A stretch of DNA of 64,000 bases, from NCBI GenBank assembly GCA_045106715.1, contig JBGCFC010000009.1, forward strand, positions 1 to 64,000. The letters are read 5' to 3'. The notes below the pieces were generated by a model. That model saw only the letters and a list, made by a program, of their open reading frames with translations. It searched no databases and was not told the origin of the DNA. Origin of the DNA: Sandaracinaceae bacterium (GTDB lineage Bacteria > Myxococcota_A > Polyangia > Polyangiales > Sandaracinaceae). Both the position numbers and the translations under genes were made by a program. Positions 1 to 64,000 of the stretch are shown one piece after another; the stretch's first letter is position 1; each line of letters starts with the position of its first letter.

Positions 1-11603: not shown

Positions 11604-13461
11604 TCAGAAGCTGGAGATGCGGATCAAGAATACGTTGTTGCGCTCGTCGCCTGCGTACGTCGTCCCGCTGGGCAGCGTGATGCCGTCGCGCCCGAATGTG
11701 CCGACGACCACGAGCGCACCGAAGGGGTCGGCCTGCACGGCAACCACGTCCTCTCGGTCTTCCCCGGAGAGTCCCTGGGCGAACAGGGTGAAGTTCTCGT
11801 CTGCGTCGACCTGCGCGAAGTACGCGTCGAGGCCGCCGACCGAGGGGCCGAGTGTGCCTCGAGGGGGCAACGGGAGCTGACCCCCGAAGCCGCCCGCCTC
11901 GAAGAGCGTGTCGCGTCCGTCGAAGGTCAGGCCCTGGGGGCTCACGAAGTCGGGACCCGCGTGCACTCGTGTGTAGCGGTGGGTCCCGTCGGCCGAGAAC
12001 ACCGCGACAAACGCGTCGTTCGTCCCTTCGGCGGTCCAGGTGGTCTCGGTCCACGGCGGCGCGAAGGTGCCGTTGAACGTCCCCGCGACGGCGAGCGTGC
12101 CGTCCCCGGCGACCGCCGCGGTGGCTGCGAATACGGGCACGGCCAGCGTCGGCACGAGGGCGGCCGACAGCACGACAACATGGCGGCCGTCGACGTGCCG
12201 GCGAGCTCGAGCGGGGTGCCGGTGTTGCCTTGCACGACGATGTGCTGGCCCTTGGCGTTGAGGCCATCGAGCTCGTAGCGACCGTCGGCGTCTTCGAGGC
12301 GCCGCCGTGCGACCTCTGTCGTTCCATCGAACAGCAAGACGTCGAGCCGGTCAGGGGAGCTGCCCTCGCGCGACGAGACGGCCACGACGAGCCCGGCCTC
12401 GATGGCCGCGAGCCCCGCAACGCTCTGGATAGTGGCTCCCTCGACCGTGGGGGAGAGGGTAGCCACCTCGCTGCCGTCGGTCGTCGAGTGAAGCGTGATG
12501 CCGGACGCGGTGGCGACCGCGAGCTGCGGCTCTCCTGGCACGGCGACGAGCGCCACCCCGCGAGCCGGCAAGCGGTGCACGAAGCGGAAGCGGCCATCGG
12601 CTTCGAGCGCCAAGAGATAGGTGCCGAACGTCTCGGTGGACCCGTCCCCGTCGAGGTCGGCCGGCGTGTCCACGATGAGGCCGAGGTAGACCGCGCCGTC
12701 GGCGTCGATCGTCATCCCGAACGCCGGAGCGTCGTCGGCCGCCGGGAACGTCCGCTCCCACGGCACACTTCGGCAGCGGCTGCTCATGCACATCCCGACG
12801 GGGCAGAAGGCGCCCGCCTCGTCGACGTCACCGTCGCAGTCGTCGTCGCGCGTATTGCAGCTCTCGGTCGCGTCGGGGTTCAGGTCGGCCCGCGTGTCGT
12901 CGCAGTCGCGGCCGCTGTTGATCGAGCCGTCGGGGCGGGGGTTGCTGCATCGCGCGTCGATGAAACCATCGTTGTCGTTGTCGGCTTCGCCGTCGCCCGC
13001 CAGCGTCGTCGGGTCGCAGTCCTCGTCGAGCGTGGCCCCTTCGCCTGCGCAGATCTCCGCCCCCTCGCTGTAACGGCGTGGGTCTGTGTCGTCGCAGTCC
13101 GCTCCGCCGCACGAAATCCGGTTGTGTTCCCACCGGCCGAGTCGCCGCCGACCGCCAGGCGCGCGGGGTCCCGATCCAGGTCGGGGTCTTCGCAGTCGTC
13201 TTCCACACAAGCGTCCATCTCCTCGTCGCAGAAGAGCGTCGCGTCGCACGGTGCGGGGGTGGCCATGCCGCCGTCCGAGTCGGCGGGTGCATCGGTGGAG
13301 CAGACTTCGCTTCCGTTGCAGAAGACGCCATCGTCGCACTCGTCGTCATTGGTGCAGCGCACCCGCGTCGAGGCGTCGATGCCGCCGTCTTCCTGCGCGG
13401 TGTCGTCGCACCCGGCGGCGAGCAAGACGGAGAGGCACGGCGGAATGAAGAGGCGCTTCAT
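11604..13461 (-). pseudogene. MopE-repeat lipoprotein disrupted by two single-nt frameshifts
   Basis: The N-terminus MKRLFIPPCLSVLLAAGCDD...CDDGVFCNGSEVC is paralogous to the 8050..11541 N-terminus. The coding signal moves from frame 13461 to frame 13339 at about 13110-13160, and then to frame 12173 at about 12175-12215. The C-terminal part ends ...FLIRISSF. Confidence 0.5.
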
Positions 13462-13485
13462 TCCTCCATCGTATCAGCTGGTACC

Positions 13486-15153
13486 TCACGTCCCGCGCCG
13501 CCACGCATGCCGTGCGGCCCACGCGTCGAGGTGGGCGAGGTACAGACTGGTTGCGCGCCAAGCGGCGGCGAGCGCTTCGAGTTCGGGCCCGCGGCGCGGC
13601 GCGGCGTGAGCTCCCCGGCGGACCATGTGTCGAACCAGTTCGTCGGCGCCCTTGAACCCCGCTCGTCGCAGCCGGGCCGCGTCTTCTTCGACACGCGCGC
13701 TTCGGGACGCCGCGACCGCGCGCCAGCCGAGCCGCACCACACCGATCAGGACGCGTTCGAGCGGTCGCCACGCGCGGGTGTCGAGGGGGGGCGGCACGGC
13801 CGCGTCAGGCACGTTCGTCTGGGCGCCCCAGGCGGACTCGATGTCCCGGTTTCCCCCTCGCCCGAGCACCCACACGGGCTGGCCTCGAATCCCGAACGCG
13901 AGCGGGATCAGCGTGGGGGTCTCCCCGGCCCGAGCCACCATCCGCACGGTCCTTCCGGTCGCCCGCCCGAGGTTGGCCAGGTCGGCCCGCTCGCGTTCGG
14001 TGGCGTGTGCGCGTGCCCTCAGAGGCAGCGCCGTGCCTTCCACCACCAGATGGCCGTGCCCGTCGCTCGTCCCCTCGATGAAGAGCAGCCCGGCGCCTTC
14101 CGACCGCAAGTGAGGGGGGCGTGTCCGTGACGTGAACACGCGCTCGAGCTGGGCATCGAGCGGGGTTGAGAAGAGCGCGGACACCGGCGCGGTCCACCAG
14201 TCGACGGGCGCCCCGAGCACCGTCTTGACCTTGCTGCCCGTGCCCAGTCGTCCGTCCAGCGACCGGGTGCCGCCTTCGAGCAGAACCTGATGCCGGGATG
14301 CTTGTCCGTGGGTGAGACTCGCGCCCTTCAGCAGCGATGTCTTCTCGGAGAGCCCCGCGCTGTTCTCCGGGACGACGTGGCTGAACGAGGACAGCTCTCC
14401 TGCCCGGTCGACGACAAACGTCGTCACGCCGCTGTAGCCGACGGTGGTGGAGAAGGGCACGGTGACGATCCCGAACAGCGCCACGGGGTCGAGCGGATGG
14501 TACGGGCGTCGGCCCCAGCCCCGCTCCTCGAGGCTGGCCCGCTCGGCGTTGGACAACGTGTCGGCGAGCCCCAGCGCGTCGCGGAGATCGCGCATGACCG
14601 GCAGGAGGTCGTTCTCCGCTCCACGTCCCCGGATGTGCCCCACCATGCGGAGCAGAGACGCCGACAAGCGGTGAAGGCCAGCGTCGCGGCATTGGTGCAC
14701 CGCACCGAGCACGGCTCCCTCCACCACGATCCCCGCCCCTTCGAGCCCGGTGCCCAAAAGGGCCTGAAGTGCCGTCAAGCTCGCCCTGGCGGCCGCGCGC
14801 TCCTTCTCGCTGACCTCGGTCTGCTCCAGCGGCGTGCTCGACGGAGTCTCCGGCTCGTCGCTCTCCACGGGCCCGTCGGTCGCCAGCGGCAGCGCCCGCG
14901 CCACGGCGAGGCGATGCAGGCAGCGCGGTGCGAGCAGGCAGCCGCAACGGAGGTCGTCGTCGGTGTGCACGCCTTCCGCGCGCACCGTCACGGTCACCTC
15001 CTCGGAAGCTTGCACCTCGACCCACTCGCCGTTCGCGCGCCACGCCCAGCCGTCCGCCAGCGTAGGGTTCTTGTCGAGCTTGCGTTGGAGGCGCGAAGGA
15101 ACGCCCGCGACCGTGTCGGCCACCAGCCCAGCGCGAATGTGCGGCCGCGTCAT
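13486..15153 (-). CDS. SWIM zinc-finger protein (YehQ-like)
   Basis: ATG at 15151-15153 (MTRPHIRAGL), preceded by gagaagg. The SWIM motif CGCLLAPRCLH fits CxCx(n)CxH. The start overlaps the upstream stop (ATGA). Confidence 0.8.
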   Translation of the reverse strand: MTRPHIRAGLVADTVAGVPSRLQRKLDKNPTLADGWAWRANGEWVEVQASEEVTVTVRAEGVHTDDDLRCGCLLAPRCLHRLAVARALPLATDGPVESDEPETPSSTPLEQTEVSEKERAAARASLTALQALLGTGLEGAGIVVEGAVLGAVHQCRDAGLHRLSASLLRMVGHIRGRGAENDLLPVMRDLRDALGLADTLSNAERASLEERGWGRRPYHPLDPVALFGIVTVPFSTTVGYSGVTTFVVDRAGELSSFSHVVPENSAGLSEKTSLLKGASLTHGQASRHQVLLEGGTRSLDGRLGTGSKVKTVLGAPVDWWTAPVSALFSTPLDAQLERVFTSRTRPPHLRSEGAGLLFIEGTSDGHGHLVVEGTALPLRARAHATERERADLANLGRATGRTVRMVARAGETPTLIPLAFGIRGQPVWVLGRGGNRDIESAWGAQTNVPDAAVPPPLDTRAWRPLERVLIGVVRLGWRAVAASRSARVEEDAARLRRAGFKGADELVRHMVRRGAHAAPRRGPELEALAAAWRATSLYLAHLDAWAARHAWRRGT

Positions 15154-18100
15154 GGCTGCACCTTCTCTTTGATCCACCGGGCGACCTGGTCGGGGCTCAG
15201 CGCGGCGATCGGCATGCCCGCGGCGACGAGCCGCTCCGCCGTCGCGACGTCGTAGCGGGCTCCGCCCTCGCCATCGAGGCTGGCCAGTCCGAGGAGTTGC
15301 GCGCCCGACGCCCTGAGCGCGCGAACGGCGCCAAAGAGCACCGAGGGTGGACCGCCGTCCGCGAAGTCCGACACGCACAAGACGAGCGAGCGCGGAGGGC
15401 GGCGGAGCGTCGCGGCCACGTGGGCGAGCGCGTCTCCGATGAGGGTCCCGCCGCCGATCTGCACGGACAGCAGGAGCTCCAGCGGGTCTTGCACGACGTC
15501 GGTCATCTCGATGACTTCGGTGCTGAACGCGAAGAGCCGAAGGTCGAGCCACGGCACACCCGCGAGCACCGCCGCCATCACGGCCGTGTGCACGGTGCTG
15601 GGCTCCATCGAGCCGCTGACGTCCAGCAGGACGGTCACCTCCCACGGCGGCGTGCGATGCGCGAGCGCCTCGAAGGCGATGCGATCGGGGGCCAGCCGCA
15701 CCGTGCCTTCGGCGTCTCGGTAGGCCGTGCGAAGGTTTCGTTCGACCGTGCGCTTGAGGTGCAGCCGCCCGTTGTCCCGTCGGCTCCATCCCGCGGTGCG
15801 GGTGCCGCGGAGAGCGGGCTGAATCTCGCTGGCGAGCGCCCTGGTCAGTTGCTCCACCACGCGCTTGATGAGCGGCCGCAGCCGAGCCAGAGCTCCGTCG
15901 CCGAGGCTGCCTCGCATCTCCAGGATCTGCGCCAGCAGGTCGGCCGACGGGCGCACCGCTTCCGGGTCGAGGTGGGCGAGCAGGTCCGGTCGCTCTCGGG
16001 CGCGATCGACGATGACCTCCTGACGCACCTCGCGGCCGACCAGCCGGTCGAGCTCCTCCGTCCAGCGGCGGGCGTGCACGGCGACGCCTTCTCTTCCCGC
16101 GGTGAGCGGAGGGTTCTCCATCGCGAGCGCCACGGTCTGGCCAAACGTCGACGAGGGTGCGCCGCGCCCGAGCACGAGCTGCACACGGTCCTCCACGGAG
16201 AGCCGCGCTCCGTCCGGCGTGCGCCAGCCACGGGTCCCGGCTTCACGGGTGGCGGTGTCCGGGGCGGGGTCATCTGCATGGGCGTCATTTGCATCGGGGT
16301 CGTCTGCGAAGGGGTCGAAGCGAGGCCCCATCGCGGCGCGCGCAGCGTGGTAGGCGGCGCGATCGAGCTCGACGTGATGCGCGCGTACGAGTGGGTCGAT
16401 CTGGTCGACGCGCGCCATCACGAGGCCCGCTTCTTCGATGTGCTCGAGCAGCCGGTCCCGGTCCGTGCCCCCCAGCGCACGGAACCCGGCGCGCAGGGCG
16501 GGGAGCCGAGCGAGGAAGCGGTCGTCGGAGATCGCGGCGATGCGCCCGACGAGGGCGTCGAAGAGTGCTGGTGACGCGTGCACGAGCCCTGGGGAGCCCA
16601 CGAACAGGCCGGTGAGCGCGAGCGACAGGGCGCGCCGGGTGTCCGGCTCAGCGGCGCCGTCGACGTGCGACGCGAGCCACCGGGCGGCCGGCTCCGGCGG
16701 AGTCAGCTCGGTGAGGAGCTGGGCGGCGAACGCGGCGCCCCGCATCACGGGGCCCGCACGCTCGACGAACTTCGCCAGCAGCGCGGCCAGCCGCGCGCTT
16801 CCGGGATGCGCCAGCACGAGCCGGACGAGGGCGACCGCGTCTTCTGGCTCCTCGCTGCCGATGAGGCCTTCGAGGCGGGTCTCGGCGATTCGGGCGACGC
16901 GCAGCCGTTCCTCCTCCATCGAGTGCACCGCGGCCGCCTGTGTCGCTGGGTCGAAGCCGGGGATCAAACCGGCGGCCAGGCGCGCGAGAAAGGCGCTGTA
17001 GTCGAGCAGCCCGAGCAGCGTGGCGTCGTCGAGGGCGTCGCGGCGAAGCGCGTCGAACCACACGGCCGCAGCGGGGAGGTCGGCCTCGAACGCGGCTTTC
17101 AACGTGGACAGCGCGTCAAGGAAGGACAGTTCTCCGTCTTCTGCCGCGCGGGCGCGCCGTAAGCTCAGCGTCCCGCTGGCCGCCTGCTTCACCGTGACTC
17201 CGGTCGTCCCCGCGACGGCGAGCGTGGCGTCGGTGTTTGGCGTCCACGCGACGCGCCATCGAACCGCGAGCGCTTCGATGCCGCCCTGCGCGACCGACTC
17301 CACGCGGCTGCCGTACGCGATGCCTGAGAGCGCCGCCCGCGTGAGCAGCAAATGCCGCGCGCGATCGCGGCGGTTGCGCCGCACTTCCAGTCGCCGCTCC
17401 TCCGGATCGCCCGGCACGTCCGGCAACCCCAGGCTGGCTAGGTCGGCCCGGAACGCCGCCGTGAGACCGGTGACGGGCGCTCCCTTGGGGAGCTTTCCGC
17501 GCGCATGGCCGATGAGCACGTCCCGGACCGCCAGGTCGAACCCGCGTCCGTCGCCCCCGAGCACGGCGCGGAGCCCCTCACGGAACTCCAGGCGTCCGGG
17601 TTCGGCGAGCCCTCGGAGCGCAGCGAGCCCCCGACTCAAGCGAACGACCTCCACCGCGGCGTCGGTCGATGCCGCGTGGCCGGATCGGCGGAGCGCGCGC
17701 GCCGTCGACACCGCCATGCGGTCGAGGTGTGCATCCACGGTTCCGGTTCCCTCGGCGTACCGCGAGGCGTGCCAGCCGGGGTCGTCGATCCCCGCCGGAT
17801 ACCCGGACCGCGCGTCGAGCAGCCGGTTGGCGTAGGGCACGAGACTGAGCGCGCCCTCGCGCACCGGAGGGACGTCGTCCGCGAGCGTTGCGTCTACCTG
17901 CGGGGCATCCACGAGGGCCGGTGCGTGTGCCGCCCCGACGACCGCCACGCTCCCTTCGCGGCGGCCTTCGAGCTGAGCCCGCATGTGCGCTTCGCGAACG
18001 CGGGTCGCGCGGCTCCCAGGCTGGCCTCCACGGACCGCGTGACCGACGCGCAGCCCCGCGCGGCGAAGGTCTTCCGGGATGCCCTCGGCGCGGGCCTCGA

Positions 18101-18494
18101 CCAGGTCATCCCATCTGTCCAGCAGGGCCACCCCCGCGTCGGACGTCGACGGCTCCGCCTCGTCGCGAGCGACCAGCACGTCGAAGAACACCACGGGGAT
18201 GCCACGCGCTTGGGCCCAGGCGATGGCGACCCGCTCGGGCGAGAACGCCGCGAGCGGCAGCATCGTGACGGAGCTCTCGGTGGCGTGCGCGAGGGCGATC
18301 GGAGGCACGGTGTCGGGGTGCCCGACCCACTCGGCCAAGGGCTGGAAGCAGCGGGGCAGCTCCACGAACAACGTCGACGGCGCCGCCGCCTCGAGCAGGT
18401 CGGGCATGGCGAGCGCCAGCGCGACGGAGTGGTGCCGGACGCCGATCAGAAACGGCGCGCGGGACAGGCAGAGCGCTTCGACCTCTTCGCTCAC
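15150..18494 (-). CDS. Large DUF5682-like protein with C-terminal VWA domain (YehM/YehP-like fusion)
   Basis: The GTG start overlaps the MoxR stop (GTGA). The C-terminus has a von Willebrand A domain with MIDAS motif TVLLDVSGSM...T...D...VLCVSDFADGG. The N-terminal ~750 aa form a helical region of unknown function. The DUF5682 label is from memory of the family, not a search. Confidence 0.75.
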   Translation of the reverse strand: MSEEVEALCLSRAPFLIGVRHHSVALALAMPDLLEAAAPSTLFVELPRCFQPLAEWVGHPDTVPPIALAHATESSVTMLPLAAFSPERVAIAWAQARGIPVVFFDVLVARDEAEPSTSDAGVALLDRWDDLVEARAEGIPEDLRRAGLRVGHAVRGGQPGSRATRVREAHMRAQLEGRREGSVAVVGAAHAPALVDAPQVDATLADDVPPVREGALSLVPYANRLLDARSGYPAGIDDPGWHASRYAEGTGTVDAHLDRMAVSTARALRRSGHAASTDAAVEVVRLSRGLAALRGLAEPGRLEFREGLRAVLGGDGRGFDLAVRDVLIGHARGKLPKGAPVTGLTAAFRADLASLGLPDVPGDPEERRLEVRRNRRDRARHLLLTRAALSGIAYGSRVESVAQGGIEALAVRWRVAWTPNTDATLAVAGTTGVTVKQAASGTLSLRRARAAEDGELSFLDALSTLKAAFEADLPAAAVWFDALRRDALDDATLLGLLDYSAFLARLAAGLIPGFDPATQAAAVHSMEEERLRVARIAETRLEGLIGSEEPEDAVALVRLVLAHPGSARLAALLAKFVERAGPVMRGAAFAAQLLTELTPPEPAARWLASHVDGAAEPDTRRALSLALTGLFVGSPGLVHASPALFDALVGRIAAISDDRFLARLPALRAGFRALGGTDRDRLLEHIEEAGLVMARVDQIDPLVRAHHVELDRAAYHAARAAMGPRFDPFADDPDANDAHADDPAPDTATREAGTRGWRTPDGARLSVEDRVQLVLGRGAPSSTFGQTVALAMENPPLTAGREGVAVHARRWTEELDRLVGREVRQEVIVDRARERPDLLAHLDPEAVRPSADLLAQILEMRGSLGDGALARLRPLIKRVVEQLTRALASEIQPALRGTRTAGWSRRDNGRLHLKRTVERNLRTAYRDAEGTVRLAPDRIAFEALAHRTPPWEVTVLLDVSGSMEPSTVHTAVMAAVLAGVPWLDLRLFAFSTEVIEMTDVVQDPLELLLSVQIGGGTLIGDALAHVAATLRRPPRSLVLCVSDFADGGPPSVLFGAVRALRASGAQLLGLASLDGEGGARYDVATAERLVAAGMPIAALSPDQVARWIKEKVQP

Positions 18495-19636
18495 GAGAGC
18501 AGGCGGCCGCGGTGGTCGTGCAAGGCGCGCCAGAGGGACTCGGGTTGGTCCTCGGCGCGCCGCGAGACGACGCCGTCCCAGTACGCGAGCAACCGGCCGC
18601 GGTCGTCTTCCACGTCTTTGACGACCACGCCGAGCAGCATTCCCACGACCGTCTCCGCGGCCGACGCCTCGAAGAAGCGCGTCGTTCGAAGCACACCCTC
18701 AGCGACCTGCACGGCCTCGGCCGCGCTCATCACCGCGGACGGTTTTTCAACCGCCCAGCCCTCCTCCGTGGTGCCGTACCGGAGGTCGCGAAACAGGGTG
18801 ACCAGTGCCTTCAGCACCGCTTCGTCTGCGGACGCCAGCTTGCCGTCGGAGCCGATGAGGCCGGGCGTGGCCAGCGTGCGTCGGCGCACCAGATCGAGTT
18901 CGTCCTCGAACTCCGCGATGGGCGCGACGATCTCGAAGTTGAATCGCCGCTTGAGCGCCGCGCTCATCTCGGAGACCCCCCGGTCGCGCGTGTTGGCGGT
19001 GGCGATGACGTTGAAGCCGGGGCGCGCGTACACCGTCTCTCCCAGCTCGGCGATGGTCAGCCTGCGTTCGCTGAGCAACGAGACGAGGCCGTCCTGCACC
19101 TCCGACAGGCAGCGGGTGACCTCCTCGATCCGCGCGACCGAACCGTCCTGCATGCAGCGGAGGATCGGCGAAGGAACGAGGGCGTCACGGCTGGGGCCCT
19201 GGCCGATCAGCATCGCGTAGTTCCAGCCGTAGCGAAGCTGCGCCTCGTCGGTGCCCGCGCTGCCCTGCACGGTGCGCTCGCTGCCTCCGCTGATCGCCGC
19301 CGCGAGCAGCTCGGACAGCATCGACTTCGCGGTGCCGGGCTCGCCGACGAGAAGCAGCGATCGGGGACCCGCGAGGGTCACGACGCAGCGCTCCACGAGC
19401 CGCCGGTCGCCGATGAACTTGGCTTCGATCGCACGAGGCGCGGGCGCCCCCTTCTTCTTCTTGCCGACCTTCGCTCCATCCGAGCCACAGATGAAGGTGA
19501 CCACGGCTTCGGGGGTCGTCTTCCACCCTTCCGGGCGCCCTCCGGGCAGTGAGCACAGCAGCGCCAGCTCGTCGGCGTACCGCACCTCGGCAGGCGGGAA
19601 CTGGATGGTTTCGTCGCTCTGGGTGTCGTCGCTCAT
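18491..19636 (-). CDS. MoxR-like AAA+ ATPase (YehL-like)
   Basis: ATG at 19634-19636 (MSDDTQ...). Walker A is LVGEPGTAKS and the sensor region is NVIATANTRD. The length and order match MoxR/AAA_5 proteins. The start overlaps the upstream stop (ATGA). Confidence 0.85.
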   Translation of the reverse strand: MSDDTQSDETIQFPPAEVRYADELALLCSLPGGRPEGWKTTPEAVVTFICGSDGAKVGKKKKGAPAPRAIEAKFIGDRRLVERCVVTLAGPRSLLLVGEPGTAKSMLSELLAAAISGGSERTVQGSAGTDEAQLRYGWNYAMLIGQGPSRDALVPSPILRCMQDGSVARIEEVTRCLSEVQDGLVSLLSERRLTIAELGETVYARPGFNVIATANTRDRGVSEMSAALKRRFNFEIVAPIAEFEDELDLVRRRTLATPGLIGSDGKLASADEAVLKALVTLFRDLRYGTTEEGWAVEKPSAVMSAAEAVQVAEGVLRTTRFFEASAAETVVGMLLGVVVKDVEDDRGRLLAYWDGVVSRRAEDQPESLWRALHDHRGRLLS

Positions 19637-22600
19637 CGTCCGGGCTCCTCGAACTTCGGGCCTTCGCCCGCCTCGATGCGTGCCCAGGCGGCTTCGAAGA
19701 GCGCGTCGGGCGAATACGGGGGCACCGCACCTTCGAACACGCTGTCGAGCGGCGCGTGGCGGTCGGTGTCGTCTCCCCAACCGAACAAGTCGCGTGTCCA
19801 CTTCACGGCGCTGACGCGATGCTTGTCCTTCACCCACAGCCCCGGGATGAACCGGGTGCGTCCGGCGCCTGCACGCTTGCCTTCGATGATGAGCTCTTTG
19901 GCCACGAGCTCGGCGCCGAGCGCGTCGAGGTCCTTGGCTTTCCAGCCGCCGATGGCGATGACGCGCTTGTCCGTCGGCGAAGGCAGGCAGGCCAGCATCA
20001 GATAGTAGGCGGCGGCGTCCGGGCTGACCGAGAGGAGCTTCGCTACATTCTTCACCACCTTGGGCGCGCTCACCCGCGGGTCGCCCGCGCAGCCGTCCGT
20101 GCCCGCGACCTGCTCCGCCAGGGCGATGAGCCGATCGCCCTGTTCGCCCGTGATGAACTCGAGGTTCCGGAGCACACGCTTCGCCGCGACCTGCTCTGCG
20201 ACCAGCGGCTCGCCTTCAAGCAGGGCATCGTAGCGAACGTAGAGGGTCATGCGCCGACGACCGATGAAGACGCGCCGGTCGTCGCCGAGCAGACGCTCGG
20301 GCTTGTCGCCGCGGAAGGTCGACGGCCCACCAGCGGGAAGCGCGGCGGCGACCGTCTCGGCGAGCTCCTCGCGCAGGTGATCGAACTTCTGGTAGAGCGC
20401 TGGGCCCTTCAACCGATCGCGGAGGAGCTTCCAGAACCGAGGCAGCGAGCGAACGAGGAGCGCGTGCCCTTGAGCTTCGTAGAGCGCCTGAACCGGCGGC
20501 ACGCACACGCGCGCCAGGGTGACGGGCACGTAGTCCCATTTGAGGCTGGAGAAGAAACCACGGCTGCCCGTGACGACGCTCGAGCCGGACATCCCCGCGA
20601 CCCTGAGCCCGTCCTTGTCGAAATGGAACTCACGGTCGAGGTGGAGGAACGGCAGGAGCTCGCCCAAGCTGTCCCCGACCACGTCTTCGGCGAGCAGCCG
20701 CGCCGACCAGGAGGGCTCGTCGATGCTCTGCTGCGGACTGTCCGGCGCGCAGCTGGCCAACACCGCCTCGTCACCCGGCGTCAGCGCGGGCACCTTGGGG
20801 TGGTGGCGGAGGTACACCGCGGCGAGCCGCTCGGCCAGGACCTTCGGGTCCCAGAGTTCCTTGTAGTCGCCCGCCATCCACACGGCCGACACCAGCTCCA
20901 TCATGTGCAGCATGTGGCCCGGAGAGAACACAAACGGGTCGTGCTCGAAGCTGGTCTTGGCGGCCTTTCGGCCCTTCTTGACCAGCTTGAACGGGTCGGC
21001 TTCGATCTCGGCGCTCGCCCACATCGTGGCCTCGGCATCCGTGAGCCCCGTGGCTTCCCGCAGGAACGGGAGCGCCTTCTTGATCGGCAGCGGGCCGGCC
21101 TCTCGAACGTGCGCCGCGACCTCGTCGATGCGCTCCGGCGTAAGCCAGCATGGCCCGTAGAGGTTGTCCGTCGGGTCGTCGACGATGACGAACTCCCCCT
21201 TGGGCGCGTACTCGACGAAGGTGAAGTACGCCGCCTCTTTGAACCCGAGCTGCCACGCCAGCACGCGGTTGTCGCCGAGCCTGGAGAAGGTCGGGTTGTA
21301 CGGGCCCTTGCAGGCTTCCTTCGTGTTCTCGCGCCGGAACGCCATCCGGTAGTGCGCAGGGTCCTCAAAGCCGTGCTCGACGAGCTTGTGGGCGAACGCC
21401 GCGAGCTGGGTGCGCGCCTCCTCCGCTTTCTTGGGCGCCAGCGCCATGCGGTAGAGCACGTACGTTCCGTGCCCGAGCGCGGGCTGCCAGCAGTGATGGC
21501 CCCACGCGTACTCCTCGGTGTGTTCGTCGGACAGGGGGCGGTCGAACCGGAGCCGAAGCTCGGCCAGCTCGGACACGAGCGTCGGCCCCGGAATACGGCG
21601 CCGGTAGTCGGCGCCCATCGGGGTTGCCCAGTCACCGAGGGCGTCGGTCAGCGCCGGGTCGCACAGCGTGCGCTTCGGCAAGCTGGGGACGGCAGCCTCC
21701 TCTGCGTTGTCCTCCGGTGCGGCCTCGCCCCCGCTGTAGGCCTGCGCCACCTTCGCGTGGAGGCGCGACACCTGACCCGCGAGATGCGCCGCCCCGATGA
21801 GCGCGGTGCGCAGAGGGTCATACGTGGTGGGCAGCGCCGCATCGACCGCCGAAGCCACCGACGGATGGGGCTCGAACGCGCGGTAGCTCGACGTGCTGAC
21901 CTTGTGTGCCTCATCGCCTCGGGCCGCGGAGAGGATGCCCTCGAGCGCGGCGGCCTCGATCGTGGCCAGCCGTTTTGACGCATCCGGATCGGAGGGCACG
22001 CAATACGGGAGCGCGATCGCCGGCGGGAAGGGGCGCTTCGATACGCTCAGGAAGTCGCTTCGTCCGGTGCGCGAGCGCCCGTTGAGTTCGTGCAACTCCC
22101 TGCGGCGATAGCCGTAGGTGATGGCGCACCAATCGCTTCGTGCGGGCAGGCGGAGGGTGCCCTCCAACCGTTGTGTCGCGGCCCCGAGCTCGCCAGACGC
22201 GTCCCAGTGGATGAGGCCGGATTCTTGATACCCGAACGCATACACGTCGTTCTCGACGCGGACAGGAGCGCCTTCGCGTGGCTCGAGTTCGAGTCGCCAG
22301 TGCCAGATGACCTCGCTCGGCGCCTCGGTTGGGGCACTCTCGCCGCTCTTCGGATCGTAGCGGAGCCAGCCGCTGTCCGAGAGCAGATGAGGGGCACCGT
22401 CATGCACGATGGGACGCCCCTCCAGATGCGACAAGCGCACCGTGGTGGACCCGGCCTTGATCAGCGCGCCCGCGAGCACGTCGCCGCTGTCGAGCCGAAC
22501 CGCGGCACGCGCGCTCGTTCCGTAGATCGCTTTCGGGGTAAGCGGATGAACAGCTCCGGGTGCGCTCGCCCAGTAGTAGCCGGAGACGTCCCAGCGGCCG

Positions 22601-24339
22601 CCCACGAAAACCAGAAGGTCCTCGCCCACGTAGAGCGCGATGTGCGCGTACTCGTGCGATTTCGGCACGGTGTGTTCGAGCACTTTCGAGCCGTCCCGGT
22701 CGAGCACGACGACGTCGTGGCCATGCGCCATCGTGAGGTAGGGCGGCGTGAGGAACAGGTTCGGGACATCTCGGTCCGACGTGGCCATCGCTTCGAACTC
22801 GGGAAAGCAGACTTCCTCGACACATCCGAACCGCAGCTGGCTGGCGAACGACTCCGCCACGTCGATGCGGGAGAGGGCCTCGGCGAGCGCGGGGATGCGA
22901 GAGGCGTACGCTCCCGGGAACGCGTCCAGGAGGTTGAGCGCACTCTGGGTGTCGACCAAGCCGCCGGTACCGACGGGCGCCAGGCGTTCCGAGACGGCCT
23001 CGCTGAGCATCTCGAGGAAGCGGGGCAGCTCCGGCTCGGGAAGGCTCTGATACGCGCGCGGCCGCAGCCTGCCGGCGTGACCCACGAACCTGGCGCGAGC
23101 GATCTCGTCGCCGGCGATGAGCGGGATGTCCTCGCTCGGCCAGCGCTGCCCTCGGTAGTAGTTGTCGAGGTTCGTGAAGCGCACGAACGCATGGGGGATC
23201 CCCAGGCGGAGCGACGTCTCCACCGTCGTGAACGACAGCGGCTTGTCCTCGGCCCCGAGCGGATGTCCGTCATCGATCAGCCGCGGCGCCGCCTTCTCGA
23301 TCAGCCCGAAGGCGAGCTCCGTGCGGCAGGCGCTCAGCATTCCGGTCATCCAGGCGGCCGCGGTTCGGCTGCTCTGTCCGGGCGCGTTGGCATCGACGAT
23401 CGCGTCGAGCAGACCCCATGCGTCCAGCTGCTCCAGCCAGGGCTCGGCCTTGATCTCCATCGGCCAGAGATCGAGCAGGGCGCTCGCGACCTCGGAGTCG
23501 GCGCTGGCCGCGGCCCCGAGGGCCTTCTTGGCCTTGGTGAAGAAGCCCTTGGCGGCGCGCCTGAGCGCGCTCGCGGACGCGATCTGAGAGATGAACTCGA
23601 GCTCCGCTTCGGCCGGCTTGATCTTGGCGGCCTTGGCCAGCTTGCCGATGTCCTTGAGCTGCGTCGGGGACGGGGGCAGGCCACCCATGGTGCGGCGGAC
23701 ACACACGCGGAGATACGCGTCCAAGCCGTCTTTCCCGCGGGCCGTGAGCTCGTCGGCGTAGTTGGTGAGGCTCTTGACGGCGAGCGCTCCGGCGAGCGCG
23801 AAGTCGACGAAGCTCTGCTCACGCAGGTCCTCGTCGGCCTCCAGCCCGTACTGACGTTCGGCCGCCCGCGCCTTCTCGAAGTACTGCTGCGCGTAGCTGA
23901 GGTTGTCGTGTTCGATGAACGCGCGCGCGGCCTCCTCGTAATACGACGGCAAGAAGTGCGGCACCGAGCCGGCGAGCTGCGCGCCGATCGCGTCGAGCCC
24001 CTCCTTGGCGGCGCCCGGCTTGGACTTCATGCGCCGAATCGACTTCTTCATCTCCTCGAGCACGTCGAGCGCGAAGCGCGCGTTCTTCTTGTCGTTCACG
24101 AGCGCCCACGCCGGGAAGCCGAGCGGCTGCCGTGAGACGCGCCCGACATCGTCCCGTCCGGCAGCGGCGAAGCCGAGCAGCTCCATCTCGAGGTCGACGG
24201 CCTCGTCGATCGTGCCCGGGCCGAGCCGCACCATCGGCGTGGACAACGCGGGGTGCGAGTACGCGCGCGCGACGAGCACGTCGAGGTCTTTGGGCTTCGC
24301 GGAGAGCGGCAGTACGCTGCCTGCGGCGAGCGCACTCAT
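19633..24339 (-). CDS. Giant (1568 aa) protein of unknown function, paralog A of a tandem pair
   Basis: ATG at 24337-24339 (MSALAAGSVLPLSAKPKDLDVL...) with GAGGAG 9 nt upstream. The stop overlaps the MoxR start, and the start overlaps the WGR gene stop. The ORF is continuous and GC3-rich. No recognisable catalytic motif was seen by eye. Confidence 0.7.
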   Translation of the reverse strand: MSALAAGSVLPLSAKPKDLDVLVARAYSHPALSTPMVRLGPGTIDEAVDLEMELLGFAAAGRDDVGRVSRQPLGFPAWALVNDKKNARFALDVLEEMKKSIRRMKSKPGAAKEGLDAIGAQLAGSVPHFLPSYYEEAARAFIEHDNLSYAQQYFEKARAAERQYGLEADEDLREQSFVDFALAGALAVKSLTNYADELTARGKDGLDAYLRVCVRRTMGGLPPSPTQLKDIGKLAKAAKIKPAEAELEFISQIASASALRRAAKGFFTKAKKALGAAASADSEVASALLDLWPMEIKAEPWLEQLDAWGLLDAIVDANAPGQSSRTAAAWMTGMLSACRTELAFGLIEKAAPRLIDDGHPLGAEDKPLSFTTVETSLRLGIPHAFVRFTNLDNYYRGQRWPSEDIPLIAGDEIARARFVGHAGRLRPRAYQSLPEPELPRFLEMLSEAVSERLAPVGTGGLVDTQSALNLLDAFPGAYASRIPALAEALSRIDVAESFASQLRFGCVEEVCFPEFEAMATSDRDVPNLFLTPPYLTMAHGHDVVVLDRDGSKVLEHTVPKSHEYAHIALYVGEDLLVFVGGRWDVSGYYWASAPGAVHPLTPKAIYGTSARAAVRLDSGDVLAGALIKAGSTTVRLSHLEGRPIVHDGAPHLLSDSGWLRYDPKSGESAPTEAPSEVIWHWRLELEPREGAPVRVENDVYAFGYQESGLIHWDASGELGAATQRLEGTLRLPARSDWCAITYGYRRRELHELNGRSRTGRSDFLSVSKRPFPPAIALPYCVPSDPDASKRLATIEAAALEGILSAARGDEAHKVSTSSYRAFEPHPSVASAVDAALPTTYDPLRTALIGAAHLAGQVSRLHAKVAQAYSGGEAAPEDNAEEAAVPSLPKRTLCDPALTDALGDWATPMGADYRRRIPGPTLVSELAELRLRFDRPLSDEHTEEYAWGHHCWQPALGHGTYVLYRMALAPKKAEEARTQLAAFAHKLVEHGFEDPAHYRMAFRRENTKEACKGPYNPTFSRLGDNRVLAWQLGFKEAAYFTFVEYAPKGEFVIVDDPTDNLYGPCWLTPERIDEVAAHVREAGPLPIKKALPFLREATGLTDAEATMWASAEIEADPFKLVKKGRKAAKTSFEHDPFVFSPGHMLHMMELVSAVWMAGDYKELWDPKVLAERLAAVYLRHHPKVPALTPGDEAVLASCAPDSPQQSIDEPSWSARLLAEDVVGDSLGELLPFLHLDREFHFDKDGLRVAGMSGSSVVTGSRGFFSSLKWDYVPVTLARVCVPPVQALYEAQGHALLVRSLPRFWKLLRDRLKGPALYQKFDHLREELAETVAAALPAGGPSTFRGDKPERLLGDDRRVFIGRRRMTLYVRYDALLEGEPLVAEQVAAKRVLRNLEFITGEQGDRLIALAEQVAGTDGCAGDPRVSAPKVVKNVAKLLSVSPDAAAYYLMLACLPSPTDKRVIAIGGWKAKDLDALGAELVAKELIIEGKRAGAGRTRFIPGLWVKDKHRVSAVKWTRDLFGWGDDTDRHAPLDSVFEGAVPPYSPDALFEAAWARIEAGEGPKFEEPGR

Positions 24340-25535
24340 GACGCGTTCTCCTCTTCTTCGATCTTGCGAGCGGCGTAGATGAGCGACGCCATGCGCACGC
24401 CCTCCGAGTAGGTCACCGGCGGGACGTCGTTCAGGCGCAGGGTCTTGCCGTTGAGTTCGAAGCTCAGGTCTTCGGTGACCGCCTCGCCCCACGGGTCTTC
24501 GGCGCCCACCCAGAAGTTCGCCTGATGCAGCGCGCCGTCCTCGTGCACGCTCGTGGTCGCGTAGCCGCCGCTCATGCGGCACCCGATCGCACGGACGCGC
24601 GCGGTTGCGTGGCGCGCCTCCTCGAACTGGCCGTTCTCGTAGTCGGTGACCGACGTCACGTCGTCGGCGATCCGGTCGGGCTTCGCGAAGGTCTCGCGCA
24701 TCAGCTGGCCCAGGCCCTGCGCGATGCCGAGCTCCATCGCGAGCTCCCGGAAGTCGGCCAGCTCCGCGAGCAGGATCGGATGCGGAATGCGCACGGTCTC
24801 CGCGCCGAGCCAAACGCTCTCCCCGTCGAGGTTGACGAGCCCGAGGCCGCGCTCCGGGTCGACGTCCTTCAAGAAGCCGATGCGTTCGTCATCGTCGAGC
24901 GAGGCAGGGGCGATCACGGTGTTCTCGAGCAGCGCCCGCCACGTGGCGTCGGGCCAGACCTTTTCGAGCAGCGCCGAGGGCACCGGGAGGGAGCGCAGCA
25001 TCCAGCGCTCGACCGTCTCGAGGCACTCCTCGGCGTGCGCCTTCATCATCTTGGCGACGTCGAGCATCATCTCGCCCTGAGGCGAGGTCTTCATCTTCTT
25101 GGAGACCGACTTCAGCTCTTTGCCCTTCGCGTTCCGGGCGACGAGCTTGCCGTCCTTGATCGCGAGGGAACCTCCGGCGTCGCACGGGACCCACCCGTCG
25201 GTCTCGGGCGGCGGCTCCGGAGCCTTCTTCTTGGTCGGTGCCTTCTTCTTGGCGGTCGCCTTCTTCGCGGGTGCCTTCTCTGCCGGAGTCGCTGCCGTTT
25301 CGGTCGCTGTGTCGCTGGCATCCTCGGACGTCTGCTCGACGTAGCCCTTCTTGGTCTTCTGCCCGATGAGCTTGTTGGCCTCCTTGAGCGCCGCGGCTTC
25401 GTCCCCGAAGGACTTCTCCTTCGTCTGGCCGTTCGTGCCGATGCGCCCGTAGCGAATCGTCAGGTTCGACCCACTCTGTTCGACTTCCCAGAACTTCGAC
25501 GATTTGGCGTCTTCGTACGTCAGGTGCTTGCGCAT
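24336..25535 (-). CDS. WGR-domain + DUF4132 (MolR-like) protein
   Basis: ATG at 25533-25535 with a GGAAGGA SD. The N-terminal WGR signature is KFWEVEQSGSNLTIRYGRIGTNGQTKEKSF...KKGY. A Lys/Ala/Pro-rich linker follows. The C-terminal ~220 aa match my recollection of DUF4132, the domain at the C-terminus of E. coli MolR/YehI. Confidence 0.8.
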   Translation of the reverse strand: MRKHLTYEDAKSSKFWEVEQSGSNLTIRYGRIGTNGQTKEKSFGDEAAALKEANKLIGQKTKKGYVEQTSEDASDTATETAATPAEKAPAKKATAKKKAPTKKKAPEPPPETDGWVPCDAGGSLAIKDGKLVARNAKGKELKSVSKKMKTSPQGEMMLDVAKMMKAHAEECLETVERWMLRSLPVPSALLEKVWPDATWRALLENTVIAPASLDDDERIGFLKDVDPERGLGLVNLDGESVWLGAETVRIPHPILLAELADFRELAMELGIAQGLGQLMRETFAKPDRIADDVTSVTDYENGQFEEARHATARVRAIGCRMSGGYATTSVHEDGALHQANFWVGAEDPWGEAVTEDLSFELNGKTLRLNDVPPVTYSEGVRMASLIYAARKIEEEENAS

Positions 25536-25607
25536 GCGACTTCGTCCTTCCGTGGCGGTCTGCACCGCCAGATCTCTTCATTCATCGACGGGTGCCACCC
25601 GCCCGGC

Positions 25608-28600
25608 TCAGCTCCCGGGCTCGTCGAGGCCAGGGCCGTCGCCCGCTTCGATGCGCGCCCACGCCGCCTCGTACAGCGCGTCCGGGGACATCGGCGGGAA
25701 GGCACCCCGAAAGACCGCGTCGTCCGGGGCGTGACGATCGGTTTCGGTGCCCCACCCGAACAGCTCCCGCGTCCACCTCACCGCGCTCACGCGGTGCTTG
25801 TCTTTGACCCAGAGCCCCGGAACGAACCGCGTCCGGCCGGCGCCGGCGCGCTTGCCTTCCACGATGTGCGCTCCCGCGCCGAGTTCGGCTCCCAACGCGT
25901 CGAGCGTGTTGGCGTCCCAGCCCGCGAGTGCCCCCACGTGTTTGTCCGTCGGCGACGGCAAGCACGCGAGCATCAAGAAGTAGGCGGCCGCATCGGAGCT
26001 GACCGAAAGCCGTTCCGCGACGCCCTCGACGACCTTCGGAGCGCTCACCCTGGGGTCTCCCGCGCAGCGCTCGGAGCCGGCGACCTGCTCGGCCAACGCG
26101 ATCATCCGCGCGAGGGTCGGGCCCATCAGGAAGGTCAGGTCCTGCCGCAGCCGCCGCACATCTTGGTGGGCGTCCATGGGTGTGTCGCCCTCCACGATGG
26201 CGTCGTACCGCAGCCACAGCCGCGCCTGTCCGGTCTTCAGGTACACGCACCGGTCGTCGCCCAAGAGCGTCTTGGGCTTCTTGCCTTGGAACGACGACGG
26301 TCCGCCCTTCGGCAGCGCGGCTCGCACCGTGTCCAACACGTCCCGGTGAAGCTCGATCTCCTGGTAGAGGCCAGGTCCCTGAAGGCGCTCTTGCAGCAAG
26401 CGGAACACGCGCGGGAGCGAGCGCACCAGGAGCGCATGCCCGTCGCACGCGTACAGACCGCGCACGAACGGGACCACGATGCGCTCGAGCGACTCGGGGA
26501 TGTAGTCCCACTTCAGATTCGAGTGAAACCCGCGGCCCGTGGTTCGTCCGCCGGTCACGCCGCGGACGTGGTAGCCGTCCTTGTCGAAGTGGTGCTCGCG
26601 GTCCTGATGAAGGAAGGGCAGAAGGGCCTCGACCCCGTCGGTGTCGTTAGCGAGCAGGCGCGCCGCCCAGGACGGCTCGTCGATGGTGAGGTCGGCTTCG
26701 TCACGGATGTGTTTGGCCAAGACGGCTTCGTCGCCCGCCGTGAGGGTCGGCAGCTGCGGTCGGTGCCGAAGGAAGACGCCCGCGAGCCGTTCGGCGAGGA
26801 CCTTCGGATCCCAGAGCTCCTTGTAGTCCCCGGAGGTGAAGACCGAAGAGCCGAGGTCGAGGGTGTGAAGCATGTGTCCCGGAGACGAGACGAAGGGGTC
26901 ATGTTCGAAGGACGTGCGGCCGACCCAGCGCAGGCTCGCCTTCTTGACCAGCTTGAAGGGGTCGGAATGGAACTCGGCGAGCGCCCACATGGTGGCCTCG
27001 CTCTCGGTCATGCCCGTGGCCTCACACAGCAGCGGCACGGCCTTCCGGATCGGGAGCGGACCGGCCGCCTCGACATGGGCGACGACCTCCTCGATGCGGT
27101 CCGCCGTGAGCCAGCATGGGCCGTAGAGGTTGTCGTCTGGGTCGGCGATGACTTCGAAGACGCCCTTCGGGGCGTACTCGAGGAACGTGAACATCGCGTC
27201 TTCTTCGTAGCCGAGTTGCCACGCGAAGACGCGGTTGTCTCCACGCGCCGCGAGCGTTGGGTGATAGGGGCTCTTGCAGATGGAGGCCGTGTTCTCCTTC
27301 CGGAATGCGAGCCGGTAGTGGTCCCGGTCTTCGAACCCGTGCTGAAGAAGCAGCCGCGCGAACGAAGCGAGCTGCTCCCGCGCAGCCGAGGCCTTCTTCG
27401 GCGCCAGCGCCATTCGGTAGAGCACGTACGCGCCGTGCCCGAGTCCGGGCTGCCAGCAGTGGTGGCCCCAGATGTACTCGTCGTGCCCTTTGGGGACCGG
27501 GCGATCGAATCGCAGCCGAAGCTCCCCTAGCTCGGAGGCGAGTGTCGGGCCCTTGGTTCGGTCGCGGTAGCCGGCATCCAGCGGGTAGGCGAAGTCGCCC
27601 AACGCGTCCGTCAGCGTAGGGTTGCCGACGTCGCGCTTGGGGAGGGCGTCAGCGCTCTTCTTCTTCGAGGCGGTCTTCCTCGGCAAGGTGTCTCCCGAAG
27701 AAGAAACTGCGCTCGTGGACTCGATGAGATCCCCGACATCCTCGCGCACTTCCTCGTAGGCGGCGGCGACGTGCCCGGCGTAGTGCGCGATCCCGGCGAG
27801 CGCGGCGCGGAGCGGCGCGTATGAGGTCGTCACCAGTGCGTCGAGCGCCTCGAGCAGGCCTCGGTGCGGCTTGAACTTCGTCCAGCTGGAGGCGGTGACC
27901 TCGAGCGCCTTGGGCTTCTGCGCCACCTCGAGCAGGCTGGCCAGCTCGTCGGCCTGGATCGTCGAGAGCTGTGCTGACGCCGCTGCGTCGGAGGGCCGGT
28001 ACATGGGAAGGGCCATCTTGCCGGCGAAGCGTCGCTCCGCAGCCCCGAGAAGGTCATCCCCGTCGGAGTATTGGACGCCTCGCACGTCACGAAGCTCCTC
28101 CGCCTCGTAGGACTCCTCGAAGAGGCAGGGCGCCTCGCGATGGGGGAGCTGGATGAGCGCGTCGGACGTACCGCTCTGGTCCACCATCGGTCCCGGGACC
28201 GCGCCCTCTCCGTCCTCTGCGCCGCCTTCGCTCATCGCGTAGGCGAACACCCCGTTGCCCGCGCGCACGGGCGCCCCTTCGCGGGGATCGAGCTCGACGT
28301 GGAACGCCCAGCGCTTCGTCTGCTCGGCTTCGTCTTCCACAAACGCGCCCGTCGAGGCGTCGTACCGGACCCACCCCTCGTCGCGGGGCACCAGCACGGT
28401 GCCGTCGTGTACCTGAGGACGCCCGGCGAGGTCCTCGCTGCGAAGCGTCGTCGATCCCGCGCGGATGAGGCCGGCGGCGATGACGTCCCCGCCGGGGAGC
28501 CGAACCGCGTTGTCCGAGTTCCAGACCCACCCGCTGATGGGGTGCACGTCTTTGGGCGCGCTGGCCCAGTAGTAGCCGCGGTAGTTGTAGCCGTACTCGT

Positions 28601-30344
28601 CGCTCAGGCAGACCAGCAGGTCCTCGCCCACGTACATCGCGCGGCACGCGGTCCCGCCGCGCACCTTGTGTTCGAGCACGAGCGCACCATCGCGGTCGAA
28701 CACGCGGACCTGCTTCTTCGTCCACAGCGTCGTGAACGGCCACGTGACGCAGAACCCCGGCTCCTGGTCTTTGACCGCCATGGCCTCGAACTCGGGAAAG
28801 CAGATCTCTTCGATGCACCCGAACCGGAGCTGCGCGGCGAACGCTTCGGGCACATCGATGCGGCGGAAGGCGTCGCGGAGGGCGGGGAGCGTCTTCCAGT
28901 AGCGCGCCGGGAAACCGCCGAGAAGCTCGAGCGCTTCTTTGGTGTGATAGAGCCCGCTCTGCCCGATCGAGGCGAGCGTCTTGGCCATCGCCTCGTCGAG
29001 CATGGCGTTGAACGCAGGCAGGTCGACGTCGGGGAGGTCCGCGTAGTCGGAGCCCGAAAGGCGCCCTGCGTCCGCGAGAAAGCGCGCGCGTGCGTTGGGG
29101 TCTTCGGCGATGCGCGGGAGGTCGACGGAAGGCCATCGCGGGCTGTCTGCGTACCGGTAGCTCTCGAGGTTCTCGAAGCTCTCGAAGACGTGCGGGATGC
29201 CCAGTCGGAGGCAGGTTTCGACGGTGTCGAGGGACAGGCGCTCTTCCTTGCCCCCGAGCGGGATGGCCTCGGCGATGAGTCGGTCCGCCGCGCGCTCGAG
29301 GACGCCGAGGGCGCGCTCGCCCCAACAGTGCTCCAGCATGGACGTCATCCACGCCGCGGTCGTTCGCTGGCTCTGCCCGGGCGCATCGGCGTCGGCCAGC
29401 GCGTCGAGAAGCCCCCAGTCGTCCAGCAGCGCCAGCCAGCTCTGGCTGTCGACGCCGCCCGGCCACAGATCCAAGAACGCAGACGCGACGGCGATGTCTT
29501 GCTTCGCCGCGGCGGCCAACGACTTCTTCGCCTTCGTGTAGAAGCCCTTTGAGGCGCGCCGGAGCGCGCTCGCGGACGCGATCTGCGTGATGAAGTCGCG
29601 CTCGGCGTCGGCCGGGGTGAGCCCGGCGGCCTTGGCCAGCTTGGCGATGTCCTTGAGCTGGGTGGCGGACGGGGGGAGGCCGCCGAGGGTGCGGCGGACG
29701 GAAACACGAAGGTAGGCGTCCAGGCCGTCCTTGCCGCGCGCCGACAGCTCGTCCGCGTAGTTCGTGAGGCTCTTGACCGCGAGGGCGCCGGCGAGCGCGA
29801 AGTCGACGAAGCTCTTCTCGCGCAGCTCCTCGTCAACCTCGAGTCCGTACTGGCGCTCGGCGGCCCGCGCCCTCTCGAAGTACTGCTGCGCGTAGCTGAT
29901 GTTGTCGTGCGCGATGAACGCGCGCGCCGCCTCTTCGTAGAAGGAGGGCAAGAAGTGCGGGACCGAGCCGGCGAGCTTCGCGCCGATGGCGTCGAGCCCT
30001 TCCTTGGCCGTGCCCGGCTTGGACTTCATGCGCCGAATCGACGTCTTCATCTCTTCGAGCACGTCGAGCGCGAACCGCGCGTTCTTCTTGTCGTGCACGA
30101 GCGCCCAGGCCGGGAAGCCGAGCGGTTGGCGAGGCACGCGGCCCACCTCATCGCGTGCGCTCGGCGTGAAGCCGAGCAGGTCCATCTCGAGGTCGACCGC
30201 CTCGTCGATCGCGCCGGGGCCGAGCCGCACCATCGGGGACGGCAGGGCGGGGTGCGCGTAGGCACGCGCGACCAGAACGTCGAGCTCGTCGGCGGGGGAC
30301 GAGAGCGGCAGGATGCTGCCGGCAACGTGGGCTGGGCGGCTCAC
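25608..30344 (-). CDS. Giant (1578 aa) protein, paralog B of the tandem pair
   Basis: A GTG start at 30342-30344 (MSRPAHVAGSILPLSSPADELDVL...) aligns with the paralog A N-terminus. A GTG at 30401 is an alternative. The N-terminal 300 aa are about 85 % identical to paralog A. Conserved blocks recur along the whole length (HGFEDPAHYRMAFRRENT / HGFEDRDHYRLAFRKENT; GDPRVSAPKVV... in both). Confidence 0.65.
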   Translation of the reverse strand: MSRPAHVAGSILPLSSPADELDVLVARAYAHPALPSPMVRLGPGAIDEAVDLEMDLLGFTPSARDEVGRVPRQPLGFPAWALVHDKKNARFALDVLEEMKTSIRRMKSKPGTAKEGLDAIGAKLAGSVPHFLPSFYEEAARAFIAHDNISYAQQYFERARAAERQYGLEVDEELREKSFVDFALAGALAVKSLTNYADELSARGKDGLDAYLRVSVRRTLGGLPPSATQLKDIAKLAKAAGLTPADAERDFITQIASASALRRASKGFYTKAKKSLAAAAKQDIAVASAFLDLWPGGVDSQSWLALLDDWGLLDALADADAPGQSQRTTAAWMTSMLEHCWGERALGVLERAADRLIAEAIPLGGKEERLSLDTVETCLRLGIPHVFESFENLESYRYADSPRWPSVDLPRIAEDPNARARFLADAGRLSGSDYADLPDVDLPAFNAMLDEAMAKTLASIGQSGLYHTKEALELLGGFPARYWKTLPALRDAFRRIDVPEAFAAQLRFGCIEEICFPEFEAMAVKDQEPGFCVTWPFTTLWTKKQVRVFDRDGALVLEHKVRGGTACRAMYVGEDLLVCLSDEYGYNYRGYYWASAPKDVHPISGWVWNSDNAVRLPGGDVIAAGLIRAGSTTLRSEDLAGRPQVHDGTVLVPRDEGWVRYDASTGAFVEDEAEQTKRWAFHVELDPREGAPVRAGNGVFAYAMSEGGAEDGEGAVPGPMVDQSGTSDALIQLPHREAPCLFEESYEAEELRDVRGVQYSDGDDLLGAAERRFAGKMALPMYRPSDAAASAQLSTIQADELASLLEVAQKPKALEVTASSWTKFKPHRGLLEALDALVTTSYAPLRAALAGIAHYAGHVAAAYEEVREDVGDLIESTSAVSSSGDTLPRKTASKKKSADALPKRDVGNPTLTDALGDFAYPLDAGYRDRTKGPTLASELGELRLRFDRPVPKGHDEYIWGHHCWQPGLGHGAYVLYRMALAPKKASAAREQLASFARLLLQHGFEDRDHYRLAFRKENTASICKSPYHPTLAARGDNRVFAWQLGYEEDAMFTFLEYAPKGVFEVIADPDDNLYGPCWLTADRIEEVVAHVEAAGPLPIRKAVPLLCEATGMTESEATMWALAEFHSDPFKLVKKASLRWVGRTSFEHDPFVSSPGHMLHTLDLGSSVFTSGDYKELWDPKVLAERLAGVFLRHRPQLPTLTAGDEAVLAKHIRDEADLTIDEPSWAARLLANDTDGVEALLPFLHQDREHHFDKDGYHVRGVTGGRTTGRGFHSNLKWDYIPESLERIVVPFVRGLYACDGHALLVRSLPRVFRLLQERLQGPGLYQEIELHRDVLDTVRAALPKGGPSSFQGKKPKTLLGDDRCVYLKTGQARLWLRYDAIVEGDTPMDAHQDVRRLRQDLTFLMGPTLARMIALAEQVAGSERCAGDPRVSAPKVVEGVAERLSVSSDAAAYFLMLACLPSPTDKHVGALAGWDANTLDALGAELGAGAHIVEGKRAGAGRTRFVPGLWVKDKHRVSAVRWTRELFGWGTETDRHAPDDAVFRGAFPPMSPDALYEAAWARIEAGDGPGLDEPGS

Positions 30345-30584
30345 GCTGCACCCCCACGCGCCTGGACTCGTAGCTGTTGCATGGGCACTCCTACCACCCA
30401 CAGTCTTGCGGATGAAGGTGCGAATCCGGCGTGCCGTTCCTCATGCGTTCGCCGTTCGCGAACCTCGTGCCATGTCGAAAGTGAGGGCAGGCGGACCGCT
30501 TCGGGGTGCAGTCGCCTGCGCCGGACTGTCGCGCCGAGCAAACCTTGCGTGAGCGCGTGCGCCCGTCGGGTACCCTCGACGGCG
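30345..30584. promoter_or_regulatory. Divergent intergenic region, probably carrying promoter(s) for the minus-strand MoxR/VWA/SWIM operon and the plus-strand SUKH gene
   Basis: This is a 240-bp non-coding gap between divergent starts. No -35/-10 match could be assigned confidently. Confidence 0.3.
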
Positions 30585-31148
30585 ATGGATCTGACGCTCG
30601 ACGACTGGCTCGAACAACACCGCGGGGGTCGTCGCGTGGGAATCGAGGGGTACTCGACCGTTTTGCGTCTTGACGCACCCATCACGCGCGACTCGCTGTC
30701 CGAGGTCGAGGAGGCGACCGGGTATCGCTTCCCTGAGGCGTACGTCCGCTGCGTGACCGAGATCGGACTCCCTTACCTCGAGGTGTCGCGGGATCGGGGC
30801 GAGCATTCGTTCGGCCCGTTGCCGGAGTCCCGCATGCTTCTGCCGTCGGAGCAGCTGGAGATCCTCAGCGCGTTCAAGACCTGGGTCGTGAACTGCACGT
30901 CCGACTTCGACGACGATCCCGTCGCCGCTGCCGAGGAGCAGGCGCGCTGGGATGCCTTCATCCCCTTCCAGTTCCTGGGCGACGGGTCGGCAACGGACGT
31001 CTACTGCTTTGTTCGTGGTGACGAGCGAGATGGGCTTCCACGCGTCGTGGCGGCCTATCACGACGACGATGCCTGCGACGAAGAGGAGGAGGACGAGCGC
31101 ATCTACGGCTTCTTCGCGCACCTCCAGGATGTCCTGGATCACACCTGA
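30585..31148 (+). CDS. SMI1/KNR4 (SUKH-1) family protein
   Basis: The 187-aa protein begins MDLTLDDWLEQ.... The segment ...EVEEATGYRFPEAYVRCVTEIGLPY...FIPFQFLGDGSATDVYCF... has the SUKH-1 layout (immunity-protein superfamily). The C-terminus is an acidic tail. Confidence 0.5.
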   Translation: MDLTLDDWLEQHRGGRRVGIEGYSTVLRLDAPITRDSLSEVEEATGYRFPEAYVRCVTEIGLPYLEVSRDRGEHSFGPLPESRMLLPSEQLEILSAFKTWVVNCTSDFDDDPVAAAEEQARWDAFIPFQFLGDGSATDVYCFVRGDERDGLPRVVAAYHDDDACDEEEEDERIYGFFAHLQDVLDHT

Positions 31149-31154
31149 GACAGA

Positions 31155-31985
31155 CTACGGACGCAGGTGCTTGGCGTGATGCCGGAGGTGGTCCTCCATG
31201 AAGCTCGCGATGAAGTAGTAGCTGTGGTCGTAGCCGTCTTGCATGCGCAAGGTCAGGGCCTGGCCGGCCGATTCACACGCCGCCTCGAAGCGATGCGGCT
31301 GGAGCTGCTCCTCCAGGAATCCATCCGCGGTGCCCTGGTCGATCAAGATGGGCGCCGGGTGTTGCTGCGCGCCGACGAGCAAGGTCGCGTCGTAGGCCGC
31401 CCACGCAGAACGGTCGTCGCCGAGGTAGTGGCCGAAGGCCTTGTGTCCCCAGGGGACCTCGGTGGGCGCGACGATCGGGGAAAACGCCGAGAGTGACCGC
31501 CACGCTTCGGGGTCCCGCAGGCCGAGCGCGAGCGCGCCGTGGCCGCCCATCGAGTGCCCCATGAGGCTGCGCATGCCGTCGGTCGGGAAGTTCGCGTCCA
31601 CCCAGGCCGGCAGCTCTTCGGTGATGTAGGTGTGCATGCGGTAGCGGCCGGACCACGGGGCCTCGGTGGCGTCCACATAGAAGCCCGCGCCGGTGCCGAA
31701 GTCCCAGTTGTCGTCTTCGCCTTCGTAGCCGGCGTCGCGCGGACTCGTGTCGGGGCACACGACGATCAGACCGAGCTCCGCCGCGACACGCTGAAAGCCA
31801 CCTTTCTCGGTGACGTTGGCCGCCGTGCACGTGAGGCCCGACAGGTAGTACACGGCCGGGAACGGCCCCTCGCCTGGAGGCACGTAGACGCTCAGCTCCA
31901 TCGGGCCGCCGCACGCGGCGCTCTCGTGTCGGTAGAACCCCTGCGTGCCGCCGAACGAGGCGTTGGACTTCAGCGCGTCAGGCAT
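31155..31985 (-). CDS. fghA: S-formylglutathione hydrolase (esterase D family)
   Basis: Diagnostic motifs are FPAVYYLSGLTCT, GHSMGGHGAL, SPIVAP and IDQGTADGFL. The gene lies 1 nt downstream of frmA. Confidence 0.85.
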   Translation of the reverse strand: MPDALKSNASFGGTQGFYRHESAACGGPMELSVYVPPGEGPFPAVYYLSGLTCTAANVTEKGGFQRVAAELGLIVVCPDTSPRDAGYEGEDDNWDFGTGAGFYVDATEAPWSGRYRMHTYITEELPAWVDANFPTDGMRSLMGHSMGGHGALALGLRDPEAWRSLSAFSPIVAPTEVPWGHKAFGHYLGDDRSAWAAYDATLLVGAQQHPAPILIDQGTADGFLEEQLQPHRFEAACESAGQALTLRMQDGYDHSYYFIASFMEDHLRHHAKHLRP

Positions 31986-31986
31986 C

Positions 31987-33096
<1,110 letters not shown>

Positions 33097-33127
33097 GACG
33101 GTTCCCTTCGGGCGGGGGCGAGCAAGC

Positions 33128-34003
33128 TCACCCCAGGTAGATGATAGCGACGACGGTGATGGCCCAGAGGCCGAAGTTCGCGATGAACGGGATGTCTTTC
33201 AACATCTCTTCGGTCGGGCTGTCCGAGCCGGGCTGGCCGCGCACGAGGCGCATGAAGCGGAGGATGGCGAACAGCGTGAACACGCCCGTCACGGGCAGCC
33301 ACGGCGTGCCGAACTGCTCGCGGGTGTGCGGGTCGAGTGTGTACGCCATGTAGGTGCAGACCGTCGCCGCTCCCGTCACCCACAAGAGCACGCGTACGAC
33401 CTTCTTGTTGTATCGCTCGAGCACCTTGCGACTGCTCGCTGACCCGCTGTGCTCCTGCTGCTCGAGCTCGTGGAAGCGCTTGCCGAAGCCAAGGAAGAAG
33501 GCGAGCAGGAACGTGACGGCGAGCAAGTACACCGAGGGCGGCACGTCGGCCGCGTACGAGCCGGCGAGCACCCGGAGCTCGAAGCCCAGCACGATCGACA
33601 TCACGTCGAGGTAGGCGACGCGCTTCATGCCGAAGCTGTAGGCGATGTTGTTGACCACGTAGGCGACGAGGACGGCGAGGCAGTACGGGTGCACGAACCA
33701 CGCGCCCGTCAGCGCAACCGCCGCGAGCACGACGCCCGTGACGCGAGCGGCGCTGAGGCTGACCACCCCGCTCGCGAGGGGGCGGTTCTTCTTGACCGGA
33801 TGGGCCCGGTCCGCCTCGACGTCGACGATGTCGTTGAGCACGTAGACCGCGCTCGCCAGGAGCGAGAAGCACGCGAAGGCCGCGACCGCGCCGACCACTT
33901 TCTGCGTGACGAACAGCTCTTGGGCAAACACGACCGGGGCGAGAACGAAGACGTTCTTCACCCACTGGTGCGGACGCATCGTCCGAATGAGCCCGGCGAG
34001 CAT
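33128..34003 (-). CDS. UbiA-family prenyltransferase (decaprenyl-phosphate phosphoribosyltransferase-like)
   Basis: It has 8-9 transmembrane helices. The Asp-rich motifs [23 protein letters not shown] and a second D-rich loop are typical of the DPPR-synthase branch. Confidence 0.65.
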
Positions 34004-34372
34004 GGCGCGCGACTGTAGCCCTTGTCGTGCCGTGATGCAGCCCAGTACCGCGGATCCGAACTCGTTCCGGGTTTGCGCCGTCCCTCGGCCACGATCTGCC
34101 CCCGCCCTCCTCCACGATGCTCAGCGTCGCGGCGTCACATCGAGGGCGACCAAATGTGCGATGGCTCGCCGGGATCCCGGATCGAGCTTCTTCAGACCGT
34201 CCCGGCGAAGCAAACCTAGGCAGAAGTGGACCCCCGCCGGCGTGAGGTCGACGGTCCGTGGTGGACTTCGGCGGGGGTCATCCTTCTTCGATGGGGGGCC
34301 GGCCTGGGGATCGGTGCGCAGGCGCTGTCCCGGTTCTCGGACTACAGTAGGTGCTTGGCTTGAGGTGTTCCG

Positions 34373-36502
34373 TTGTCTTCATCATTTTCTAGGTCACTTT
34401 TCGTGGTTTCGTCCCTTCTCTTGCTGCTGCCCACGGGGGCGATGGCCGAGGGGACCGATGAGCTGATGCCGACGGTGGGGGCGGCGGGGCGGCTCGGCCT
34501 CGTGGACGCCGACGTGGTTCTCCATGCCGACATCGTCGAGCCCGCCGACGAGGTCCTGTGTGTCGTAGGGCAAGACGCCTCGGGCGACCCTGTGACCTTC
34601 GACGTCGTCGGTGCCGACGGCGCGACAGTCGTGACGGGGGCGGCGAGCGACGGTGGCTGCGTCGGGTTCGCGGGTCGCCCGGCGGGCGCCTATCGGGTAC
34701 AGAATTTCTCGCGCGCCTTCACGTCCACCCGCCGCTGGGACCTCAGCGTCTGCGACAGCAGTCGCGGCGCGTGCGACGCCAGCGCGGGCAACCCGGCGCA
34801 CGTCGACGGACGGATCTTCGCGTTCCGATGGGTGTTCAACAGCACACCCACGCAGTCGGAGGCCCGGGCTGTGAGCGCCAGTGTCTATGCGCGGGTGCCC
34901 ATCGGGCGCTTCGGTCTCGGTGTGGTGGAGCTTCAACTCGGGGGTGTACACGGCCTGGCGCGCTGGGAGCTGCTGGCGAACGGCTCGGGCATCGACGGGG
35001 TGAACCCCTCTCGGAGCACGGGCGAGGGCAGGACGGTCGCGACGGAGTACCCCATCTACTTCAACCCGCCGGATCCTGCGGTCGCCGCCTACGGGGTGCC
35101 CGACCCGCAGATCGCCGACTTTGTGTTCACCGCGTCCGGCGTGGGGGAGGGCTGCGGCGCGATCGAGCCGGGCCGCAACCTGGCCGCGTTCGAGTTCGAC
35201 GTGAACATGCCGGGCCGCGTGCGGTTGTTGTGCGACCTCGACGGAGACGGGAACTTCGACGCCTCGGGCGCCGACGACCTGGTCCTGAACGGCGAGGCGG
35301 AAGTGGGCGGCAACCGCCTCGAGTGGGACGGCACGAGCGGAGGCGGCGACGTCGCGGCCGGCACGTACGACTGCCTCGTCGAGCTGAGCGCGGGCGAGTT
35401 TCATTACGTGGCCGAGGACATCGAGGTCGCCTACCCGGGCCTTCGGATGTTCCAGGTGAGTCCCTCGCTCGTACGCACCCCACTGCCGATGTTCTGGAAC
35501 GACTCTGCGGTGGTGCCGGACGCGCCCATCACGATGCCCAACGGCGACGTGCCCGTCGCGTTCTCGCCCGAGGGCGGCCTCTCGGCGGGCCCCTACACCG
35601 ACGGGGCCAGCGCGCACGGGATGAGCATGCCCGGCAACGCGCGTGGGTGGGGCACGTTCACCACCAGTGGCTCGGTGACGGGGAGCCGCGGCGACCGCAA
35701 CCTCATGGACACATGGACCAGTCTCGACACCGTGCGCAGCGGCGTGGTGAGCGTGCGCGTGTTCGGCCGTGACGCGGACTGCGACGGCACCGGCGGGACC
35801 GACCTCGAGGAGGTCTGCGTGATGGGCACCGATCCGTGCGCGTGCGATTCGGACGCGGAGTGCGACGACGGCATCGAATGCACCCAGGACCGATGTGACG
35901 GCACGGCCTGCGTCGCCACGCCGCTCCCCGCCCGAACCTCCTGCGCGGGCGGGCTGTGCGACGGACAAAACCCCGCGATGTGCGTGATGTGCCTCGAGAC
36001 GAGCGACTGTCCGACGGGCACCGTCTGCACCGACACCCGATGCGTGGGGGATGACGACGACATGGACACGCTGCCCAACGCCGTGGAGTGTCCGGAGCTC
36101 GCGTCGGGGGGTGACTGCGTCGACCGCGACGGCGACGGGATGGTGGACTACCTCGACCCCGACGACGACAACGACGGGCTGCTGACGCGTGACGAGGTCG
36201 CCGACGGCGCGATGCACGGCAACGACGTGGACGGGGACGGCACGCTCAACTGGCACGACACCGACGCGGACGACGACGGCTTGCTGGACGCCGACGAGGG
36301 GCGTGGCGACGACGACGGCGACGGCGTTCCCAACTACCTCGACCCGGCCTCCCCGGTCGAGCCACCCGCCCCGATGGGCGGATTCGGAATCTCCGGCGGC
36401 GCCTGTTCGGTGGGGCAGCGGTCGAGCGGAGCGCCGTGGGCGGTCGTGTCGCTGTTCTTGCTCGTGGCGTGGGCGCGGCGCCGGAGCGCTCGGGCGGTGT
36501 AG
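34373..36502 (+). CDS. Secreted protein with thrombospondin-type-3-like Ca-binding Asp repeats and a MYXO-CTERM-like sorting tail
   Basis: The TTG start sits 5 nt after a GAGGTG SD; a GTG at 34403 is an alternative. The signal peptide is ...LLLLLPTGAMA. TSP3-like repeats include DRDGDGMVDYLDPDDDNDGLLTRDE...DVDGDGTLNWHDTDADDDGLLDADE...DDDGDGVPNYLD. The C-terminus reads GGACS...PWAVVSLFLLVAWARRRS. Confidence 0.65.
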   Translation: MSSSFSRSLFVVSSLLLLLPTGAMAEGTDELMPTVGAAGRLGLVDADVVLHADIVEPADEVLCVVGQDASGDPVTFDVVGADGATVVTGAASDGGCVGFAGRPAGAYRVQNFSRAFTSTRRWDLSVCDSSRGACDASAGNPAHVDGRIFAFRWVFNSTPTQSEARAVSASVYARVPIGRFGLGVVELQLGGVHGLARWELLANGSGIDGVNPSRSTGEGRTVATEYPIYFNPPDPAVAAYGVPDPQIADFVFTASGVGEGCGAIEPGRNLAAFEFDVNMPGRVRLLCDLDGDGNFDASGADDLVLNGEAEVGGNRLEWDGTSGGGDVAAGTYDCLVELSAGEFHYVAEDIEVAYPGLRMFQVSPSLVRTPLPMFWNDSAVVPDAPITMPNGDVPVAFSPEGGLSAGPYTDGASAHGMSMPGNARGWGTFTTSGSVTGSRGDRNLMDTWTSLDTVRSGVVSVRVFGRDADCDGTGGTDLEEVCVMGTDPCACDSDAECDDGIECTQDRCDGTACVATPLPARTSCAGGLCDGQNPAMCVMCLETSDCPTGTVCTDTRCVGDDDDMDTLPNAVECPELASGGDCVDRDGDGMVDYLDPDDDNDGLLTRDEVADGAMHGNDVDGDGTLNWHDTDADDDGLLDADEGRGDDDGDGVPNYLDPASPVEPPAPMGGFGISGGACSVGQRSSGAPWAVVSLFLLVAWARRRSARAV

Positions 36503-36647
36503 AAGACGGCCCCCTGCCGCGCAGCGCGGGAAGCTCGGAACATCCAAGGACTTGTGCTTGTCGGTGTTCCATGGCGTGGGTACGGTTCCCCGCCTTTTGG
36601 AGACCCCTTTGCCGTCACTGCCCGCTCGTGTCCGAACCGCCACGCCG

Positions 36648-39600
36648 ATGGTGATCGCGCTGACCCTCTTCGGGCTTCTCCCGGGGTCGGCGTCCGCCCA
36701 GAACCCGTTCGACGCCGAGCATGCGTCCCTCGCCGCCGATGTCCGTCGTGCGCGCGGGCCCGAGGCGATGCTGCCGCTGCTCGACCTGTGGCGAGGCTGG
36801 GATCAGGTCGCGCCCGGAACGGCGATGCGAAACCTCGACGCGGTCATCGCCGACCGCCGGGTGTCCGCCCCGGTGCGCGCCTATGCACGCGGGCTTCGGG
36901 CCCGGGCGCTCCTGCGTGCAGGGGACGAGGCGGCGAGCCGGGCGGAGATCGACGCGCTCGGATTTGTCCGGGACTGGCGGGTCGTCGGTCCGTTCGACAA
37001 CGAGGGAAAGACGGGCTTTGACCGCGAATACCCGCCGGAGGCGAACCGCATGGCGGCGGTGGACCTCGGCGCGAGCTTCGAAGGGCGTGAGCGCTCGGTG
37101 GCGTGGCGCACCTACCCCGACGTCACCCGGTTCGGCTATGTCTCGTTCGACGCGGTCGCGCGGCCCCGCGCCAACGTGTGCGGATACGCCGAGACCTTCG
37201 TGGAGAGCGAGCGCGCGCAGGCGCTGTCGCTCTGGGTGGGGGGGGGCGGCGCGGTGCGCGTCTGGTGGAACGGTGAGGTCGTGCACGAAGACGGCGCCTA
37301 CCGGATCCCCCACCCCGATCGTGCGGTCGCCCTCGTCGGCGCGCACCGCGGGCTCAACCGGGTCCTGGTCAAGGCGTGCGCGACCGACCGACTCTGGGGC
37401 TTCTACCTCAGGTTGGGCGACCCCAGCGGCGATGCGCCGTCCGGGGTGTCCGCGCGCTCGACGGCATCGGACGAAGACGTGGCTGGCATCGCGTCGGGCT
37501 CCGGTGTGAGTCGGCTGCCCCGCGCTCCGGTGGCCCCCTTCGCGGCGCTGACCGAGGCGGCCGCGGGAGACGATGCGTCGGCGTCGGCGCTGGAGAACCT
37601 CGCGCGTTTCCTGGTGCGCACGGGAAGCGACGATCCAGCCGAAGAGCGCGCCCGGCAGTTGGCCGCGCGGGCTGCGGACGCCGAGCCCACGATCGGTCGG
37701 CTGGCCCTGGCGGCCGGCCTCGCGAACCAGCGCGGAGAGGCCATGCGTTTCGCCTCGCGCGCCGAAGAGATGGCGTCCGGCGACCCGGACAGCCTGCTGC
37801 TCCGCGCCCGGATCGCGTCTGCGGGGCCGAGCCCGGAGGCGGCCCTTCCGATCCTCCGTCGCCTGCCGGCGGGGACGACCGCGTCGATGGACGGCGCCGT
37901 GCTCGAGGCGGAAATCCTCCGCATGCTGGGCCTGCCGGAGACGGCCCGCGCGCGGGTGGAGGCGGCTGCGGCCCGCGCGCCCGGGGCGCCGGCGTGGGTC
38001 GGTCAGCGCGCGTCGGCGGCGGGTGCGGCCGAGCGCCGGGACGAGATGATCCAGCTGCGCACGGAGCTGTTGACCCTGCGCTACGACGACCTCGGCTCGC
38101 GCCGGGTCCTGATCGACGACGCGATGTCGCGCGGGGAGTCGGAGGCGGTGTTGGCCCAGCTGGACGTCTACCGAAGGCTCGCACCGTCACGCGCACAGAC
38201 TTACACGATGGCAGCCGGCATCTACGAGGCGCTCGAGATGGGCGAGCGGCAGTTCGCTGCGTACCGTGAGGGCCTCGAGGTCGCGCCCGAAGACGCCTCG
38301 CTGCACGTGGCGCACGGCCGCGCGCTGTTGCGGGTCGGGCAGACGGACGCGGGGGCGGCCGCGCTCCGGGACGCGCTCGCGCTGAGGCCGCAGGACGCGG
38401 CGACGCGTGAGCTGCTGGAGCAGCTGGCGCCCGAAGAGCGCATGGACGAGGCCTACGCGGCCGAGCCAGAGACACTGCTGGCGCGACGCGGAGACGCCAA
38501 CGGCTTCCCGATCACGATGCTGCAGGACCTCACGGTCAACACGGTCTTCGAAAGCGGTCTGGGCTCCGCGTTCCGCCAGGTCGCGGTGCAGATCCACGAC
38601 ACCGAGGGCGCGCGGCAGTGGCGCACGTTTCCGATCCAGTACGACCCCGACGTGCAGCGCGTCGACATCCGGCAGGCGCGGGTCTTCCGAGACGGGGAGC
38701 AGCTCTCGGCGGCCCGGACCTACGAGCGTCCGCTGGGCGAGCCCTGGTACCGCATCTTCTACGACACGCGCGCCCGCATCGTGGTGTTCCCCGACCTCGA
38801 GCCCGGGGACGTCATCGAGCTGCGCTACCGGATCGACGACGTCGCGCCGCGGAACCTTTTCGACGACTACTACGGCGACGTCACGTTCTTTCAGCGCAGC
38901 GTGCCGCTGGCCCAGGTCGACTACGTGTTGATCACGCCCGAGTCCCGCGCGTTCCATATGAACGAGCCCCGGCTCGCGCAGCTCACCCACGAGGTCGAGG
39001 TGCGGGACGGGCAGCGCATCCATCACTACGCGGCGGCCGATGTCGCCCCGCTCGAGTCTGAGCCGTCGTCGCCCGGCATGACTGAGCTGGCGCCGTACCT
39101 GCACGTCTCGACCTACCGCACTTGGGAGGACGTCGGCCGGTGGTACTGGGGCTTGATCTCCGATCAGCTCTACGCCGACGAGGACCTCCGCAACACGGTG
39201 GCCGAGCTCGTGGACGGTGCGCCCGACACGCGCGAGAAGGTGCGCCGCATCTACGATTGGGTCATCCGCAACACGCGCTACGTGGCGCTGGAGTTCGGGA
39301 TCCATGGCTTCTTGCCCTACCGCGTTCCGGACATCGTCAACCGCGGGTTCGGCGACTGCAAAGACAAGGCGTCGCTCATCTACACGATGCTTCAGGTGGC
39401 GGGCATCGACGCGCGCATCGTGCTGACCCGCACACGTCGAAACGGCGACATCGACGAGGCGCCCGCGTCGCTCTCCGTGTTCGACCACGCGATCGCGTAC
39501 GTGCCGGAGCTCGACCTCTACCTGGATGGAACGGCTGAGTTCACGGGCATCGAAGAGCTGCCGCGCATGGACCAGGGCGTCATGGTGTTGCGCGTCGGGC

Positions 39601-40283
39601 CCGACTCGGTGGAGCTCGCGCGCACGCCCGTGCTGGAGCCGTCGGCCAACACGCGGAGCCGCGAGGTGACGATGCGTGTCTCCGAAGACGGCTCGGGCAC
39701 GGTGGAGCTCGAGGAGACGGTCCGCGGCGTAGAGACGCCCGGCTACCGCTCCCGCTACCAGGCCGAGGGCGTCCGTGAAGAGCGCCTCGCCCGGCAGTAC
39801 CGCCGGCTGTTTCCCGGCTTGGAGCTGACGGATTCGAGCATCGAGGGGTTGGACGACTTCAACGCGCCAGCCGTCATTCGGCTCGAGGGCAGCGCGCCGC
39901 AGCTCGGGGTGCGCGACGGGCGCACGCTTCGAGTCGGGCCGACGATGCTGCACGACCTGACGCGCAACCTTGCACCCATTCCGTCCCGCGACCTGCCGCT
40001 CGATCTCGGTGCGCGCACCACGTACGTCGAGCAGCGCCGGGTGGTCTTGCCGCGCGGTTGGTCGGCGGGGGAGTTGCCGCCGGGAGGCGAGCTGGAGTCG
40101 CCGTTCGGTCGACTGTCGATGACGGTGGCGGAGGCGCGCGGCGCCATCGAAGTACGGACGGAGTTCGAGATGCGTGTCGATCGCGTGTCGCCTGAGCAAT
40201 ACGGCGCGTTCCGGACTTGGGTGGAGGAGGCCGATCAAGTGCTGCGGCAACGACTGACGCTTCGCGCGGGAGGTGCGCAGTGA
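36648..40283 (+). CDS. Secreted TPR-repeat + transglutaminase-like (DUF3857/DUF3858-type) protein with an intact Cys-His-Asp triad
   Basis: The ATG at 36648 gives the signal peptide MVIALTLFGLLPGSASAQ. An N-terminal TPR-like helical region precedes a transglutaminase core: GFGDCKDKASLIYTMLQ ... FDHAIAYV ... YLDGTAEF. Confidence 0.7.
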   Translation: MVIALTLFGLLPGSASAQNPFDAEHASLAADVRRARGPEAMLPLLDLWRGWDQVAPGTAMRNLDAVIADRRVSAPVRAYARGLRARALLRAGDEAASRAEIDALGFVRDWRVVGPFDNEGKTGFDREYPPEANRMAAVDLGASFEGRERSVAWRTYPDVTRFGYVSFDAVARPRANVCGYAETFVESERAQALSLWVGGGGAVRVWWNGEVVHEDGAYRIPHPDRAVALVGAHRGLNRVLVKACATDRLWGFYLRLGDPSGDAPSGVSARSTASDEDVAGIASGSGVSRLPRAPVAPFAALTEAAAGDDASASALENLARFLVRTGSDDPAEERARQLAARAADAEPTIGRLALAAGLANQRGEAMRFASRAEEMASGDPDSLLLRARIASAGPSPEAALPILRRLPAGTTASMDGAVLEAEILRMLGLPETARARVEAAAARAPGAPAWVGQRASAAGAAERRDEMIQLRTELLTLRYDDLGSRRVLIDDAMSRGESEAVLAQLDVYRRLAPSRAQTYTMAAGIYEALEMGERQFAAYREGLEVAPEDASLHVAHGRALLRVGQTDAGAAALRDALALRPQDAATRELLEQLAPEERMDEAYAAEPETLLARRGDANGFPITMLQDLTVNTVFESGLGSAFRQVAVQIHDTEGARQWRTFPIQYDPDVQRVDIRQARVFRDGEQLSAARTYERPLGEPWYRIFYDTRARIVVFPDLEPGDVIELRYRIDDVAPRNLFDDYYGDVTFFQRSVPLAQVDYVLITPESRAFHMNEPRLAQLTHEVEVRDGQRIHHYAAADVAPLESEPSSPGMTELAPYLHVSTYRTWEDVGRWYWGLISDQLYADEDLRNTVAELVDGAPDTREKVRRIYDWVIRNTRYVALEFGIHGFLPYRVPDIVNRGFGDCKDKASLIYTMLQVAGIDARIVLTRTRRNGDIDEAPASLSVFDHAIAYVPELDLYLDGTAEFTGIEELPRMDQGVMVLRVGPDSVELARTPVLEPSANTRSREVTMRVSEDGSGTVELEETVRGVETPGYRSRYQAEGVREERLARQYRRLFPGLELTDSSIEGLDDFNAPAVIRLEGSAPQLGVRDGRTLRVGPTMLHDLTRNLAPIPSRDLPLDLGARTTYVEQRRVVLPRGWSAGELPPGGELESPFGRLSMTVAEARGAIEVRTEFEMRVDRVSPEQYGAFRTWVEEADQVLRQRLTLRAGGAQ

Positions 40284-43200
40284 CTTTGCATCGCACCCTG
40301 CTGTCCCTTTCGTGTTTGCTCTTCGTCGCTTGCGGCGGGGCCCGGCACGCCGAGACGCTGACCATCGACGACGTGCGCGCGCGAGCCGAATCCGCGCCCG
40401 ACGACCCGGCCGCGCAGCGTGCGCTCGCCGAGGCCGAGTTCCTGATGCGCGGCGGCGATCCGGCCCGCGTCGAGGACGCGTTCGAGCGGGCGCGTCGGCT
40501 CAATCCAGACGACCTCGGCCTTGTGTTCCTCGGCGCGGTCGAGCGCGAGATGCACGGTCACCCCTCCGACGCGCTGGACGCGTTCCTCGACGTCATCGCG
40601 CGCAGCCGCACGAGCGCCGACCCACGCGCGGCAGCGTTCGCGCAGGTCGCGGCGGCCGAGATCGAGGGCCTCGACGACGCGGTCCCGAACTTCGCCGATC
40701 GCGTCGCCGAAGGTCTCGGCCCGATTCACGCGGAGCCGGGGGGCATCGGTGACGGCGCCCGCGCGACGATCGCGGACCTCTTGATCGACATCGCGTACCG
40801 GCAAGGGAACGTCGATCGCGTCGCCGCGCTCACCGCGGCGCAGCGTTGCGGCACGGAGTGGCGGATCGCCGGTCCCTTCGGTCCGCGTCATCTGCTGGGC
40901 TTCCAGCAGGCGCTCGCACCGGACACGGACGACACGCTCAGCGGCGAGTACGAGCTCGGCCCGGCGCGAGGTGCGCGCGAGACCCGGACGCTCCAAGCGC
41001 GCGGCTGCAACGTGCATCTCGGCGGCGGCCCGGTGGCTGGCCCGGGCACGACCTTCGCGGAGACCACGCTCGAGATCCCTTCCGCTGGACGCTGGGTGCT
41101 CCGAGTGGAGACGCCGAACGCCGTGCAGGTGTTCGTCGATGGCGACCCTGTGGCGCAGATCGACCGCCGCCGCGAGCCGTCGGGGCGCGCGAGCTTTCAT
41201 GCGCTTGATCTGACGGCGGGAAGCCACCGCGTGCGCGTGCGTGTCACGACGCGGCACCCCAACCCCGTGCTGCACGTCAGCGCGTCCCAGACCGCCGGCA
41301 CACCCGGAGGCGCCGCGCTCAGCGCCGCGGACCTCACGACCGCGCTCCTCGAGGCTCAGCTCGCCATGGCGCGCGGCGACGTGGTGCGCGCGCGGGAGCT
41401 CATGCGCACGCACGTGCACGAAGACGGCGCGCCCGTGTTCTTGATCGCGGCCTCGGCGGCGACGCTGAACGACCCGCTGCGCAGCGGGGGTGTACGGCAC
41501 GACACCGCGCGTCGCCTTCTCGGTTGGGCGGCGGAGCGCGACGAAGCGGTGTGGTATCCGCGGCTCACCCTCGCCCAGCTCGAGGCGAACGAGGGCCGCG
41601 ACGTGAACGCCATCGAGGTGCTGCGTGCGTCGGCGGAGCGCTGGCCCGAGTTGGTCATCTTCCCGCTTCAGCTCAACGACCTGCTCACGGCGCGTGGATG
41701 GCACGCGCAAGCGGACGAAGCGGTGGCGAACGCGCGGGCCGCGGTGTCGTCGGCGTGTCGCCCGCTCCGGGCGGAGCTCAACCGGGCGCGCCGTCGTCAT
41801 CGCGCGGCCGAGGCGTTGAGCGCGGCCCAGGCGATCGTGGCATGCGACGCACGAAGCGACGCGCTGCTGACCCTGCGCGTGCGTCGCCGGGAGTGGGACG
41901 CCGCCCGAGCCGAACTCGCGCGCCTCGCCGAACTCGAGCCGGAACAGAGCACGATCGGCGAGCTGCAGGCCGAGCTCGAGATGGCGCAGGCGCGCGGCGA
42001 CGAAGCGGAGGTTCGCCGGCTGATCGGCGCGCTCCGAACGCGCATCCCGCGGGGCGACCAGCTCGTCCTCGCGAGCGCCGACCGACAGCTCGCGGCCGGG
42101 GACGCGCAGTCCGCGCGTGGCACGCTCCGTGACGCCATGGCGGCCGACCCGCAGGCGATGATGGGGCTCCAGCGCGTGAACTGGGCGGTGGGCGGGACCA
42201 TGCCGCTCGAGGCGTTCCGGCGCGACGGTGGCGAGGTCATCAGTGACCTCGAGGCGAGCGACCGCCAGTACGAAGAGCCGATGGTGCTCGTCTTCGACTA
42301 CACGGTGTACCGGGTCTTCGAAGATGGCTCGATGCTGGAGCTGACCCACAACATCTTCCGACTCCAGAGCCAGGAGGCGGTCGACCGCATGGGCGAGTAC
42401 GCCGTGCCCGAGGGGGCGCACATGTTGACGCTCCGCACGGTCAAAGCCGATGGGACACGCCTCGAGCCCGACGAGATCGCGGGCAAGGACACCATCAGCT
42501 TCCCGAGCCTCTCGCCCGGGGACTACATCGAGTTCGAGTACGTGCGTGGCCACGAGCCGCCCGCGGGCTACCCGGGGGGCTTCATCGGGGATCGCTTCTA
42601 CTTCCGCAACTACGAGACGCCGTTCGACCTGTCGCAGCTGACGGTGGTCACGCCGTCGGCCATGGAGCTGACGCTCGACCCACGCGGCGAGGCGCCGGAG
42701 ACGGAGCTCGAGGAGCGCGACGGCCTCCGCGTCCATCGTTGGACGGCACGCGAGAGCCGGCCGTTCAGCCAGGAGCCGGCGTCCATCCCGGCGCGCGAGT
42801 TCTTCCCCTCGGTCTACTGGGGTCGGGGCGCGGATTGGGACCTCTACATCGAGAGCCTGCGCGACGTGCTCGCCGACCGCGACATGCGAGACCCGGCCGC
42901 CGAGCGGCTGGTGGCGGGCATCGTCGGGCCGGAGTCGTCCACCCCCGAGCAGCGTGCCGCGCGGATCTACCAGTGGGTGCTGGAGAACATCGAGGACTCG
43001 CAGGACGTGTTCGGGAGTGCGCCGGCGATGGTGGCGGCGCGGACGGGCAACCGGACGCGGGTCTATCGGTACTTGCTCGACATGGCGGGGATCGAAGCGG
43101 AGCTCGCGTTGGCCCGCAGCTTCGGCGCGGACCGCCACGAGGGTGTGCTCCCGGACGACGACACGTATCAGAACCTGGTCGTGCGTCTGCGCGGCACCAC

Positions 43201-43966
43201 GGGATTCCAGTACACCCACGCGGGCGCACGTGGGGCCCCGTTCGGCTACGTGCCGCCGACCCTGCAAGGCATGGACGCGCTGATGCTCAACGAGGAGGCG
43301 GAGCGCGTGCGGTTGCCCGAGGGTGACGACGCTGAGCACCGCCGCAGCGTCGAGGTCGACGTGGAGCTTCAGCGGGACGGTGACGCGCGCATCCGCGTGG
43401 TGGAGACCTTCCGCGGTGCGGGGGCGATCCTCTGGCGCAACCAGCTGGAGGGCATCCCGGACGCCCGGCTCGAGGATCAGTTCGAAGCGGCCTACGTCGC
43501 GAACCTGCTGCAGGGCGCCGAGCTGACGCGCCTCGTCATCACGGGGCGTGAAGACCCGAGCCAGCCTCTGGTGCTTCGGTACGACGTCAACGTGGGTGGC
43601 TTCGCGCGCCGTGACGGCGCCTCGCTTCTGGTGCCGCCGGTGTTTCTCGCGCAGCTCGGGCCGCAGCTCGCGCGCGTCGCCTCGAGGAACATTCCGCAGC
43701 TCATCGGCGGGGCCATCGACCTCGAGGTGAGCGTGCGCGTTCGTCTGCCGGAGGGGATGACGCCGGCCGCGTTGCCCGCGCCGGTCTCGCTGACGGGCCT
43801 CGGCGCCGAGGTGGAGGCGAGCCACACCTCGGCTGACGGCGAGATCCACATCGAGCGGCGCTACCACGTGCCGCGCATGCGCGTGGCACCGGCCGACTAC
43901 CCGACACTGGCGCGCTTCAGCCGGGCGGCTGACGAGGCAGAGGTGCTCGAGCTGCGGGTCGAATGA
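40280..43966 (+). CDS. Lipoprotein paralog of the 36648 gene (TPR + transglutaminase-like fold) lacking the catalytic Cys
   Basis: The GTG start overlaps the upstream stop (GTGA). The lipobox is LLFVACGG. It has the same domain order, but the transglutaminase region reads ...ARTGNRTRVYRYLLDMAGIEAELALAR... with no Cys. Confidence 0.65.
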   Translation: MTLHRTLLSLSCLLFVACGGARHAETLTIDDVRARAESAPDDPAAQRALAEAEFLMRGGDPARVEDAFERARRLNPDDLGLVFLGAVEREMHGHPSDALDAFLDVIARSRTSADPRAAAFAQVAAAEIEGLDDAVPNFADRVAEGLGPIHAEPGGIGDGARATIADLLIDIAYRQGNVDRVAALTAAQRCGTEWRIAGPFGPRHLLGFQQALAPDTDDTLSGEYELGPARGARETRTLQARGCNVHLGGGPVAGPGTTFAETTLEIPSAGRWVLRVETPNAVQVFVDGDPVAQIDRRREPSGRASFHALDLTAGSHRVRVRVTTRHPNPVLHVSASQTAGTPGGAALSAADLTTALLEAQLAMARGDVVRARELMRTHVHEDGAPVFLIAASAATLNDPLRSGGVRHDTARRLLGWAAERDEAVWYPRLTLAQLEANEGRDVNAIEVLRASAERWPELVIFPLQLNDLLTARGWHAQADEAVANARAAVSSACRPLRAELNRARRRHRAAEALSAAQAIVACDARSDALLTLRVRRREWDAARAELARLAELEPEQSTIGELQAELEMAQARGDEAEVRRLIGALRTRIPRGDQLVLASADRQLAAGDAQSARGTLRDAMAADPQAMMGLQRVNWAVGGTMPLEAFRRDGGEVISDLEASDRQYEEPMVLVFDYTVYRVFEDGSMLELTHNIFRLQSQEAVDRMGEYAVPEGAHMLTLRTVKADGTRLEPDEIAGKDTISFPSLSPGDYIEFEYVRGHEPPAGYPGGFIGDRFYFRNYETPFDLSQLTVVTPSAMELTLDPRGEAPETELEERDGLRVHRWTARESRPFSQEPASIPAREFFPSVYWGRGADWDLYIESLRDVLADRDMRDPAAERLVAGIVGPESSTPEQRAARIYQWVLENIEDSQDVFGSAPAMVAARTGNRTRVYRYLLDMAGIEAELALARSFGADRHEGVLPDDDTYQNLVVRLRGTTGFQYTHAGARGAPFGYVPPTLQGMDALMLNEEAERVRLPEGDDAEHRRSVEVDVELQRDGDARIRVVETFRGAGAILWRNQLEGIPDARLEDQFEAAYVANLLQGAELTRLVITGREDPSQPLVLRYDVNVGGFARRDGASLLVPPVFLAQLGPQLARVASRNIPQLIGGAIDLEVSVRVRLPEGMTPAALPAPVSLTGLGAEVEASHTSADGEIHIERRYHVPRMRVAPADYPTLARFSRAADEAEVLELRVE

Positions 43967-44000
43967 GCGTCCAGAGCGGCGTCTGTGCAACAATGGCGGG

Positions 44001-45131
44001 ATGAACCGCACTCTTCCCGCTCTCCTTGTTTGCCTTGGCTGCGTCGTCGGCTTCGGCTGCGACGACAACACTCCACGCACGGATGGAGGCGGCGGCACGC
44101 CGGACACCGGCACGCCCCCCATGGTGGACGGCGGCACGGACGCCGGGACGCCGCCCATCACGCCTTGCACTCCGTTCATGTCAGGCAGCGGATGCGCCGC
44201 GGGCGAGTGGTGCTTCCCGGACCCGGAGACCGCGGGCATGGGCGGCTGCTTCGAGGCGGGCAGCGCGGCCGCGGGCGCGGCGTGTGAGCTGTTGACCGAC
44301 TGCATCGCAGACCACGGCTGCGTGGGCATGACCTGCGAGCGTCTGTGCGACCCCGACGTCACGGGCCAGTGCGGTGCGAATGAAGTGTGCTCACGCCTGG
44401 CCGGGACGGACGGCATGGCGCTCGCTATCGGAGCCTGCCTGCCAGGGTGCACCGCGTGGGAGCCCGACGCGGCGACGGCCGGCTGCATGGCGACCGAGTG
44501 GTGTGCGCCCGACGGTGTGACGCCCGACCTCGGACGCTGCCGCGATGGAAGCGGAACGGGCATGGACGGCGCGGCCTGCGGAACGGGCATGCCCGCGTGC
44601 GCCCCAGGCAACTTCTGCCTGGGCGCGGCGGGTGGCGGCGCGACCTGCTCGCCCGTCTGCAAGCCGGGAGCGGCCGCGGGCGCGCCGGGCGGTGACGTCT
44701 GCGAAGGCGGCGAGGCGTGCTTCCCGCTCGTCCGCGTGGCGGACGGCGAGAGCCTCGAGACCGGCTCGTGCGGTCCCACGTGCGACTACGATGCCGAGAC
44801 CGCCTGCGCGGACAGCACACGCACGTGCGCACCCGGTGAGCTCTTCGAGAGCGTGCCCGACCGCTGCATCAACATCGCCTCGCCGCTCAACGAGGGCGAC
44901 GACTGCGCGGCGGCGAGTCTCGAGACCGGCGCCACGTGCGGTGCGACCAGCGCGTGCCTCGAGTCGGCCGCGCTCGGGATGACCGGCGTGCGCTGCTACG
45001 AGCTCTGTCGGACCAGCGAGGGCGCGATCGGCTCCTCGGCGCACCCCGACTGCACCCGCGCCGACGCTGTCTGTACCATGATCGCCGCCGACCTCCCGTT
45101 CGGCATCTGCGGCGCCGCCGCCGGTAGCTGA
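44001..45131 (+). CDS. Cys/Gly-rich lipoprotein
   Basis: The N-terminus MNRTLPALLVCLGCVVGFGCDD has a lipobox. About 40 Cys occur in repeating C..G..C patterns. Confidence 0.6.
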   Translation: MNRTLPALLVCLGCVVGFGCDDNTPRTDGGGGTPDTGTPPMVDGGTDAGTPPITPCTPFMSGSGCAAGEWCFPDPETAGMGGCFEAGSAAAGAACELLTDCIADHGCVGMTCERLCDPDVTGQCGANEVCSRLAGTDGMALAIGACLPGCTAWEPDAATAGCMATEWCAPDGVTPDLGRCRDGSGTGMDGAACGTGMPACAPGNFCLGAAGGGATCSPVCKPGAAAGAPGGDVCEGGEACFPLVRVADGESLETGSCGPTCDYDAETACADSTRTCAPGELFESVPDRCINIASPLNEGDDCAAASLETGATCGATSACLESAALGMTGVRCYELCRTSEGAIGSSAHPDCTRADAVCTMIAADLPFGICGAAAGS

Positions 45132-45154
45132 GGCAGCTCGCCTCACGGCAACGA

Positions 45155-45190
45155 GGCCCGGTGGGAGTGTCCCGCCGGGCCTTCTTCCGT
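45155..45190. terminator. Candidate bidirectional terminator hairpin between convergent genes
   Basis: The hairpin GGCCCGGtgggagtgtcccgCCGGGCC is followed by ttcttcc. Confidence 0.5.
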
Positions 45191-45215
45191 GGTGCGAGAT
45201 GATCCGAGCTCCCGC

Positions 45216-45482
45216 CTACGTCCGGTTGAAACCAGGATCATCTCGGATCCCGAGGTGTCGCTCGACGAGCCACTCCAGATACTGCGCTTGTTCACCGGAC
45301 TCGACGGTGACTCCCTTGGGGACCGCTGGATGGATGAGGGAAGCGTACAGACCTGCAGGCAGCGAGAAGGGTGTGTCGCAGGCGCGGCAGTGCGCGGCCC
45401 GCGTTTCGAGGTTCACGTCGCCCACTTCGATGTGCTCGTCGCAGAGCGGACACGAGTAGGGGGAGGAGGAGTCGTCGGGCAC
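45216..45482 (-). CDS. Small zinc-ribbon protein (CPLC...CRAC)
   Basis: A GTG start gives 88 aa with two CxxC pairs. No SD was recognised. Confidence 0.4.
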   Translation of the reverse strand: MPDDSSSPYSCPLCDEHIEVGDVNLETRAAHCRACDTPFSLPAGLYASLIHPAVPKGVTVESGEQAQYLEWLVERHLGIRDDPGFNRT

Positions 45483-45675
45483 GCCGTCGGAAGGTACCGC
45501 TCCGGGGAGGTGTGGCCTAGGTCACGCCGCACCCCAGCGGGACCCGGTCGCGCTCGTCGATCCGCATCACGACTTCCCCCTCGGCCATCCCGATGTCCTC
45601 GGCGGAGGTCGCAACGCGCCTCGGCGGCGCGAGCGGGCCCCGCTGCGGCGCGTCCCTCTCGCCGATGCGGTCCAC

Positions 45676-46923
45676 CTAGGGATTCGAAGGCGCTGCGATG
45701 ACCTGGCAGGCGCGCTGCTCGCCGAGCTCACACGCCTGCTGAAAGAGCACACGGGCGCGCTCTCGGTCACGGGGTACGCCCGTGCCGCTCGCGAACGCCG
45801 CCGCCAGATTGAAGCAGCCGATGCCCGAGCCGGCGCGGCAGCTTCGCTCGAAGAGCTCCCCCGCACGCCCGTGATCCTGCTCGACGCCGCGGGCCGTCGA
45901 GTAGAGGCTGCCGAGGGCGACGCACGCGCCGAGCTGTCCGCCCTCGCAGCCACGCTCGAAACAGAGCCGGGCGTTGTCGTAGTCCTCCGCCGCCTCGTTG
46001 AGCTGACCGAGCGCGAGGCAGCCGGCGCGCTCATCGTCGGTGCACGCGCCCTCGAAGTAGGTGCGGGCGCGGGCCGGGTCGGCCTCCACCCCGTGTCCGG
46101 CGGCGTACAGCGCGCCGAGGTTGACGCAGGGTTCGGCTTGCCCGGCTTCGCACGCGGCCTGGTAAATGCTCAATGCGCGCGCGAGGTCCTGTGTGACGCC
46201 TCGGCCTTCCTCGTAGAGCGTGCCGAGTCGGGCACAGCTCGCGCCGACGTTGGCCTCGCACGCCCGCTCATAGAGCTCGGCGGCCCGCGTGGCCCCGGTC
46301 GACGCGTTGGGGCCGTGTTCGAGCAGGACGGCCAAGTTGTGGCAGGCGCCCGGGTCGCCACCGTCGCAGCCGCGCGTGTAGAGGGCCTCCGCGCCCTCAC
46401 GATCGCGGCCCCCCCCAACGCCAGACTCGCGAAGCATGCCGAGGTTGTTGCATGCGGCGACCACGGGGCCCTCGCACGCACGCTCGAACAGGCTCGCCGC
46501 GCGCGCGGGGTCAGGCTCCTCTCCCGCGGGTGGACGAAGCAGGGCGATGGCTTGGTTGTAACAACCGAACAGGTCACCGCCTTCGCAGCCACGGTTGAAC
46601 AGGTTGCGCGCGCGAACGGGATCGGAGGCCACCCCGCGCCCGACGTAGTACCGCGTGCCCAGCGCGGTGCATCCGCGTGGCTCGCCGCCCTCGCAGGCCT
46701 GCTCGTAGAGCGCCACCGCGTGGGCGTCGTCCATCTCTTCGCCGACCCCCGTCTCGTACGCGCGCCCAAGCTCCAGACACGCGCCGGCGTCTCCTGCCTC
46801 GCACGAGGCTCGCGGGTTTGCTTCGGTCGTGGCCGGCGACGGCGCCCCTCCGCAGCCGGTGGCAAGCAGCGCGAGCAGCGCACTTCGGAGCAGGCCCTCG
46901 GAAAGCTGGTGCATACGCCGCAT
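45676..46923 (-). CDS. Sel1-like repeat (SLR) lipoprotein
   Basis: A GGAAGG SD sits 5 nt upstream. The lipobox is LLALLATGCGG. About nine Sel1-type repeats are present (A.LYE.AC..G...GC.NLG.LY..G.GV..D...A...). Confidence 0.75.
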   Translation of the reverse strand: MRRMHQLSEGLLRSALLALLATGCGGAPSPATTEANPRASCEAGDAGACLELGRAYETGVGEEMDDAHAVALYEQACEGGEPRGCTALGTRYYVGRGVASDPVRARNLFNRGCEGGDLFGCYNQAIALLRPPAGEEPDPARAASLFERACEGPVVAACNNLGMLRESGVGGGRDREGAEALYTRGCDGGDPGACHNLAVLLEHGPNASTGATRAAELYERACEANVGASCARLGTLYEEGRGVTQDLARALSIYQAACEAGQAEPCVNLGALYAAGHGVEADPARARTYFEGACTDDERAGCLALGQLNEAAEDYDNARLCFERGCEGGQLGACVALGSLYSTARGVEQDHGRAGELFERSCRAGSGIGCFNLAAAFASGTGVPRDRERARVLFQQACELGEQRACQVIAAPSNP

Positions 46924-47003
46924 CGTACCTTCCGCCGCGTCCCGCGTGCTCGGAATCGAGTGCCCAAGCCGGCAGCCGCCGGGCGGCGGGTGTAGCTACG
47001 GAG

Positions 47004-48386
47004 ATGCTCCACCGCGTCACGACCCTCACCACGCTGACGATCCTGCTTCTTGGTTGCGACGGCGGCGAGGGTGTTCCCAACGCGTCGATGGATGCCGCGC
47101 CCGTGTGCACGGCCGACTCCTGCGACGATGGGCTGTTCTGCAACGGAGCGGAGACATGCGGGGCCGACGGCGCGTGCGCGCCGGGAACGGCACCGTGCGC
47201 GGTGTGCGACGAGACGGCGGATCGCTGCGACGACTGCGCGACGATGGGAGACGCGGACGGCGACGGGGCCATCTCCCTCGGGTGCGGGGGACGACTGCGA
47301 TGACAACGACGCGCGGAGGTTCCCGGGGGCGACCGAGATCTGCGACGCGGAGAACCTCGACGAGGACTGCGACGGGTCAACCATCGGGGAGATGGGCGGA
47401 GACCGGGACGGGGACGGATATGTCCACGCTCTGCTGCAATGGCGCTCAGTGCGGTGACGACTGCGACGACACGCGGATCGCGGTCAACCCGGGTGCAGGC
47501 GAGATCTGCAACGAAGTCGACGACGACTGCAACGGCATGATCGACGAGGGCGTGCTTCTGACGTTCTACCGGGACGTGGACGGAGACAACTTCGGCGACG
47601 ACACCATGACGACGCTCGGCTGCTCGGCGACCGTGGGGTTTACCGTCGCTCCCGGCGATTGCGACGACATGAGCGCGGCGAGGAACCCGGGCAACCCCGA
47701 GGACCGCGCTGTGCAGCACGCCGCTGTTCGGCGGTGGCGTGAGCGGCATGTTCCTCGCGCGGGCGTCTGAGCGTCGCGGGGCCGCTGCCTACTACGACGA
47801 CCCGCTGGAGCTGGGCTACGGCGAACTGAGCTTCGCCCCGACCGTGGCCATCAATGCGCCCGCGGACCCCGGTTTCCTTCAGTCGGGTCTTTCGTTGGTG
47901 CTCGCGGACGACCCTCCAGGAGAGCTGCTCGGAACGGTCGACATCTCGAGCACCCCCACGGGCGTGCCGTTCCGTCGGACGGGGCTCGCCGTGGAGTGGT
48001 GGTTCTATGTGCCCTTCGTGGGCGACGATGACCGTCTCGTCATCCGGCAGCTCACCGGCAGCGGCAATGGAGCGATACTCGGGACGTGCAGCGTGCCACC
48101 GAGCGCGGAGGTCCAGGAGGCGGGGGCGAGCGAGCACTCGATCGAGCTCAGGTACCGCCCGGCCAACAGCCACACGGGCGCGACCAAGCGCGTGCAGGTC
48201 TGGCTCGACGGCGCGATGGTGTGTGAGTCCCTCGACGCGCGCTTGCCTGATTGGGCGCAGGGGCAGGAGCTCTTCGCCGGCATGACCGGCGAGAACCGGG
48301 CGACCCCGGGCGTGTCCATCCGATGGATCCGAGCGGACAGTGCGTCCAGTCTCGCGCCGGTGGAGCTGGCGGGAAGCTGCCTCTGA
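47004..48386 (+). pseudogene. MopE-repeat lipoprotein with C-terminal lectin/LamG-like domain, interrupted by three 1-nt frameshifts
   Basis: The N-terminus is MLHRVTTLTTLTILLLGCDGG. The reading frame moves 0->1 at about 47286-47290 (a GGGGG run), 1->2 at about 47420-47425, and 2->0 at about 47690-47740. Each segment carries coherent CGDDCDD...NPGAxEICN..DDDCNG motifs. Confidence 0.5.
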
Positions 48387-48396
48387 AGGAGGAGCG

Positions 48397-49305
48397 CTAC
48401 GCGCTTTGTTTGCGGGGCGCTTCGAACCCGCCGCGCTTGGCCACCCGGACGATCGACTTCACGTAGTGCGGCCAGAGCGCGCGTGGCATGTCGTGGCCCA
48501 TCCCGTCGATTACGTCGAGGGTCGCGCCTTCAATGGCGCGCGCCGTCAGTCGCCCGCCGATGGGCCGAATGAGCGGGTCCTTGGCGCCGTGGATCACGTG
48601 GGTGGGCGCGCGCACGAAGCGCAGGTGCGCGGTGCGGTCTCCGCTCGCGGCGATGGCGGCGAACTGCCGGAGGAAGCCGACCGGGTGGAATCCGCGGTCG
48701 AAGGCCTTGCCGGCGCGACCCCGCACCTCGTCGAAGTCGAGCTCGTAGTCGGGGGAGCCGATGACGCCGAACAGTCGAGCGGCGTTCTCGACCGCCTCAT
48801 CGCGCGTCTTGGGCGCCCCGCTGAGCAGCGCGCGGAGCGCGTGGGGTTCTGTCATGTAATGACCGGTGGCTCCGGTCGTGCTCATGATCGAGGTCAGCGA
48901 GCGGACCCTCTCAGGGTGGGTGTATCCCATCGTCTGGGCGATCATCCCGCCCATCGACGCCCCGACGACATGCGCGCTGTCGTGCCCCAGGAAGTCCAGC
49001 AGCTGCGCGGTGTCGTCTGCCATGTCGGCCAGCGTGTAAGGCGCCTTGGCCCGCAGCCCGAAGAGGGCGCTGAACATGTTCCAGCCCATCGGCGGGACCT
49101 CGAGGTCGTCGAGCCAGCTCGACTCTCCGATGTCTCGGTTGTCGAAACGGATGACGCGAAACCCCTCGTCCGCGATCATTCGGCAGAGGTCCGCCGGCCA
49201 GTAGATCATCTGGGCACCGATGCCCATGATCATCACCAGCGGTTCACCTTCGCCGAACTCCTCGTAGCAGAGCTCGATCCCCTTCGGCAGCGTCGCGCGT
49301 TTCAC
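48397..49305 (-). CDS. Alpha/beta-fold hydrolase
   Basis: A GTG start at 49305 is the preferred call; an ATG at 49404 would overlap the upstream gene. Motifs include LVMIMGIG, the nucleophile elbow HVVGASMGG, and a C-terminal GMGHD. Confidence 0.7.
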   Translation of the reverse strand: MKRATLPKGIELCYEEFGEGEPLVMIMGIGAQMIYWPADLCRMIADEGFRVIRFDNRDIGESSWLDDLEVPPMGWNMFSALFGLRAKAPYTLADMADDTAQLLDFLGHDSAHVVGASMGGMIAQTMGYTHPERVRSLTSIMSTTGATGHYMTEPHALRALLSGAPKTRDEAVENAARLFGVIGSPDYELDFDEVRGRAGKAFDRGFHPVGFLRQFAAIAASGDRTAHLRFVRAPTHVIHGAKDPLIRPIGGRLTARAIEGATLDVIDGMGHDMPRALWPHYVKSIVRVAKRGGFEAPRKQSA

Positions 49306-49318
49306 GTTTGGACGCGGC

Positions 49319-50242
49319 TCAGCGGTAGGTGAAGCGGACTTCGTAGTCGCAGAGTTGGTAGACGTCGCCCTCGTCGATCCGCTTGCTGTCGATCTTGCGG
49401 CCATGGAACTCGACGCCGTTGGTGGACCCGAGGTCCTTCATGTACCAGCCGCCGTTCTGCCAGATGACGGCTGCGTGGCGTCGGCTGATGTTGCCGTCCT
49501 TGATGGGCAGGTCGGCGGTCTTGGTGCCACGACCGATGATGAACTCTTCCTTGGCCACGGGGAACTTCTGCCCGTTGAAGATCACGTACATCGGGATCAT
49601 CTGGCCGGGGTGCGCATGGCCCCCTCCTCCGCCCGGAAGCGGGGGTGGCGGGGCCTGGTGCTGATGGTGCTGCTGCTGCTGCTGCGGAGGCGTGCCATGC
49701 ATGGGCTGGCCGCCGAATCCACCCTGCTGAGCGGGGTAGGGGTTCGCCTGGGCTGCCGGTGCGCCGTAGCCGCCGCCGGGGCGATTGGTCGGGGGAGGAG
49801 GCGGGTAGCTGGACGGACGCTGCGGCACCTGCGAGCGCTGAGGTACCTGCGCACGTTGCTGCGGCGAGGGGTAGCCCGGGTTTGCTCCGTAGCTCGGCGC
49901 AGGACCGGGAGGCGGGGGCGGGTAGCCAGGAGCCCCGCCGCCGTATCCGCCGCCGTAGCCACCCCCCGGAGGCGGCGGTGGTGCCGACGGGACGGCCGCG
50001 GCGTGGCCGCCATGAGCGGGCGCACTGTGTGCTGGCGCACCATGAGCGGGCGCGGACGGGTGGGCCCCCGGGGCTCCGCCGCGCACGCCGTAGTTTCGCG
50101 AGCGGGCGTATTGCCGCATCGCTTCGTTGATGAGGTAGTCGACCGAGCACTCCAGCTCGCCGCTCATCTGTTCGAAGATCTCCCAGAGGTAGTCCCGGCA
50201 CTGGAACTGACGAAGGGTCTTCTTGTTCTGGTCGTGGTTCAT
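49319..50242 (-). CDS. FHA-domain protein with a long Pro/Gly/Gln-rich linker
   Basis: ATG at 50240-50242 overlaps the upstream stop (ATGA). The C-terminal FHA signature is FIIGRGTKTADLPIKDGNISRRHAAVIWQNGGWYMKDLGSTNGVEF. The central region is ~150 aa of PPPPG/GGYGG/QQQQ low complexity. Confidence 0.75.
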   Translation of the reverse strand: MNHDQNKKTLRQFQCRDYLWEIFEQMSGELECSVDYLINEAMRQYARSRNYGVRGGAPGAHPSAPAHGAPAHSAPAHGGHAAAVPSAPPPPPGGGYGGGYGGGAPGYPPPPPGPAPSYGANPGYPSPQQRAQVPQRSQVPQRPSSYPPPPPTNRPGGGYGAPAAQANPYPAQQGGFGGQPMHGTPPQQQQQHHQHQAPPPPLPGGGGGHAHPGQMIPMYVIFNGQKFPVAKEEFIIGRGTKTADLPIKDGNISRRHAAVIWQNGGWYMKDLGSTNGVEFHGRKIDSKRIDEGDVYQLCDYEVRFTYR

Positions 50243-51813
50243 TCGCCGGAGCCCTCTTCGGTGTCGCCCTCGGTGTCGCCCGCACCCTGGGAGCTGCCTC
50301 GCTGCAGCCTCTCTCGCACCGCGCCGGCGACCGCCTCAGCGACCTTGCCGACCGTGTTCTGGTCTTCCCAGTGTTCGCCCTGCGTCGCCACCTCGTCGCC
50401 CTCGAGCGCCGTGATGCGAGCGACGTCACCCTCTTGTGCACGCCGCTCCCAGAAGTAAAGCGCGATCACGCGATCGAACCACTCCTCGGACTGCAGCTGC
50501 GCGTTGATGAACTCGGTCGGGGGTGGGCTCAGCGCGGCCAGTCGCTCGCCGTAGTTGTACAGCTCCTCCTGGGCGTAGGCCTCGGCCTGCAGGTGCTGGA
50601 AGAACTGCTGCACCACGGCCGCGCCGCCGAGCGAGAGGATCACCGTGCCGATGCGGTAGCGGAACACCCAGTCGCCGGCCGCGTCGTAGGCGGTCCACAG
50701 GCGCGGGAGCACAGCGGTCGAGCGCGTGTCCGTGAGCCGGTCGAAGGCCGCGTCGCGGAGCCGGTCGTAGTCCTCGTTCTGGCGAGGCGGCGGGTCGCTG
50801 ATGAGCGCCAAATCGAGCAGCTGGGTGGCCTGGTCCTGCCGCGCCGCACCTTCGAGCGCGAGCAGCGCCGTCTTGCGCCGGATGAGCATCTGCTCCGACG
50901 TGCCCTCCTCCATCGCGATCGTCAGCAGCCGGTCCTGGACCACGCGCGCATCGTTCAGGTGACGCATGGCGGGCAGGGCGCCCAGCTTGATGTAGTTCTC
51001 TCGGTTGAGCGCGGCGGCCGCGTTCACGCGGTTCTCGTCGACCTCGGTGTCCGGCTGCGCCGCGCGAAGCTGCGCGCGGAGGCGCTCCTGGAGCCAGGAG
51101 AAGAACTCCTCGTCAGTCTCCATCTCTTCTTCGATCGCGACCAAGCGAGCCGCGGCGCGGTTCTTGGTCTCGTCGGTGCCGAGCGCGCCGATCAGCTCGG
51201 CGAGCTTGACGAGCGCCTGGGACGGCATGCGCGCATTCATCGCGTCGACCAGGCGCGAGGCGGCTGGCGCGCCGAGCTGGCGCACGACCTGCTCCGCCGT
51301 GTAGTTGCCCGCCAAGTTCCGGCCATTGAAGTCGACCACGAACCAGTCGACGATCGCCTCCGTCAGCGTCTGCCGTGTCGCTTCGTTCGCGTAGGGAAGC
51401 AGCAGGAACGCGGCGTCCTTCGCACGGATCTGAAGCGGGGGCGCCACCTGGTTGGCGTCGGTGGGCGCGGTGGTGCCGCCCTGCATGAGCTCCATCAAAC
51501 CGCCGGCGATGTCGGTCACCAAGCGCTCCCGGGTCTCCGGCTCGAGCTGGCGCACGGCCGCCTGGAGCTCCACGACCCCGTCGATGGGGTCGTGGTTCGA
51601 GGTGGCGGCGCGTGGCTCCATGCGGACGAGTGCGAGGGCTGCGTACGACCGCAGCGGGTCCTCGTACTTGTCGGCCAACAGCACGGCGACGATCTTTCCG
51701 GGACCCTTTTGGGTGCCGGTCCATTCGTCGATGTCTTCCTGAGAGACCTTACAACCTGCGAGCGCGAAGCACAGCAGCGCGGATGTCAGGACGGGTACGA
51801 ACGATCGTCGCAT
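50239..51813 (-). CDS. Hypothetical helical-repeat lipoprotein
   Basis: ATG at 51811-51813 with a GAGGAAGA SD. The N-terminus MRRSFVPVLTSALLCFALAGCK has a lipobox. The protein is alpha-helical with an acidic C-terminal tail. Confidence 0.6.
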   Translation of the reverse strand: MRRSFVPVLTSALLCFALAGCKVSQEDIDEWTGTQKGPGKIVAVLLADKYEDPLRSYAALALVRMEPRAATSNHDPIDGVVELQAAVRQLEPETRERLVTDIAGGLMELMQGGTTAPTDANQVAPPLQIRAKDAAFLLLPYANEATRQTLTEAIVDWFVVDFNGRNLAGNYTAEQVVRQLGAPAASRLVDAMNARMPSQALVKLAELIGALGTDETKNRAAARLVAIEEEMETDEEFFSWLQERLRAQLRAAQPDTEVDENRVNAAAALNRENYIKLGALPAMRHLNDARVVQDRLLTIAMEEGTSEQMLIRRKTALLALEGAARQDQATQLLDLALISDPPPRQNEDYDRLRDAAFDRLTDTRSTAVLPRLWTAYDAAGDWVFRYRIGTVILSLGGAAVVQQFFQHLQAEAYAQEELYNYGERLAALSPPPTEFINAQLQSEEWFDRVIALYFWERRAQEGDVARITALEGDEVATQGEHWEDQNTVGKVAEAVAGAVRERLQRGSSQGAGDTEGDTEEGSGE

Positions 51814-52125
51814 TCTTCCTCGTCGGGCGGGGTTTCGCGCAGACACATGAGCCAAGGCGAGACACGCGACGCGTGCCCCGGCCGAGGTGGCCCCCGATAG
51901 TAGAGGAATCCGGCTCTCAATCAAGATCGCCGTGACCCAGTCTCCTCGCGGCTCCCGCTGGCTCCGTGCCCGGATGGTCAGGAACGTGACCCGGACGAGC
52001 AGACGTGAGAGCCAGTGAACACGGCTGCGCGTCCCTCGAGGCGCGGGTCCGAGCGCGGTGGAACGCGCCGAACTTGACGAACCGGGGCCTGATCAACGAG
52101 GCTCCGATGTAGGGAGGTTGTCTAC

Positions 52126-54657
52126 TTGGGCGTACCCCACATTACATCGACCGACGAGATCGCAGAAGAGCCCGGACGCCGCCACGAGGTGCTCGGAATT
52201 CTCTGTGCGTCGGCCACGCTGCTGACCGGACTTTCACTTTGGTCGTACGACGCGCACGGCGGCGCGAACTGGATCGGTCCGGTGGGTGCCGCAGTGGCGG
52301 GCGTGCTGGCGACCGCGTTCGGCTTCGCCGCGTGCCTCGTGCCGATCGAGCTCGGCTTGGCGACGTTCCGCCTCTTCCAACGGCAGAAGGTGCCGCTCGG
52401 GGTCGGCCGGGTGGCGTCGACGGTGGTGATCGTCCTGATCGGGTGCGCGATGGTGCACCTGGCGCTGGCCGGGCAGACCGTGTTCGGTGGGCACCTGCCA
52501 GGCGGCTTGCTCGGCGAGGTGCTCGGCGAAGTGATGCGTTCGCTCCTCGGCGTCGCGGGCTCGTACGTCGTCGGCGCTGCGGTCCTTCTGATCACGATCG
52601 TCCTGCGCACGCCGTTTTCGGTCATCGAGTCCGCCCGCCGGGTGGCTCGGTCCGGCCGCGAGGCCACGTCCCGGGTGCGGGAATGGGCGGAGACCGGCGT
52701 GGAGGCGTGGCGCGAGGCCAAGGAGCTCGAGCGCCTCGAGCGGGAAGAGATGGAGAGGGAGGCGGCGCCGAAGATCGTCGACCGCACGCTCGACGACATC
52801 GACATGGACGCGGAGCCGGTCGTGTTTGCCGGGGACGACGAAGACGACGAGCCGTCGCCCCCGCCGAAGAAGGCGAAGAAGAGCCGCAAGCGCAAAGCCA
52901 AGGCCGCGCCGGCCGAGGTCGAGGTCGCCGCCACCGAAGACGAGGCGATCGAGGACGAGATCGACGAAGAGCCCGCGCCCCTCGCGGAGTTCGACGAAGA
53001 GCCGCCCGCGCCCGTGAAGGTCACGAAGGCCTCCGCCAAAAAGAAGGCCGCGGCCGGGCCGACGATCGTCGCCCCGCGTGAGAAGAAGGAGCGACCGCGC
53101 AGCATTAAGATGCCGCCGCCCGAGCCCGAGGCGCACGGCACGTTCGACCTGCCGCCCGTGGAGGTGTTCGACGCCCCGCCCGCGCAGACGATCCGCATCG
53201 ACGAGAAGACCCTGCGCGACAATGCGCATCAGCTCACCGAGACCCTCGAGGCCTACCGCGTGAAGGGGCGGGTCGACGAGATCCACCCGGGGCCGGTGGT
53301 CACCATGTACGAGTTCGAGCCGGAGAGCGGCACCAAGATCTCGAAGATCGCGGGGCTCAGTGACGACCTGGCCATGGCGCTCGCCGCCAAGAAGGTGCGC
53401 ATCGTCGCACCCATCCCGGGCAAGGCGCGCGTCGGCTTCGAGCTTCCCAACAAGGACCGGCAGACGGTCTACCTGCGGGAAGTCCTCGAGGACGATCGCT
53501 GGAGCAAGCTCAAGGCTGCGCTCCCGGTGGCGTTCGGCAAGGACATCGCGGGTCAGCCCGTCTACGGCGACCTGGCCAAGATGCCGCACCTTCTGGTCGC
53601 GGGTGCGACTGGGGCCGGCAAGAGCGTCGGGCTCAACGTCATGCTCTCGTCGCTGCTCGCGCGGCGCACGCCCGAAGAGGTCCGCATGCTCATGATCGAC
53701 CCGAAGGTCGTGGAGCTCGCGGTCTACGACGGAATCCCGCACATGTTGCTGCCCGTCGTCACCGACATGAAGAAGGCGGCGCTCGCGCTCCGCTGGGCGG
53801 TCGATGAGATGGAGCGTCGCTACCAGCTGTTCGCAGACGCGGGCGCGCGGAACATCACGACCTACAACAACCGGGTCGACAAGGTCATCAACGGCGAGAT
53901 GGCGCCGGAGAAGATGATGAAGAGCCGGCGCACCAAGGTCGTCGCGCGGGGCCCTGACGGCTCGCCCATCACCGAAGAGCAGGACGTCGAGGATTTCCGA
54001 CGCCCCGAGCGGCTCCCTTACATCGTCGTCGTCGTCGACGAGTTTGCCGACCTCATGATGGTCGCCGCCAAGGACGTCGAGGCCGCCGTTGCGCGCCTGG
54101 CGCAGAAGGCCCGTGCCGCGGGCATCCACGTCATCCTGGCCACCCAGCGACCGTCGGTCGACGTCATCACGGGCATGATCAAGGCGAACTTCCCGGCCCG
54201 GATCGCCTTCAAGGTGAGCCAGCGTCAGGACAGCGCGACCATCCTCGGCCGAAACGGCGCCGAGCACCTCCTCGGCATGGGCGACATGTTGATGATCCCG
54301 CCCGGCTCGGGGGACCTGCACCGCGTGCACTCCGCGTTCGTGAGCGAGGACGAAGTCCGGCGTCTCTGCGACCACCTCCGTGAGCAGGGCAAGCCGGTCT
54401 ACGACGAGAAGATCCTCGAGCCGCGTGCCGACGATGGCGGCGGCAGCGGTCCGGCGAGCGATGACCCCGTCTACGACAAGGCCGTCGCGTGTGTGGCCCA
54501 GGCGGGCTACTGCTCGATCAGCCACATCCAGCGGCAGCTGAGCGTCGGGTACAACAAGGCGGCCAAGCTCGTCGACCGGATGGAAAAGGAGGGCGTCGTC
54601 GGCCCCGCCAGCTCCAAGGCCGGCGGTCGGCGCGAGGTGCTCATCGCGACGGTCTGA
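52126..54657 (+). CDS. ftsK: DNA translocase FtsK/SpoIIIE
   Basis: The TTG start is 8 nt after AGGGAGG. N-terminal transmembrane helices are followed by an acidic/Lys-rich linker. The motor domain has Walker A VAGATGAGKS and Walker B VVVVDEFADL. The gamma winged-helix domain at the C-terminus reads ...YDKAVACVAQAGYCSISHIQRQLSVGYNKAAKLVDRME. Confidence 0.9.
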   Translation: MGVPHITSTDEIAEEPGRRHEVLGILCASATLLTGLSLWSYDAHGGANWIGPVGAAVAGVLATAFGFAACLVPIELGLATFRLFQRQKVPLGVGRVASTVVIVLIGCAMVHLALAGQTVFGGHLPGGLLGEVLGEVMRSLLGVAGSYVVGAAVLLITIVLRTPFSVIESARRVARSGREATSRVREWAETGVEAWREAKELERLEREEMEREAAPKIVDRTLDDIDMDAEPVVFAGDDEDDEPSPPPKKAKKSRKRKAKAAPAEVEVAATEDEAIEDEIDEEPAPLAEFDEEPPAPVKVTKASAKKKAAAGPTIVAPREKKERPRSIKMPPPEPEAHGTFDLPPVEVFDAPPAQTIRIDEKTLRDNAHQLTETLEAYRVKGRVDEIHPGPVVTMYEFEPESGTKISKIAGLSDDLAMALAAKKVRIVAPIPGKARVGFELPNKDRQTVYLREVLEDDRWSKLKAALPVAFGKDIAGQPVYGDLAKMPHLLVAGATGAGKSVGLNVMLSSLLARRTPEEVRMLMIDPKVVELAVYDGIPHMLLPVVTDMKKAALALRWAVDEMERRYQLFADAGARNITTYNNRVDKVINGEMAPEKMMKSRRTKVVARGPDGSPITEEQDVEDFRRPERLPYIVVVVDEFADLMMVAAKDVEAAVARLAQKARAAGIHVILATQRPSVDVITGMIKANFPARIAFKVSQRQDSATILGRNGAEHLLGMGDMLMIPPGSGDLHRVHSAFVSEDEVRRLCDHLREQGKPVYDEKILEPRADDGGGSGPASDDPVYDKAVACVAQAGYCSISHIQRQLSVGYNKAAKLVDRMEKEGVVGPASSKAGGRREVLIATV

Positions 54658-54808
54658 TCCTCGTCCGGCTCATCGTGAGGGCATCGTTGCCCGACAGCGA
54701 CCCGGGCTTCGCGCTGCGAGCGCGGGCGCTGCGTTCATCCCCTTCTTCGCCGTGGGACACGGGGCCAAGGCGCATAGCCCCGAGGCCGCTTGCTAGCTAG
54801 TCTTGGGC

Positions 54809-56446
54809 ATGCGACCTGTGTTGTTCGCCCTTTGCCTGGCCGCCTGCAGCCGGGCGCCCTCCGCTCCCCGGCCGGAGGCGCCTCGGGCTCCATCGCTGTC
54901 TCCCCATTCGATCGCGACAGAGGTCGCCGAGGGGGACGTGCTGGCCTACAAGGTCGTCTCCGTCTCGCAGCAGGAGGGCCGGCCGGAGGCGCGGCGTGAG
55001 GCGGTGCTCTATGTCGAGCGCCGGGGGACCGAGCTCATCGCGCACGGCTTCGAGAGCGGGCCTGTCCCCGAGGCGCTCGCGCGCCGCTGGTGGCTTCCGA
55101 GCCCCTCGGACCCGGCCGAGTGGGTCGTGCCGGGCGAAGGACGTACCTCGAACGTCGTGCGTGCCGACTTCGTGGTCCAGGATGAGCACGAGGTCACGGA
55201 AGGCGACGAAGGTCTGGTGGTCGTCACGACACGGGTCGCGCGCTTCGCCCTCCTTGGCGAGATGCGCTGCCGCTACGAGGGCCTCTTCGACCCGGCCCAT
55301 GAGCGCTACATTCGGATGCGGTCGGAATGCAGCACGAGCTTGGACACCTCGGGCTCCGGCCTCAGTGGCAGGGCAATGGAGGCACGCGGTCGCTCGCGGT
55401 TCGAAGCCTCGTTCGACGAGGAGGCGGCCGCGTTGCGTCGCGCGTCTCTGGCCCGGTACCCGACCCTCCGAAGCGAAGCTCGCGACGGCCTCGACGCGTA
55501 CCTCGCGGCGCACCCCGTCGAGAGCGAGATCACGCGTGCGCTCGACGCGGGCAACCTGCCCCTCTTCTACACTCGGTCTCACGCGGCCGAGGTCTGGACG
55601 GCGGTTCTCGACAATGACCGATACCACCCCCTCTTTCCGCGCCTGACGATGCCGTACTTCCTGGGAGGCTTGCCCGACGAGGTCGTCCCCGTGCTCCTGG
55701 CGCGCCTCGATGATCCGGACGTTGCGCGTTTCGTCGCGGGGTCGACCGATCCCGAGCTGCGGGCCGCCGTCGAGCGCCTGGCGGCTGGTGAAGCTGGGGT
55801 GCTCCGCGAACGTGCTGCGGAGACCCTTCTTACCGCGTCGCGGCAGCCAGCCGACCTACGCGGTATGGCCTTGAACGAACTCGCCATGTACGGCACGCGC
55901 ATGTTGGCCGTGGCGCCGCCGGAGCGATACGTGCCCGTGTTGATCGACATCCTCGCCGAGGCCCCGGACGGACCGCGGTCGGCGATCGTCGTTCAGTGGC
56001 TGGAGGCGCTCACCTTGCGGTCGCACGGTCGCGACGTGGCGGCGTGGCAGGGCTTCTGGACCGAGCACCACGACCGCCCGCACCGCGCGTGGTGCCTCGA
56101 CGCGGCCGAGAGCTCCGTTCCGTTGCTGCGCGCCGCGGCCTTTCGATCCCTCGCGGCACAGGACCCGGGGGATCCGGCGCGCGCTCTGCTCACCACTGCG
56201 CTCGCCGACCCGGCCGAGGGTGTGCGCGACGCCGCCGCGCGGACCCTGTTGGTGTGGGGCGATCGCGCCGCGTTCGCTCACGCGCTGCGCGCCCTCGACA
56301 GCTTCTCGCTAGCGCGCCGTCGCGTCGGCTTCGACATGCTCACCTATTTCGGCGAGCACGCCCTCGGCTACGCGCCCGACGCCCCGGAGGAAGAACGTGT
56401 CGCGGCGATTGCCCGCTGGCGCGCCTGGGCCGCGCGCCGACCTTGA
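54809..56446 (+). CDS. HEAT/PBS-lyase-like repeat lipoprotein
   Basis: The N-terminus MRPVLFALCLAACS has a lipobox; a TTG at 54803 is an alternative start. The C-terminal half has HEAT-like repeats (LADPAEGVRDAAARTLLVWGDRAAFAHALRAL). Confidence 0.6.
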   Translation: MRPVLFALCLAACSRAPSAPRPEAPRAPSLSPHSIATEVAEGDVLAYKVVSVSQQEGRPEARREAVLYVERRGTELIAHGFESGPVPEALARRWWLPSPSDPAEWVVPGEGRTSNVVRADFVVQDEHEVTEGDEGLVVVTTRVARFALLGEMRCRYEGLFDPAHERYIRMRSECSTSLDTSGSGLSGRAMEARGRSRFEASFDEEAAALRRASLARYPTLRSEARDGLDAYLAAHPVESEITRALDAGNLPLFYTRSHAAEVWTAVLDNDRYHPLFPRLTMPYFLGGLPDEVVPVLLARLDDPDVARFVAGSTDPELRAAVERLAAGEAGVLRERAAETLLTASRQPADLRGMALNELAMYGTRMLAVAPPERYVPVLIDILAEAPDGPRSAIVVQWLEALTLRSHGRDVAAWQGFWTEHHDRPHRAWCLDAAESSVPLLRAAAFRSLAAQDPGDPARALLTTALADPAEGVRDAAARTLLVWGDRAAFAHALRALDSFSLARRRVGFDMLTYFGEHALGYAPDAPEEERVAAIARWRAWAARRP

Positions 56447-56476
56447 ACGGCGCCCCCGAAAGCGTGAGGGGTCCAA

Positions 56477-56740
56477 GTGGGTGTCTCGTATGAATGGAGG
56501 GGGCAATGGGTGCCGGCGTGCCACGAATGCTCGAACTCGGAAGCCGACTGCGACCAGGAGAATGGTGCCCACGCGTCGTTCACCCGCTGCGGTGAGAACG
56601 CCCGAGGGGAGGGCGGAGGCGCCACCTGCGCGGAGGAAGACGGAGTGATGCGGTGCCAAGGTCACTGTGGGCCGATCCTCCGCCCGGGCTGCCAGAGATT
56701 CAGCTGGGGGCGCGACGCCGACGCGGCTTTCACACGCTGA
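56477..56740 (+). CDS. Candidate small Cys-rich ORF (8 Cys in 87 aa), speculative
   Basis: GC3 is about 77 % and there is no signal peptide. Cys clusters include CHECSNSEADC...CGEN...TCAEED...CQGHCGPILRPGC. A second Cys-containing ORF (56667..56858) continues in another frame, so a frameshift cannot be excluded. Confidence 0.2.
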   Translation: MGVSYEWRGQWVPACHECSNSEADCDQENGAHASFTRCGENARGEGGGATCAEEDGVMRCQGHCGPILRPGCQRFSWGRDADAAFTR

Positions 56741-56916
56741 ACTGGGGCGCGGCGCCGCCGAGCAGTGTCAGGCGTACTGCGACGACAACGCCGGCGATTG
56801 CTACACCGTCGAGACCTCGCCTTCGCCCGAGTGCGACGAATCCCGATTCGGGTGCTGAGGACAACCCGTCCATCATGGCTTGCGACTAGCCGAACGCGGT
56901 TCGCGCTCCGAACGCG

Positions 56917-58157
56917 TCATCGCAGGACGCGGAGAGCCTTGCTCTGGGGGGCGGCGATGGGGCTGGGGTCCTCCCAGTCCTCCTCGACGAGGTCGAAGCG
57001 GCCGTGGTCGAAGGGCTGCCCGATGCCCACCTCGTTCTGCACCAGCCGCTCGCGCTTCCCGCGTCGGCGATGATCGAGGGCGCGGTGGTAGCAGTAGGGG
57101 TTGTTGCCTGGGCGGCCCAACAGAACCGACGAGGTCCAGGTGCAGCCCGCTCGGCACTCTTCGGCGTAGTAGCAGCCGCGGCAGTAGCCCCAGAGCGCGC
57201 GTCGACTTCGCGGTCGCGCACATAGCGAAGTGGAGGCGTGTCCTCCCAGATGTCCCGGACCGATCGCTCGCGAACGGAGCCTCCGACCCAGGAGGCGCTC
57301 GGAAGCGACGGGCAGCCCTTGATGCTGCCGTCGGACTCGATGCCAAGCGCGCTGACGCCTGCGATGCACCCACCCCAGGCGCGTGAGTCGTCGATCCCGC
57401 GTCCGCGCAGGGTCGTCTCCTCGGGCCCGAAGTACCCGACGTTGTTGCCAGGGAACAGCAGGAGCCCCTCCCGCGCGCCGCGTTCGGCGAGCTCCCCCAG
57501 CTTTGGGAACACCTCGATCAGCTCCCACGGCTGCAGGAGCCAGTGCGGCCGCTCGGCGGCGCGTCCCATGGGCACGGTCATCGCGAGCTGCCAGCCCGTG
57601 GCCCCGTGCGCGCGGAGGTGGTCGTAGATCCCGTCCAGCTCCGGAAACGAGAGGCGGTTGATCTGTGAGTTCCCGGTGACCACCAGGCCCGCCTCGACGG
57701 CGTTCTTCATGCCTTGCGTCGCCGCGTCGAAGGCGCCGCGAAGGCCGCGCTGGAGGTCGTGGGTGTCCCGAAGCCCGTCGATCGAGAAGCTCACCGCGTC
57801 GAGGCCCGCGTCCTTCGCGGCGCGCGCGCGCTCCGCGGTCAGCGACCGGCCGCCACTCACCATCGCGGCGCGCATGCCGCGGTCGGCGATCGCGCCGATG
57901 ATGGTCGTCCAGTCCTCGCGCAGGTAGGCCTCGCCGCCGATGAGCACGACCTCGTGAGTCCCCATGTCGGCCAGCTGCGCGACGACGTCGAGGGCCTCCT
58001 CGGTGCTCAGTTCGTTGGAGCGTGGTTTGCCGGCCCGCGAGCCGCAATGATGGCAGGACAGATCACACGCGAGCGTGATTTCCCACACCACATAGCGGAG
58101 CTCCGTGGCGCGCTCGTCTCCAGGACGAGGGACGCGGCCCCCGCCGACGTCGTTCAA
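56917..58157 (-). pseudogene. Radical SAM / SPASM-domain protein with an apparent frameshift near 57193-57205
   Basis: The TTG start at 58157 is the only in-frame start. The CX3CX2C motif is ACDLSCHHCGS. The twitch/SPASM cysteines ...GCPSLP... and, in the other frame, ...LWGYCRGCYYAEECRAGCTWTSSVLLGRPGNNPYCYHRAL are intact. Coding switches from frame 58157 to frame 58047 inside a gcgcgc run. Confidence 0.55.
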
Positions 58158-58321
58158 GAGCCCGCGTCGTCAGCGCCGGCGCTCGCACCACTGTCGGCCG
58201 CGGCGGCGTCGGTCATATCGTCCCCCCCGGCGTCGGGTGGCGGGTCGGGCGGTACCCCATAGACGCAGCCCGCCGTGGCGAGCAGCAGCGCTCCTGCGAC
58301 GGCCTTTCCGGCCCTCTTCTT

Positions 58322-58567
58322 TCACGTGTGTCCACACCAGGGACAGTCTGTCCCGTCCCTCAAGGGGGTTCGGCACGTCAGGCAAGGCGATAGCGACATC
58401 CGCCGAGATTCTGTGAAGACGTGCTCGGCGTCAAGCAAGCCCTCCTCCAACGCTCCCTGGGCGCGCCCACGGTCGTCCGTTGCTCGCTGTGCCGGACAAT
58501 CGTAGAGACCGGGACCGTCCGGATCGTGTCTGTGCTCCGGAAGCTTCGCCGCGACCTCGGACACCAT
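58322..58567 (-). CDS. Candidate small Cys-containing ORF upstream of the radical SAM gene, speculative
   Basis: The 81-aa product has 6 Cys and ends ...SPCLTCRTPLRDGTDCPWCGHT. GC3 is about 72 %, which is low for this genome. It lies 165 nt upstream of the radical SAM start in a 950-bp lower-GC gap. Confidence 0.2.
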   Translation of the reverse strand: MVSEVAAKLPEHRHDPDGPGLYDCPAQRATDDRGRAQGALEEGLLDAEHVFTESRRMSLSPCLTCRTPLRDGTDCPWCGHT

Positions 58568-59107
58568 GCAGTAGCCGAGAGCGCTCGCTTCTTCGGGGCC
58601 TCGATGGTCATCCGCACCTCAGCCGGTCTGCGTCCGCGCGCCCGCAACCGTCATGAAATAGCGCCGCTGTGGCACAAACAGGCGCCTTCACCTCACGCGA
58701 GGGGACGAGGGCTTCTTCGACCGCGAAGAGGAAGCACGCCTCGGTCTGAGGGCTCGCCTCGCCCACGACGACAGCCGTGTCGGCCAGTGGAACTTGGGCC
58801 TCTTGTACCGGATCATGGACACGATCCGCGGGGTCGAGATCGGGTCGACGTTTCCCATGCCGCGTGAGGTGCTGCAGTACACGCCGTTCACCCGTCTGTA
58901 TCCGATGGGTCATCCCGCACGTGCATGGAGCCCGTTCATCAGCAAGCCGCGCCGCCGACCCCGCCGAGGGCATCCTCGAGGTGGTGGTCCCCGCGTCTCA
59001 AGTGGAAGGACTCGAAGGCGGAGCGACGTACGACTCCTCCGCGCAGTGGCACGACCTGCCCAGCTGAAGCACGGCCTCGACGAGTGGGTGTCTGAACGTG
59101 AACGCGC

Positions 59108-60835
59108 TCAGTCCCAGGCGCCGATGCGAGTGGCTGCTTCCCGGCACGCGGAGCTCGGCCCCGGGGCGTACGAGTCGGCGACAAACATCGGGTCGGCGAA
59201 GCGCGAGCCGTCGTCGAAGCCGAGCGCTCGCCACTCCACGAAGCCGCCGGTTGCCCGGCCGAAGCGGAAGCCCGTATCGTCGGCGGGGCCGAAGAAGCAG
59301 TTCTCCTCACTCGCGAGGATGGATGCGCTCGGCGCGTCCTGCCAAGGGTGGATCCAGGTGTAGTGCGGCTCGCTCTCGCCGCTCCCCGGCGTCCGTTCGA
59401 GCATGAAGACGTTGCGGCGTGAGGTGACGCCGTCTTGCGCGAAACCTTGGGAGACTTCGAAGGCCCGGCTCGCCCCGACGACCGTGTTGTACTCCATGAG
59501 CATGCCGCCTCTCGTCGAGGCGCTGGGATCGGTGATGGCCACGCTCAGGCCCGTGTCGTTGTCCTCGAACGTATTGAAGCGAATCGTGGTCCCGTCGTCC
59601 GTGCCGCCCCAGCCGTAGGTGCTGCCGACTTCGCGGTTGCCATGAAGGACCAGCCGACCCTCGCCCGCGTGCTTCATCTTGAAGCCGCTGATGCTCCCGG
59701 AAGAGAAGCTGTCGATGATGTAGACGGTGCCCGTCACGCTGCGGTCCGTGTAGACGAGGTAGTTCGAGCTGTTCCAGTGTTCGCTCTCGCGATCGTAGTT
59801 GTCCATGGCGACGCAGCGATGGCAGACGGCGTCGTTCCCGCTCATCAGAAAACCCGTGCAGTTCGACGTGTGCGACCAGTTCGAGTCGCGGACCGTGACG
59901 TTCTGAAAGACGTTGTGGCTGCCCGAGAGGATGGCGCCGCCGCGTTCGTCTGCTGCGGCGCCACGGACTTCGATGTCCGCGTGAAGGATGTAGCTGCCGC
60001 CGAAGGTCCAGAGCCCGTGGCCGCGCTCACCGCAGTCGAGGACAACCGACTCGCCGGGGTAGCCGCGCACCACGTACGGAGCATCGGGGGTTCCGTCGGT
60101 GTTGCGGAAGGGCGAGGTGACCCCGCCAACCTCCCAGTTCCAGGTGATGTCGTACGTCCCGCCACGGATCAGCAACGTGCCCTCGTCGCGAGCGGTGAGC
60201 GCGCGCATGGCCGCATCGACATCGGCGAGCGGTGCATCGATCGTCCCGGTCGCGCCTTCTGCGCCTTCGGGAGCGACGAAGACGAAGAGCGACGCATCGA
60301 CGGCGAGAGTGACAGGCACGGTGACGGGCTCGCCGCGTCCGTCGTCGACGCCGACGGTGAAGCTGTGGCTGCTGCCGTCGACGGTGGGCTCCCAGGTGAT
60401 CGTCCCGTTGGCGTCGATCTCCATGCCGGTGGGTGCCCCTTCGAGGGAGAAGATCAGCCTGTCGTGGTCGGGGTCGTAGGCGACCATCGTGAACTCGAAG
60501 GGCACGTCGGGATGCGCGTGCGCTGGCTTGGGCCACGCCACCACCGGCGGCTCTCCCCGACCCGCGGCGTGTGTGGTGGGCGTGCCCACCGCGGCGTATC
60601 CAGACATCGCTGTGGCTGCGTCGCCGCCACCATCGGTCGCAACGTCGGCGTCGCCGCCATCGACGACCTGTCCCGCGTCGCTCCCCAGGCCGCCGTCAAT
60701 GGAGCCAGCGCCAGTGGAGCCAGCGCCAGTGGAGCCAGCGTCAGTGGAGCCGGCGTCTTCGGTGCCCGGGTCCGTGCCGCAGGCCGCGGCAAACGTGAGA
60801 GAGACCACAATGAGTGCAGACAGCGCTCTCTGCAT
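59108..60835 (-). CDS. Lipoprotein with a cadherin-like Ig domain and a right-handed parallel beta-helix (pectate-lyase-fold) domain
   Basis: The lipobox is LTFAAACGTD. A Gly/Ser/Asp-rich linker follows. The Ig/cadherin-like segment is ...FEFTMVAYDPDHDRLIFSLEGAPTGMEIDANGTITWEPT.... The beta-helix repeats include NCTGF..., SGNDAV.... and NVTVRDSNWS. Confidence 0.65.
   Translation of the reverse strand: MQRALSALIVVSLTFAAACGTDPGTEDAGSTDAGSTGAGSTGAGSIDGGLGSDAGQVVDGGDADVATDGGGDAATAMSGYAAVGTPTTHAAGRGEPPVVAWPKPAHAHPDVPFEFTMVAYDPDHDRLIFSLEGAPTGMEIDANGTITWEPTVDGSSHSFTVGVDDGRGEPVTVPVTLAVDASLFVFVAPEGAEGATGTIDAPLADVDAAMRALTARDEGTLLIRGGTYDITWNWEVGGVTSPFRNTDGTPDAPYVVRGYPGESVVLDCGERGHGLWTFGGSYILHADIEVRGAAADERGGAILSGSHNVFQNVTVRDSNWSHTSNCTGFLMSGNDAVCHRCVAMDNYDRESEHWNSSNYLVYTDRSVTGTVYIIDSFSSGSISGFKMKHAGEGRLVLHGNREVGSTYGWGGTDDGTTIRFNTFEDNDTGLSVAITDPSASTRGGMLMEYNTVVGASRAFEVSQGFAQDGVTSRRNVFMLERTPGSGESEPHYTWIHPWQDAPSASILASEENCFFGPADDTGFRFGRATGGFVEWRALGFDDGSRFADPMFVADSYAPGPSSACREAATRIGAWD
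60701..60757. repeat. Tandem 15-bp repeat (ggagccagcgccagt, 3-4 copies) encoding (T/S)(D/G)AGS pentapeptides in the lipoprotein linker
   Basis: The direct repeats are visible in the sequence. Confidence 0.7.
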
Positions 60836-60944
60836 GTCCCGATGCTAGCTCGCACGTGAGGCGACACCAAGGAGGACCGCGCGAGTGCCGGTCATGGGAC
60901 GGCACGAAGTCGCCTCTTCGTGCTCGAGCGCCGGCGTCTCGGTC

Positions 60945-61160
60945 CTACCCCTCCTGAATGCGTGCCTTCCGGTTCGCATCGGCCTGGGCCAGGTCCTCTG
61001 CGATGGCACGCAGGAACATGGCGTCGTTGCCGGCGTCCGCGCCGGTGTCCTCGTCTTCGCTGGGGTCTTCACCGATGCGTCCGTAGTACGCAGCGTGAAA
61101 ACGCACGGCGTCGAGCACAAACGAGAGCGCCTTGCCCGTCAGCGTGATGCCTTCTTCCAT
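60945..61160 (-). CDS. Small acidic protein (71 aa), hypothetical
   Basis: The internal start MEEGITLTGKALSFVLDAVRFHAAYYGRIGEDPSEDEDTG... is coherent; the upstream part of the ORF overlaps the 61180 gene and is junk. No SD was seen. Confidence 0.3.
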   Translation of the reverse strand: MEEGITLTGKALSFVLDAVRFHAAYYGRIGEDPSEDEDTGADAGNDAMFLRAIAEDLAQADANRKARIQEG

Positions 61161-61179
61161 GGCCCGGATTACCGCGCCA

Positions 61180-61650
61180 TCACTCCCGAACCAGCACGTG
61201 AATGGGGGTGCTGTGTGCCTCGCCCACGTCGAGCTGAAGCGTGTGGTCGCCGGGCGACAGCAACCGAACGCCCAGGTTCTCGTCCCACTCGACGCTCTGC
61301 CCGGGCGCGAGGTGCGTGAAGCCGTGACCTGCGAGGTCCAGCTCGATCGGGTCGTCTCCATCGATGCGGAGCTCGGCGGCGAGCGCGTCGGCGATCACGT
61401 CCTCATGGCCCTCGTTGGTGATCACGACATGCATGCTCATGTCGTCGCGCTCGCCGATCACGACCTCGGGCTCGGACGAGAGGCTCACCGAAAGCGCGGT
61501 TCCAGACTGGGCGGGCACGCCGTCGCGCATCACCTCGTCGTTGCCGCTCGCCTCCGGGAAGCCTGCGCGGTGGTGGGCCGTGCCGCCGGCGGACCCGGCC
61601 GAGCTCGCGCAACCCAGGGAGAAAACAACCAGTCCGATGAGGATGCGCAT
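61180..61650 (-). CDS. Small lipoprotein, hypothetical
   Basis: The N-terminus MRILIGLVVFSLGCASS has a lipobox. The ORF is continuous and GC3-rich. Confidence 0.55.
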   Translation of the reverse strand: MRILIGLVVFSLGCASSAGSAGGTAHHRAGFPEASGNDEVMRDGVPAQSGTALSVSLSSEPEVVIGERDDMSMHVVITNEGHEDVIADALAAELRIDGDDPIELDLAGHGFTHLAPGQSVEWDENLGVRLLSPGDHTLQLDVGEAHSTPIHVLVRE

Positions 61651-61830
61651 AACCGGATTCTAGGGCCCCTGCGGGCGGTTGGGGAGAGGCGTCGCGTTGA
61701 TGTCACCCAGCTCCCGCTCGTGTCTCCTCGACGATGTGGGCACATCGCTTCGTCGCGCCGGACGCAACCCGGGTGACGTGTCCTGCGCGATCCGAGTGCG
61801 ACTTCCGACTCGAAAGTCTAGAGTGGGGCG

Positions 61831-63780
61831 ATGCGTCGGATGTTCGCGCCGCTGTTGCTGCTCGCCTTGCTGACCGCGCCCGCCGAGGCGCAGGACCGCC
61901 GGCTCGTGGAGATTCAGTTCACGCCGACCGGCGGCGCGCAGCTCGCGCTCTGGGTCGAGTCGGCGGACGGAGCCCGCTTCGAGACGCTGCGGCTCACCGA
62001 GTCGGTGGCGTATCGCGGCATCGGGAACCGCCCCGGGGCGTCGACCATGAACAGCGGCTTCCGCTGGCCGTACGGGCGCCGCGAGGGGGTGCTCCCCGTC
62101 TGGGCACACCGGCGAGTGGCAGCCGGAGGGGCGCCGTTTCAGCGGGTGATCTTCCAGGACCGCGTCGAGGGCCACGCGTCGCGGAGGACGGCCGACCACT
62201 CGCTCGACGATCACTTCTGTCTGTCGTTCCAACGCGAGCTTTCCGGTCGTGAGGCGCTCGACGCGGTGAGCTGCGCGAGCCCGTTCAACTCGGACAAGGG
62301 GCGCTACCTGAGCGAGGCGGACGCGTCCGCCGGGTACAGCGAGCCCTTCCAAGAGGGCTCCGACGCGCGCATGCAAGCGATGGGCGCGACGTCGCTCTAC
62401 CCGCCCCGCCGAGACCTCGGGCGCTGCGCGCTCGGCGGGGTCTGCCACGATCACGCCGACGTCGAATCGTTCCGCGACGACGCGCTCGCCGCGATGCCCG
62501 AGCTCGATGCGGTCACCATGGCGACGCCGCCCGCCGACGTCGGACAGAGCATCGTGTTCGAGGTGCCCGAGGCATGGCCGAGCGGCGACTACGTGGCCTA
62601 CCTCGAGGTCGCGGTGGAGGGTGACTACAACGGGGCGTTCGGGCCCGACGCGTATCCCACGCCGATGAACCCCTCCGGCCAGTGGGACTTCTGGGCCATG
62701 AACTACGGCTACCCGTTCCGCGGGCAGCCCTCGGTCGTGTACGCGGTGCCGTTCCGGGTTGGAGGTGTGGCGAGCTACACGGTCGCGACGCCGCGCGGCC
62801 ACGGGTCGCTCTCCGGGACGGGCGAGGACGGTGGGCGCATCCACCCGCTCGAGGGTGGAGCCATCACCGACGACCCGGAGGCGGCCCCCGGGAGCGGCGC
62901 TGACCGGCTGCGGTTCGCCGGCGCGGAACATCGCGTGCGGGTGGTCACCGTGGGGGGCGAGACGAGCACCGACCCGGATCCGGTGGTGCCCGAGTGCGAC
63001 CCTCTCGACCCGGGCCCGGAGTGTTGTGAAGAGGGGGACCCGGACTGCGAGCCGGACCCCGACCCAGACCCCGATCCGGATCCCGATCCGGACCCCGACC
63101 CTGTGGAGCCGCCATCGTGCGAGGGCGCAATCATCTGCCAGTGCCGAGAGGGGAACGCGCCGCCCGCCGCCGTGACCGGGCTCGAGGCGCTGCCGCATCC
63201 GGACCCGCAGCGAGGGCACCAGTGGGGTGAGCTGAGCTTCGTCGTCCCGGCTGACGACGGGGGGGAGATCGCGCGCTACGAGGTGCGCATCGGCACGTCG
63301 CCCATCGAGACCGAGGAGGACTTCCTCCGCGCGGTGCCGGCCAAGGAAGCGGCGGTGGACTCCATCGAGCTGGTCGTGCCGACGGGGGGGGCCGCCGGCA
63401 CCGAGGTCGACGTGCAGGTCGGCGGCTTGAGCCCGCAGACGCGCTACTACATCGGCATCCGCGCGCGCGATGCGTGCGACGACCCCGGGCCGCTTTCGGT
63501 AGTGGAGCTCGAGACGACCGCGGTGGTCTTCACGACCGTCTCGCCCTGTTTTGTCGCGACAGCGGCCTACGGGACGCCCATGGCCATGGAGATCCGCGCG
63601 CTTCGGCGCTTTCGGGACCGGCACCTCCAGAGCAACGCGCTCGGCCGCGCCCTGGTCGCGACGTACTACGCGGTCGGCCCGACGGCCGCCGACTTCATCG
63701 CCGAGGACGAGGGCCGCCGCGCCGCGGTACGCACCGTGCTGACGCCCCTCGTGACCATGGCGCGCTGGCTCGCTCTTTGA
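61831..63780 (+). CDS. Secreted protein with (PD)n linker, FN3-like domain and a C-terminal CFVATAAYG...RFRDRHL motif
   Basis: The signal peptide is MRRMFAPLLLLALLTAPAEAQ. The PD linker is EPDPDPDPDPDPDPDPVEPP. The FN3-like segment is ...LSFVVPADDGGEIARYEVRIGTSP.... The conserved-looking C-terminal block is SPCFVATAAYGTPMAMEIRALRRFRDRHLQSNALGRALVATYY. Confidence 0.65.
   Translation: MRRMFAPLLLLALLTAPAEAQDRRLVEIQFTPTGGAQLALWVESADGARFETLRLTESVAYRGIGNRPGASTMNSGFRWPYGRREGVLPVWAHRRVAAGGAPFQRVIFQDRVEGHASRRTADHSLDDHFCLSFQRELSGREALDAVSCASPFNSDKGRYLSEADASAGYSEPFQEGSDARMQAMGATSLYPPRRDLGRCALGGVCHDHADVESFRDDALAAMPELDAVTMATPPADVGQSIVFEVPEAWPSGDYVAYLEVAVEGDYNGAFGPDAYPTPMNPSGQWDFWAMNYGYPFRGQPSVVYAVPFRVGGVASYTVATPRGHGSLSGTGEDGGRIHPLEGGAITDDPEAAPGSGADRLRFAGAEHRVRVVTVGGETSTDPDPVVPECDPLDPGPECCEEGDPDCEPDPDPDPDPDPDPDPDPVEPPSCEGAIICQCREGNAPPAAVTGLEALPHPDPQRGHQWGELSFVVPADDGGEIARYEVRIGTSPIETEEDFLRAVPAKEAAVDSIELVVPTGGAAGTEVDVQVGGLSPQTRYYIGIRARDACDDPGPLSVVELETTAVVFTTVSPCFVATAAYGTPMAMEIRALRRFRDRHLQSNALGRALVATYYAVGPTAADFIAEDEGRRAAVRTVLTPLVTMARWLAL
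63052..63102. repeat. Imperfect (GAY CCN)n microsatellite encoding a (Pro-Asp)8 linker
   Basis: The repeat is visible in the sequence. Confidence 0.6.
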
Positions 63781-63826
63781 GCGCCGTTTGAGTCGGTGAG
63801 CGCGGCCCCAGGGCTAGCGTCCGTGC

Positions 63827-64000
63827 ATGCCTCACGTGCGTGCTCGAGCCCTCCTTTCGTTCCTCCTCTTGGTGCTCGCTGCGTGCGACACGGACCCCCC
63901 GATGGCCGATGCCGCCGTGGATGCGTCGTCGCCTGACGCGGGGCCCGAGCAGTACGTTCTGGACGTCCAGTGGGAGACGTGTCCGCTGTTCACCGAGGGC
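63827..64000 (+). CDS. Lipoprotein, 3'-partial (runs off the window)
   Basis: ATG at 63827. The N-terminus MPHVRARALLSFLLLVLAACDTD has a lipobox, and the frame stays open to the window end. Confidence 0.4.
   Translation, partial: MPHVRARALLSFLLLVLAACDTDPPMADAAVDASSPDAGPEQYVLDVQWETCPLFTEG

Follow-up and report, generated by a model that had tools for sequence, protein, structure and literature searches.

The six co-directional genes on the minus strand at positions 13486-30344 of the window, i.e. the whole stretch of 64,000 nucleotides analysed here, are a genuine operon of a widespread but unstudied bacterial family. This operon family is conserved and undescribed, and it is built around a MoxR AAA+ ATPase of the YehL subfamily, one of the subfamilies in the classification of Snider and Houry as cited in PMC3893208. 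In the order of transcription, the locus contains:

30345-30587, minus strand: putative promoter, intergenic stretch that separates giant B from a divergent SUKH-1 gene
25608-30344, minus strand: giant B, GTG start, 1578 aa (same length as NCBI P0002)
24336-25535, minus strand: WGR+DUF4132 adaptor, 399 aa (Pfam)
19633-24339, minus strand: giant A, 1568 aa (identical to NCBI P0001)
18491-19636, minus strand: MoxR AAA+ ATPase of the YehL subfamily, 381 aa (Pfam AAA_5)
15150-18494, minus strand: DUF5682+VWA protein, 1114 aa (Pfam DUF5682 and VWA_CoxE)
13486-15153, minus strand: SWIM-motif zinc-finger protein, in the position of YehQ, 555 aa

Gene calls and protein domains

The shared orientation of the six genes and the overlap of the last four junctions, described in the earlier note, are borne out by the ORF calls: the WGR/giant A, giant A/MoxR, MoxR/VWA and VWA/SWIM junctions are 4-nt ATGA/GTGA start/stop overlaps, and giant B is separated from the WGR gene by 72 nt. 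The gene calls are real, since full-length homologues exist elsewhere for 6/6 proteins.

The ATPase matches Pfam AAA_5 (5e-38) and shares 47% identity with E. coli YehL along its entire length (blastp, E=2e-98); its Walker A motif GEPGTAKS, at aa 98, is invariant in nine orthologues including that of E. coli. Its best sequence relatives in the PDB are the AAA modules of midasin (2e-18), followed by NorQ and McrB. The adjoining gene encodes a DUF5682 (YehM-like) domain (aa ~1-858, Pfam 7e-110) and a C-terminal VWA_CoxE domain (aa 891-1107, Pfam 6e-45), whose MIDAS motif DVSGS lies at aa 958 and is conserved as DxSxS in eight orthologues. By blastp, the N-terminal part of this protein matches YehM (3e-17) and the C-terminal part YehP (5e-45). 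The MoxR assignment, the coupling of a DUF5682-like protein to a VWA domain and the YehM-YehP fusion, all proposed earlier, are thus confirmed. The DUF5682 N-terminal domain holds the invariant residues RHHS..E..SPE..D..WD..RE..GAxHA; its matches to the Tiki clan are weak (E=0.025-0.054; hhalign P=0.05), as is its assignment as a Tiki/TraB-like domain.

The last protein had been called a SWIM zinc-finger protein from a CxCx5CxH motif. The motif itself stands: it occupies aa 70-80 (nt 14914-14946), and C70, C72, C78 and H80 (RCGCLLAPRCLH) are invariant across five orthologues, but the Pfam SWIM model gives no match to the window protein even at E<=10. Orthologues match this model below threshold, hhalign aligns the motif to the SWIM domain of YehQ (E=0.014), and some homologues are named SWIM in NCBI or UniRef.

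The adaptor is indeed compact, with a WGR domain (aa 4-70, Pfam 2e-20) and a DUF4132 domain (aa 138-316, Pfam 4e-21) joined by a linker rich in Lys/Ala/Pro. Its WGR domain shares 52% identity with E. coli YehF and matches PDB 2ra8 (1.5e-15); adaptor proteins of myxobacteria carry H1-like K/A/P tails. In all related loci the DUF4132 gene stands before the giant gene, and the two are joined by 4-nt overlaps here, as they are in those contig loci where genes were called. DUF4132-giant fusions of the Rosetta-stone kind are found in P0081 and P0141.

Giants A and B are paralogs, 60% identical in a full-length alignment. In agreement with the earlier note, which could assign them no domain, they gave no match in Pfam, NCBIfam, PADLOC or PDB sequence searches. 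Their AlphaFold models (pLDDT 86-87) contain TPR-like solenoid, beta-propeller and winged-helix domains and no enzyme fold. Such folds are those of a scaffold or sensor only, and the effector role suggested earlier found no supporting evidence. Giant A is organised as follows:

N-terminal: small alpha/beta domain
aa ~77-520: TPR-like alpha-solenoid
aa ~527-750: beta-propeller-like domain
middle region: helical and alpha/beta, variable
aa ~1420-1515: winged-helix region, C-terminal, conserved

The most conserved part of the giant is its N-terminus.

Distribution of the family and its closest relatives

The giant is present in at least 585 species genomes, mainly of Actinomycetota and Myxococcota, and its family comprises 525 clusters at 50% identity. 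The family operon has five genes, in the order DUF4132, ~1600-aa giant, MoxR, DUF5682/VWA, SWIM. We observed identical order and strand in eight sampled contigs and in every fetched genome locus that was long enough, about 70 of 80, most of the others ending at contig edges. The SWIM gene closes the operon in all complete loci. The giants had been taken for additional genes embedded in a yeh-like operon. This has to be revised: a single giant is the core, invariably syntenic part in hundreds of genomes, and the YehM-YehP fusion and the small DUF4132 protein are likewise the norm in the giant-bearing clade. Only the second giant, with no counterpart in ~88 other loci (the 80 fetched genome loci included), and the WGR fusion to DUF4132, seen at one other locus, are unusual and peculiar to the window locus. 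Giant B is an extra upstream paralog of the core scaffold protein, without a DUF4132 gene of its own. Component identities co-vary across loci, MoxR being the slowest to evolve.

The correspondence with the E. coli molR(yehF/yehH)-yehI-yehK-yehLMPQ locus, noticed before, is upheld. Both loci encode a YehL-type MoxR with the same P-loop, DUF5682 (YehM) and a CoxE-type VWA domain carrying DxSxS (YehP), a protein at the end of the locus whose SWIM motif is N-terminal (YehQ) and, upstream, WGR and DUF4132 proteins, which in E. coli include the tandem DUF4132 genes yehH and yehI; the function is uncharacterised. Unlike in E. coli, YehM and YehP are one polypeptide in the window operon, YehK is absent, the DUF4132 protein of the giant family is small (~290-400 aa), and a ~1600-aa giant stands where E. 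coli has long DUF4132 proteins.

Among solved structures, midasin/Rea1 is nearest in sequence to the ATPase domain, and it likewise combines an AAA_5 motor with a client-gripping MIDAS/VWA domain. It works in ribosome biogenesis and carries its six AAA modules on one chain of 4,900 aa, whereas motor and MIDAS domain are separate proteins in the window operon. The clients of Rea1 are beta-propeller assembly factors.

Predicted promoter motifs of DNA-damage regulons

The element found upstream of nearly all the actinomycete operons is a predicted PafBC DNA-damage promoter motif, published as tGTCgg(N10)tA(N3)T (PMC8635444). The regular expression TGTC[AG]G-N10-TA-N3-T has 56 matches in 3.59 Mb, and 42 of them lie on the operon strand at most 200 nt upstream of the DUF4132 start. 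The predicted motif is present in Streptomyces (25/28), Catellatospora (5/5), Umezawaea (4/4), Saccharothrix (3/3), Actinosynnema (2/2), Catenulispora (2/2) and Cryptosporangium (1/1), with near-variants at the equivalent position in Dactylosporangium (10/10 loci) and Micromonospora (3/4). Streptomyces RecA-NDp promoters respond to UV (PMC5087735). In a mitomycin study of S. venezuelae, the PafBC motif of M. smegmatis did not seem conserved in that species, and those of its tables that were examined gave no identifiable match to the operon.

In E. coli, molR (WGR+DUF4132) is LexA-regulated with a known SOS box (PMC6590174), and we found that an SOS-like box precedes yehF by 25 nt. Because hhalign detects no sequence homology between the giant and E. 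coli YehI/MolR, transfer of this SOS link is limited to the shared DUF4132/WGR/YehL/YehM/YehP/YehQ set. In Deinococcus, depletion of DdrO strongly derepresses a DUF4132 gene (DRA0166) and a WGR gene (DR2173) (PMC8533742). In the window, a palindromic element (GGTTCGCGAACGGCGAACG) is located at 30446-30464 upstream of the operon; the region 30345-30587 has no match to the sigma-70 consensus or to the PafBC, Cheo-box or Myxococcus LexA-box motifs.

A proposed remodelling machine and its alternatives

Our preferred reading, a tentative one that we put a little short of an even chance, is that the operon encodes a damage-induced, DNA-tethered MoxR-VWA remodelling machine. Induction by DNA damage would be the first step, as suggested for the window genome by regulatory motifs in its relatives. 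The DUF4132 adaptor would then bind DNA or lesions through WGR, or, in other Myxococcota, through a histone-H1-like Lys/Ala tail, and would form a stoichiometric complex with the giant, whose TPR-like solenoid, beta-propeller and winged-helix domains may serve as a platform for recognition of client or DNA. In MoxR-vWA pairs in general, peptide capture is followed by substrate remodelling, according to section 8 of PMC7159879. Here, the VWA MIDAS site would grip a peptide of the client or of the giant, and the MoxR hexamer, with midasin AAA modules as closest solved relatives, would spend ATP on remodelling the captured protein or pulling it out. The SWIM protein may contribute a zinc-finger contact to DNA or protein. 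The N-terminal DUF5682 domain of the VWA protein is possibly a hydrolase of the Tiki/TraB type, with the client as its substrate. Tethering would depend on the WGR domain, the H1-like K/A tails, the SWIM motif and the winged helix, which may bind DNA by analogy with other families. The two giants diverge most in the propeller-to-linker region; we therefore propose that they could provide two specificities on one shared engine.

It is possible, if in our view rather unlikely, that the operon serves instead in biological-conflict surveillance against phages or other invaders, along the lines of the MoxR-vWA ternary systems: the giant would sense, MoxR-VWA would set the threshold and an unrecognised effector, perhaps DUF5682 or the C-terminal domain of the SWIM protein, would execute. 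The match to these systems (Kaur, Burroughs, Iyer and Aravind 2020) drawn in the earlier note did not hold, their defining third components being absent. What is in common with the beta-propeller systems (subsystem 4) is a general grammar, namely MoxR, a vWA protein whose N-terminal region is long and a large third component containing TPR and beta-propeller, without a conventional effector, together with the unusual GxxxTAKS P-loop, which is invariant here and has been remarked on in ternary systems of the beta-propeller and FtsH kinds. The vWA domain of the window is C-terminal, however, and the defining propeller behind it is missing; the third component lacks both a membrane segment and a variable N-terminus, the ATPase scores 23.5 bits with the bpMoxR Pfam model, below its 27-bit threshold, and SWIM, DUF4132, WGR and DUF5682 belong only to the window side. 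Those systems come from Bacteroidota, Planctomycetota and Proteobacteria, and Kaur et al., who make no mention of SWIM, WGR, YehL or DUF4132, did not catalogue the present one. Surveillance would fit the giant and SWIM proteins being the fastest to evolve, the variable middle region of the giant, the sensor-like paralogs differing most around the propeller, the concentration in multicellular or social lineages, the flanking genes, different at each locus sampled, and the SUKH-1 neighbour. PafBC-related WYL regulators are reported to control defence systems as well, but the regulons of PafBC, LexA and DdrO are mainly for repair. PADLOC finds nothing apart from a weak WGR match, the operon proteins have no recognisable effector domain, and the architecture is extremely uniform, in contrast to the effector shuffling typical of conflict systems. 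The system is absent from phages and is found only on Streptomyces-type megaplasmids and chromids.

We consider it improbable that the operon is a dedicated assembly or maturation chaperone of the RavA-ViaA, CoxD-CoxE, NorQ-NorD or CbbQ-CbbO type, with the giant as client or scaffold and no link to DNA. Across ~88 loci it has no linked gene for a metalloenzyme or respiratory client, and the flanks are unrelated to each other. The phyletic spread is patchy, and damage-regulon promoters are not expected of a housekeeping chaperone. Nucleic acid is indicated by the WGR domain, SWIM motif, winged helix and H1-like tails. Every characterised MoxR-VWA pair is nevertheless a maturation factor, NorQ is among the PDB matches of the ATPase, and the uniform architecture, with five or six genes translationally coupled, would suit such a role. 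As in CoxD-CoxE, RavA-ViaA and NorQ-NorD, the MoxR gene adjoins and is coupled to that of a VWA/MIDAS protein, here matching the CoxE-type Pfam model; those pairs belong to another MoxR subfamily and lack the three or four further conserved partners. That the operon is not a cellular system but what is left of a mobile element, or its cargo, is hardly credible: transposases can carry SWIM domains (as in the MuDR type), the AAA_5 ATPase weakly matches McrB of restriction modules in the PDB (8e-4) and linear megaplasmids carry the system, but the operon has no associated transposase, integrase, nuclease or terminal repeats, phage matches are nil, GC content is uniform with the surroundings, and the phylogeny of the components appears vertical and congruent within genera.

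For the preferred reading of a damage-induced remodelling machine, the link to DNA damage is a new lead, missed in the first reading of the sequence. Judging from the promoters of relatives in other phyla, the family seems to be damage-responsive and is not an established immune system; induction of this kind would also fit a role in defence that phage or prophage activity sets off.

Operon layout and kinship with the E. coli yeh locus

The earlier note had proposed six co-directional genes, and indeed six minus-strand ORFs fill positions 13486-30344:

25608-30344, minus strand, giant B, 1578 aa (ORF call)
24336-25535, minus strand, WGR and DUF4132 adaptor, 399 aa (ORF call)
19633-24339, minus strand, giant A, 1568 aa (ORF call)
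18491-19636, minus strand, MoxR ATPase, 381 aa (ORF call)
15150-18494, minus strand, DUF5682 and VWA protein, 1114 aa (ORF call)
13486-15153, minus strand, SWIM-motif protein, 555 aa (ORF call)

Both giants are identical to NCBI entries (AB8I08_02995 and AB8I08_03005). The window sequence bears out the start/stop overlaps claimed for the last four junctions, all of them ATGA or GTGA overlaps of 4 nt, by which the DUF5682-VWA_CoxE and SWIM-motif genes directly follow the ATPase gene on its 3' side; 72 nt separate giant B from the WGR gene. With Pfam, the claimed domains were found far above threshold: WGR (73 bits, cut-off 22) and DUF4132 (76 bits, cut-off 27) in the adaptor, AAA_5 (5e-38) in the ATPase, and DUF5682 together with VWA_CoxE (6e-45) in the 1114-aa protein, where the latter domain ends 7 residues short of the C-terminus. 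The MIDAS motif DVSGS lies at aa 958 and is kept in eight orthologues as DxSxS, the part on which the MIDAS was judged.

The SWIM call for the last protein is motif-based, not HMM-based. This protein carries RCGCLLAPRCLH, and all four ligand residues of the CxCx5CxH motif are invariant among orthologues; the Pfam SWIM model (PF04434) gave no match to the window protein and only sub-threshold matches to its orthologues (E=0.035 and 0.12). By hhalign, the motif was aligned with that of the YehQ SWIM domain (E=0.014), and some homologues bear the SWIM name in NCBI or UniRef. PDB sequence searches with the SWIM profile and with the DUF5682-VWA protein yielded nothing useful; the best PDB sequence relatives of the ATPase were midasin AAA modules (2e-18), followed by NorQ and McrB.

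The component set had also been said to match the E. coli molR/yeh neighbourhood. We retrieved the E. coli K-12 region and compared its proteins directly with those of the window by blastp. The ATPase is 46.6% identical to YehL over 378 of its 381 aa (E=2e-98) and, judged by this full-length likeness, it would be a MoxR protein of the YehL subfamily, one of seven recognised MoxR subfamilies and an uncharacterised one (PMC3893208). Its P-loop GEPGTAKS is identical in E. coli and eight other loci; we observed this non-canonical P-loop in all YehL-type ATPases examined, and DxSxS in all VWA domains examined. The 1114-aa protein aligns to YehM with its N-terminal part and then to YehP with its C-terminal part and is therefore a fusion of the two, as had been claimed, and the WGR domain of the adaptor is 52% identical to YehF. 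On the E. coli side, DUF4132 is present in YehI, DUF5682 in YehM and SWIM in YehQ, and with these counterparts the proposed likeness held. The giant as a divergent MolR/YehI protein was also considered and dropped, as neither profile-sequence nor profile-profile comparison gave a signal.

Around the operon, we noted several other genes. Downstream (8050-13339, minus strand) lie genes for two large Cys-rich proteins with MopE repeats, one of which (1163 aa) also has RCC1/beta-propeller repeats, and at 36189-40283 (plus strand) one for a 1364-aa DUF3857 and transglutaminase protein; large secreted-type proteins of these kinds are typical of myxobacteria. An esterase (PF00756, 4e-58) and a zinc alcohol dehydrogenase, adjacent to each other beside the operon (31155-33096, minus strand), look like a formaldehyde-detoxification pair. 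Immediately upstream of giant B, at 30588-31148 (plus strand), is a divergent SMI1/KNR4 (SUKH-1) gene, barely above the Pfam threshold (1.8e-05); members of the SUKH-1 family often occur as immunity proteins.

A five-gene family with a giant component

Within the known YehL/MoxR-VWA kind, the locus represents an operon family that is widespread yet undescribed. The giants had been taken for added proteins embedded in a yeh-like operon, a view that has to be reversed, one giant being a core component wherever the family was followed. A word-indexed search with giant A returned 292 homologues, nearly all of 1550-1700 aa; an exhaustive search of 1.84 billion representatives gave 525 clusters at 50% identity, and when one genome per species was scanned with an alignment, the giant turned up in at least 585 species. 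As a single-sequence query in the same kind of contig scan, giant A gave no match; it was the alignment-based query that succeeded.

Eight contigs (Streptomyces, Catellatospora, a Streptomyces linear plasmid and several metagenomes) have the same gene order throughout, namely DUF4132 - giant - AAA_5 - DUF5682/VWA_CoxE - SWIM-like protein of ~560-650 aa. Among 80 fetched loci, tblastn located the five components in the same order and on the same strand wherever the contig was long enough. The clear exception is an Actinospica durhamensis locus (L077, 242-5967), which has a DUF4132 and giant pair and no MoxR, DUF5682-VWA or SWIM gene within 10 kb downstream; in a further locus (L081) the contig stops 2 kb beyond the giant, and that stretch holds no MoxR gene. 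The Actinospica pair lacking motor genes, as with the lone extra giant B of the window, suggests that the adaptor/giant pair is one module and the motor trio another, each separable from the other. The giant-bearing taxa are mainly Myxococcota and Actinomycetota, the latter including Streptomyces, Dactylosporangium, Catellatospora, Micromonospora, Saccharothrix and Umezawaea, with a small number of Planctomycetota and other MAGs; it is mostly in the first two groups that the neighbourhood conservation, proposed earlier as a check, was found.

Two proteins (P0081 and P0141) are fusions in which DUF4132 is joined to the N-terminus of the giant. These fusions, together with the conserved 4-nt overlap, argue for a physical complex that the DUF4132 protein and the giant would form. 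No second giant within 10 kb and no WGR domain were found in the 80 loci (0/80 for each), and a WGR and DUF4132 protein is carried by the metagenomic locus L012; the giant duplication and the rare WGR fusion are therefore features specific to the window. Of the five components, MoxR varies least from locus to locus (58-83% identity) and the giant (31-55%) and the SWIM protein (32-56%) vary most, all five showing the same relatedness pattern. The giant had no phage matches, only megaplasmid matches.

Two assemblies of Catellatospora bangladeshensis (L004 and L005) differ at ~15890-19558, where one has an intact DUF5682-VWA gene (1222 aa) and the other a fragmented one, reflecting either an assembly error or a pseudogene. 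Upstream in L005 (1901-4746), within 8 kb of the operon, lies a second, unrelated pair of AAA_5 and DUF2201 (VWA-like) genes, accompanied by ankyrin, LRR and patatin genes; this pair may be another MoxR-type system.

The earlier note could assign no domain to the giants by eye, and with both of them Pfam, NCBIfam and PADLOC likewise gave no match even at E<=10, nor did the giant profile find a related chain among PDB sequences. Giants A and B are 60% identical over their full length, the identity reaching 80-90% in the first 250 residues and falling to 28-44% across residues 651-900; in the family, conservation is high at residues 1-670 and 1400-1568 and low between. It was from models alone that folds emerged. 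AlphaFold2 gave confident models of residues 1-880 (pLDDT 87.4, pTM 0.77) and 881-1568 (pLDDT 86.1, pTM 0.88), for which Foldseek retrieved VPS15-type solenoid and WD40 chains (E=1e-4) and, for a beta-rich segment at ~527-750, many beta-propellers with very high Foldseek probability over ~250 aligned columns. No catalytic fold was detected in the giant models with these two tools.

Besides the ATPase, the sole candidate catalytic module of the operon is possibly the DUF5682 N-terminus (N-terminal ~250 aa of the DUF5682-VWA protein; 17745-18494, minus strand). Its first ~200 residues contain an invariant polar set (RHHS, E45, SPE, D105, WD, RE and GAxHA). Weak matches to the Tiki clan were obtained with one DUF5682 family member each (ChaN PF04187, E=0.025; TraB PF01963, E=0.054), and hhalign against E. 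coli YbaP placed the last two motifs, REAxMR...VGAxHA, over QRNLAWR...VGALHL (P=0.05). For the window protein alone, Pfam gave no TraB/Tiki support, and a Tiki/TraB-like hydrolase domain is a lead, no more.

Upstream elements and possible links to DNA damage

In Deinococcus, the DUF4132 gene DRA0166 and the WGR gene DR2173 are strongly derepressed on DdrO depletion, and the same study recalls E. coli MolR as a member of the LexA regulon (PMC8533742); a review of the SOS response counts molR among the genes whose SOS box is known (PMC6590174). In E. coli K-12 (L001, 6450-6465), an SOS-box-like CTGGATAAAATTACAG precedes yehF, the WGR part of molR, by 25 nt, which is consistent with this listing.

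In actinomycete loci, the element TTGTCAGTG-N8-TAnnnT stands upstream of the DUF4132 gene. It fits the published in vivo PafBC motif tGTCgg(N10)tA(N3)T, whose 3' part is a -10 element (PMC8635444). We therefore scanned both strands of the 80 loci (3.59 Mb) with TGTC[AG]G-N10-TA-N3-T and observed an enrichment at this place, where nearly all actinomycete loci have the motif: 42 of the 56 matches are on the operon strand and no more than 200 nt ahead of the DUF4132 start, most of them at -58 to -62 and some up to 140 nt away (for example at 8987 in L022, 9058 in L060 and 9076 in L034, among actinomycete loci L022-L091). With a stricter 8-mer motif, 21 of 22 matches have this upstream position.

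Loci with the PafBC motif, by genus
Streptomyces, 25 of 28
Catellatospora, 5 of 5
Umezawaea, 4 of 4
Saccharothrix, 3 of 3
Actinosynnema, 2 of 2
Catenulispora, 2 of 2
Cryptosporangium, 1 of 1

Dactylosporangium (10/10) and Micromonospora (3/4) have TGTCGC, TGTCAC or TGTCGT-N10-TAnnnT at the same place. The motif predicts that the actinomycete operons belong to the PafBC DNA-damage regulon. In Streptomyces, RecA-NDp promoters are functional and UV-inducible and control recA and SCO6735 (PMC5087735). The motif had no match in the Myxococcota loci nor, in the window, upstream of giant B or of the WGR gene, as expected because PafBC is actinobacterial. We did not find a Cheo-box (GAAC-N4-GTTC) upstream of the actinomycete operons, nor the Myxococcus LexA box (CTRHAMRYBYGTTCAGS, up to 3 mismatches) in the myxobacterial or window upstream regions, and in the mitomycin RNA-seq supplements of S. 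venezuelae no operon entry was recognisable by product name or gene length.

A promoter/terminator consensus scan was uninformative in the window, whose GC content is about 70% across the 64 kb. A palindromic element GGTTCGCGAACGGCGAACG lies in the region upstream of giant B (30446-30464, minus strand), and several myxobacterial upstream regions share CGGGAGTG and a promoter-like TTGCCG...AACATC pair; no known regulator motif matches any of these elements.

Instead of a WGR domain, DUF4132 proteins of Myxococcota open with Lys/Ala/Pro-rich, histone-H1-like tails of 40-100 residues (L014 from 8874, L027 from 4226, L055 from 8820, L067 from 5154 and L092 from 3178, among other loci), and in the window adaptor the WGR domain is followed by a short linker (aa ~85-125; window ~25160-25280) whose composition is the same. 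These tails, and the WGR with its linker, would be features expected of DNA-associated proteins.

Possible roles of the family

Our favoured reading is that the operon would encode a DNA-damage-induced, DNA-tethered remodelling machine. It is based on the linkage of LexA, PafBC and DdrO, in three phyla, to DUF4132/WGR genes and, secondly, on four nucleic-acid-type modules (WGR, Lys/Ala tail, SWIM and winged helix). The adaptor and the giant would recognise a lesion or client, the MIDAS site of the VWA domain would capture a peptide, and the MoxR ring would remodel or extract the protein so captured, paralleling midasin; this scheme follows the general MoxR-vWA logic (PMC7159879). With its giant duplicated, one engine would have two specificities, and we infer that the same would apply to the Myxococcota genome of the window. 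In its broadest form, the proposal is that the DUF4132/YehL-MoxR/DUF5682-VWA/SWIM systems, E. coli molR-yehLMPQ and the giant operons alike, might form a DNA-damage response machine that spans phyla and has gone unrecognised. The LexA, PafBC and DdrO regulons would each have recruited it independently, its midasin-like AAA_5 motor and MIDAS would extract or remodel proteins on damaged DNA, and the TPR/beta-propeller/winged-helix giants, duplicated here, would be lesion or client specificity factors; we hold this broad proposal to be possible yet rather doubtful.

A conflict or immune system is plausible. The domain grammar and the GxxxTAKS P-loop variant are common to the beta-propeller MoxR-vWA ternary systems, the giant evolves fast, the distribution centres on social bacteria, flanking genes vary and a SUKH-1 gene is a neighbour. 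However, the membership in the ternary systems of Kaur et al. 2020 that had been claimed for the locus did not hold. [quoted passage not shown] Against immunity also stand the PADLOC-DB v2 defence HMMs, with a weak WGR_XIII match on the adaptor (1.6e-05) and none on the other five proteins, as well as the lack of a recognisable effector and of phage copies, and an unusually uniform architecture. Less likely is a housekeeping maturation chaperone, since none of the loci has a client enzyme linked to the operon. A mobile-element origin has no support.

Reportedly, molR has figured among the SOS genes since 2000 with its function unexplained, and to our knowledge no role has been assigned since 2006 to YehL, one of the seven MoxR subfamilies; in the literature searched, DUF5682 was not mentioned and DUF4132 rarely. 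The giant duplication itself is a modest curiosity. The locus reveals a much larger, strictly conserved form of the molR/yeh-type system in hundreds of actinomycete and myxobacterial genomes, and its value lies in the definition of the five-gene family with its giant component and in a testable DNA-damage hypothesis that bears on the E. coli SOS gene molR. If the family instead serves immunity, it would represent a new kind of defence system, missing from PADLOC; if the DNA-damage role is true, it would be a new ATP-driven machine in bacterial damage responses, with a mechanistic parallel to eukaryotic midasin.

What the first reader, a model, noticed from the sequence alone, without database searches (positions are those of the whole stretch)
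15150..25535. Chain of start/stop codon overlaps indicates tight translational coupling
Four consecutive junctions overlap start and stop codons:
- At 24336-24339, the WGR stop TGA overlaps the giant A ATG.
- At 19633-19636, the giant A stop overlaps the MoxR ATG.
- At 18491-18494, the MoxR stop overlaps the VWA-fusion GTG (GTGA).
- At 15150-15153, the VWA stop overlaps the SWIM ATG.

Four such overlaps in a row argue for stoichiometric co-expression of one complex and support the chosen internal start codons. The ORF-finder's longer N-terminal extensions are Arg-rich junk.
Basis: seen in the sequence. Interest (0 to 1): 0.5.

Follow-up and report, generated by a model that had tools for sequence, protein, structure and literature searches.

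The report
Overlapping start/stop codons in MoxR operon
Four neighbouring genes of a conserved but functionally uncharacterised ATPase operon do share their stop and start codons, a common bacterial arrangement that probably links their translation but does not show that the proteins are made in equal amounts.

Summary
On the minus strand, ATGA at 24339-24336, ATGA at 19636-19633, GTGA at 18494-18491 and ATGA at 15153-15150 each overlap a stop codon with the next gene's start codon.

The chosen starts give proteins identical, first to last residue, to the public NCBI annotation of this Sandaracinaceae (Myxococcota) MAG. They also fit the codon-composition change points, conserved N-termini of orthologues and Shine-Dalgarno motifs. 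The longer ORF-finder extensions are 27-33% Arg out-of-frame read-through.

The genes form a YehL-type MoxR operon, related to E. coli yehF-yehQ:
- giantB
- WGR+DUF4132
- giantA
- MoxR AAA+
- DUF5682+VWA fusion
- SWIM-like protein

Tight junctions recur in related operons from Myxococcota, Planctomycetota and Actinomycetota and in E. coli. About 72% of junctions inside the operon are 4-nt overlaps, against about 15% in flanking genes. The geometry varies by clade, and none of 52 fully scorable loci has four of four.

Translational coupling by termination-reinitiation is plausible but untested. "Stoichiometric" is not supported: characterised MoxR:VWA pairs are 6:1, and the MoxR-to-VWA junction alone lacks an SD and uses GTG.

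The finding is real but ordinary. The operon's function remains unknown.

The parts
25608..30344 (-). giantB, a 1578-aa paralogue of giantA (60% identity). It is the first gene of the operon and is not part of the overlap chain.
   Evidence: The GTG 30344 start gives a protein identical to NCBI MFK7984973. There is no Pfam hit. Its C-terminus is ...GLDEPGS, encoded with GACGAG, so it carries no SD.
25536..25607 (-). 72-nt intergenic gap between giantB and the WGR/DUF4132 gene. It carries GGAAGGA 9 nt upstream of ATG 25535.
   Evidence: No terminator-like site lies on the minus strand here. The RNA fold has z = -1.28, which is not significant.
24336..25535 (-). WGR + Lys/Ala/Pro-rich linker + DUF4132 protein, 399 aa.
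   Evidence: Pfam WGR 2.1e-20 and DUF4132 4e-21. The protein is identical to NCBI MFK7984972.
24336..24339 (-). Junction 1: ATGA. The WGR/DUF4132 stop overlaps the giantA start. SD GAGGAG lies at 24353-24348 with an 8-nt spacer.
   Evidence: A -4 overlap is available in 61/68 orthologous loci: 21/24 Planctomycetota and 40/41 Actinomycetota. The two closest myxobacterial loci have -8.
19633..24339 (-). giantA, 1568 aa, from a conserved family with no Pfam or PDB relative. The models show a small alpha/beta N-terminal domain, an alpha-solenoid, a beta-rich region and a C-terminal winged-helix-like region.
19633..19636 (-). Junction 2: ATGA. The giantA stop overlaps the MoxR start. SD GAGGAG lies at 19650-19645 with an 8-nt spacer and is encoded by the conserved F-E-E C-terminal motif.
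   Evidence: The -4 overlap is found in 36/41 Actinomycetota and 2/2 Myxococcota, but in only 1/29 Planctomycetota. One Streptomyces atratus plasmid copy has a true gap here.
18491..19636 (-). MoxR-type AAA+ ATPase (AAA_5) of the YehL subfamily, 381 aa.
   Evidence: Pfam AAA_5 5e-38. It is 47% identical to E. coli YehL over its full length. Walker A GxPGTAKS, Walker B R-h-EE-h-TR, ATAN and LKRRF are invariant in 82/82 sequences. The best PDB sequence hits are midasin AAA domains and NorQ.
18491..18494 (-). Junction 3: GTGA. The MoxR stop overlaps the DUF5682-VWA start. No SD-like motif lies upstream (CACCGCGGCCGCCTGCTCTC).
   Evidence: GTG 18494 is the only canonical start upstream of the conserved N-terminus. 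In orthologues the junction is -4 in 15/29 Planctomycetota and 6/42 Actinomycetota. 33 other Actinomycetota loci have a different overlap, and three Bradymonadales-type loci have -1. The commonest non-(-4) spacing across all loci is -14 (27 of 75).
15150..18494 (-). DUF5682 + VWA (CoxE-like) fusion protein, 1114 aa, equivalent to E. coli YehM + YehP. The MIDAS motif DVSGS is at residue 958 (nt 15623-15609).
   Evidence: Pfam DUF5682 6.8e-110 and VWA_CoxE 6.1e-45. BLASTP to YehP 5e-45 and YehM 3e-17. The protein is identical to NCBI MFK7984969.
15150..15153 (-). Junction 4: ATGA. The VWA stop overlaps the SWIM start. AAGGTG lies at 15164-15159 with a 5-nt spacer.
   Evidence: The -4 overlap is found in 35/37 Actinomycetota, 10/20 Planctomycetota and 2/2 Myxococcota loci. 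It also occurs at E. coli yehP-yehQ.
13486..15153 (-). SWIM-like zinc-finger protein, 555 aa. The CxCx5CxH motif is at residues 70-80 (nt 14946-14914).
   Evidence: There is no Pfam hit for the window protein. C70, C72, C78 and H80 are invariant in 53-54 of 54 orthologues, including YehQ. YehQ itself passes Pfam SWIM at 31.5 bits. The protein is identical to NCBI MFK7984968.

Best explanation
The four overlaps are the true gene boundaries of a tightly packed, conserved operon in a Sandaracinaceae genome. The gene order is giantB, WGR-DUF4132, giantA, MoxR/YehL ATPase, DUF5682-VWA, SWIM.

Shown: the sequence, the reading frames, identity to the public annotation, conservation of tight junctions in related operons, and enrichment of SD motifs.

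Inferred mechanism: a ribosome terminating at UGA re-initiates one base upstream at the overlapping AUG or GUG (termination-reinitiation).
- At three junctions an SD embedded in the last codons of the upstream gene would help. These are GAGGAG twice and AAGGTG.
- This would make translation of giantA, MoxR, DUF5682-VWA and SWIM depend on the gene before.
- It would propagate any regulation acting on the WGR gene down the operon.

The coupling need not be equimolar. The SD-less GUG at the MoxR-to-VWA junction would be expected to re-initiate less efficiently. That would fit the 6:1 ATPase:VWA ratio of characterised MoxR systems. This last step is speculation.

The products most likely act together as a MoxR hexamer with a VWA/MIDAS adaptor, working on or with the DUF4132, giant and SWIM proteins. 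The substrate and cellular role are unknown.
For: Junctions and starts:
- Junction sequences.
- Same starts as the NCBI annotation.
- GC3 change points and out-of-frame Arg-rich extensions.
- Alternative starts lack an SD or would delete conserved residues.

Conservation:
- The same gene order occurs in most of 80 loci from three phyla, with a minority permuted or inverted.
- -4 overlaps are available at 61/68, 39/72, 21/75 and 48/60 junctions.
- 34 of 52 fully scorable loci have at least three -4 junctions, and 31 of 52 have all four junctions tight.
- The -4 rate is 72% inside the operon against 15% in flanks.
- SD-like 4-mers lie upstream of 71-94% of overlapped starts, against 15.6% background.
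- ATGA outnumbers GTGA although A is rare at codon position 3.

Operon structure:
- No terminator-like sites at the gene junctions or in the giantB-WGR gap on the minus strand; only two weak intragenic matches.
- No stable RNA structure at the junctions, z from -0.7 to +1.25. This favours reinitiation rather than unmasking of a hairpin.

Functional links between the proteins:
- Gene fusions: DUF5682+VWA are fused here but separate in E. coli.
- DUF4132+giant are fused in P0081, and apparently in P0146.

Literature:
- TeRe coupling at -4 overlaps, and enrichment of such overlaps for heteromeric complexes (PMC6728339, PMC10666635).
Against: - No expression, ribosome-profiling or proteomic data exist for this organism, so coupling is inferred from geometry alone.
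- In E. coli one of the tested overlapping pairs (bioBF) showed no coupling (PMC6728339).
- The exact geometry is not conserved. Junction 3 is usually a different overlap in Actinomycetota and -1 in Bradymonadales-type loci.
- Junction 2 is usually a short gap in Planctomycetota, and a true gap of more than 100 nt in one Streptomyces plasmid copy.
- None of 52 scorable loci has 4/4.
- Strong SDs at three junctions would also permit independent initiation.
- Counts over related genomes are not independent.
- SWIM has an untested alternative GTG 8 codons upstream, at 15177.
Confidence: 0.75

Rival explanations
1. The overlaps are neutral by-products of operon compaction in a high-GC genome where TGA stops and ATG/GTG starts dominate. 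Each gene initiates independently on its own SD, and the overlap has no regulatory role.
For: - About 15% of co-directional pairs overlap in most prokaryotic groups (PMC6728339).
- 25/162 flanking pairs here also have -4 overlaps.
- TGA is the stop of 22 of 31 called genes.
- Three junctions carry good SDs that could recruit ribosomes de novo.
- Geometry drifts between clades among -4, -1, -8, -14 and short gaps.
Against: - Junction 3 has no SD and a GTG start, so independent initiation there should be poor.
- The -4 frequency inside the operon is about five times that of flanks in the same genomes.
- ATGA is preferred over the compositionally favoured GTGA.
- The -4 overlap at VWA-to-SWIM is retained from E. 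coli to Myxococcota.
Confidence: 0.18
2. One reading: the chain of overlaps enforces equimolar (stoichiometric) synthesis of the subunits of one complex.
For: - Short overlaps are enriched 4.5-fold for heteromeric-complex subunits in E. coli (PMC10666635).
- Synteny and fusions link the proteins.
Against: - Equal amounts would need 100% reinitiation (PMC6728339).
- Known MoxR:VWA assemblies are 6:1: CbbQ6O1 and NorQ6:NorD1. RavA:ViaA is about 350:90 per cell from one operon.
- Junctions differ in start codon and SD strength.
- giantB, the paralogue of giantA, is outside the chain.
Confidence: 0.1
3. One or more starts are mis-assigned, so the chain of four is partly an annotation artefact. Candidates are SWIM at GTG 15177 or GTG 15123, DUF5682-VWA at ATG 18407, and giantA at GTG 24279.
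For: - Alternative in-frame start codons exist.
- Agreement with NCBI is agreement between gene-calling logics, not experimental evidence.
- Called N-termini of giant homologues are typically 3-13 residues longer than giantA's.
Against: - Downstream alternatives would remove residues conserved in orthologues. Examples are giantA G7 (invariant) and P11, DUF5682 residues 1-14 (aligned in many loci and to YehM from residue 14), and MoxR residues 8-17 (aligned to YehL).
- Upstream alternatives lie in Arg-rich, low-GC3 sequence that overlaps the previous gene, and they lack an SD.
- The -4 position is the one conserved in orthologues.
Confidence: 0.07

Closest known systems
E. coli K-12 yehF-yehH(molR pseudogene)-yehI-yehK-yehL-yehM-yehP-yehQ cluster (YehL subfamily of MoxR AAA+ ATPases)
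   Same: - MoxR is 47% identical to YehL over its full length.
- DUF5682 (YehM) and VWA (YehP) are both present.
- The SWIM CxC...CxH motif is shared with YehQ.
- A WGR domain (YehF) and a DUF4132 domain (YehI) are present.
- yehP-yehQ overlap by ATGA and yehM-yehP overlap by 8 nt.
   Different: - DUF5682 and VWA are fused into one 1114-aa protein here.
- The ~1570-aa giant proteins have no detectable similarity to YehI (hhalign probability 0.1%).
- There is no YehK.
- The giant gene is duplicated.
- The function of the E. coli cluster is itself unknown. No paper on DUF5682 was found, and the few papers mentioning DUF4132 did not appear from their titles and abstracts to address its function.
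Overlapping unidirectional gene pairs coupled by termination-reinitiation (Huber et al. 2019, PMC6728339; Huber et al. 2023, PMC10666635)
   Same: - Co-directional genes with -4 ATGA/GTGA overlaps.
- An SD inside the 3' end of the upstream gene at three of four junctions.
- Products that plausibly interact.
   Different: - Nothing has been measured here.
- One junction lacks an SD.
- Four consecutive -4 overlaps is the extreme of the pattern: 0 of 52 related loci have 4/4.
Characterised MoxR/VWA chaperone pairs: CbbQ/CbbO, NorQ/NorD, RavA/ViaA
   Same: - An AAA_5 MoxR ATPase is encoded next to a VWA/MIDAS partner.
- NorQ is among the PDB sequence hits.
- The MIDAS DxSxS motif is present in the VWA domain.
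   Different: - The MoxR subfamily differs (YehL rather than CGN or RavA).
- The VWA is fused to DUF5682.
- There are three or four extra conserved partners.
- No known substrate lies in the neighbourhood.
- The known pairs assemble 6:1, not 1:1.
MoxR-vWA ternary conflict systems (Kaur et al. 2020, PMC7159879)
   Same: - A MoxR + vWA core with additional large components.
- Found in Actinomycetota, Planctomycetota and myxobacteria.
   Different: - The bpMoxR Pfam hit is below threshold, 23.5 against 27 bits.
- The paper does not mention SWIM, WGR, DUF4132 or YehL.
- No PADLOC model matches apart from a weak WGR hit.
- No effector domains were detected.
SWIM-DUF5691-AAA-DUF5682-VWA five-gene variant (e.g. 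Methylosinus trichosporium plasmid pOB3b_03, L083)
   Same: - The same MoxR, DUF5682, VWA and SWIM core.
- -4 overlaps at two junctions in the annotation.
   Different: - The gene order differs.
- DUF5691 replaces DUF4132 + giant.
- DUF5682 and VWA are separate genes.

Membership tests
-4 overlapping gene pairs with termination-reinitiation coupling | Co-directional genes whose stop and start codons share the tetranucleotide ATGA, GTGA or TTGA. | tested here: met
   Four junctions were read directly. All frames were checked.
-4 overlapping gene pairs with termination-reinitiation coupling | A Shine-Dalgarno motif inside the upstream gene at a suitable distance from the overlapped start. | tested here: inconclusive
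   Met at junctions 1 and 2 (GAGGAG, 8-nt spacer) and junction 4 (AAGGTG, 5-nt spacer). Not met at junction 3. An SD is not strictly required in all species (PMC6728339).
-4 overlapping gene pairs with termination-reinitiation coupling | Translation of the downstream gene depends on translation of the upstream gene. | not testable with these tools
   This needs reporter constructs or ribosome profiling.
YehL-type MoxR system (E. coli yehF-yehQ-like cluster) | A MoxR AAA+ ATPase of the YehL subfamily with intact Walker A, Walker B, sensor and Arg-finger motifs. | tested here: met
   AAA_5 5e-38. 47% identity to YehL. The motifs are invariant in 82/82 sequences. The subfamily is named in PMC3893208.
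YehL-type MoxR system (E. coli yehF-yehQ-like cluster) | Adjacent DUF5682 (YehM) and VWA/MIDAS (YehP) proteins. | tested here: met
   DUF5682 6.8e-110 and VWA_CoxE 6.1e-45 lie in one fused protein. The DVSGS MIDAS motif is present.
YehL-type MoxR system (E. coli yehF-yehQ-like cluster) | A SWIM zinc-finger protein (YehQ). | tested here: inconclusive
   Pfam SWIM is not detected in the window protein, and is below the gathering score in orthologues other than YehQ. The CxCx5CxH motif is invariant in 53-54/54 orthologues including YehQ. BLASTP to YehQ found no hit at E <= 0.01.
YehL-type MoxR system (E. coli yehF-yehQ-like cluster) | WGR and DUF4132 domain proteins upstream (YehF, MolR, YehI). 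| tested here: met
   WGR 2.1e-20 and DUF4132 4e-21 in the 399-aa protein. WGR is 52% identical to the YehF N-terminus.
YehL-type MoxR system (E. coli yehF-yehQ-like cluster) | The large protein is homologous to YehI. | tested here: not met
   hhalign of the giant profile against YehI gives probability 0.1%. No Pfam domain is found in 28 family members.
MoxR-vWA ternary conflict systems / known anti-phage defence systems | A match to bpMoxR, VMAP, iSTAND or PADLOC models above threshold. | tested here: not met
   bpMoxR scores 23.5 bits against a cut-off of 27. PADLOC gives only WGR_XIII at 1.6e-5.

The most novel reading that the evidence does not exclude
The operon encodes an uncharacterised, multi-phylum MoxR(YehL)-VWA remodelling machine. 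Its specificity module is a ~1,570-aa protein family with no Pfam or PDB relative, built of an alpha-solenoid, a beta-rich region and a winged-helix-like region, paired with a DUF4132 (here WGR-DUF4132) protein.

In this lineage the giant is duplicated, which would give two alternative modules for one ATPase core.

The graded junctions (SD-bearing ATGA against SD-less GTGA) would set a deliberately unequal subunit ratio, for example six MoxR to one DUF5682-VWA, rather than equimolar output.
Probability: 0.25. Interest if true: 0.5.

Novelty: already known. Interest (0 to 1): 0.2.

Why it matters
For the finding itself, little. 4-nt start/stop overlaps are a textbook feature of compact operons, and these gene models are already in GenBank with the same starts.

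Its practical value is as a sanity check. The ORF-finder's longer versions should not be used. The six genes should be treated as one expression unit.

The wider point is that the YehL-type MoxR/DUF5682/VWA/SWIM system has no known function, although it occurs from E. coli to myxobacteria, planctomycetes and streptomycetes. The conserved tight junctions and gene fusions are circumstantial evidence that its products work together. That could guide co-purification experiments.

Tried and rejected
- RNA structure at the junctions, as in hairpin-unmasking coupling: folds are no more stable than shuffles, z from -0.73 to +1.25. A plus-strand 'terminator' at 15139-15161 is on the wrong strand.
- Rfam: no family in 13000-31500.
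- Sigma-70 promoter scan: none found, which is not informative for this phylum.
- Anti-phage defence assignment: PADLOC gives nothing useful. The system is on megaplasmids but not in phages; the VT1-Sakai hit is flanking host yehP.
- Giant protein identity:
  - No Pfam, NCBIfam or PDB sequence hit, alone or as a profile.
  - No relation to YehI.
- The look-up of encoding contigs for P0001 returned nothing.
- E. coli yehP +1 frameshift site (PMC2790909): judged by eye, the cassette does not appear conserved at the corresponding VWA position (around IGGGTLIGDALAHVAATLRR). It was not pursued.
- Literature searches for DUF5682, DUF4132, yehLMPQ, and SWIM+WGR+MoxR turned up no functional study in the result lists.
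Full report
**1. The observation**

The window is about 70% G+C. On the minus strand, the ORF listing gives five long consecutive ORFs between 13486 and 25565 and a sixth at 25608-30401. I read the four junctions base by base.
- 24339-24336 = ATGA
- 19636-19633 = ATGA
- 18494-18491 = GTGA
- 15153-15150 = ATGA

In each case TGA ends the upstream ORF. The ATG or GTG that begins one base earlier is in frame with the downstream ORF.

**2. Are these the real starts?**

Five independent lines agree.

(a) Public annotation. giantA from ATG 24339 is 100% identical over 1568 aa to an NCBI protein from a Sandaracinaceae bacterium MAG.
- SWIM, 555 aa
- DUF5682, 1114 aa
- AAA ATPase, 381 aa
- giantA, 1568 aa
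- DUF4132, 399 aa
- giantB, 1578 aa

The 409-aa GTG-25565 version of the WGR protein is absent. This is agreement with another gene caller, not experimental proof.

(b) Codon composition. A start-codon-blind GC3 change-point scan puts the onset of coding signal within 9 codons of each chosen start.

(c) The longer extensions. The ORF-finder extensions of giantA, MoxR and SWIM are 27-33% Arg, with GC3 0.45-0.51 and GC1 0.84-0.92. The gene bodies have GC3 0.85-0.91. The extensions are the preceding gene read out of frame, so 'Arg-rich junk' is right. The DUF5682-VWA gene has no extension: GTG 18494 is the first start of its ORF.

(d) Conserved N-termini. Orthologue alignments begin at query residues 1-17.
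- giantA G7 is invariant and P11 nearly so in 28 family members.
- E. coli YehL aligns from MoxR residue 8, and YehM from fusion residue 14.
- Downstream alternatives (giantA GTG at residue 21, MoxR GTG at residue 18, fusion ATG at residue 30) would remove conserved sequence.
- Only SWIM keeps an untested alternative, GTG 15177, 8 codons upstream and without an SD.

(e) Shine-Dalgarno motifs.
- GAGGAG lies exactly 8 nt upstream of the giantA ATG and of the MoxR ATG.
- AAGGTG lies 5 nt upstream of the SWIM ATG.
- GGAAGGA lies 9 nt upstream of the WGR ATG.
- The GTG of DUF5682-VWA has none.

**3. More than chance?**

Within the window:
- A occupies only 5.3% of third codon positions and G 39.5%. 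Composition alone would therefore favour GTGA about eight-fold, yet three of four junctions are ATGA.
- Outside the operon, 2 of 16 co-directional pairs offer a -4 overlap.

In high-GC orthologous loci, the flanks give 25/162 (15%) and the operon interior 110/152 (72%). The 15% matches the literature figure for overlapping co-directional pairs in most prokaryotic groups (PMC6728339).

Four in a row at 12-15% gives p about 2e-4 to 6e-4. With closely spaced pairs only (36%) it gives 0.016. These numbers assume independent junctions and genomes, which is not strictly true.

**4. What the genes are**

Pfam results:
- 399-aa protein: WGR + DUF4132
- 381-aa protein: AAA_5 (MoxR)
- 1114-aa protein: DUF5682 + VWA_CoxE
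- giantA, giantB and the SWIM protein: nothing

Relation to E. coli K-12. The layout there is yehF (WGR), yehH (molR pseudogene), yehI (DUF4132), yehK, yehL (MoxR), yehM, yehP (VWA), yehQ (SWIM).
- The window MoxR is 47% identical to YehL.
- The fusion matches YehM and YehP.
- The WGR domain matches YehF.
- YehL names one of the seven MoxR subfamilies (PMC3893208).

Motifs.
- The ATPase motifs are invariant in 82 sequences: GxPGTAKS, an unusual R-h-E-E-h-T-R Walker B, ATAN and LKRRF.
- The VWA domain keeps a DVSGS MIDAS motif.
- The last protein fails Pfam SWIM, but its CxCLL[AS]PxCxH motif is invariant in 53-54 of 54 orthologues, including YehQ.

The giant proteins.
- giantA and giantB are 60% identical.
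- The family has about 526 representatives at 50% identity, nearly all 1,550-1,700 aa.
- It has no Pfam, NCBIfam or PDB relative and no detectable link to YehI.
- AlphaFold models of the two halves have pLDDT 83.
  - N half: a small alpha/beta domain, an alpha-solenoid (about residues 77-518) and a beta-rich region.
  - C half: mixed alpha/beta.

I found no published function for the system. It is not among the MoxR-vWA ternary systems of Kaur et al.: that paper does not mention SWIM, WGR, DUF4132 or YehL. It is not in PADLOC.

**5. Conservation of the junctions**

A scan of one genome per species with the MoxR protein returned 216 relatives. I kept 80 loci, from Myxococcota/Bradymonadales, Planctomycetota and Actinomycetota. 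Most have the same order, DUF4132, giant, MoxR, DUF5682-VWA, SWIM.

A -4 overlap is available at:

| Junction | Loci with -4 available |
|---|---|
| DUF4132 to giant | 61/68 |
| giant to MoxR | 39/72 |
| MoxR to DUF5682-VWA | 21/75 |
| VWA to SWIM | 48/60 |

By clade:
- Junction 1 is -4 in 21/24 Planctomycetota and 40/41 Actinomycetota. It is -8 in the two closest myxobacterial loci.
- Junction 2 is -4 in 36/41 Actinomycetota and 2/2 Myxococcota. It is mostly a short gap in Planctomycetota.
- Junction 3 is -4 in 15/29 Planctomycetota and a different overlap in 33/42 Actinomycetota. It is -1 (TGATG) in Bradymonadales-type loci. Across all loci, -14 is the commonest spacing at this junction (27 of 75).
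- Junction 4 is -4 in 35/37 Actinomycetota, 10/20 Planctomycetota and 2/2 Myxococcota. It is also -4 in E. coli yehP-yehQ.

Annotated examples:
- RefSeq annotation of a Streptomyces atratus plasmid copy shows -4 at three junctions and a true gap at giant-to-MoxR.
- A Methylosinus plasmid carries a variant, SWIM-DUF5691-AAA-DUF5682-VWA, with two -4 overlaps.

Chain statistics for the 52 loci in which all four junctions could be scored:
- none has 4/4
- 25 have the pattern -4, -4, other overlap, -4
- 34 have at least three -4 junctions
- 31 have all four junctions tight

SD-like 4-mers precede 71-94% of the overlapped starts, against 15.6% of random windows.

Tight junctions are thus a conserved property of the operon family. 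The exact geometry is free to drift, and the window is the extreme case.

Gene order is permuted in a few loci (L002, L030, L068), and SWIM is inverted upstream in some planctomycetes. This indicates two modules, DUF4132+giant and MoxR+DUF5682-VWA+SWIM. It fits junction 2 being the least constrained.

**6. Mechanism**

No terminator-like sites lie at the gene junctions or in the giantB-WGR gap on the minus strand; the scan found only two weak intragenic matches. There are no Rfam elements. The 90-nt regions around the junctions fold no better than shuffled sequence. Coupling by unmasking of a hairpin therefore has no support.

The best-supported model is termination-reinitiation at the overlapping codons. 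This has been shown experimentally for native -4 pairs in E. coli and Haloferax, and it depends steeply on distance (PMC6728339, PMC10666635). Here it is an inference from geometry.

One detail concerns the GAGGAG that serves as SD for MoxR. It is encoded by the F-E-E motif near the C-terminus of the giant family. In giantB, which is followed by a 72-nt gap, the corresponding codons are GACGAG.

**7.

Overlaps raise the prior that products interact: 30.4% against 6.8% of E. coli pairs encode complex subunits. Most overlapping pairs still do not encode known complexes. Equal output would need 100% reinitiation.

The characterised MoxR/VWA machines are not equimolar:
- CbbQ6O1
- one NorD per NorQ hexamer
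- about 350 RavA to 90 ViaA per cell

The one junction here that joins the ATPase to its VWA partner is the only one with GTG and no SD. If anything, this suggests a step down in synthesis. That is my speculation.

Evidence for 'one complex' is limited to three things. These are conserved synteny, the DUF5682+VWA fusion (the two are separate in E. coli), and DUF4132+giant fusions in P0081 and apparently P0146.

**8. Verdict**

The start-site inference is supported. Translational coupling is plausible. Stoichiometric co-expression is not supported.

The feature is ordinary and the gene models are already public. The residual interest lies in the uncharacterised YehL-type system and its giant subunit family, not in the overlaps.

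Noticed in passing
window 5455-7992 (+): An 845-aa protein with hits to the Major Vault Protein shoulder domain (PF11978, 6e-16), a Vault repeat and SPFH/Band 7. It looks like a bacterial MVP-like protein.
   Followed up: no
window 25608-30344 (-) and 19633-24339 (-): The ~1570-aa giant gene is duplicated in this genome, at 60% identity, flanking the WGR-DUF4132 gene. None of the 80 related loci showed a second copy in the sequence held. The duplicate is not part of the overlap chain, and its C-terminal codons lack the SD that giantA carries for MoxR.
   Followed up: partly
window 49319-50242 (-) / 50239-51804 (-): This is the only other ATGA overlap in the window. A 521-aa protein with no Pfam domain is followed by an FHA/YscD-like protein.
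   Followed up: no
window 36516-40283 (+) and 40286-43966 (+): Two tandem proteins of about 1250 aa, apparently paralogues, both carry DUF3857. The first also carries a transglutaminase core. They are separated by 2 nt, with a GTGA-type overlap also available.
   Followed up: no
window 30480-31148 (+): A SUKH/SMI1-KNR4 family protein (25.0 bits, just below the 25.4 cut-off) is transcribed divergently from giantB. The ORF-finder's longer version (from 29907) overlaps the giantB N-terminus.
   Followed up: no
window 8050-11541 (-) and 11942-13339 (-): Proteins with RCC1 repeats plus MopE metal-binding motifs, and with MopE motifs alone, lie immediately downstream of the operon. I think such proteins are typical of myxobacterial secreted proteins.
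   Followed up: no
window 24336-25535 (-), residues ~85-115: A Lys/Ala/Pro-rich, histone-H1-like linker (AEKAPAKKATAKKKAPTKKKAPEPPPE) joins WGR and DUF4132. Most orthologues lack the WGR domain altogether: their alignments start at residue ~100-125.
   Followed up: partly
L081 (E. coli K-12 yehP): yehP has been reported to undergo +1 ribosomal frameshifting at codon 291 in reporter constructs (PMC2790909). By eye, the cassette does not appear conserved in the window's VWA domain.
   Followed up: partly
L083 (Methylosinus trichosporium plasmid pOB3b_03) 4058-11383: A variant system, SWIM-DUF5691-AAA-DUF5682-VWA, lacks DUF4132 and giant. It sits among IS elements and toxin-antitoxin genes on a plasmid. 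This suggests a conserved MoxR/DUF5682/VWA/SWIM core with exchangeable accessory modules.
   Followed up: no
L002, L030, L068; L013, L014, L031, L058, L067: Gene order is permuted to MoxR, DUF5682-VWA, SWIM, DUF4132, giant in three loci. In five planctomycete loci, SWIM is inverted upstream.
   Followed up: partly

Follow-up and report, generated by a model that had tools for sequence, protein, structure and literature searches.

The window analysed here is a 64,000-nt stretch (positions 1 to 64,000) of contig JBGCFC010000009.1 from a Sandaracinaceae bacterium. On its minus strand it carries an operon in which two full-length, colinear paralogs, A and B, flank a gene for a WGR/DUF4132 protein. 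By coordinate, the genes are:

13486..15153, minus strand: fifth cassette gene, 555 aa, placed by synteny in the yehQ position, with a CxCLLxPxCxH motif (SWIM-type signature)
15150..18494, minus strand: fusion of DUF5682 (YehM-like) and VWA_CoxE (YehP-like) parts, 1114 aa, with 4-nt overlaps at both ends
18491..19636, minus strand: YehL-type MoxR AAA+ ATPase (Pfam AAA_5, PF07728, 8e-38); its start overlaps the stop of A (ATGA)
19633..24339, minus strand: paralog A, 1568 aa, ATG start at 24339 with an alternative GTG at 24342; 100% identical to P0001 (AB8I08_02995)
24336..25535, minus strand: WGR and DUF4132 protein, 399 aa (Pfam WGR 2.1e-20, DUF4132 3.8e-21)
25608..30344, minus strand: paralog B, 1578 aa, at the head of the operon, with a GTG start; identical to the public protein P0002 (AB8I08_03005)
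30585..31148, plus strand: divergent SUKH-1/SMI1-KNR4 gene (PF09346, 1.8e-5, 25.8 bits against a cut-off of 25.4)

Four ATGA/GTGA overlaps of 4 nt lie within the operon. The stop of the DUF4132 gene overlaps the start of A (ATGA), while the stop of B is followed by a 72-nt gap with the ribosome-binding site GGAAGGA before the DUF4132 gene. Upstream, the operon is bounded by the SUKH-1/SMI1-KNR4 gene and a 240-nt gap to the start of B. The original prediction of a tandem pair flanking the WGR/DUF4132 gene is borne out by the open reading frames, the Pfam domains and the public annotation (a Sandaracinaceae MAG, 355-kb contig), with which the lengths of both A and B agree, and by tblastn within the window, where A as query matched only itself and B.

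The partner genes resemble those of the Escherichia coli yeh locus. The ATPase is 47% identical to YehL over its full length (E 2e-99), and the fusion protein matches DUF5682 (PF18934, 6.8e-110) and VWA_CoxE (PF05762, 6.1e-45) in Pfam, and YehM (2e-17) and YehP (4e-45) by BLASTP. The WGR domain of the 399-aa protein is 52% identical to that of YehF/MolR. For the fifth protein there is no Pfam match, SWIM included, and no HMM match to YehQ; its CxCLLxPxCxH motif, which does not vary among 51 orthologs, can be aligned with CSCGANGMCRH, the motif of YehQ. B, identified from its reading frame and translation (GC3 0.88), has no match in Pfam, NCBIfam or PADLOC, and with Pfam E-values up to 10 neither A nor B has any match, so that a DUF4132 domain was found in neither.

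A single-copy family and its extra copy

A and B belong to a family of proteins of ~1,600 aa that has no Pfam match and comprises about 540 clusters at 50% identity from at least five phyla; none of the 120 homologs listed carries a precomputed Pfam domain. The usual cassette runs DUF4132, large protein, YehL-like AAA+, YehM/YehP (VWA) and SWIM-motif protein, a five-gene order present in about 79 loci from Myxococcota, Actinomycetota, Planctomycetota, Chloroflexota and Acidobacteriota, in nearly all of which the DUF4132 gene lies upstream of the large gene. The separate DUF4132 protein, of 399 aa here, is about 298 aa long and lacks WGR in most relatives, and one natural in-frame fusion of DUF4132 to the large protein is known (P0280). 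A occupies the canonical position of the large gene in these loci, between the DUF4132 and AAA+ genes, and B is by position the extra copy, since it lies upstream of the DUF4132 gene. The original prediction had looked to related genomes for one, two or more copies; one copy proves to be the norm and extra copies exceptional, as only one of the about 79 loci has more than one large gene. Second copies are seen by three routes: in tandem here, in tandem in a planctomycete (locus L060), and unlinked in a Kofleriaceae MAG, as a module of DUF4132 and large protein. The comparison shows that the ancestral cassette had a single large gene and that this Sandaracinaceae lineage gained B at the operon head.

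It is improbable, in our judgement, that B is instead a xenolog from a related, unsampled myxobacterial lineage, inserted at the head of the operon. Its non-canonical slot, the lack of flanking homology or of a DUF4132 remnant upstream of it, and a GC3 slightly higher than that of A (0.83) would fit such an origin. However, A and B match one another best, by a wide margin (62%, the next relative reaching at most 43% in every region), the outgroup P0003 is equidistant from both (0.43 each), and a low-divergence tract shared at their 5' ends implies long co-residence. Moreover, the family was not found in phages, its only such occurrence being on Streptomyces megaplasmids.

An old duplication with a 5' tract of low divergence

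The duplication is old, and not the recent one that had been proposed: over about 80% of the gene, silent substitutions have reached saturation. Overall, A and B share 61.5% protein and 67% DNA identity with a Nei-Gojobori dS of 0.88, and four-fold sites outside the N terminus differ at 0.55, where 0.59 is expected at saturation. The longest identical DNA run anywhere between the two genes is 31 nt, and the segments 24090-24330 and 30100-30340, described as near-identical, are 79.5% identical over 224 nt. Of the marks of a recent segmental tandem duplication, near-identical DNA and unsaturated silent sites, neither is present.

Purifying selection acts on both copies, neither of which is disrupted: pN stays below pS in each region, and all columns invariant across a 40-sequence family alignment are present in both A and B (47/47). 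The pair is known from one MAG contig, which would leave room for an assembly or binning artefact, or for a redundant copy in decay. We regard either as very improbable, given intact reading frames over about 4.7 kb, coding-type GC3 and pN well below pS in both copies, and the location of both genes, with tight operon junctions, inside one 355-kb contig. A collapsed or duplicated assembly, the artefact that had been considered for this locus, cannot yield 67% DNA identity.

Divergence is not even along the genes, and a stretch at the 5' end stands apart:

23380..24342, minus strand: 5' tract of A, codons 1-321, candidate old gene-conversion tract
29379..30344, minus strand: 5' tract of B, codons 1-322, matching that of A

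Over codons 1-321 silent divergence is about threefold lower than in the rest of A/B (corrected values of about 0.5 in the tract and about 1.5 elsewhere). A change point falls at codon 321 (permutation p = 5e-4); among the 590 four-fold sites tested, differences amount to 0.34 within the tract and 0.55 beyond it. With this boundary, which was picked on the A/B data before the orthologs were compared, the A/B silent-site ratio of 0.605 lies below those of all 366 ortholog pairs (median 0.99). This suggests an old 5' gene conversion between A and B. The same region is the most conserved module of the family, and for residues 61-270 silent ratios of 0.55-0.65 also occur in some ortholog pairs, as would be expected if constraint, at the codon or mRNA level included, were the cause.

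Regional divergence and predicted fold

At the protein level, the identity of A and B is 79% over residues 1-330, 51% over 331-718, 38% over 719-918, 69% over 919-1220, 54% over 1221-1424 and 77% over 1425-1569. The following segments are of particular relevance:

21589..23352, minus strand: A residues 331-918, most diverged from B (51%, 38%); B counterpart 27552-29351
20683..21588, minus strand: A residues 919-1220, 69% identical to B and poorly conserved family-wide; B counterpart 26643-27551
19636..20070, minus strand: A residues 1425-1569, conserved C-terminal module with a winged-helix-like fold; B counterpart 25611-26045

The N-terminal identity, put by the original prediction at about 85% over ~300 aa, was roughly right (80% over residues 1-300, 86% only over 61-270). 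A mosaic does exist, but its shape is one of conserved ends and a variable middle rather than of a conserved N terminus with divergence growing toward the C terminus, where the last 145 residues are 77% identical.

AlphaFold2 models (pLDDT 85 and 84) gave fold-search matches to TPR/solenoid, propeller and winged helix-turn-helix structures. The predicted order, as read from these models, would begin with a small alpha/beta N-domain and continue with TPR-like helical repeats and a beta domain resembling a propeller; several further domains, helical and alpha/beta, would follow, and a winged helix would close the chain. The propeller-like domain (about 528-770) matches the propellers of BBS1 and WDR91 with Foldseek probabilities of 0.97-0.99 and low TM scores. 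Across the large protein the matches were generic (Z <=10.8, TM <=0.2), and no catalytic domain or ligand emerged from the fold searches. On the same models and matches, residues 331-918 would hold the second half of the helical repeats, the propeller-like domain and a helical domain.

Sliding windows along A/B gave no window with pN significantly above pS; a single window of 60 codons exceeded a dN/dS of 1 (1.43, p = 0.19) and pN was below pS in all larger regions, although with dS saturated such pairwise ratios can neither detect nor exclude past positive selection. Diversifying selection on one half of the protein thus found no support here. The conserved N terminus is no special property of the pair either, because equally diverged orthologs (55-69% overall identity) give the same N-terminal identity (median 0.79; 0.77 at the C terminus). 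Taken as a whole, the sequence of events originally envisaged, in which a recent tandem duplication was followed by positive selection that acted on the C-terminal half and left the two copies with a common N-terminal interaction module, is highly improbable. The N terminus is indeed the most similar part, and one window does exceed unity, but the saturation of silent sites, a corrected silent divergence of about 0.5 even at the N terminus, the short identical runs and the well-conserved C-terminal end all speak against it.

Most of the amino-acid mosaic is shown to follow the constraint profile of the family, in which N- and C-terminal modules are conserved and the middle is variable: window by window, A/B identity rises with conservation in the family (Spearman 0.51), and the independent planctomycete pair L060 repeats the profile. 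Constraint alone, with sampling noise and neither paralog specialisation nor gene conversion, would account for this correlation and for the ortholog-typical identities at both ends. We nevertheless hold it to be a rather unlikely full explanation, as it leaves aside the low silent-site ratio of the 5' tract and two deviations in opposite directions. Against a set of ortholog pairs that are non-independent and dominated by Micromonosporaceae, A/B identity is below about 99% of pairs over residues 331-718 and 719-918, and above all 192 pairs over 919-1220. The L060 pair deviates in the same directions (2.6th percentile over 331-718, 95th over 919-1220). Compared with comparable orthologs, residues 331-918 have diverged more and 919-1220 less, and in this weaker form the idea of a specificity or sensor domain survives. 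The likeness over 919-1220 reflects shared purifying selection and not conversion, since silent sites there are saturated (four-fold differences 0.515).

A proposed role and its relation to known systems

We favour, at a probability of roughly 0.6, the reading that A and B are old paralogs, arisen within the lineage, of a single conserved component of a YehL-subfamily MoxR AAA+/VWA operon. Most likely they are alternatives to one another, two sensor or scaffold subunits that have an ATPase core in common. Gene conversion would have homogenised their first ~1 kb once, long ago but later than the duplication. The large protein may, on the strength of its models, be a non-enzymatic scaffold or sensor whose N-terminal module docks the DUF4132 protein, as the natural in-frame fusion hints. 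By analogy with other MoxR/VWA pairs, the MoxR hexamer could load or remodel the large protein via the MIDAS site of the VWA protein. A and B would share surfaces for the single-copy partners (the N-module, 919-1220 and the C-terminal winged helix) and have diverged from one another in the helical-repeat and propeller region; that both bind the same partners is proposed solely from their patterns of conservation. Shared partner surfaces together with a diverged 331-918 lead us to two input subunits per cell, alternative or possibly heteromeric, that would feed one ATPase core. With its WGR, winged-helix and SWIM elements, the system would seem to have nucleic acid as its substrate or signal.

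The duplication itself is ordinary paralogy, and the identity of the duplicated gene is the more useful result: a compact, Pfam-less family of ~1,600 aa is a fixed part of a variant of the YehL-type MoxR/VWA operon. Second copies gained independently diverge in the same region, which makes it likely that 331-918, with its helical repeats and propeller, confers specificity. Partner binding is the likely task of the N-module, of 919-1220 and of the C-terminal winged helix, which are thereby marked as targets in yeh-type systems.

One further reading, which we consider doubtful, is that the cassette forms a surveillance system of a kind not yet described, driven by NTP and directed at DNA damage or at invading nucleic acid, with the ~1,600-aa protein as sensor and the paralogs widening recognition. 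A DNA-linked role would fit the DNA-damage induction of Deinococcus WGR and DUF4132 genes and the reported place of E. coli molR in the LexA regulon (PMC8533742). If true, the addition of sensor paralogs to one ATPase core would resemble the expansion of receptor repertoires among STAND/NLR proteins. The cassette proteins showed no effector domain, and in PADLOC-DB v2 the WGR domain alone gave a match, a weak one to WGR_XIII (1.6e-5); A and B, the ATPase, the VWA fusion and the fifth protein gave none. The Aravind group has reportedly described MoxR-vWA-beta-propeller ternary systems (Pfam PF20030, bpMoxR) as predicted conflict systems. These combine a MoxR ATPase, a vWA protein and a propeller-containing protein, a three-part logic that the window would share through its predicted propeller-like domain, which is embedded in a much larger multidomain protein. 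The bpMoxR profile scored 23 bits against the window's ATPase, below the cut-off of 27, and aligned at profile positions 8-57 of 205, the P-loop region only.

Better-known MoxR/VWA pairs are RavA-ViaA, CbbQ-CbbO, NorQ-NorD and CoxD-CoxE, and as in these the AAA+ MoxR gene of the window adjoins the gene of a CoxE-type VWA (MIDAS) protein. In contrast to them, no enzyme client is encoded nearby; the window has instead a 1,600-aa, presumably non-enzymatic protein with DUF4132, WGR and a SWIM-type motif, accessory parts that point to nucleic acid rather than to a metalloenzyme. MoxR proteins work with VWA proteins in a chaperone-like manner, and the general view is that each such pair matures or remodels a protein complex dedicated to it; YehL represents one of the seven MoxR subfamilies (PMC3893208), for which we found no published function.

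The closest comparison is with the E. coli yeh locus (yehF/yehH = molR, yehI, yehK, yehL, yehM, yehP, yehQ), with which the ATPase core, YehL/M/P, is orthologous. The YehM-like and YehP-like parts are both present, though fused here in one protein; a WGR/DUF4132 protein is encoded upstream, and a protein with a Cys/His motif stands in the yehQ position. The cassette of the window differs in having no YehK, in a fifth protein with no detectable YehQ homology beyond the motif, and in a DUF4132 domain that sits on a separate small protein. We considered A and B as MolR/YehI-type DUF4132 proteins and rejected this, as they have no DUF4132 domain and hhalign of the 40-sequence family profile gave a probability of 0.15 against YehI and 0.10 against a 12-sequence YehI/MolR alignment; PDB structure searches returned no solved YehI/MolR structure among their matches. 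The parallel that had been drawn between molR/yehI and the duplicated proteins of ~1,570 aa therefore holds by position and not by descent, within operons that are themselves kin: in both, the large accessory genes upstream of the ATPase form a tandem paralog pair, with MolR-like proteins about 55% identical to YehI.

Age and silent divergence of the tandem pair

Two genes for proteins of about 1,570 residues, A and B, lie in the window (G+C ~70%) on either side of a WGR/DUF4132 gene:

24339 (ATG) to 19633 (stop), minus strand: paralog A, 1568 aa, with an in-frame GTG one codon upstream of the ATG
25535-24336, minus strand: WGR/DUF4132 gene, 399 aa (WGR 2.1e-20; DUF4132 3.8e-21)
30344 (GTG) to 25608 (stop), minus strand: paralog B, 1578 aa

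A tblastn search of the whole window with A matched only A and B, and the two proteins are identical to the public entries AB8I08_02995 and AB8I08_03005, both encoded on a single 355-kb contig of a Sandaracinaceae MAG. The original prediction therefore had the coordinates, lengths and colinearity right. It had also taken the duplication to be recent and the DNA at 24090-24330 and 30100-30340 to be near-identical. Identity between these stretches is 79.5% over 224 nt, A and B share no identical run longer than 31 nt, and overall identity is 67% for DNA and 61.5% for protein (global alignment, 1555 aligned residues). The Nei-Gojobori dS is 0.88 overall and, of the 590 four-fold degenerate sites where A and B encode the same amino acid, 49-60% differ in every region past codon 270, full saturation being 59% by base composition. 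The duplication is therefore ancient.

The four-fold differences break after codon 321 (0.34 before, 0.55 after; change-point test, permutation p = 5e-4), corresponding to composition-corrected silent divergences of ~0.5 and ~1.5 substitutions per site. As a control we used 366 ortholog pairs from other genomes (52-72% protein identity), between which gene conversion is impossible. The ratio of silent divergence between the two regions is 0.605 for A/B, below all 366 pairs (median 0.99, minimum 0.63), although the breakpoint was picked from the A/B data, which biases the comparison somewhat toward a low A/B ratio; for the pre-chosen region 61-270, the A/B ratio is fifth lowest among the pairs listed. 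We read this as the probable trace, in the first ~1 kb, of one old ectopic gene conversion rather than of recent homogenisation.

Regional identity, constraint and selection

The pair had been described as conserved at the N terminus and diverged at the C terminus, whereas the actual profile has two conserved ends and a variable middle.

Regional identity of A and B, with medians for 192 ortholog pairs (residues in A numbering)
Residues 1-330: A/B 79%; ortholog median 0.79
Residues 331-718: A/B 51%; ortholog median 0.57
Residues 719-918: A/B 38%; ortholog median 0.48
Residues 919-1220: A/B 69%; ortholog median 0.49
Residues 1221-1424: A/B 54%; ortholog median 0.48
Residues 1425-1569: A/B 77%; ortholog median 0.77

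Across the family, the two ends (residues 1-330 and 1425-1569) show strong conservation and the part between them varies, and A/B identity per 50-residue window follows family conservation with a Spearman coefficient of 0.51. The 192 ortholog pairs, which have 55-69% overall identity, are not independent and come mostly from Micromonosporaceae, match A/B at both ends, and the A/B end values are therefore typical. What the original prediction observed is real but overstated: the duplication is old, and the mosaic is mostly the ordinary constraint profile of the family.

Relative to overall identity, residues 331-718 (0.51) and 719-918 (0.38) rank no higher than the 0.5th percentile among the ortholog pairs, and residues 919-1220 (0.69) are more alike in A and B than in any ortholog pair (maximum 0.64). 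Since this last region is alike despite saturated silent sites (0.515), the likeness is due to shared purifying selection rather than conversion. An independent tandem pair of large genes, in the Planctomycetaceae MAG RYN_440 (8405-13423 and 13480-18495; 59% identical), has the same overall identity profile and departs in the same two directions as A/B, at the 2.6th and 95th percentiles. The putative old 5' conversion tract and the paralog-specific divergence pattern are the points worth noting.

Diversifying selection on one half of the protein had been suggested as the cause of the mosaic. In all large A/B regions pN is below pS (0.12 vs 0.39 for residues 1-330, 0.38 vs 0.53 for 331-930 and 0.22 vs 0.57 for 931 to the end), and dN/dS exceeds 1 in just one 60-codon window (columns 541-600), without reaching significance (p = 0.19); with dS saturated, pairwise dN/dS has no power to exclude past episodes of positive selection. 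All 47 invariant columns of a 40-sequence family alignment are kept in both A and B which, together with the low pN, shows that both copies are maintained by selection.

The large-protein family and its operon

Neither A nor B has a match in Pfam (E up to 10), NCBIfam or PADLOC, and a sequence-profile search of the PDB with the family alignment returned only chance T4-lysozyme matches (E ≥ 0.1). The homologs are hypothetical proteins of ~1,550-1,700 aa from Myxococcota, Micromonosporaceae, Streptomyces, Planctomycetota, Chloroflexota, Acidobacteriota and others, the nearest outside the A/B contig being ~40% identical; those listed have no Pfam domain. An exhaustive phmmer search of 1.84 billion representative proteins with residues 1-359 gave 540 matches, nearly all of family-typical length with the module at the N terminus, and the family is therefore compact with a single architecture. 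The exception, P0280, is a predicted protein of 2031 aa in which a DUF4132 domain (38-222, 3.5e-21) is fused in-frame to the large protein (N-module at 333-677), a putative Rosetta-stone link between these two cassette components. Phage collections gave no family match, and plasmid collections only partial ones, on megaplasmids of Streptomyces, Embleya and Nonomuraea.

AlphaFold2 models built from 48 sequences have mean pLDDT values of 85 (residues 1-760) and 84 (residues 731-1569) and predict:

Residues 1-75: small alpha/beta domain
Residues 78-520: helical repeats
Residues about 528-770: beta-rich domain
Throughout the C-terminal half: helical and alpha/beta domains

Foldseek matches, at low TM scores, are to solenoid-plus-propeller proteins such as VPS15 and isolated propellers (BBS1, WDR91); fold searches with the models found no catalytic fold.

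One fixed cassette surrounds the large gene in ~79 genomic loci (among the best 80 of >505) and in three metagenomic loci:

Gene 1: DUF4132 protein of about 298 aa, usually without WGR
Gene 2: large protein
Gene 3: AAA_5 ATPase (in the window 18491-19636, after A)
Gene 4: DUF5682 and VWA_CoxE protein (in the window a DUF5682/VWA fusion, 15150-18494)
Gene 5: protein of ~560 aa (in the window 13486-15153), with a CxCLLxPxCxH motif invariant in 51 orthologs

The motif in the fifth protein is one that we take to be the SWIM signature. Start and stop codons overlap by 4 nt at four junctions (DUF4132 protein/A, A/ATPase, ATPase/fusion and fusion/fifth gene), and a 72-nt spacer containing a ribosome-binding site separates B from the WGR/DUF4132 gene. 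The spacer (25536-25607, minus strand) carries a short hairpin, GGCGGT-GCAG-ACCGCC, just 5' of that site; it lacks a T-run and so is unlikely to be a terminator. Upstream of B lie a 240-nt gap and a divergent SUKH-1 / SMI1-KNR4 gene (30585-31148, plus strand), and B therefore heads a six-gene operon of which it is, by position, the added copy. The SUKH-1 product has 187 aa and matches PF09346 barely above the cut-off (1.8e-5); SUKH proteins are often the immunity proteins of polymorphic toxin systems. No DUF4132 remnant or flank homology was found upstream of B. A sigma-70 promoter scan found none, as expected at 70% GC, and terminator-like matches were all on the antisense strand. Matches to a Myxococcus-type LexA box were fewer than expected by chance, with none upstream of the operon.

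The original prediction had proposed a check of copy number in related genomes: loci normally carry a single large gene (best 80 of >505 genomic loci), and within this set a large copy upstream of the DUF4132 gene occurs in the window only. The two tandem genes of RYN_440 both lie downstream of the DUF4132 gene. The Kofleriaceae MAG_AAO_AS.67 has a full cassette (locus L008) and, on another contig (L072), an orphan DUF4132/large-protein pair (8572-14716) without the YehL/M/P/SWIM core and followed by unrelated convergent histidine-kinase genes; this case may reflect a binning error. A and B are each other's nearest relatives, and in every region the outgroups are equally distant from both, which favours duplication within the lineage as the source of the second copy.

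Three further features of the window may be recorded:

5347-7989, plus strand: 881-aa bacterial major-vault-protein-like gene (MVP_shoulder, 6e-16; Vault_3 and Band_7 matches)
8050-11550, minus strand: 1166-aa protein with MopE-type Cu-binding motifs and RCC1 repeats, typical of myxobacterial secreted proteins
36186-40280 and 40196-43963, plus strand: second tandem pair of large paralogs, both with DUF3857, the first also with a transglutaminase core

Proposed mechanism and comparison with the E. coli yeh locus

MoxR ATPases act together with VWA proteins to remodel a dedicated partner in a chaperone-like manner (PMC3893208), and we infer that the large protein is the only candidate partner of this pair in the cassette. 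Judging by the natural fusion and the translational coupling, the DUF4132 protein would bind the conserved N-module. The large protein would be connected to the ATPase through the MIDAS site of the VWA protein. The parts alike in A and B (N-module, residues 919-1220 and a C-terminal predicted winged helix) could face the single-copy partners, and the diverged helical-repeat and propeller region could form an input or specificity surface. A single ATPase core would then serve both A and B, as alternative or heteromeric sensor subunits. A nucleic-acid link is suggested by the WGR, winged-helix and SWIM-type elements; the DdrO damage regulon of Deinococcus includes WGR and DUF4132 genes, and molR is said to belong to the LexA regulon (both PMC8533742).

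The K-12 locus reads yehF (WGR), yehH (molR pseudogene), yehI (DUF4132, 1210 aa), yehK, yehL, yehM, yehP, yehQ. The window ATPase shares 47% identity with YehL along its entire length (E 2e-99), the fusion protein matches both YehM (2e-17) and YehP (4e-45), and the WGR domains of the window and of YehF are 52% identical; the two loci thus have an orthologous core. An HMM of the fifth protein did not match YehQ. YehL defines one of seven MoxR subfamilies (PMC3893208), and we found no functional study of the system in the literature on DUF5682, yehLMPQ and molR/yehI. At the sequence level the large protein was rejected as a YehI/MolR homolog: the hhalign probability was 0.15 with YehI and 0.10 with an alignment of 12 YehI/MolR sequences. 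The parallel first drawn with molR/yehI thus fails as sequence homology but stands as an analogy: ahead of yehL, too, lies a tandem pair of large accessory genes, molR/yehI, ~55% identical in enterobacteria. The family of the duplicated window gene is undescribed but widespread, and its operon is a variant of the YehL-type MoxR operon.

What the first reader, a model, noticed from the sequence alone, without database searches (positions are those of the whole stretch)
56477..58567. Radical SAM/SPASM enzyme flanked by Cys-rich small ORFs – possible RiPP-like locus (gene itself frameshifted)
The radical SAM gene has a CX3CX2C cluster plus SPASM-type auxiliary cysteines, which is the class that matures Cys-rich peptides. 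Two unannotated small Cys-rich ORFs lie nearby. One, 165 nt upstream on the same strand, is 81 aa with 6 Cys and ends ...DCPWCGHT. The other is a convergent 87-aa ORF with 8 Cys immediately downstream. The surrounding 950-bp gap (58160-59100) has lower GC and contains a perfect inverted repeat GGGACAGtCTGTCCC (about 58341-58355). The radical SAM reading frame breaks in a gcgcgc run at about 57193-57205.
Basis: inference. Interest (0 to 1): 0.5.

Follow-up and report, generated by a model that had tools for sequence, protein, structure and literature searches.

The report
Splicease-like radical SAM with YG-motif partner
The locus is a two-gene cassette, common in Myxococcota, of a peptide-modifying radical SAM enzyme and a small exported protein carrying the Tyr-Gly motif such enzymes act on, but in this assembly both genes have broken reading frames, which may be sequencing errors.

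Summary
The radical SAM/SPASM gene is real (56917-58157, minus strand). Its frame breaks at about 57198-57203. It is not a housekeeping enzyme. Its nearest curated families are two peptide-maturase families, TIGR04103 and TIGR03913, and it scores below both cut-offs.

The true partner is neither Cys-rich ORF as drawn. It is a small gene (58154-58399, minus strand) whose stop overlaps the enzyme's start.

79 of 83 related loci carry 1-5 such genes. 79% of Tyr after the ribbon are followed by Gly. Substrates of both sister clades share the hydrophobic-Tyr-Gly motif. This is the XYG site where published spliceases (PlpX type) excise tyramine. I infer a splicease-type system; the chemistry is untested.

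The 87-aa ORF is an unrelated fragment of a Cys-rich domain, truncated at its N-terminus and shifted in frame three times. The palindrome and the GC dip are at chance level.

At least seven frame breaks supported by homology lie in this 64-kb window, so assembly error is at least as likely as true decay.

The parts
56917..58157 (-). Radical SAM/SPASM gene, splicease-like. The start is TTG at 58157 and the stop is 56917-56919. It is read in two frames: 57203-58157, then 56917-57198.
   Evidence: PF04055 scores 74.5 bits and PF13186 scores 29.2 bits. TIGR04103 scores 474 bits (cut-off 725) and TIGR03913 scores 436.5 bits (cut-off 591.75). Identity to the intact ortholog P0002/L084 is 75% before the break and 76% after it.
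58044..58067 (-). CX3CX2C motif (CDLSCHHC) for the SAM-binding [4Fe-4S] cluster.
57193..57205 (-). Reading-frame break in GACGCGCGCTC. The sequence is 2 nt longer than L084 and 1 nt shorter than Sandaracinus amylolyticus. The break separates the first 2 of the 7 SPASM cysteines from the other 5.
58154..58399 (-). Small partner gene, with ATG at 58399. It encodes MSLSPCLTCRTPLRDGTDCPWCGHT, then TGA, then KKRAGKAVAGALLLATAGC-VYGVPPDPPPDAGG... Its final TGA (58154-58156) overlaps the enzyme's TTG start (TTGA).
   Evidence: It is 70% identical to the uninterrupted ortholog in L084. Sandaracinus amylolyticus has the same architecture. It is the only match to the ribbon pattern in the 64-kb window.
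58325..58399 (-). Four-Cys zinc-ribbon-like N-terminus.
   Evidence: The four Cys and a Pro are invariant in alignments A1 and A2. The AlphaFold2 model of the family member P0134 has pLDDT 89-95 for residues 1-30, with beta strands. Pfam zinc-ribbon hits all fall below their cut-offs.
58322..58324 (-). In-frame TGA between the ribbon and the signal anchor. No start codon follows it.
   Evidence: L084 has sense codons at this position.
58256..58267 (-). Lipobox Cys (58265-58267) followed by Val-Tyr-Gly (58256-58264). This is the only Tyr in the protein and the predicted XYG modification site.
   Evidence: plus the coordinates read.
56477..56889 (+). It lacks about 200 N-terminal residues of its homologs, has a 12-aa internal gap and changes frame three times. 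The changes lie at about 56728 (T run), 56745 (G run) and 56840 (AA).
   Evidence: phmmer gave 25 hits, the best at E = 3.7e-17 and 63% identity. tblastn with P0267 shows the three frames. The clusters include diatom transcripts. There are no Pfam hits.
58340..58354 (.). Perfect palindrome GGGACAGTCTGTCCC, inside the codons R-D-G-T-D-C-P of the small gene. It is at chance frequency.
58400..59107 (.). Stretch with no detectable gene or RNA.
   Evidence: The candidate frames have no homologs and there is no Rfam match. tblastx against the related loci gave only low-complexity noise. No sigma-70-type promoter-like site was found, and one terminator-like site was found, which is the number expected by chance.

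Best explanation
**What it is.** The locus is one copy of a two-gene cassette that is widespread in Myxococcota.
- Gene 1 is a radical SAM/SPASM enzyme. It belongs to a clade that is sister to TIGR04103 (the class next to Nif11-leader precursors, which fits the published PlpX-type spliceases) and to TIGR03913 (next to DUF1843/DUF1842 proteins).
- Gene 2 is translationally coupled to gene 1. It encodes a small protein with a cytoplasmic four-Cys zinc-ribbon-like N-terminus, a hydrophobic signal anchor ending in a lipobox Cys, and a tail carrying a hydrophobic-Tyr-Gly site (V-Y-G here).

**How it most likely works (inferred).** The ribbon docks the protein on the enzyme. The enzyme modifies the XYG site in the cytoplasm. 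[quoted passage not shown] The protein is then exported and lipid-anchored, and signal peptidase II removes the ribbon together with the signal peptide.

**Shown versus inferred.**
- Shown: gene architecture, conservation, motif enrichment, and homology to annotated sister enzymes.
- Inferred: the substrate relationship, the chemistry, export and lipidation.

**State in this window.** The enzyme gene carries a frame break and the small gene an in-frame TGA. I put about 60% on assembly or sequencing error and about 40% on recent real inactivation.
For: **Enzyme class**
- The best NCBIfam hits are two peptide-maturase families. All clade members tested score 490-531 bits on TIGR04103 and 430-462 bits on TIGR03913.
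- Identity to annotated members of both families is 48-51%.

**Partner gene**
- 79 of 83 related loci carry 1-5 ribbon genes next to the enzyme: 93 downstream on the same strand, 20 upstream on the same strand, 18 downstream on the opposite strand and 1 overlapping the enzyme gene.
- The same pattern hits only once in the 64-kb window.
- No other neighbouring gene is conserved.

**Motif**
- YG.P occurs 241 times against 6.2 expected. That is 11.6 per 1000 aa, against 0.09 in other ORFs of the same loci.
- 292 of 368 Tyr after the ribbon are followed by Gly, while the Gly frequency is 0.175.

**Sister clades share only this motif**
- 58 of 59 Nif11-type cores next to TIGR04103-type enzymes have YG. 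There are 99 occurrences against 14.4 expected, and X is Met or Leu.
- DUF1843 partners read (P/L/M)YG...GDL.

**Published chemistry**
- PlpX, PcpX, RcsX and RasX excise tyramine (C8H9NO, -135.06 Da) at XYG (PMC11414181, PMC11626197, PMC10533398, PMC9811515).

**Ribbon as a docking module**
- It is fused to the C-terminus of TIGR03913 enzymes and to the N-terminus of a Tropicibacter enzyme.
- These score 15-26 bits on the ribbon HMM, against a background maximum of 7.2.
- This parallels the engineered fusion of a leader helix to the C-terminus of RhaX (PMC11414181).

**Export**
- 98 of 132 partners have a lipobox pattern, and 105 of 108 have a Cys ending the hydrophobic segment.

**Assembly errors**
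- At least 7 homology-supported frame breaks lie in the window. Those whose junctions were examined (the rSAM, the three in the Cys-rich fragment and two in gene X) can each be repaired by a 1-nt change, several of them in homopolymer runs.
- There is no extra decay after the enzyme's break: 76% identity after it, 75% before it.
Against: - No biochemistry exists for this clade, or for TIGR03913, in the literature I could reach.
- The enzyme scores below both curated cut-offs.
- The window's ribbon is diverged. It lacks the near-invariant Arg-His and scores only 8 bits on the ribbon HMM.
- The reverse association is incomplete. Three of three sampled ribbon-protein loci had no radical SAM gene within 5 kb.
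- Some clade members pair with ribbon proteins that lack YG. These are the Kofleriaceae and Haliangiales forms with folded domains.
- A zinc ribbon in the n-region of a lipoprotein signal peptide is unusual. The Cys sits at position 45 here and at a median of 61 in the family.
- The TGA is a substitution-type lesion, not an indel-type lesion, so it fits the assembly-error reading less well.
Confidence: 0.6

Rival explanations
1. The cassette and the YG target site are as described, but the chemistry differs. The enzyme might make a Tyr cross-link, epimerise, hydroxylate or methylate at the motif rather than excise tyramine.
For: The enzyme scores below the cut-off of the PlpX-type family (474 against 725). 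Its identity to the Nostoc member is only 48%. The residues after YG differ: Ala/Gly-Pro-Pro here, against Val/Ile in the Nif11-type cores. SPASM enzymes catalyse many different reactions (established knowledge).
Against: Three sister clades with unrelated substrate scaffolds keep the same hydrophobic-Tyr-Gly motif. The only published chemistry for this branch is tyramine excision at XYG (PMC11414181, PMC11626197).
Confidence: 0.2
2. One reading: the Cys-rich small ORFs (81 aa and 87 aa) are precursor peptides whose cysteines are cross-linked by the SPASM enzyme, as in sactipeptides or ranthipeptides.
For: The four Cys of the ribbon are invariant and sit next to the enzyme in 79 of 83 loci. 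Many SPASM enzymes make thioethers (established knowledge). The nearest solved structure is SkfB.
Against: In sister clades the same ribbon is part of the enzyme, not of the substrate. DUF1843 and Nif11 substrates have no such Cys quartet. The sactipeptide models score far below their cut-offs: SkfB 80 against 300, StsB 94 against 625. The 87-aa ORF belongs to an unrelated domain family. The first 56 aa of the 81-aa ORF have no homologs.
Confidence: 0.05
3. The small protein is only an accessory or activator, equivalent to a Y protein or a membrane tether. The real substrates are encoded elsewhere.
For: In three loci (L040, L078, L083) the adjacent ribbon ORF has only a basic helix and no YG. 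In L078 the protein with PYG is a separate DUF1843 gene. Ribbon and enzyme are fused in the sister clades.
Against: 119 of 132 ribbon proteins, including the one in the window, carry YG in the same chain. No other conserved neighbour exists.
Confidence: 0.08
4. On the state of the locus: the cassette is truly dead in this organism, with a real frameshift and a real nonsense mutation. It would be part of a 2.6-kb stretch of decaying genes.
For: Both genes of one cassette are hit. The neighbouring Cys-rich fragment is N-terminally truncated and has a 12-aa deletion, which sequencing errors cannot produce. No gene is detectable in 58400-59107. The TGA is a substitution. The long flanking genes are intact.
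Against: Other unrelated genes in the window also change frame, each repairable by 1 nt. There is no extra divergence after the break. Codon scores stay gene-like in both parts.
Confidence: 0.4
5. The gene encodes a housekeeping radical SAM enzyme (a sulfatase maturase or a heme or heme d1 enzyme) that is unrelated to its neighbours.
For: Some databases name the Sandaracinus ortholog 'heme biosynthesis protein'.
Against: AhbD, AhbC and NirJ score 103-143 bits against cut-offs of 500-650. No sulfatase maturase model appears among the 25 best families shown. The partner gene is conserved.
Confidence: 0.02

Closest known systems
Spliceases and spliceotides: PlpXY and PcpXY (type I, cyanobacteria); RhaX, RasX and RcsX (type II, Rheinheimera)
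   Same: Both have a radical SAM enzyme with a SPASM domain encoded next to one or several precursor genes that carry hydrophobic-Tyr-Gly (XYG) sites, often repeated. Like the non-cyanobacterial types, this is a binary system with no separate Y protein (PMC11414181). A docking element sits either on the substrate or on the enzyme, as in the engineered RhaX-leader fusion (PMC11414181).
   Different: The precursors here have no Nif11 or NHLP leader and no GG cleavage site. They have a four-Cys ribbon, a signal anchor with a lipobox, and Asp/Gly/Ala/Pro-rich tails in which YG is followed by Ala/Gly-Pro-Pro. The enzyme scores below the TIGR04103 cut-off. No protease or exporter is linked. The chemistry is untested. 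I could not read Scott et al., Chem 2022, 8:2659, which lists further splicease types.
[quoted passage not shown]
   Same: Identity is about 50% over the whole catalytic region. Small partner genes lie directly beside the enzyme and contain a hydrophobic-Tyr-Gly/Ala site. The same zinc-ribbon module is present in the system.
   Different: In TIGR03913 the ribbon and a helix are the C-terminal extension of the enzyme (475-519 aa), and the partners are DUF1843/DUF1842 proteins with Y-x10-GDL. Here the enzyme has 413 aa without a ribbon, the ribbon heads the partner, and none of 132 partners has Y-x10-GDL. The score is 436.5 bits against a cut-off of 591.75.
TIGR04103, nif11-class peptide radical SAM maturase 3 (Nostoc sp. 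C057 and 80 metagenome loci)
   Same: It is the best-scoring curated family (474 bits) and the identity is 48%. The precursor lies directly upstream and carries YG sites.
   Different: Its precursors have a Nif11 leader ending in GG (Pfam Nif11, E = 1.8e-13). A small ORF overlaps the stop of the Nostoc enzyme. Neither feature is found here. That PlpX belongs to this model rests on the match of features and on the InterPro class named in PMC11002830, not on a test made here.
TIGR04133 ('rSAM_w_lipo') radical SAM/SPASM family
   Same: It is the third-best NCBIfam hit (154 bits). Its short name suggests pairing with a lipoprotein, but this reading comes from the name and from my memory, not from a test.
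   Different: The score is far below the cut-off of 425. The small proteins hit no NCBIfam lipoprotein partner model.

Membership tests
Radical SAM superfamily (PF04055) | CX3CX2C cluster motif and a Pfam match above the gathering score. | tested here: met
   CDLSCHHC lies at residues 31-38. PF04055 scores 74.5 bits against a cut-off of 29.5.
SPASM domain (PF13186) | C-terminal seven-Cys pattern for two auxiliary clusters, within one polypeptide. | tested here: inconclusive
   After frame repair PF13186 scores 29.2 bits against a cut-off of 21.5, and all 7 Cys are present. As assembled, the frame break leaves only 2 of the 7 in the first frame.
TIGR04103 nif11-class maturase 3 (PlpX-type splicease, type I) | HMM score at or above 725. 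| tested here: not met
   The score is 473.9 bits. Intact clade members score 490-531.
TIGR04103 nif11-class maturase 3 (PlpX-type splicease, type I) | Adjacent precursor with a Nif11 or NHLP leader, and a small Y protein. | tested here: not met
   No Nif11 hit was found for any adjacent ORF. No conserved third gene was found across 83 loci.
TIGR03913 GDL motif peptide-associated maturase | HMM score at or above 591.75. | tested here: not met
   The score is 436.5 bits, matching profile positions 20-399 of 477.
TIGR03913 GDL motif peptide-associated maturase | Adjacent DUF1843/DUF1842 partner with Y-x10-GDL. | tested here: not met
   No DUF1843 or DUF1842 hit was found for the adjacent ORFs. 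None of 132 partners has Y-x10-GDL.
Spliceotide system (functional class) | A PlpX-like radical SAM/SPASM enzyme next to a precursor with XYG sites. | tested here: met
   The enzyme is 48-51% identical to annotated sister enzymes. The window partner has V-Y-G. In the family, 292 of 368 Tyr are followed by Gly.
Spliceotide system (functional class) | [quoted passage not shown] | not testable with these tools
   This needs co-expression and mass spectrometry. The published reaction is described in PMC11626197 and PMC11414181.
Bacterial lipoprotein (PROSITE PS51257-type signal) | Lipobox [LIVMFWSTAG](2)-[LIVMFYSTAGCQ]-[AGS]-C after an uncharged stretch. | tested here: met
   The window has AGALLLATAGC. 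98 of 132 family members match.
Bacterial lipoprotein (PROSITE PS51257-type signal) | Cys within roughly the first 35 residues, and actual lipidation. | tested here: not met
   The Cys is at position 45 here and at a median of 61 (range 46-104) in the family. Lipidation cannot be tested with these tools.
Sactipeptide and ranthipeptide maturases | Scores above the curated cut-offs of SkfB-, StsB- and ACGX-type models. | tested here: not met
   SkfB scores 80.4 against 300, StsB 93.8 against 625 and ACGX 62.9 against 400.
Anaerobic sulfatase maturase and heme (AhbC/AhbD/NirJ) radical SAM enzymes | Scores above the curated cut-offs. | tested here: not met
   AhbD scores 143 against 500, AhbC 116 against 650 and NirJ 103 against 515. 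No sulfatase maturase model appears among the 25 best of the 56 matching families shown.
Zinc ribbon | Two CxxC knuckles on beta hairpins, and a Pfam match above the cut-off. | tested here: inconclusive
   The pattern is CxxC-x9-CPxC, and the four Cys are invariant. The AlphaFold2 model of P0134 has pLDDT 89-95 and short strands. The Pfam DZR and zinc-ribbon hits score only 12-18 bits, below their cut-offs.

The most novel reading that the evidence does not exclude
Myxococcota use a splicease-type radical SAM enzyme on a large, unannotated family of exported lipoproteins.
- The zinc ribbon sits in the n-region of the lipoprotein signal peptide and acts as a built-in leader.
- Signal peptidase II replaces the dedicated protease of classical RiPP pathways, and the Sec/Lol route replaces the dedicated exporter.
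- The mature products would be membrane-anchored chains carrying one to five alpha-keto-beta-amino acid warheads. These could act as surface-tethered protease inhibitors.
- The same ribbon module has moved in evolution between the enzyme (TIGR03913 type, Tropicibacter), a free-standing small protein (Acidobacteriota loci) and the substrate (Myxococcota).
Probability: 0.3. Interest if true: 0.7.

Novelty: new member of a known kind. Interest (0 to 1): 0.45.

Why it matters
**For this window**
One Tyr-Gly site at 58256-58261 (the V-Y-G codons span 58256-58264) should be modified by the adjacent enzyme.
- The broken frames should not be read as biology until reads are checked, because frame breaks are frequent in this contig.

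**More widely**
- The partner proteins form a large family that carries no names and no Pfam or NCBIfam model. A profile search found 622 hits, and all that carry a name are called hypothetical.
- The enzyme clade has no curated model either.
- If the splicease chemistry holds, beta-amino-acid ketoamides would extend from small secreted peptides to lipid-anchored envelope proteins of predatory bacteria.
- The ribbon would then be a natural counterpart of the engineered enzyme-leader fusions used for protein labelling.
- Cultured strains with intact copies are available for testing: Sandaracinus amylolyticus DSM 53668, Labilithrix luteola DSM 27648 and Lujinxingia vulgaris TMQ2.

Tried and rejected
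- **Small ORFs against Pfam and NCBIfam.** Nothing reached a cut-off.
- **My first reading of the small gene.** I took it for a stand-alone lipoprotein with a frameshifted GTG start. I dropped this when the orthologs showed a single ORF running from ribbon to tail.
- **Two compensating indels in place of the TGA.** I rejected this because the in-frame KKRAGK fits the n-region of a signal peptide, as does SRAKK in L084, whereas the shifted reading VKEEAGK does not.
- **Selenocysteine at the TGA.** I rejected this because the site lies in the variable linker and not at a conserved Cys.
- **A cyclophane cross-link of the triceptide type at Y-G-x.** This is unlikely, because position +2 is Gly in 29% of sites.
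- **A Tat signal.** RLGRAA is not a twin-arginine motif.
- **An anti-sigma factor (zf-HC2).** There was no Pfam hit, and sigma-factor genes lie nearby in only about 5 loci.
- **A fused ribbon in longer clade members (P0041 and others).** None was found.
- **Coding content of 58400-59107.** I tested it by codon scores, tblastx, a protein search and Rfam and found nothing.
- **A promoter and terminator scan.** It was uninformative.
- **The window's own contig record.** It could not be fetched. Only the accession MFK7984994.1 was obtained, so the sequencing technology remains unknown.
- **Scott et al. 2022 (Chem 8:2659).** It is not held in the library.
- **My first verdict on the 87-aa ORF.** I called it a long-decayed pseudogene. 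I softened this when all three frame changes proved repairable by 1-nt changes in short runs.
Full report
**1. The observation**

The minus strand carries a radical SAM gene whose start is TTG at 58157. Its CX3CX2C motif is CDLSCHHC at 58044-58067.

The first frame gives a clean enzyme sequence up to ...LRYVRDREVDA. A second frame then continues with ALWGYCRGCYYAEECRAGC... to a stop at 56917-56919.
- The GC3 phase switches at the same place.
- Both parts have gene-like codon scores: 0.48 and 0.44 per codon. True genes score 0.52 ± 0.20 and wrong frames -0.57 ± 0.44.
- At this point the window is 2 nt longer than the closest ortholog (L084) and 1 nt shorter than Sandaracinus amylolyticus.

The break therefore exists in the sequence as given. 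It separates 2 of the 7 SPASM cysteines from the other 5.

Both small ORFs exist, but two details need correction. The 81-aa ORF has 5 Cys, not 6. The palindrome lies at 58340-58354.

The palindrome is one of five perfect 7+1+7 palindromes in the window. It lies inside coding sequence and is not conserved in the ortholog.

The GC dip is 0.674 against 0.697, and 17% of equal-sized windows are as low or lower.

**2. The enzyme**

The frame-repaired protein has 413 aa. It matches PF04055 and PF13186.

[quoted passage not shown] Every other model scores far lower, including the heme, PQQ, mycofactocin and sactipeptide models.

Six intact relatives behave the same way, scoring 490-531 and 430-462 bits. 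This is a separate clade with no curated model, sister to two peptide-maturase families.

The window's own product is GenBank MFK7984994.1, from a Sandaracinaceae MAG on a contig of 355 kb. The nearest solved structures are SkfB and PqqE.

**3. The real partner gene**

Directly upstream on the same strand, one frame reads as follows:
- MSLSPCLTCRTPLRDGTDCPWCGHT
- TGA
- KKRAGKAVAGALLLATAGCVYGVPPDPPPDAGGDD...
- a final TGA that overlaps the enzyme's TTG start.

The closest ortholog is L084, whose enzyme is 75% identical. It has the same protein as one uninterrupted ORF, 70% identical. Sandaracinus amylolyticus has the same architecture, with a 4-nt overlap.

Its first 56 codons are only an open frame and have no homolog.

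**4. How general the pairing is**

I fetched 80 species-level genome loci for the enzyme and added three others.
- 79 of 83 loci carry one to five small genes with CxxC-x4-30-CP[FWYT]C next to the enzyme: 93 downstream on the same strand, 20 upstream on the same strand, 18 downstream on the opposite strand and 1 overlapping the enzyme gene.
- The pattern hits only once in the whole 64-kb window.
- No other neighbouring gene is conserved.

The family consensus has three parts:
- M-x-L-x-PCPxCxRHVRxxExxCPFC;
- a linker and a hydrophobic segment (RLGRAAxFAFGA...) ending in a Cys in lipobox context. This holds for 98 of 132 proteins by a PROSITE-like pattern and for 105 of 108 by position;
- a tail rich in Asp, Gly, Ala and Pro, with repeats of D-x-G-G-x-x-(P/A)-(A/L)-Y-G-(A/G)-P-P-x-D-x-G.

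AlphaFold2 models the first 30 residues of the family member P0134 with pLDDT 89-95. It models residues 45-58 as a helix and the tail as disordered.

The family has no Pfam or NCBIfam model. A profile search found 622 members, and all that carry a name are called 'hypothetical protein'.

The reverse link is incomplete. Three of three sampled members sat in tandem arrays with no radical SAM gene within 5 kb. This fits a dispersed substrate family.

**5. What the enzyme most likely does**

The key evidence comes from the sister clades.

*TIGR03913 members.* Annotated members in Azospirillum, Burkholderia pseudomallei and Aureibacter are preceded by one to three DUF1843 or DUF1842 genes. These read (P/L/M)-Y-G/A-...-GDL.

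*TIGR04103 members.* An annotated member in Nostoc and 80 metagenome relatives are preceded by precursors with a Nif11 leader.
- 58 of 59 distinct cores contain YG.
- There are 99 sites against 14.4 expected.
- Met or Leu comes before the site and Val or Ile after it.

*Myxococcota partners.*
- 292 of 368 Tyr after the ribbon are followed by Gly, while Gly makes up 17.5% of residues.
- X in XYG is Leu, Ala, Pro, Val or Met.
- YG.P is about 130 times denser than in other ORFs of the same loci.

Three unrelated substrate scaffolds thus share only a hydrophobic-Tyr-Gly site. This is the published target of spliceases. [quoted passage not shown]

The window's partner has a single Tyr, in C-V-Y-G-V-P directly after the lipobox Cys.

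I therefore infer a splicease-type enzyme-substrate pair. The chemistry itself is not shown.

**6. The cysteines**

The four Cys are not the likely target. In TIGR03913 enzymes the same ribbon, followed by a helix, forms the C-terminal extension of the enzyme. In a Tropicibacter enzyme it is the N-terminus.
- An HMM of the Myxococcota ribbon scores these at 15-26 bits, against a background maximum of 7.2.
- In two Acidobacteriota loci (L078, L083) and one Myxococcaceae locus (L040), ribbon plus helix is a separate small ORF. In L078 a DUF1843 gene lies upstream.

The ribbon thus behaves as a docking or activating module that sits on the enzyme, on its own, or on the substrate. The published engineering result is a parallel: fusing the leader helix to the C-terminus of RhaX makes splicing independent of the leader (PMC11414181).

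**7. The 87-aa ORF**

A full HMMER search gave 25 hits. The best has E = 3.7e-17 and 63% identity, to an internal Cys-rich region of 280-660-aa proteins without Pfam domains. The clusters include diatom transcripts.

tblastn with the closest homolog (P0267) shows that the window copy:
- starts about 200 residues into the domain architecture, right after the stop of the upstream HEAT-repeat gene;
- lacks 12 residues internally;
- runs through all three plus-strand frames to a TAG at 56887-56889.

Each frame change can be repaired by one base in a short run (T3, G4, AA). The ORF is unrelated to the radical SAM cassette.

**8. Are the lesions real?**

The intact Cys-rich-repeat lipoprotein gene at 8050-11541 has two paralogs in the window that also change frame. 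The changes lie at about 13130, and at about 47290 (in a G5 run) and about 47435.

With the enzyme gene (1 break) and the Cys-rich fragment (3 breaks), that makes at least seven homology-supported frame breaks in 64 kb. Those whose junctions were examined (the rSAM, the three in the Cys-rich fragment and two in gene X) are each repairable by 1 nt.

The enzyme shows no extra divergence after its break: 76% identity after it and 75% before it.

This pattern fits indel errors in the assembly at least as well as it fits decay. Two features are not indel-type lesions: the TGA in the small gene, and the truncation of the Cys-rich fragment.

I put about 60% on error and about 40% on real, recent inactivation for the cassette. 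Only the reads can decide.

**9. Comparison and novelty**

Functionally the locus works like a binary spliceotide system. It is not a member of TIGR04103 or TIGR03913, because it fails their score cut-offs and lacks their partner families.

Within the literature I could reach, I found no description of ribbon-lipobox-YG proteins as splicease substrates. The main survey, Scott et al. 2022, covers 189 genera according to PMC10849128 and could not be read.

I therefore file the locus as a new member of a known kind. The possibility of a distinct, lipoprotein-directed type is kept as the novel case.

Noticed in passing
window 46980-48386 (+) and 11604-13464 (-): Two paralogs of the intact Cys-rich-repeat lipoprotein gene (8050-11541) change reading frame. 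tblastn supports changes at about 47290 (in a G5 run) and 47435, and at about 13130. ORF inspection suggests further changes at about 47720 and 12200. This pattern points to indel errors in the assembly, and it bears on how to read the radical SAM frameshift.
   Followed up: partly
window 56477-56889 (+): The Cys-rich fragment has its best homologs in proteins seen in diatom and other marine-eukaryote transcriptomes (for example a cluster containing Proboscia alata). Identity is 63%. This may be an old transfer between eukaryotes and bacteria. The closest full-length relative (P0267, on a 1,084-nt contig with 64% GC) is of unknown origin.
   Followed up: partly
L089 3375-4931, L091 2204-3679, L092 2432-3856, L094 2387-3937, L093 2219-3841: The zinc-ribbon module that heads the Myxococcota partner proteins is fused to the C-terminus of TIGR03913-type enzymes and to the N-terminus of a Tropicibacter enzyme. 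The module has therefore moved between enzyme and substrate.
   Followed up: yes
L078 4665-4904 and 6192-6350; L083; L040 6284-6436: In two Acidobacteriota loci (L078, L083) and one Myxococcaceae locus (L040), the ORF after the enzyme consists only of a ribbon plus a basic helix, with no membrane segment and no YG. In L078 a DUF1843 gene with PYG...GDA lies upstream. This form is intermediate between the TIGR03913 type and the Myxococcota type.
   Followed up: partly
L002 5753-6004 (Sandaracinus amylolyticus CP011125): The GenBank gene call starts the small partner at an internal codon (5792; 70 aa), which removes the first CxxC. The 83-aa reading that begins MTLRLCGAC fits the family alignment.
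   Followed up: yes
L085 5001-5918; L087 4588-5956: Ribbon/YG proteins also occur as tandem arrays of two or three genes with no radical SAM gene within 5 kb. The family is dispersed, and some members would have to be modified in trans if they are modified at all.
   Followed up: partly
L035, L041, L047, L073 (Kofleriaceae and Haliangiales loci): Here the ribbon and lipobox head proteins with folded, Ig-like or carboxypeptidase-regulatory-like domains and no YG.P. These sit on the opposite strand, downstream of the enzyme. The rule that the YG motif is the target does not explain them.
   Followed up: no
L003 5299-5985: The metallophosphoesterase gene next to the enzyme in this ENA metagenome contig is itself split over two frames. 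This locus has no ribbon gene.
   Followed up: no
L090 4733-4948 (Nostoc sp. C057 plasmid): A 71-aa ORF overlaps the stop of the TIGR04103 enzyme by 4 nt. It has no Pfam hit. Its position suggests it is the counterpart of the splicease Y protein.
   Followed up: no
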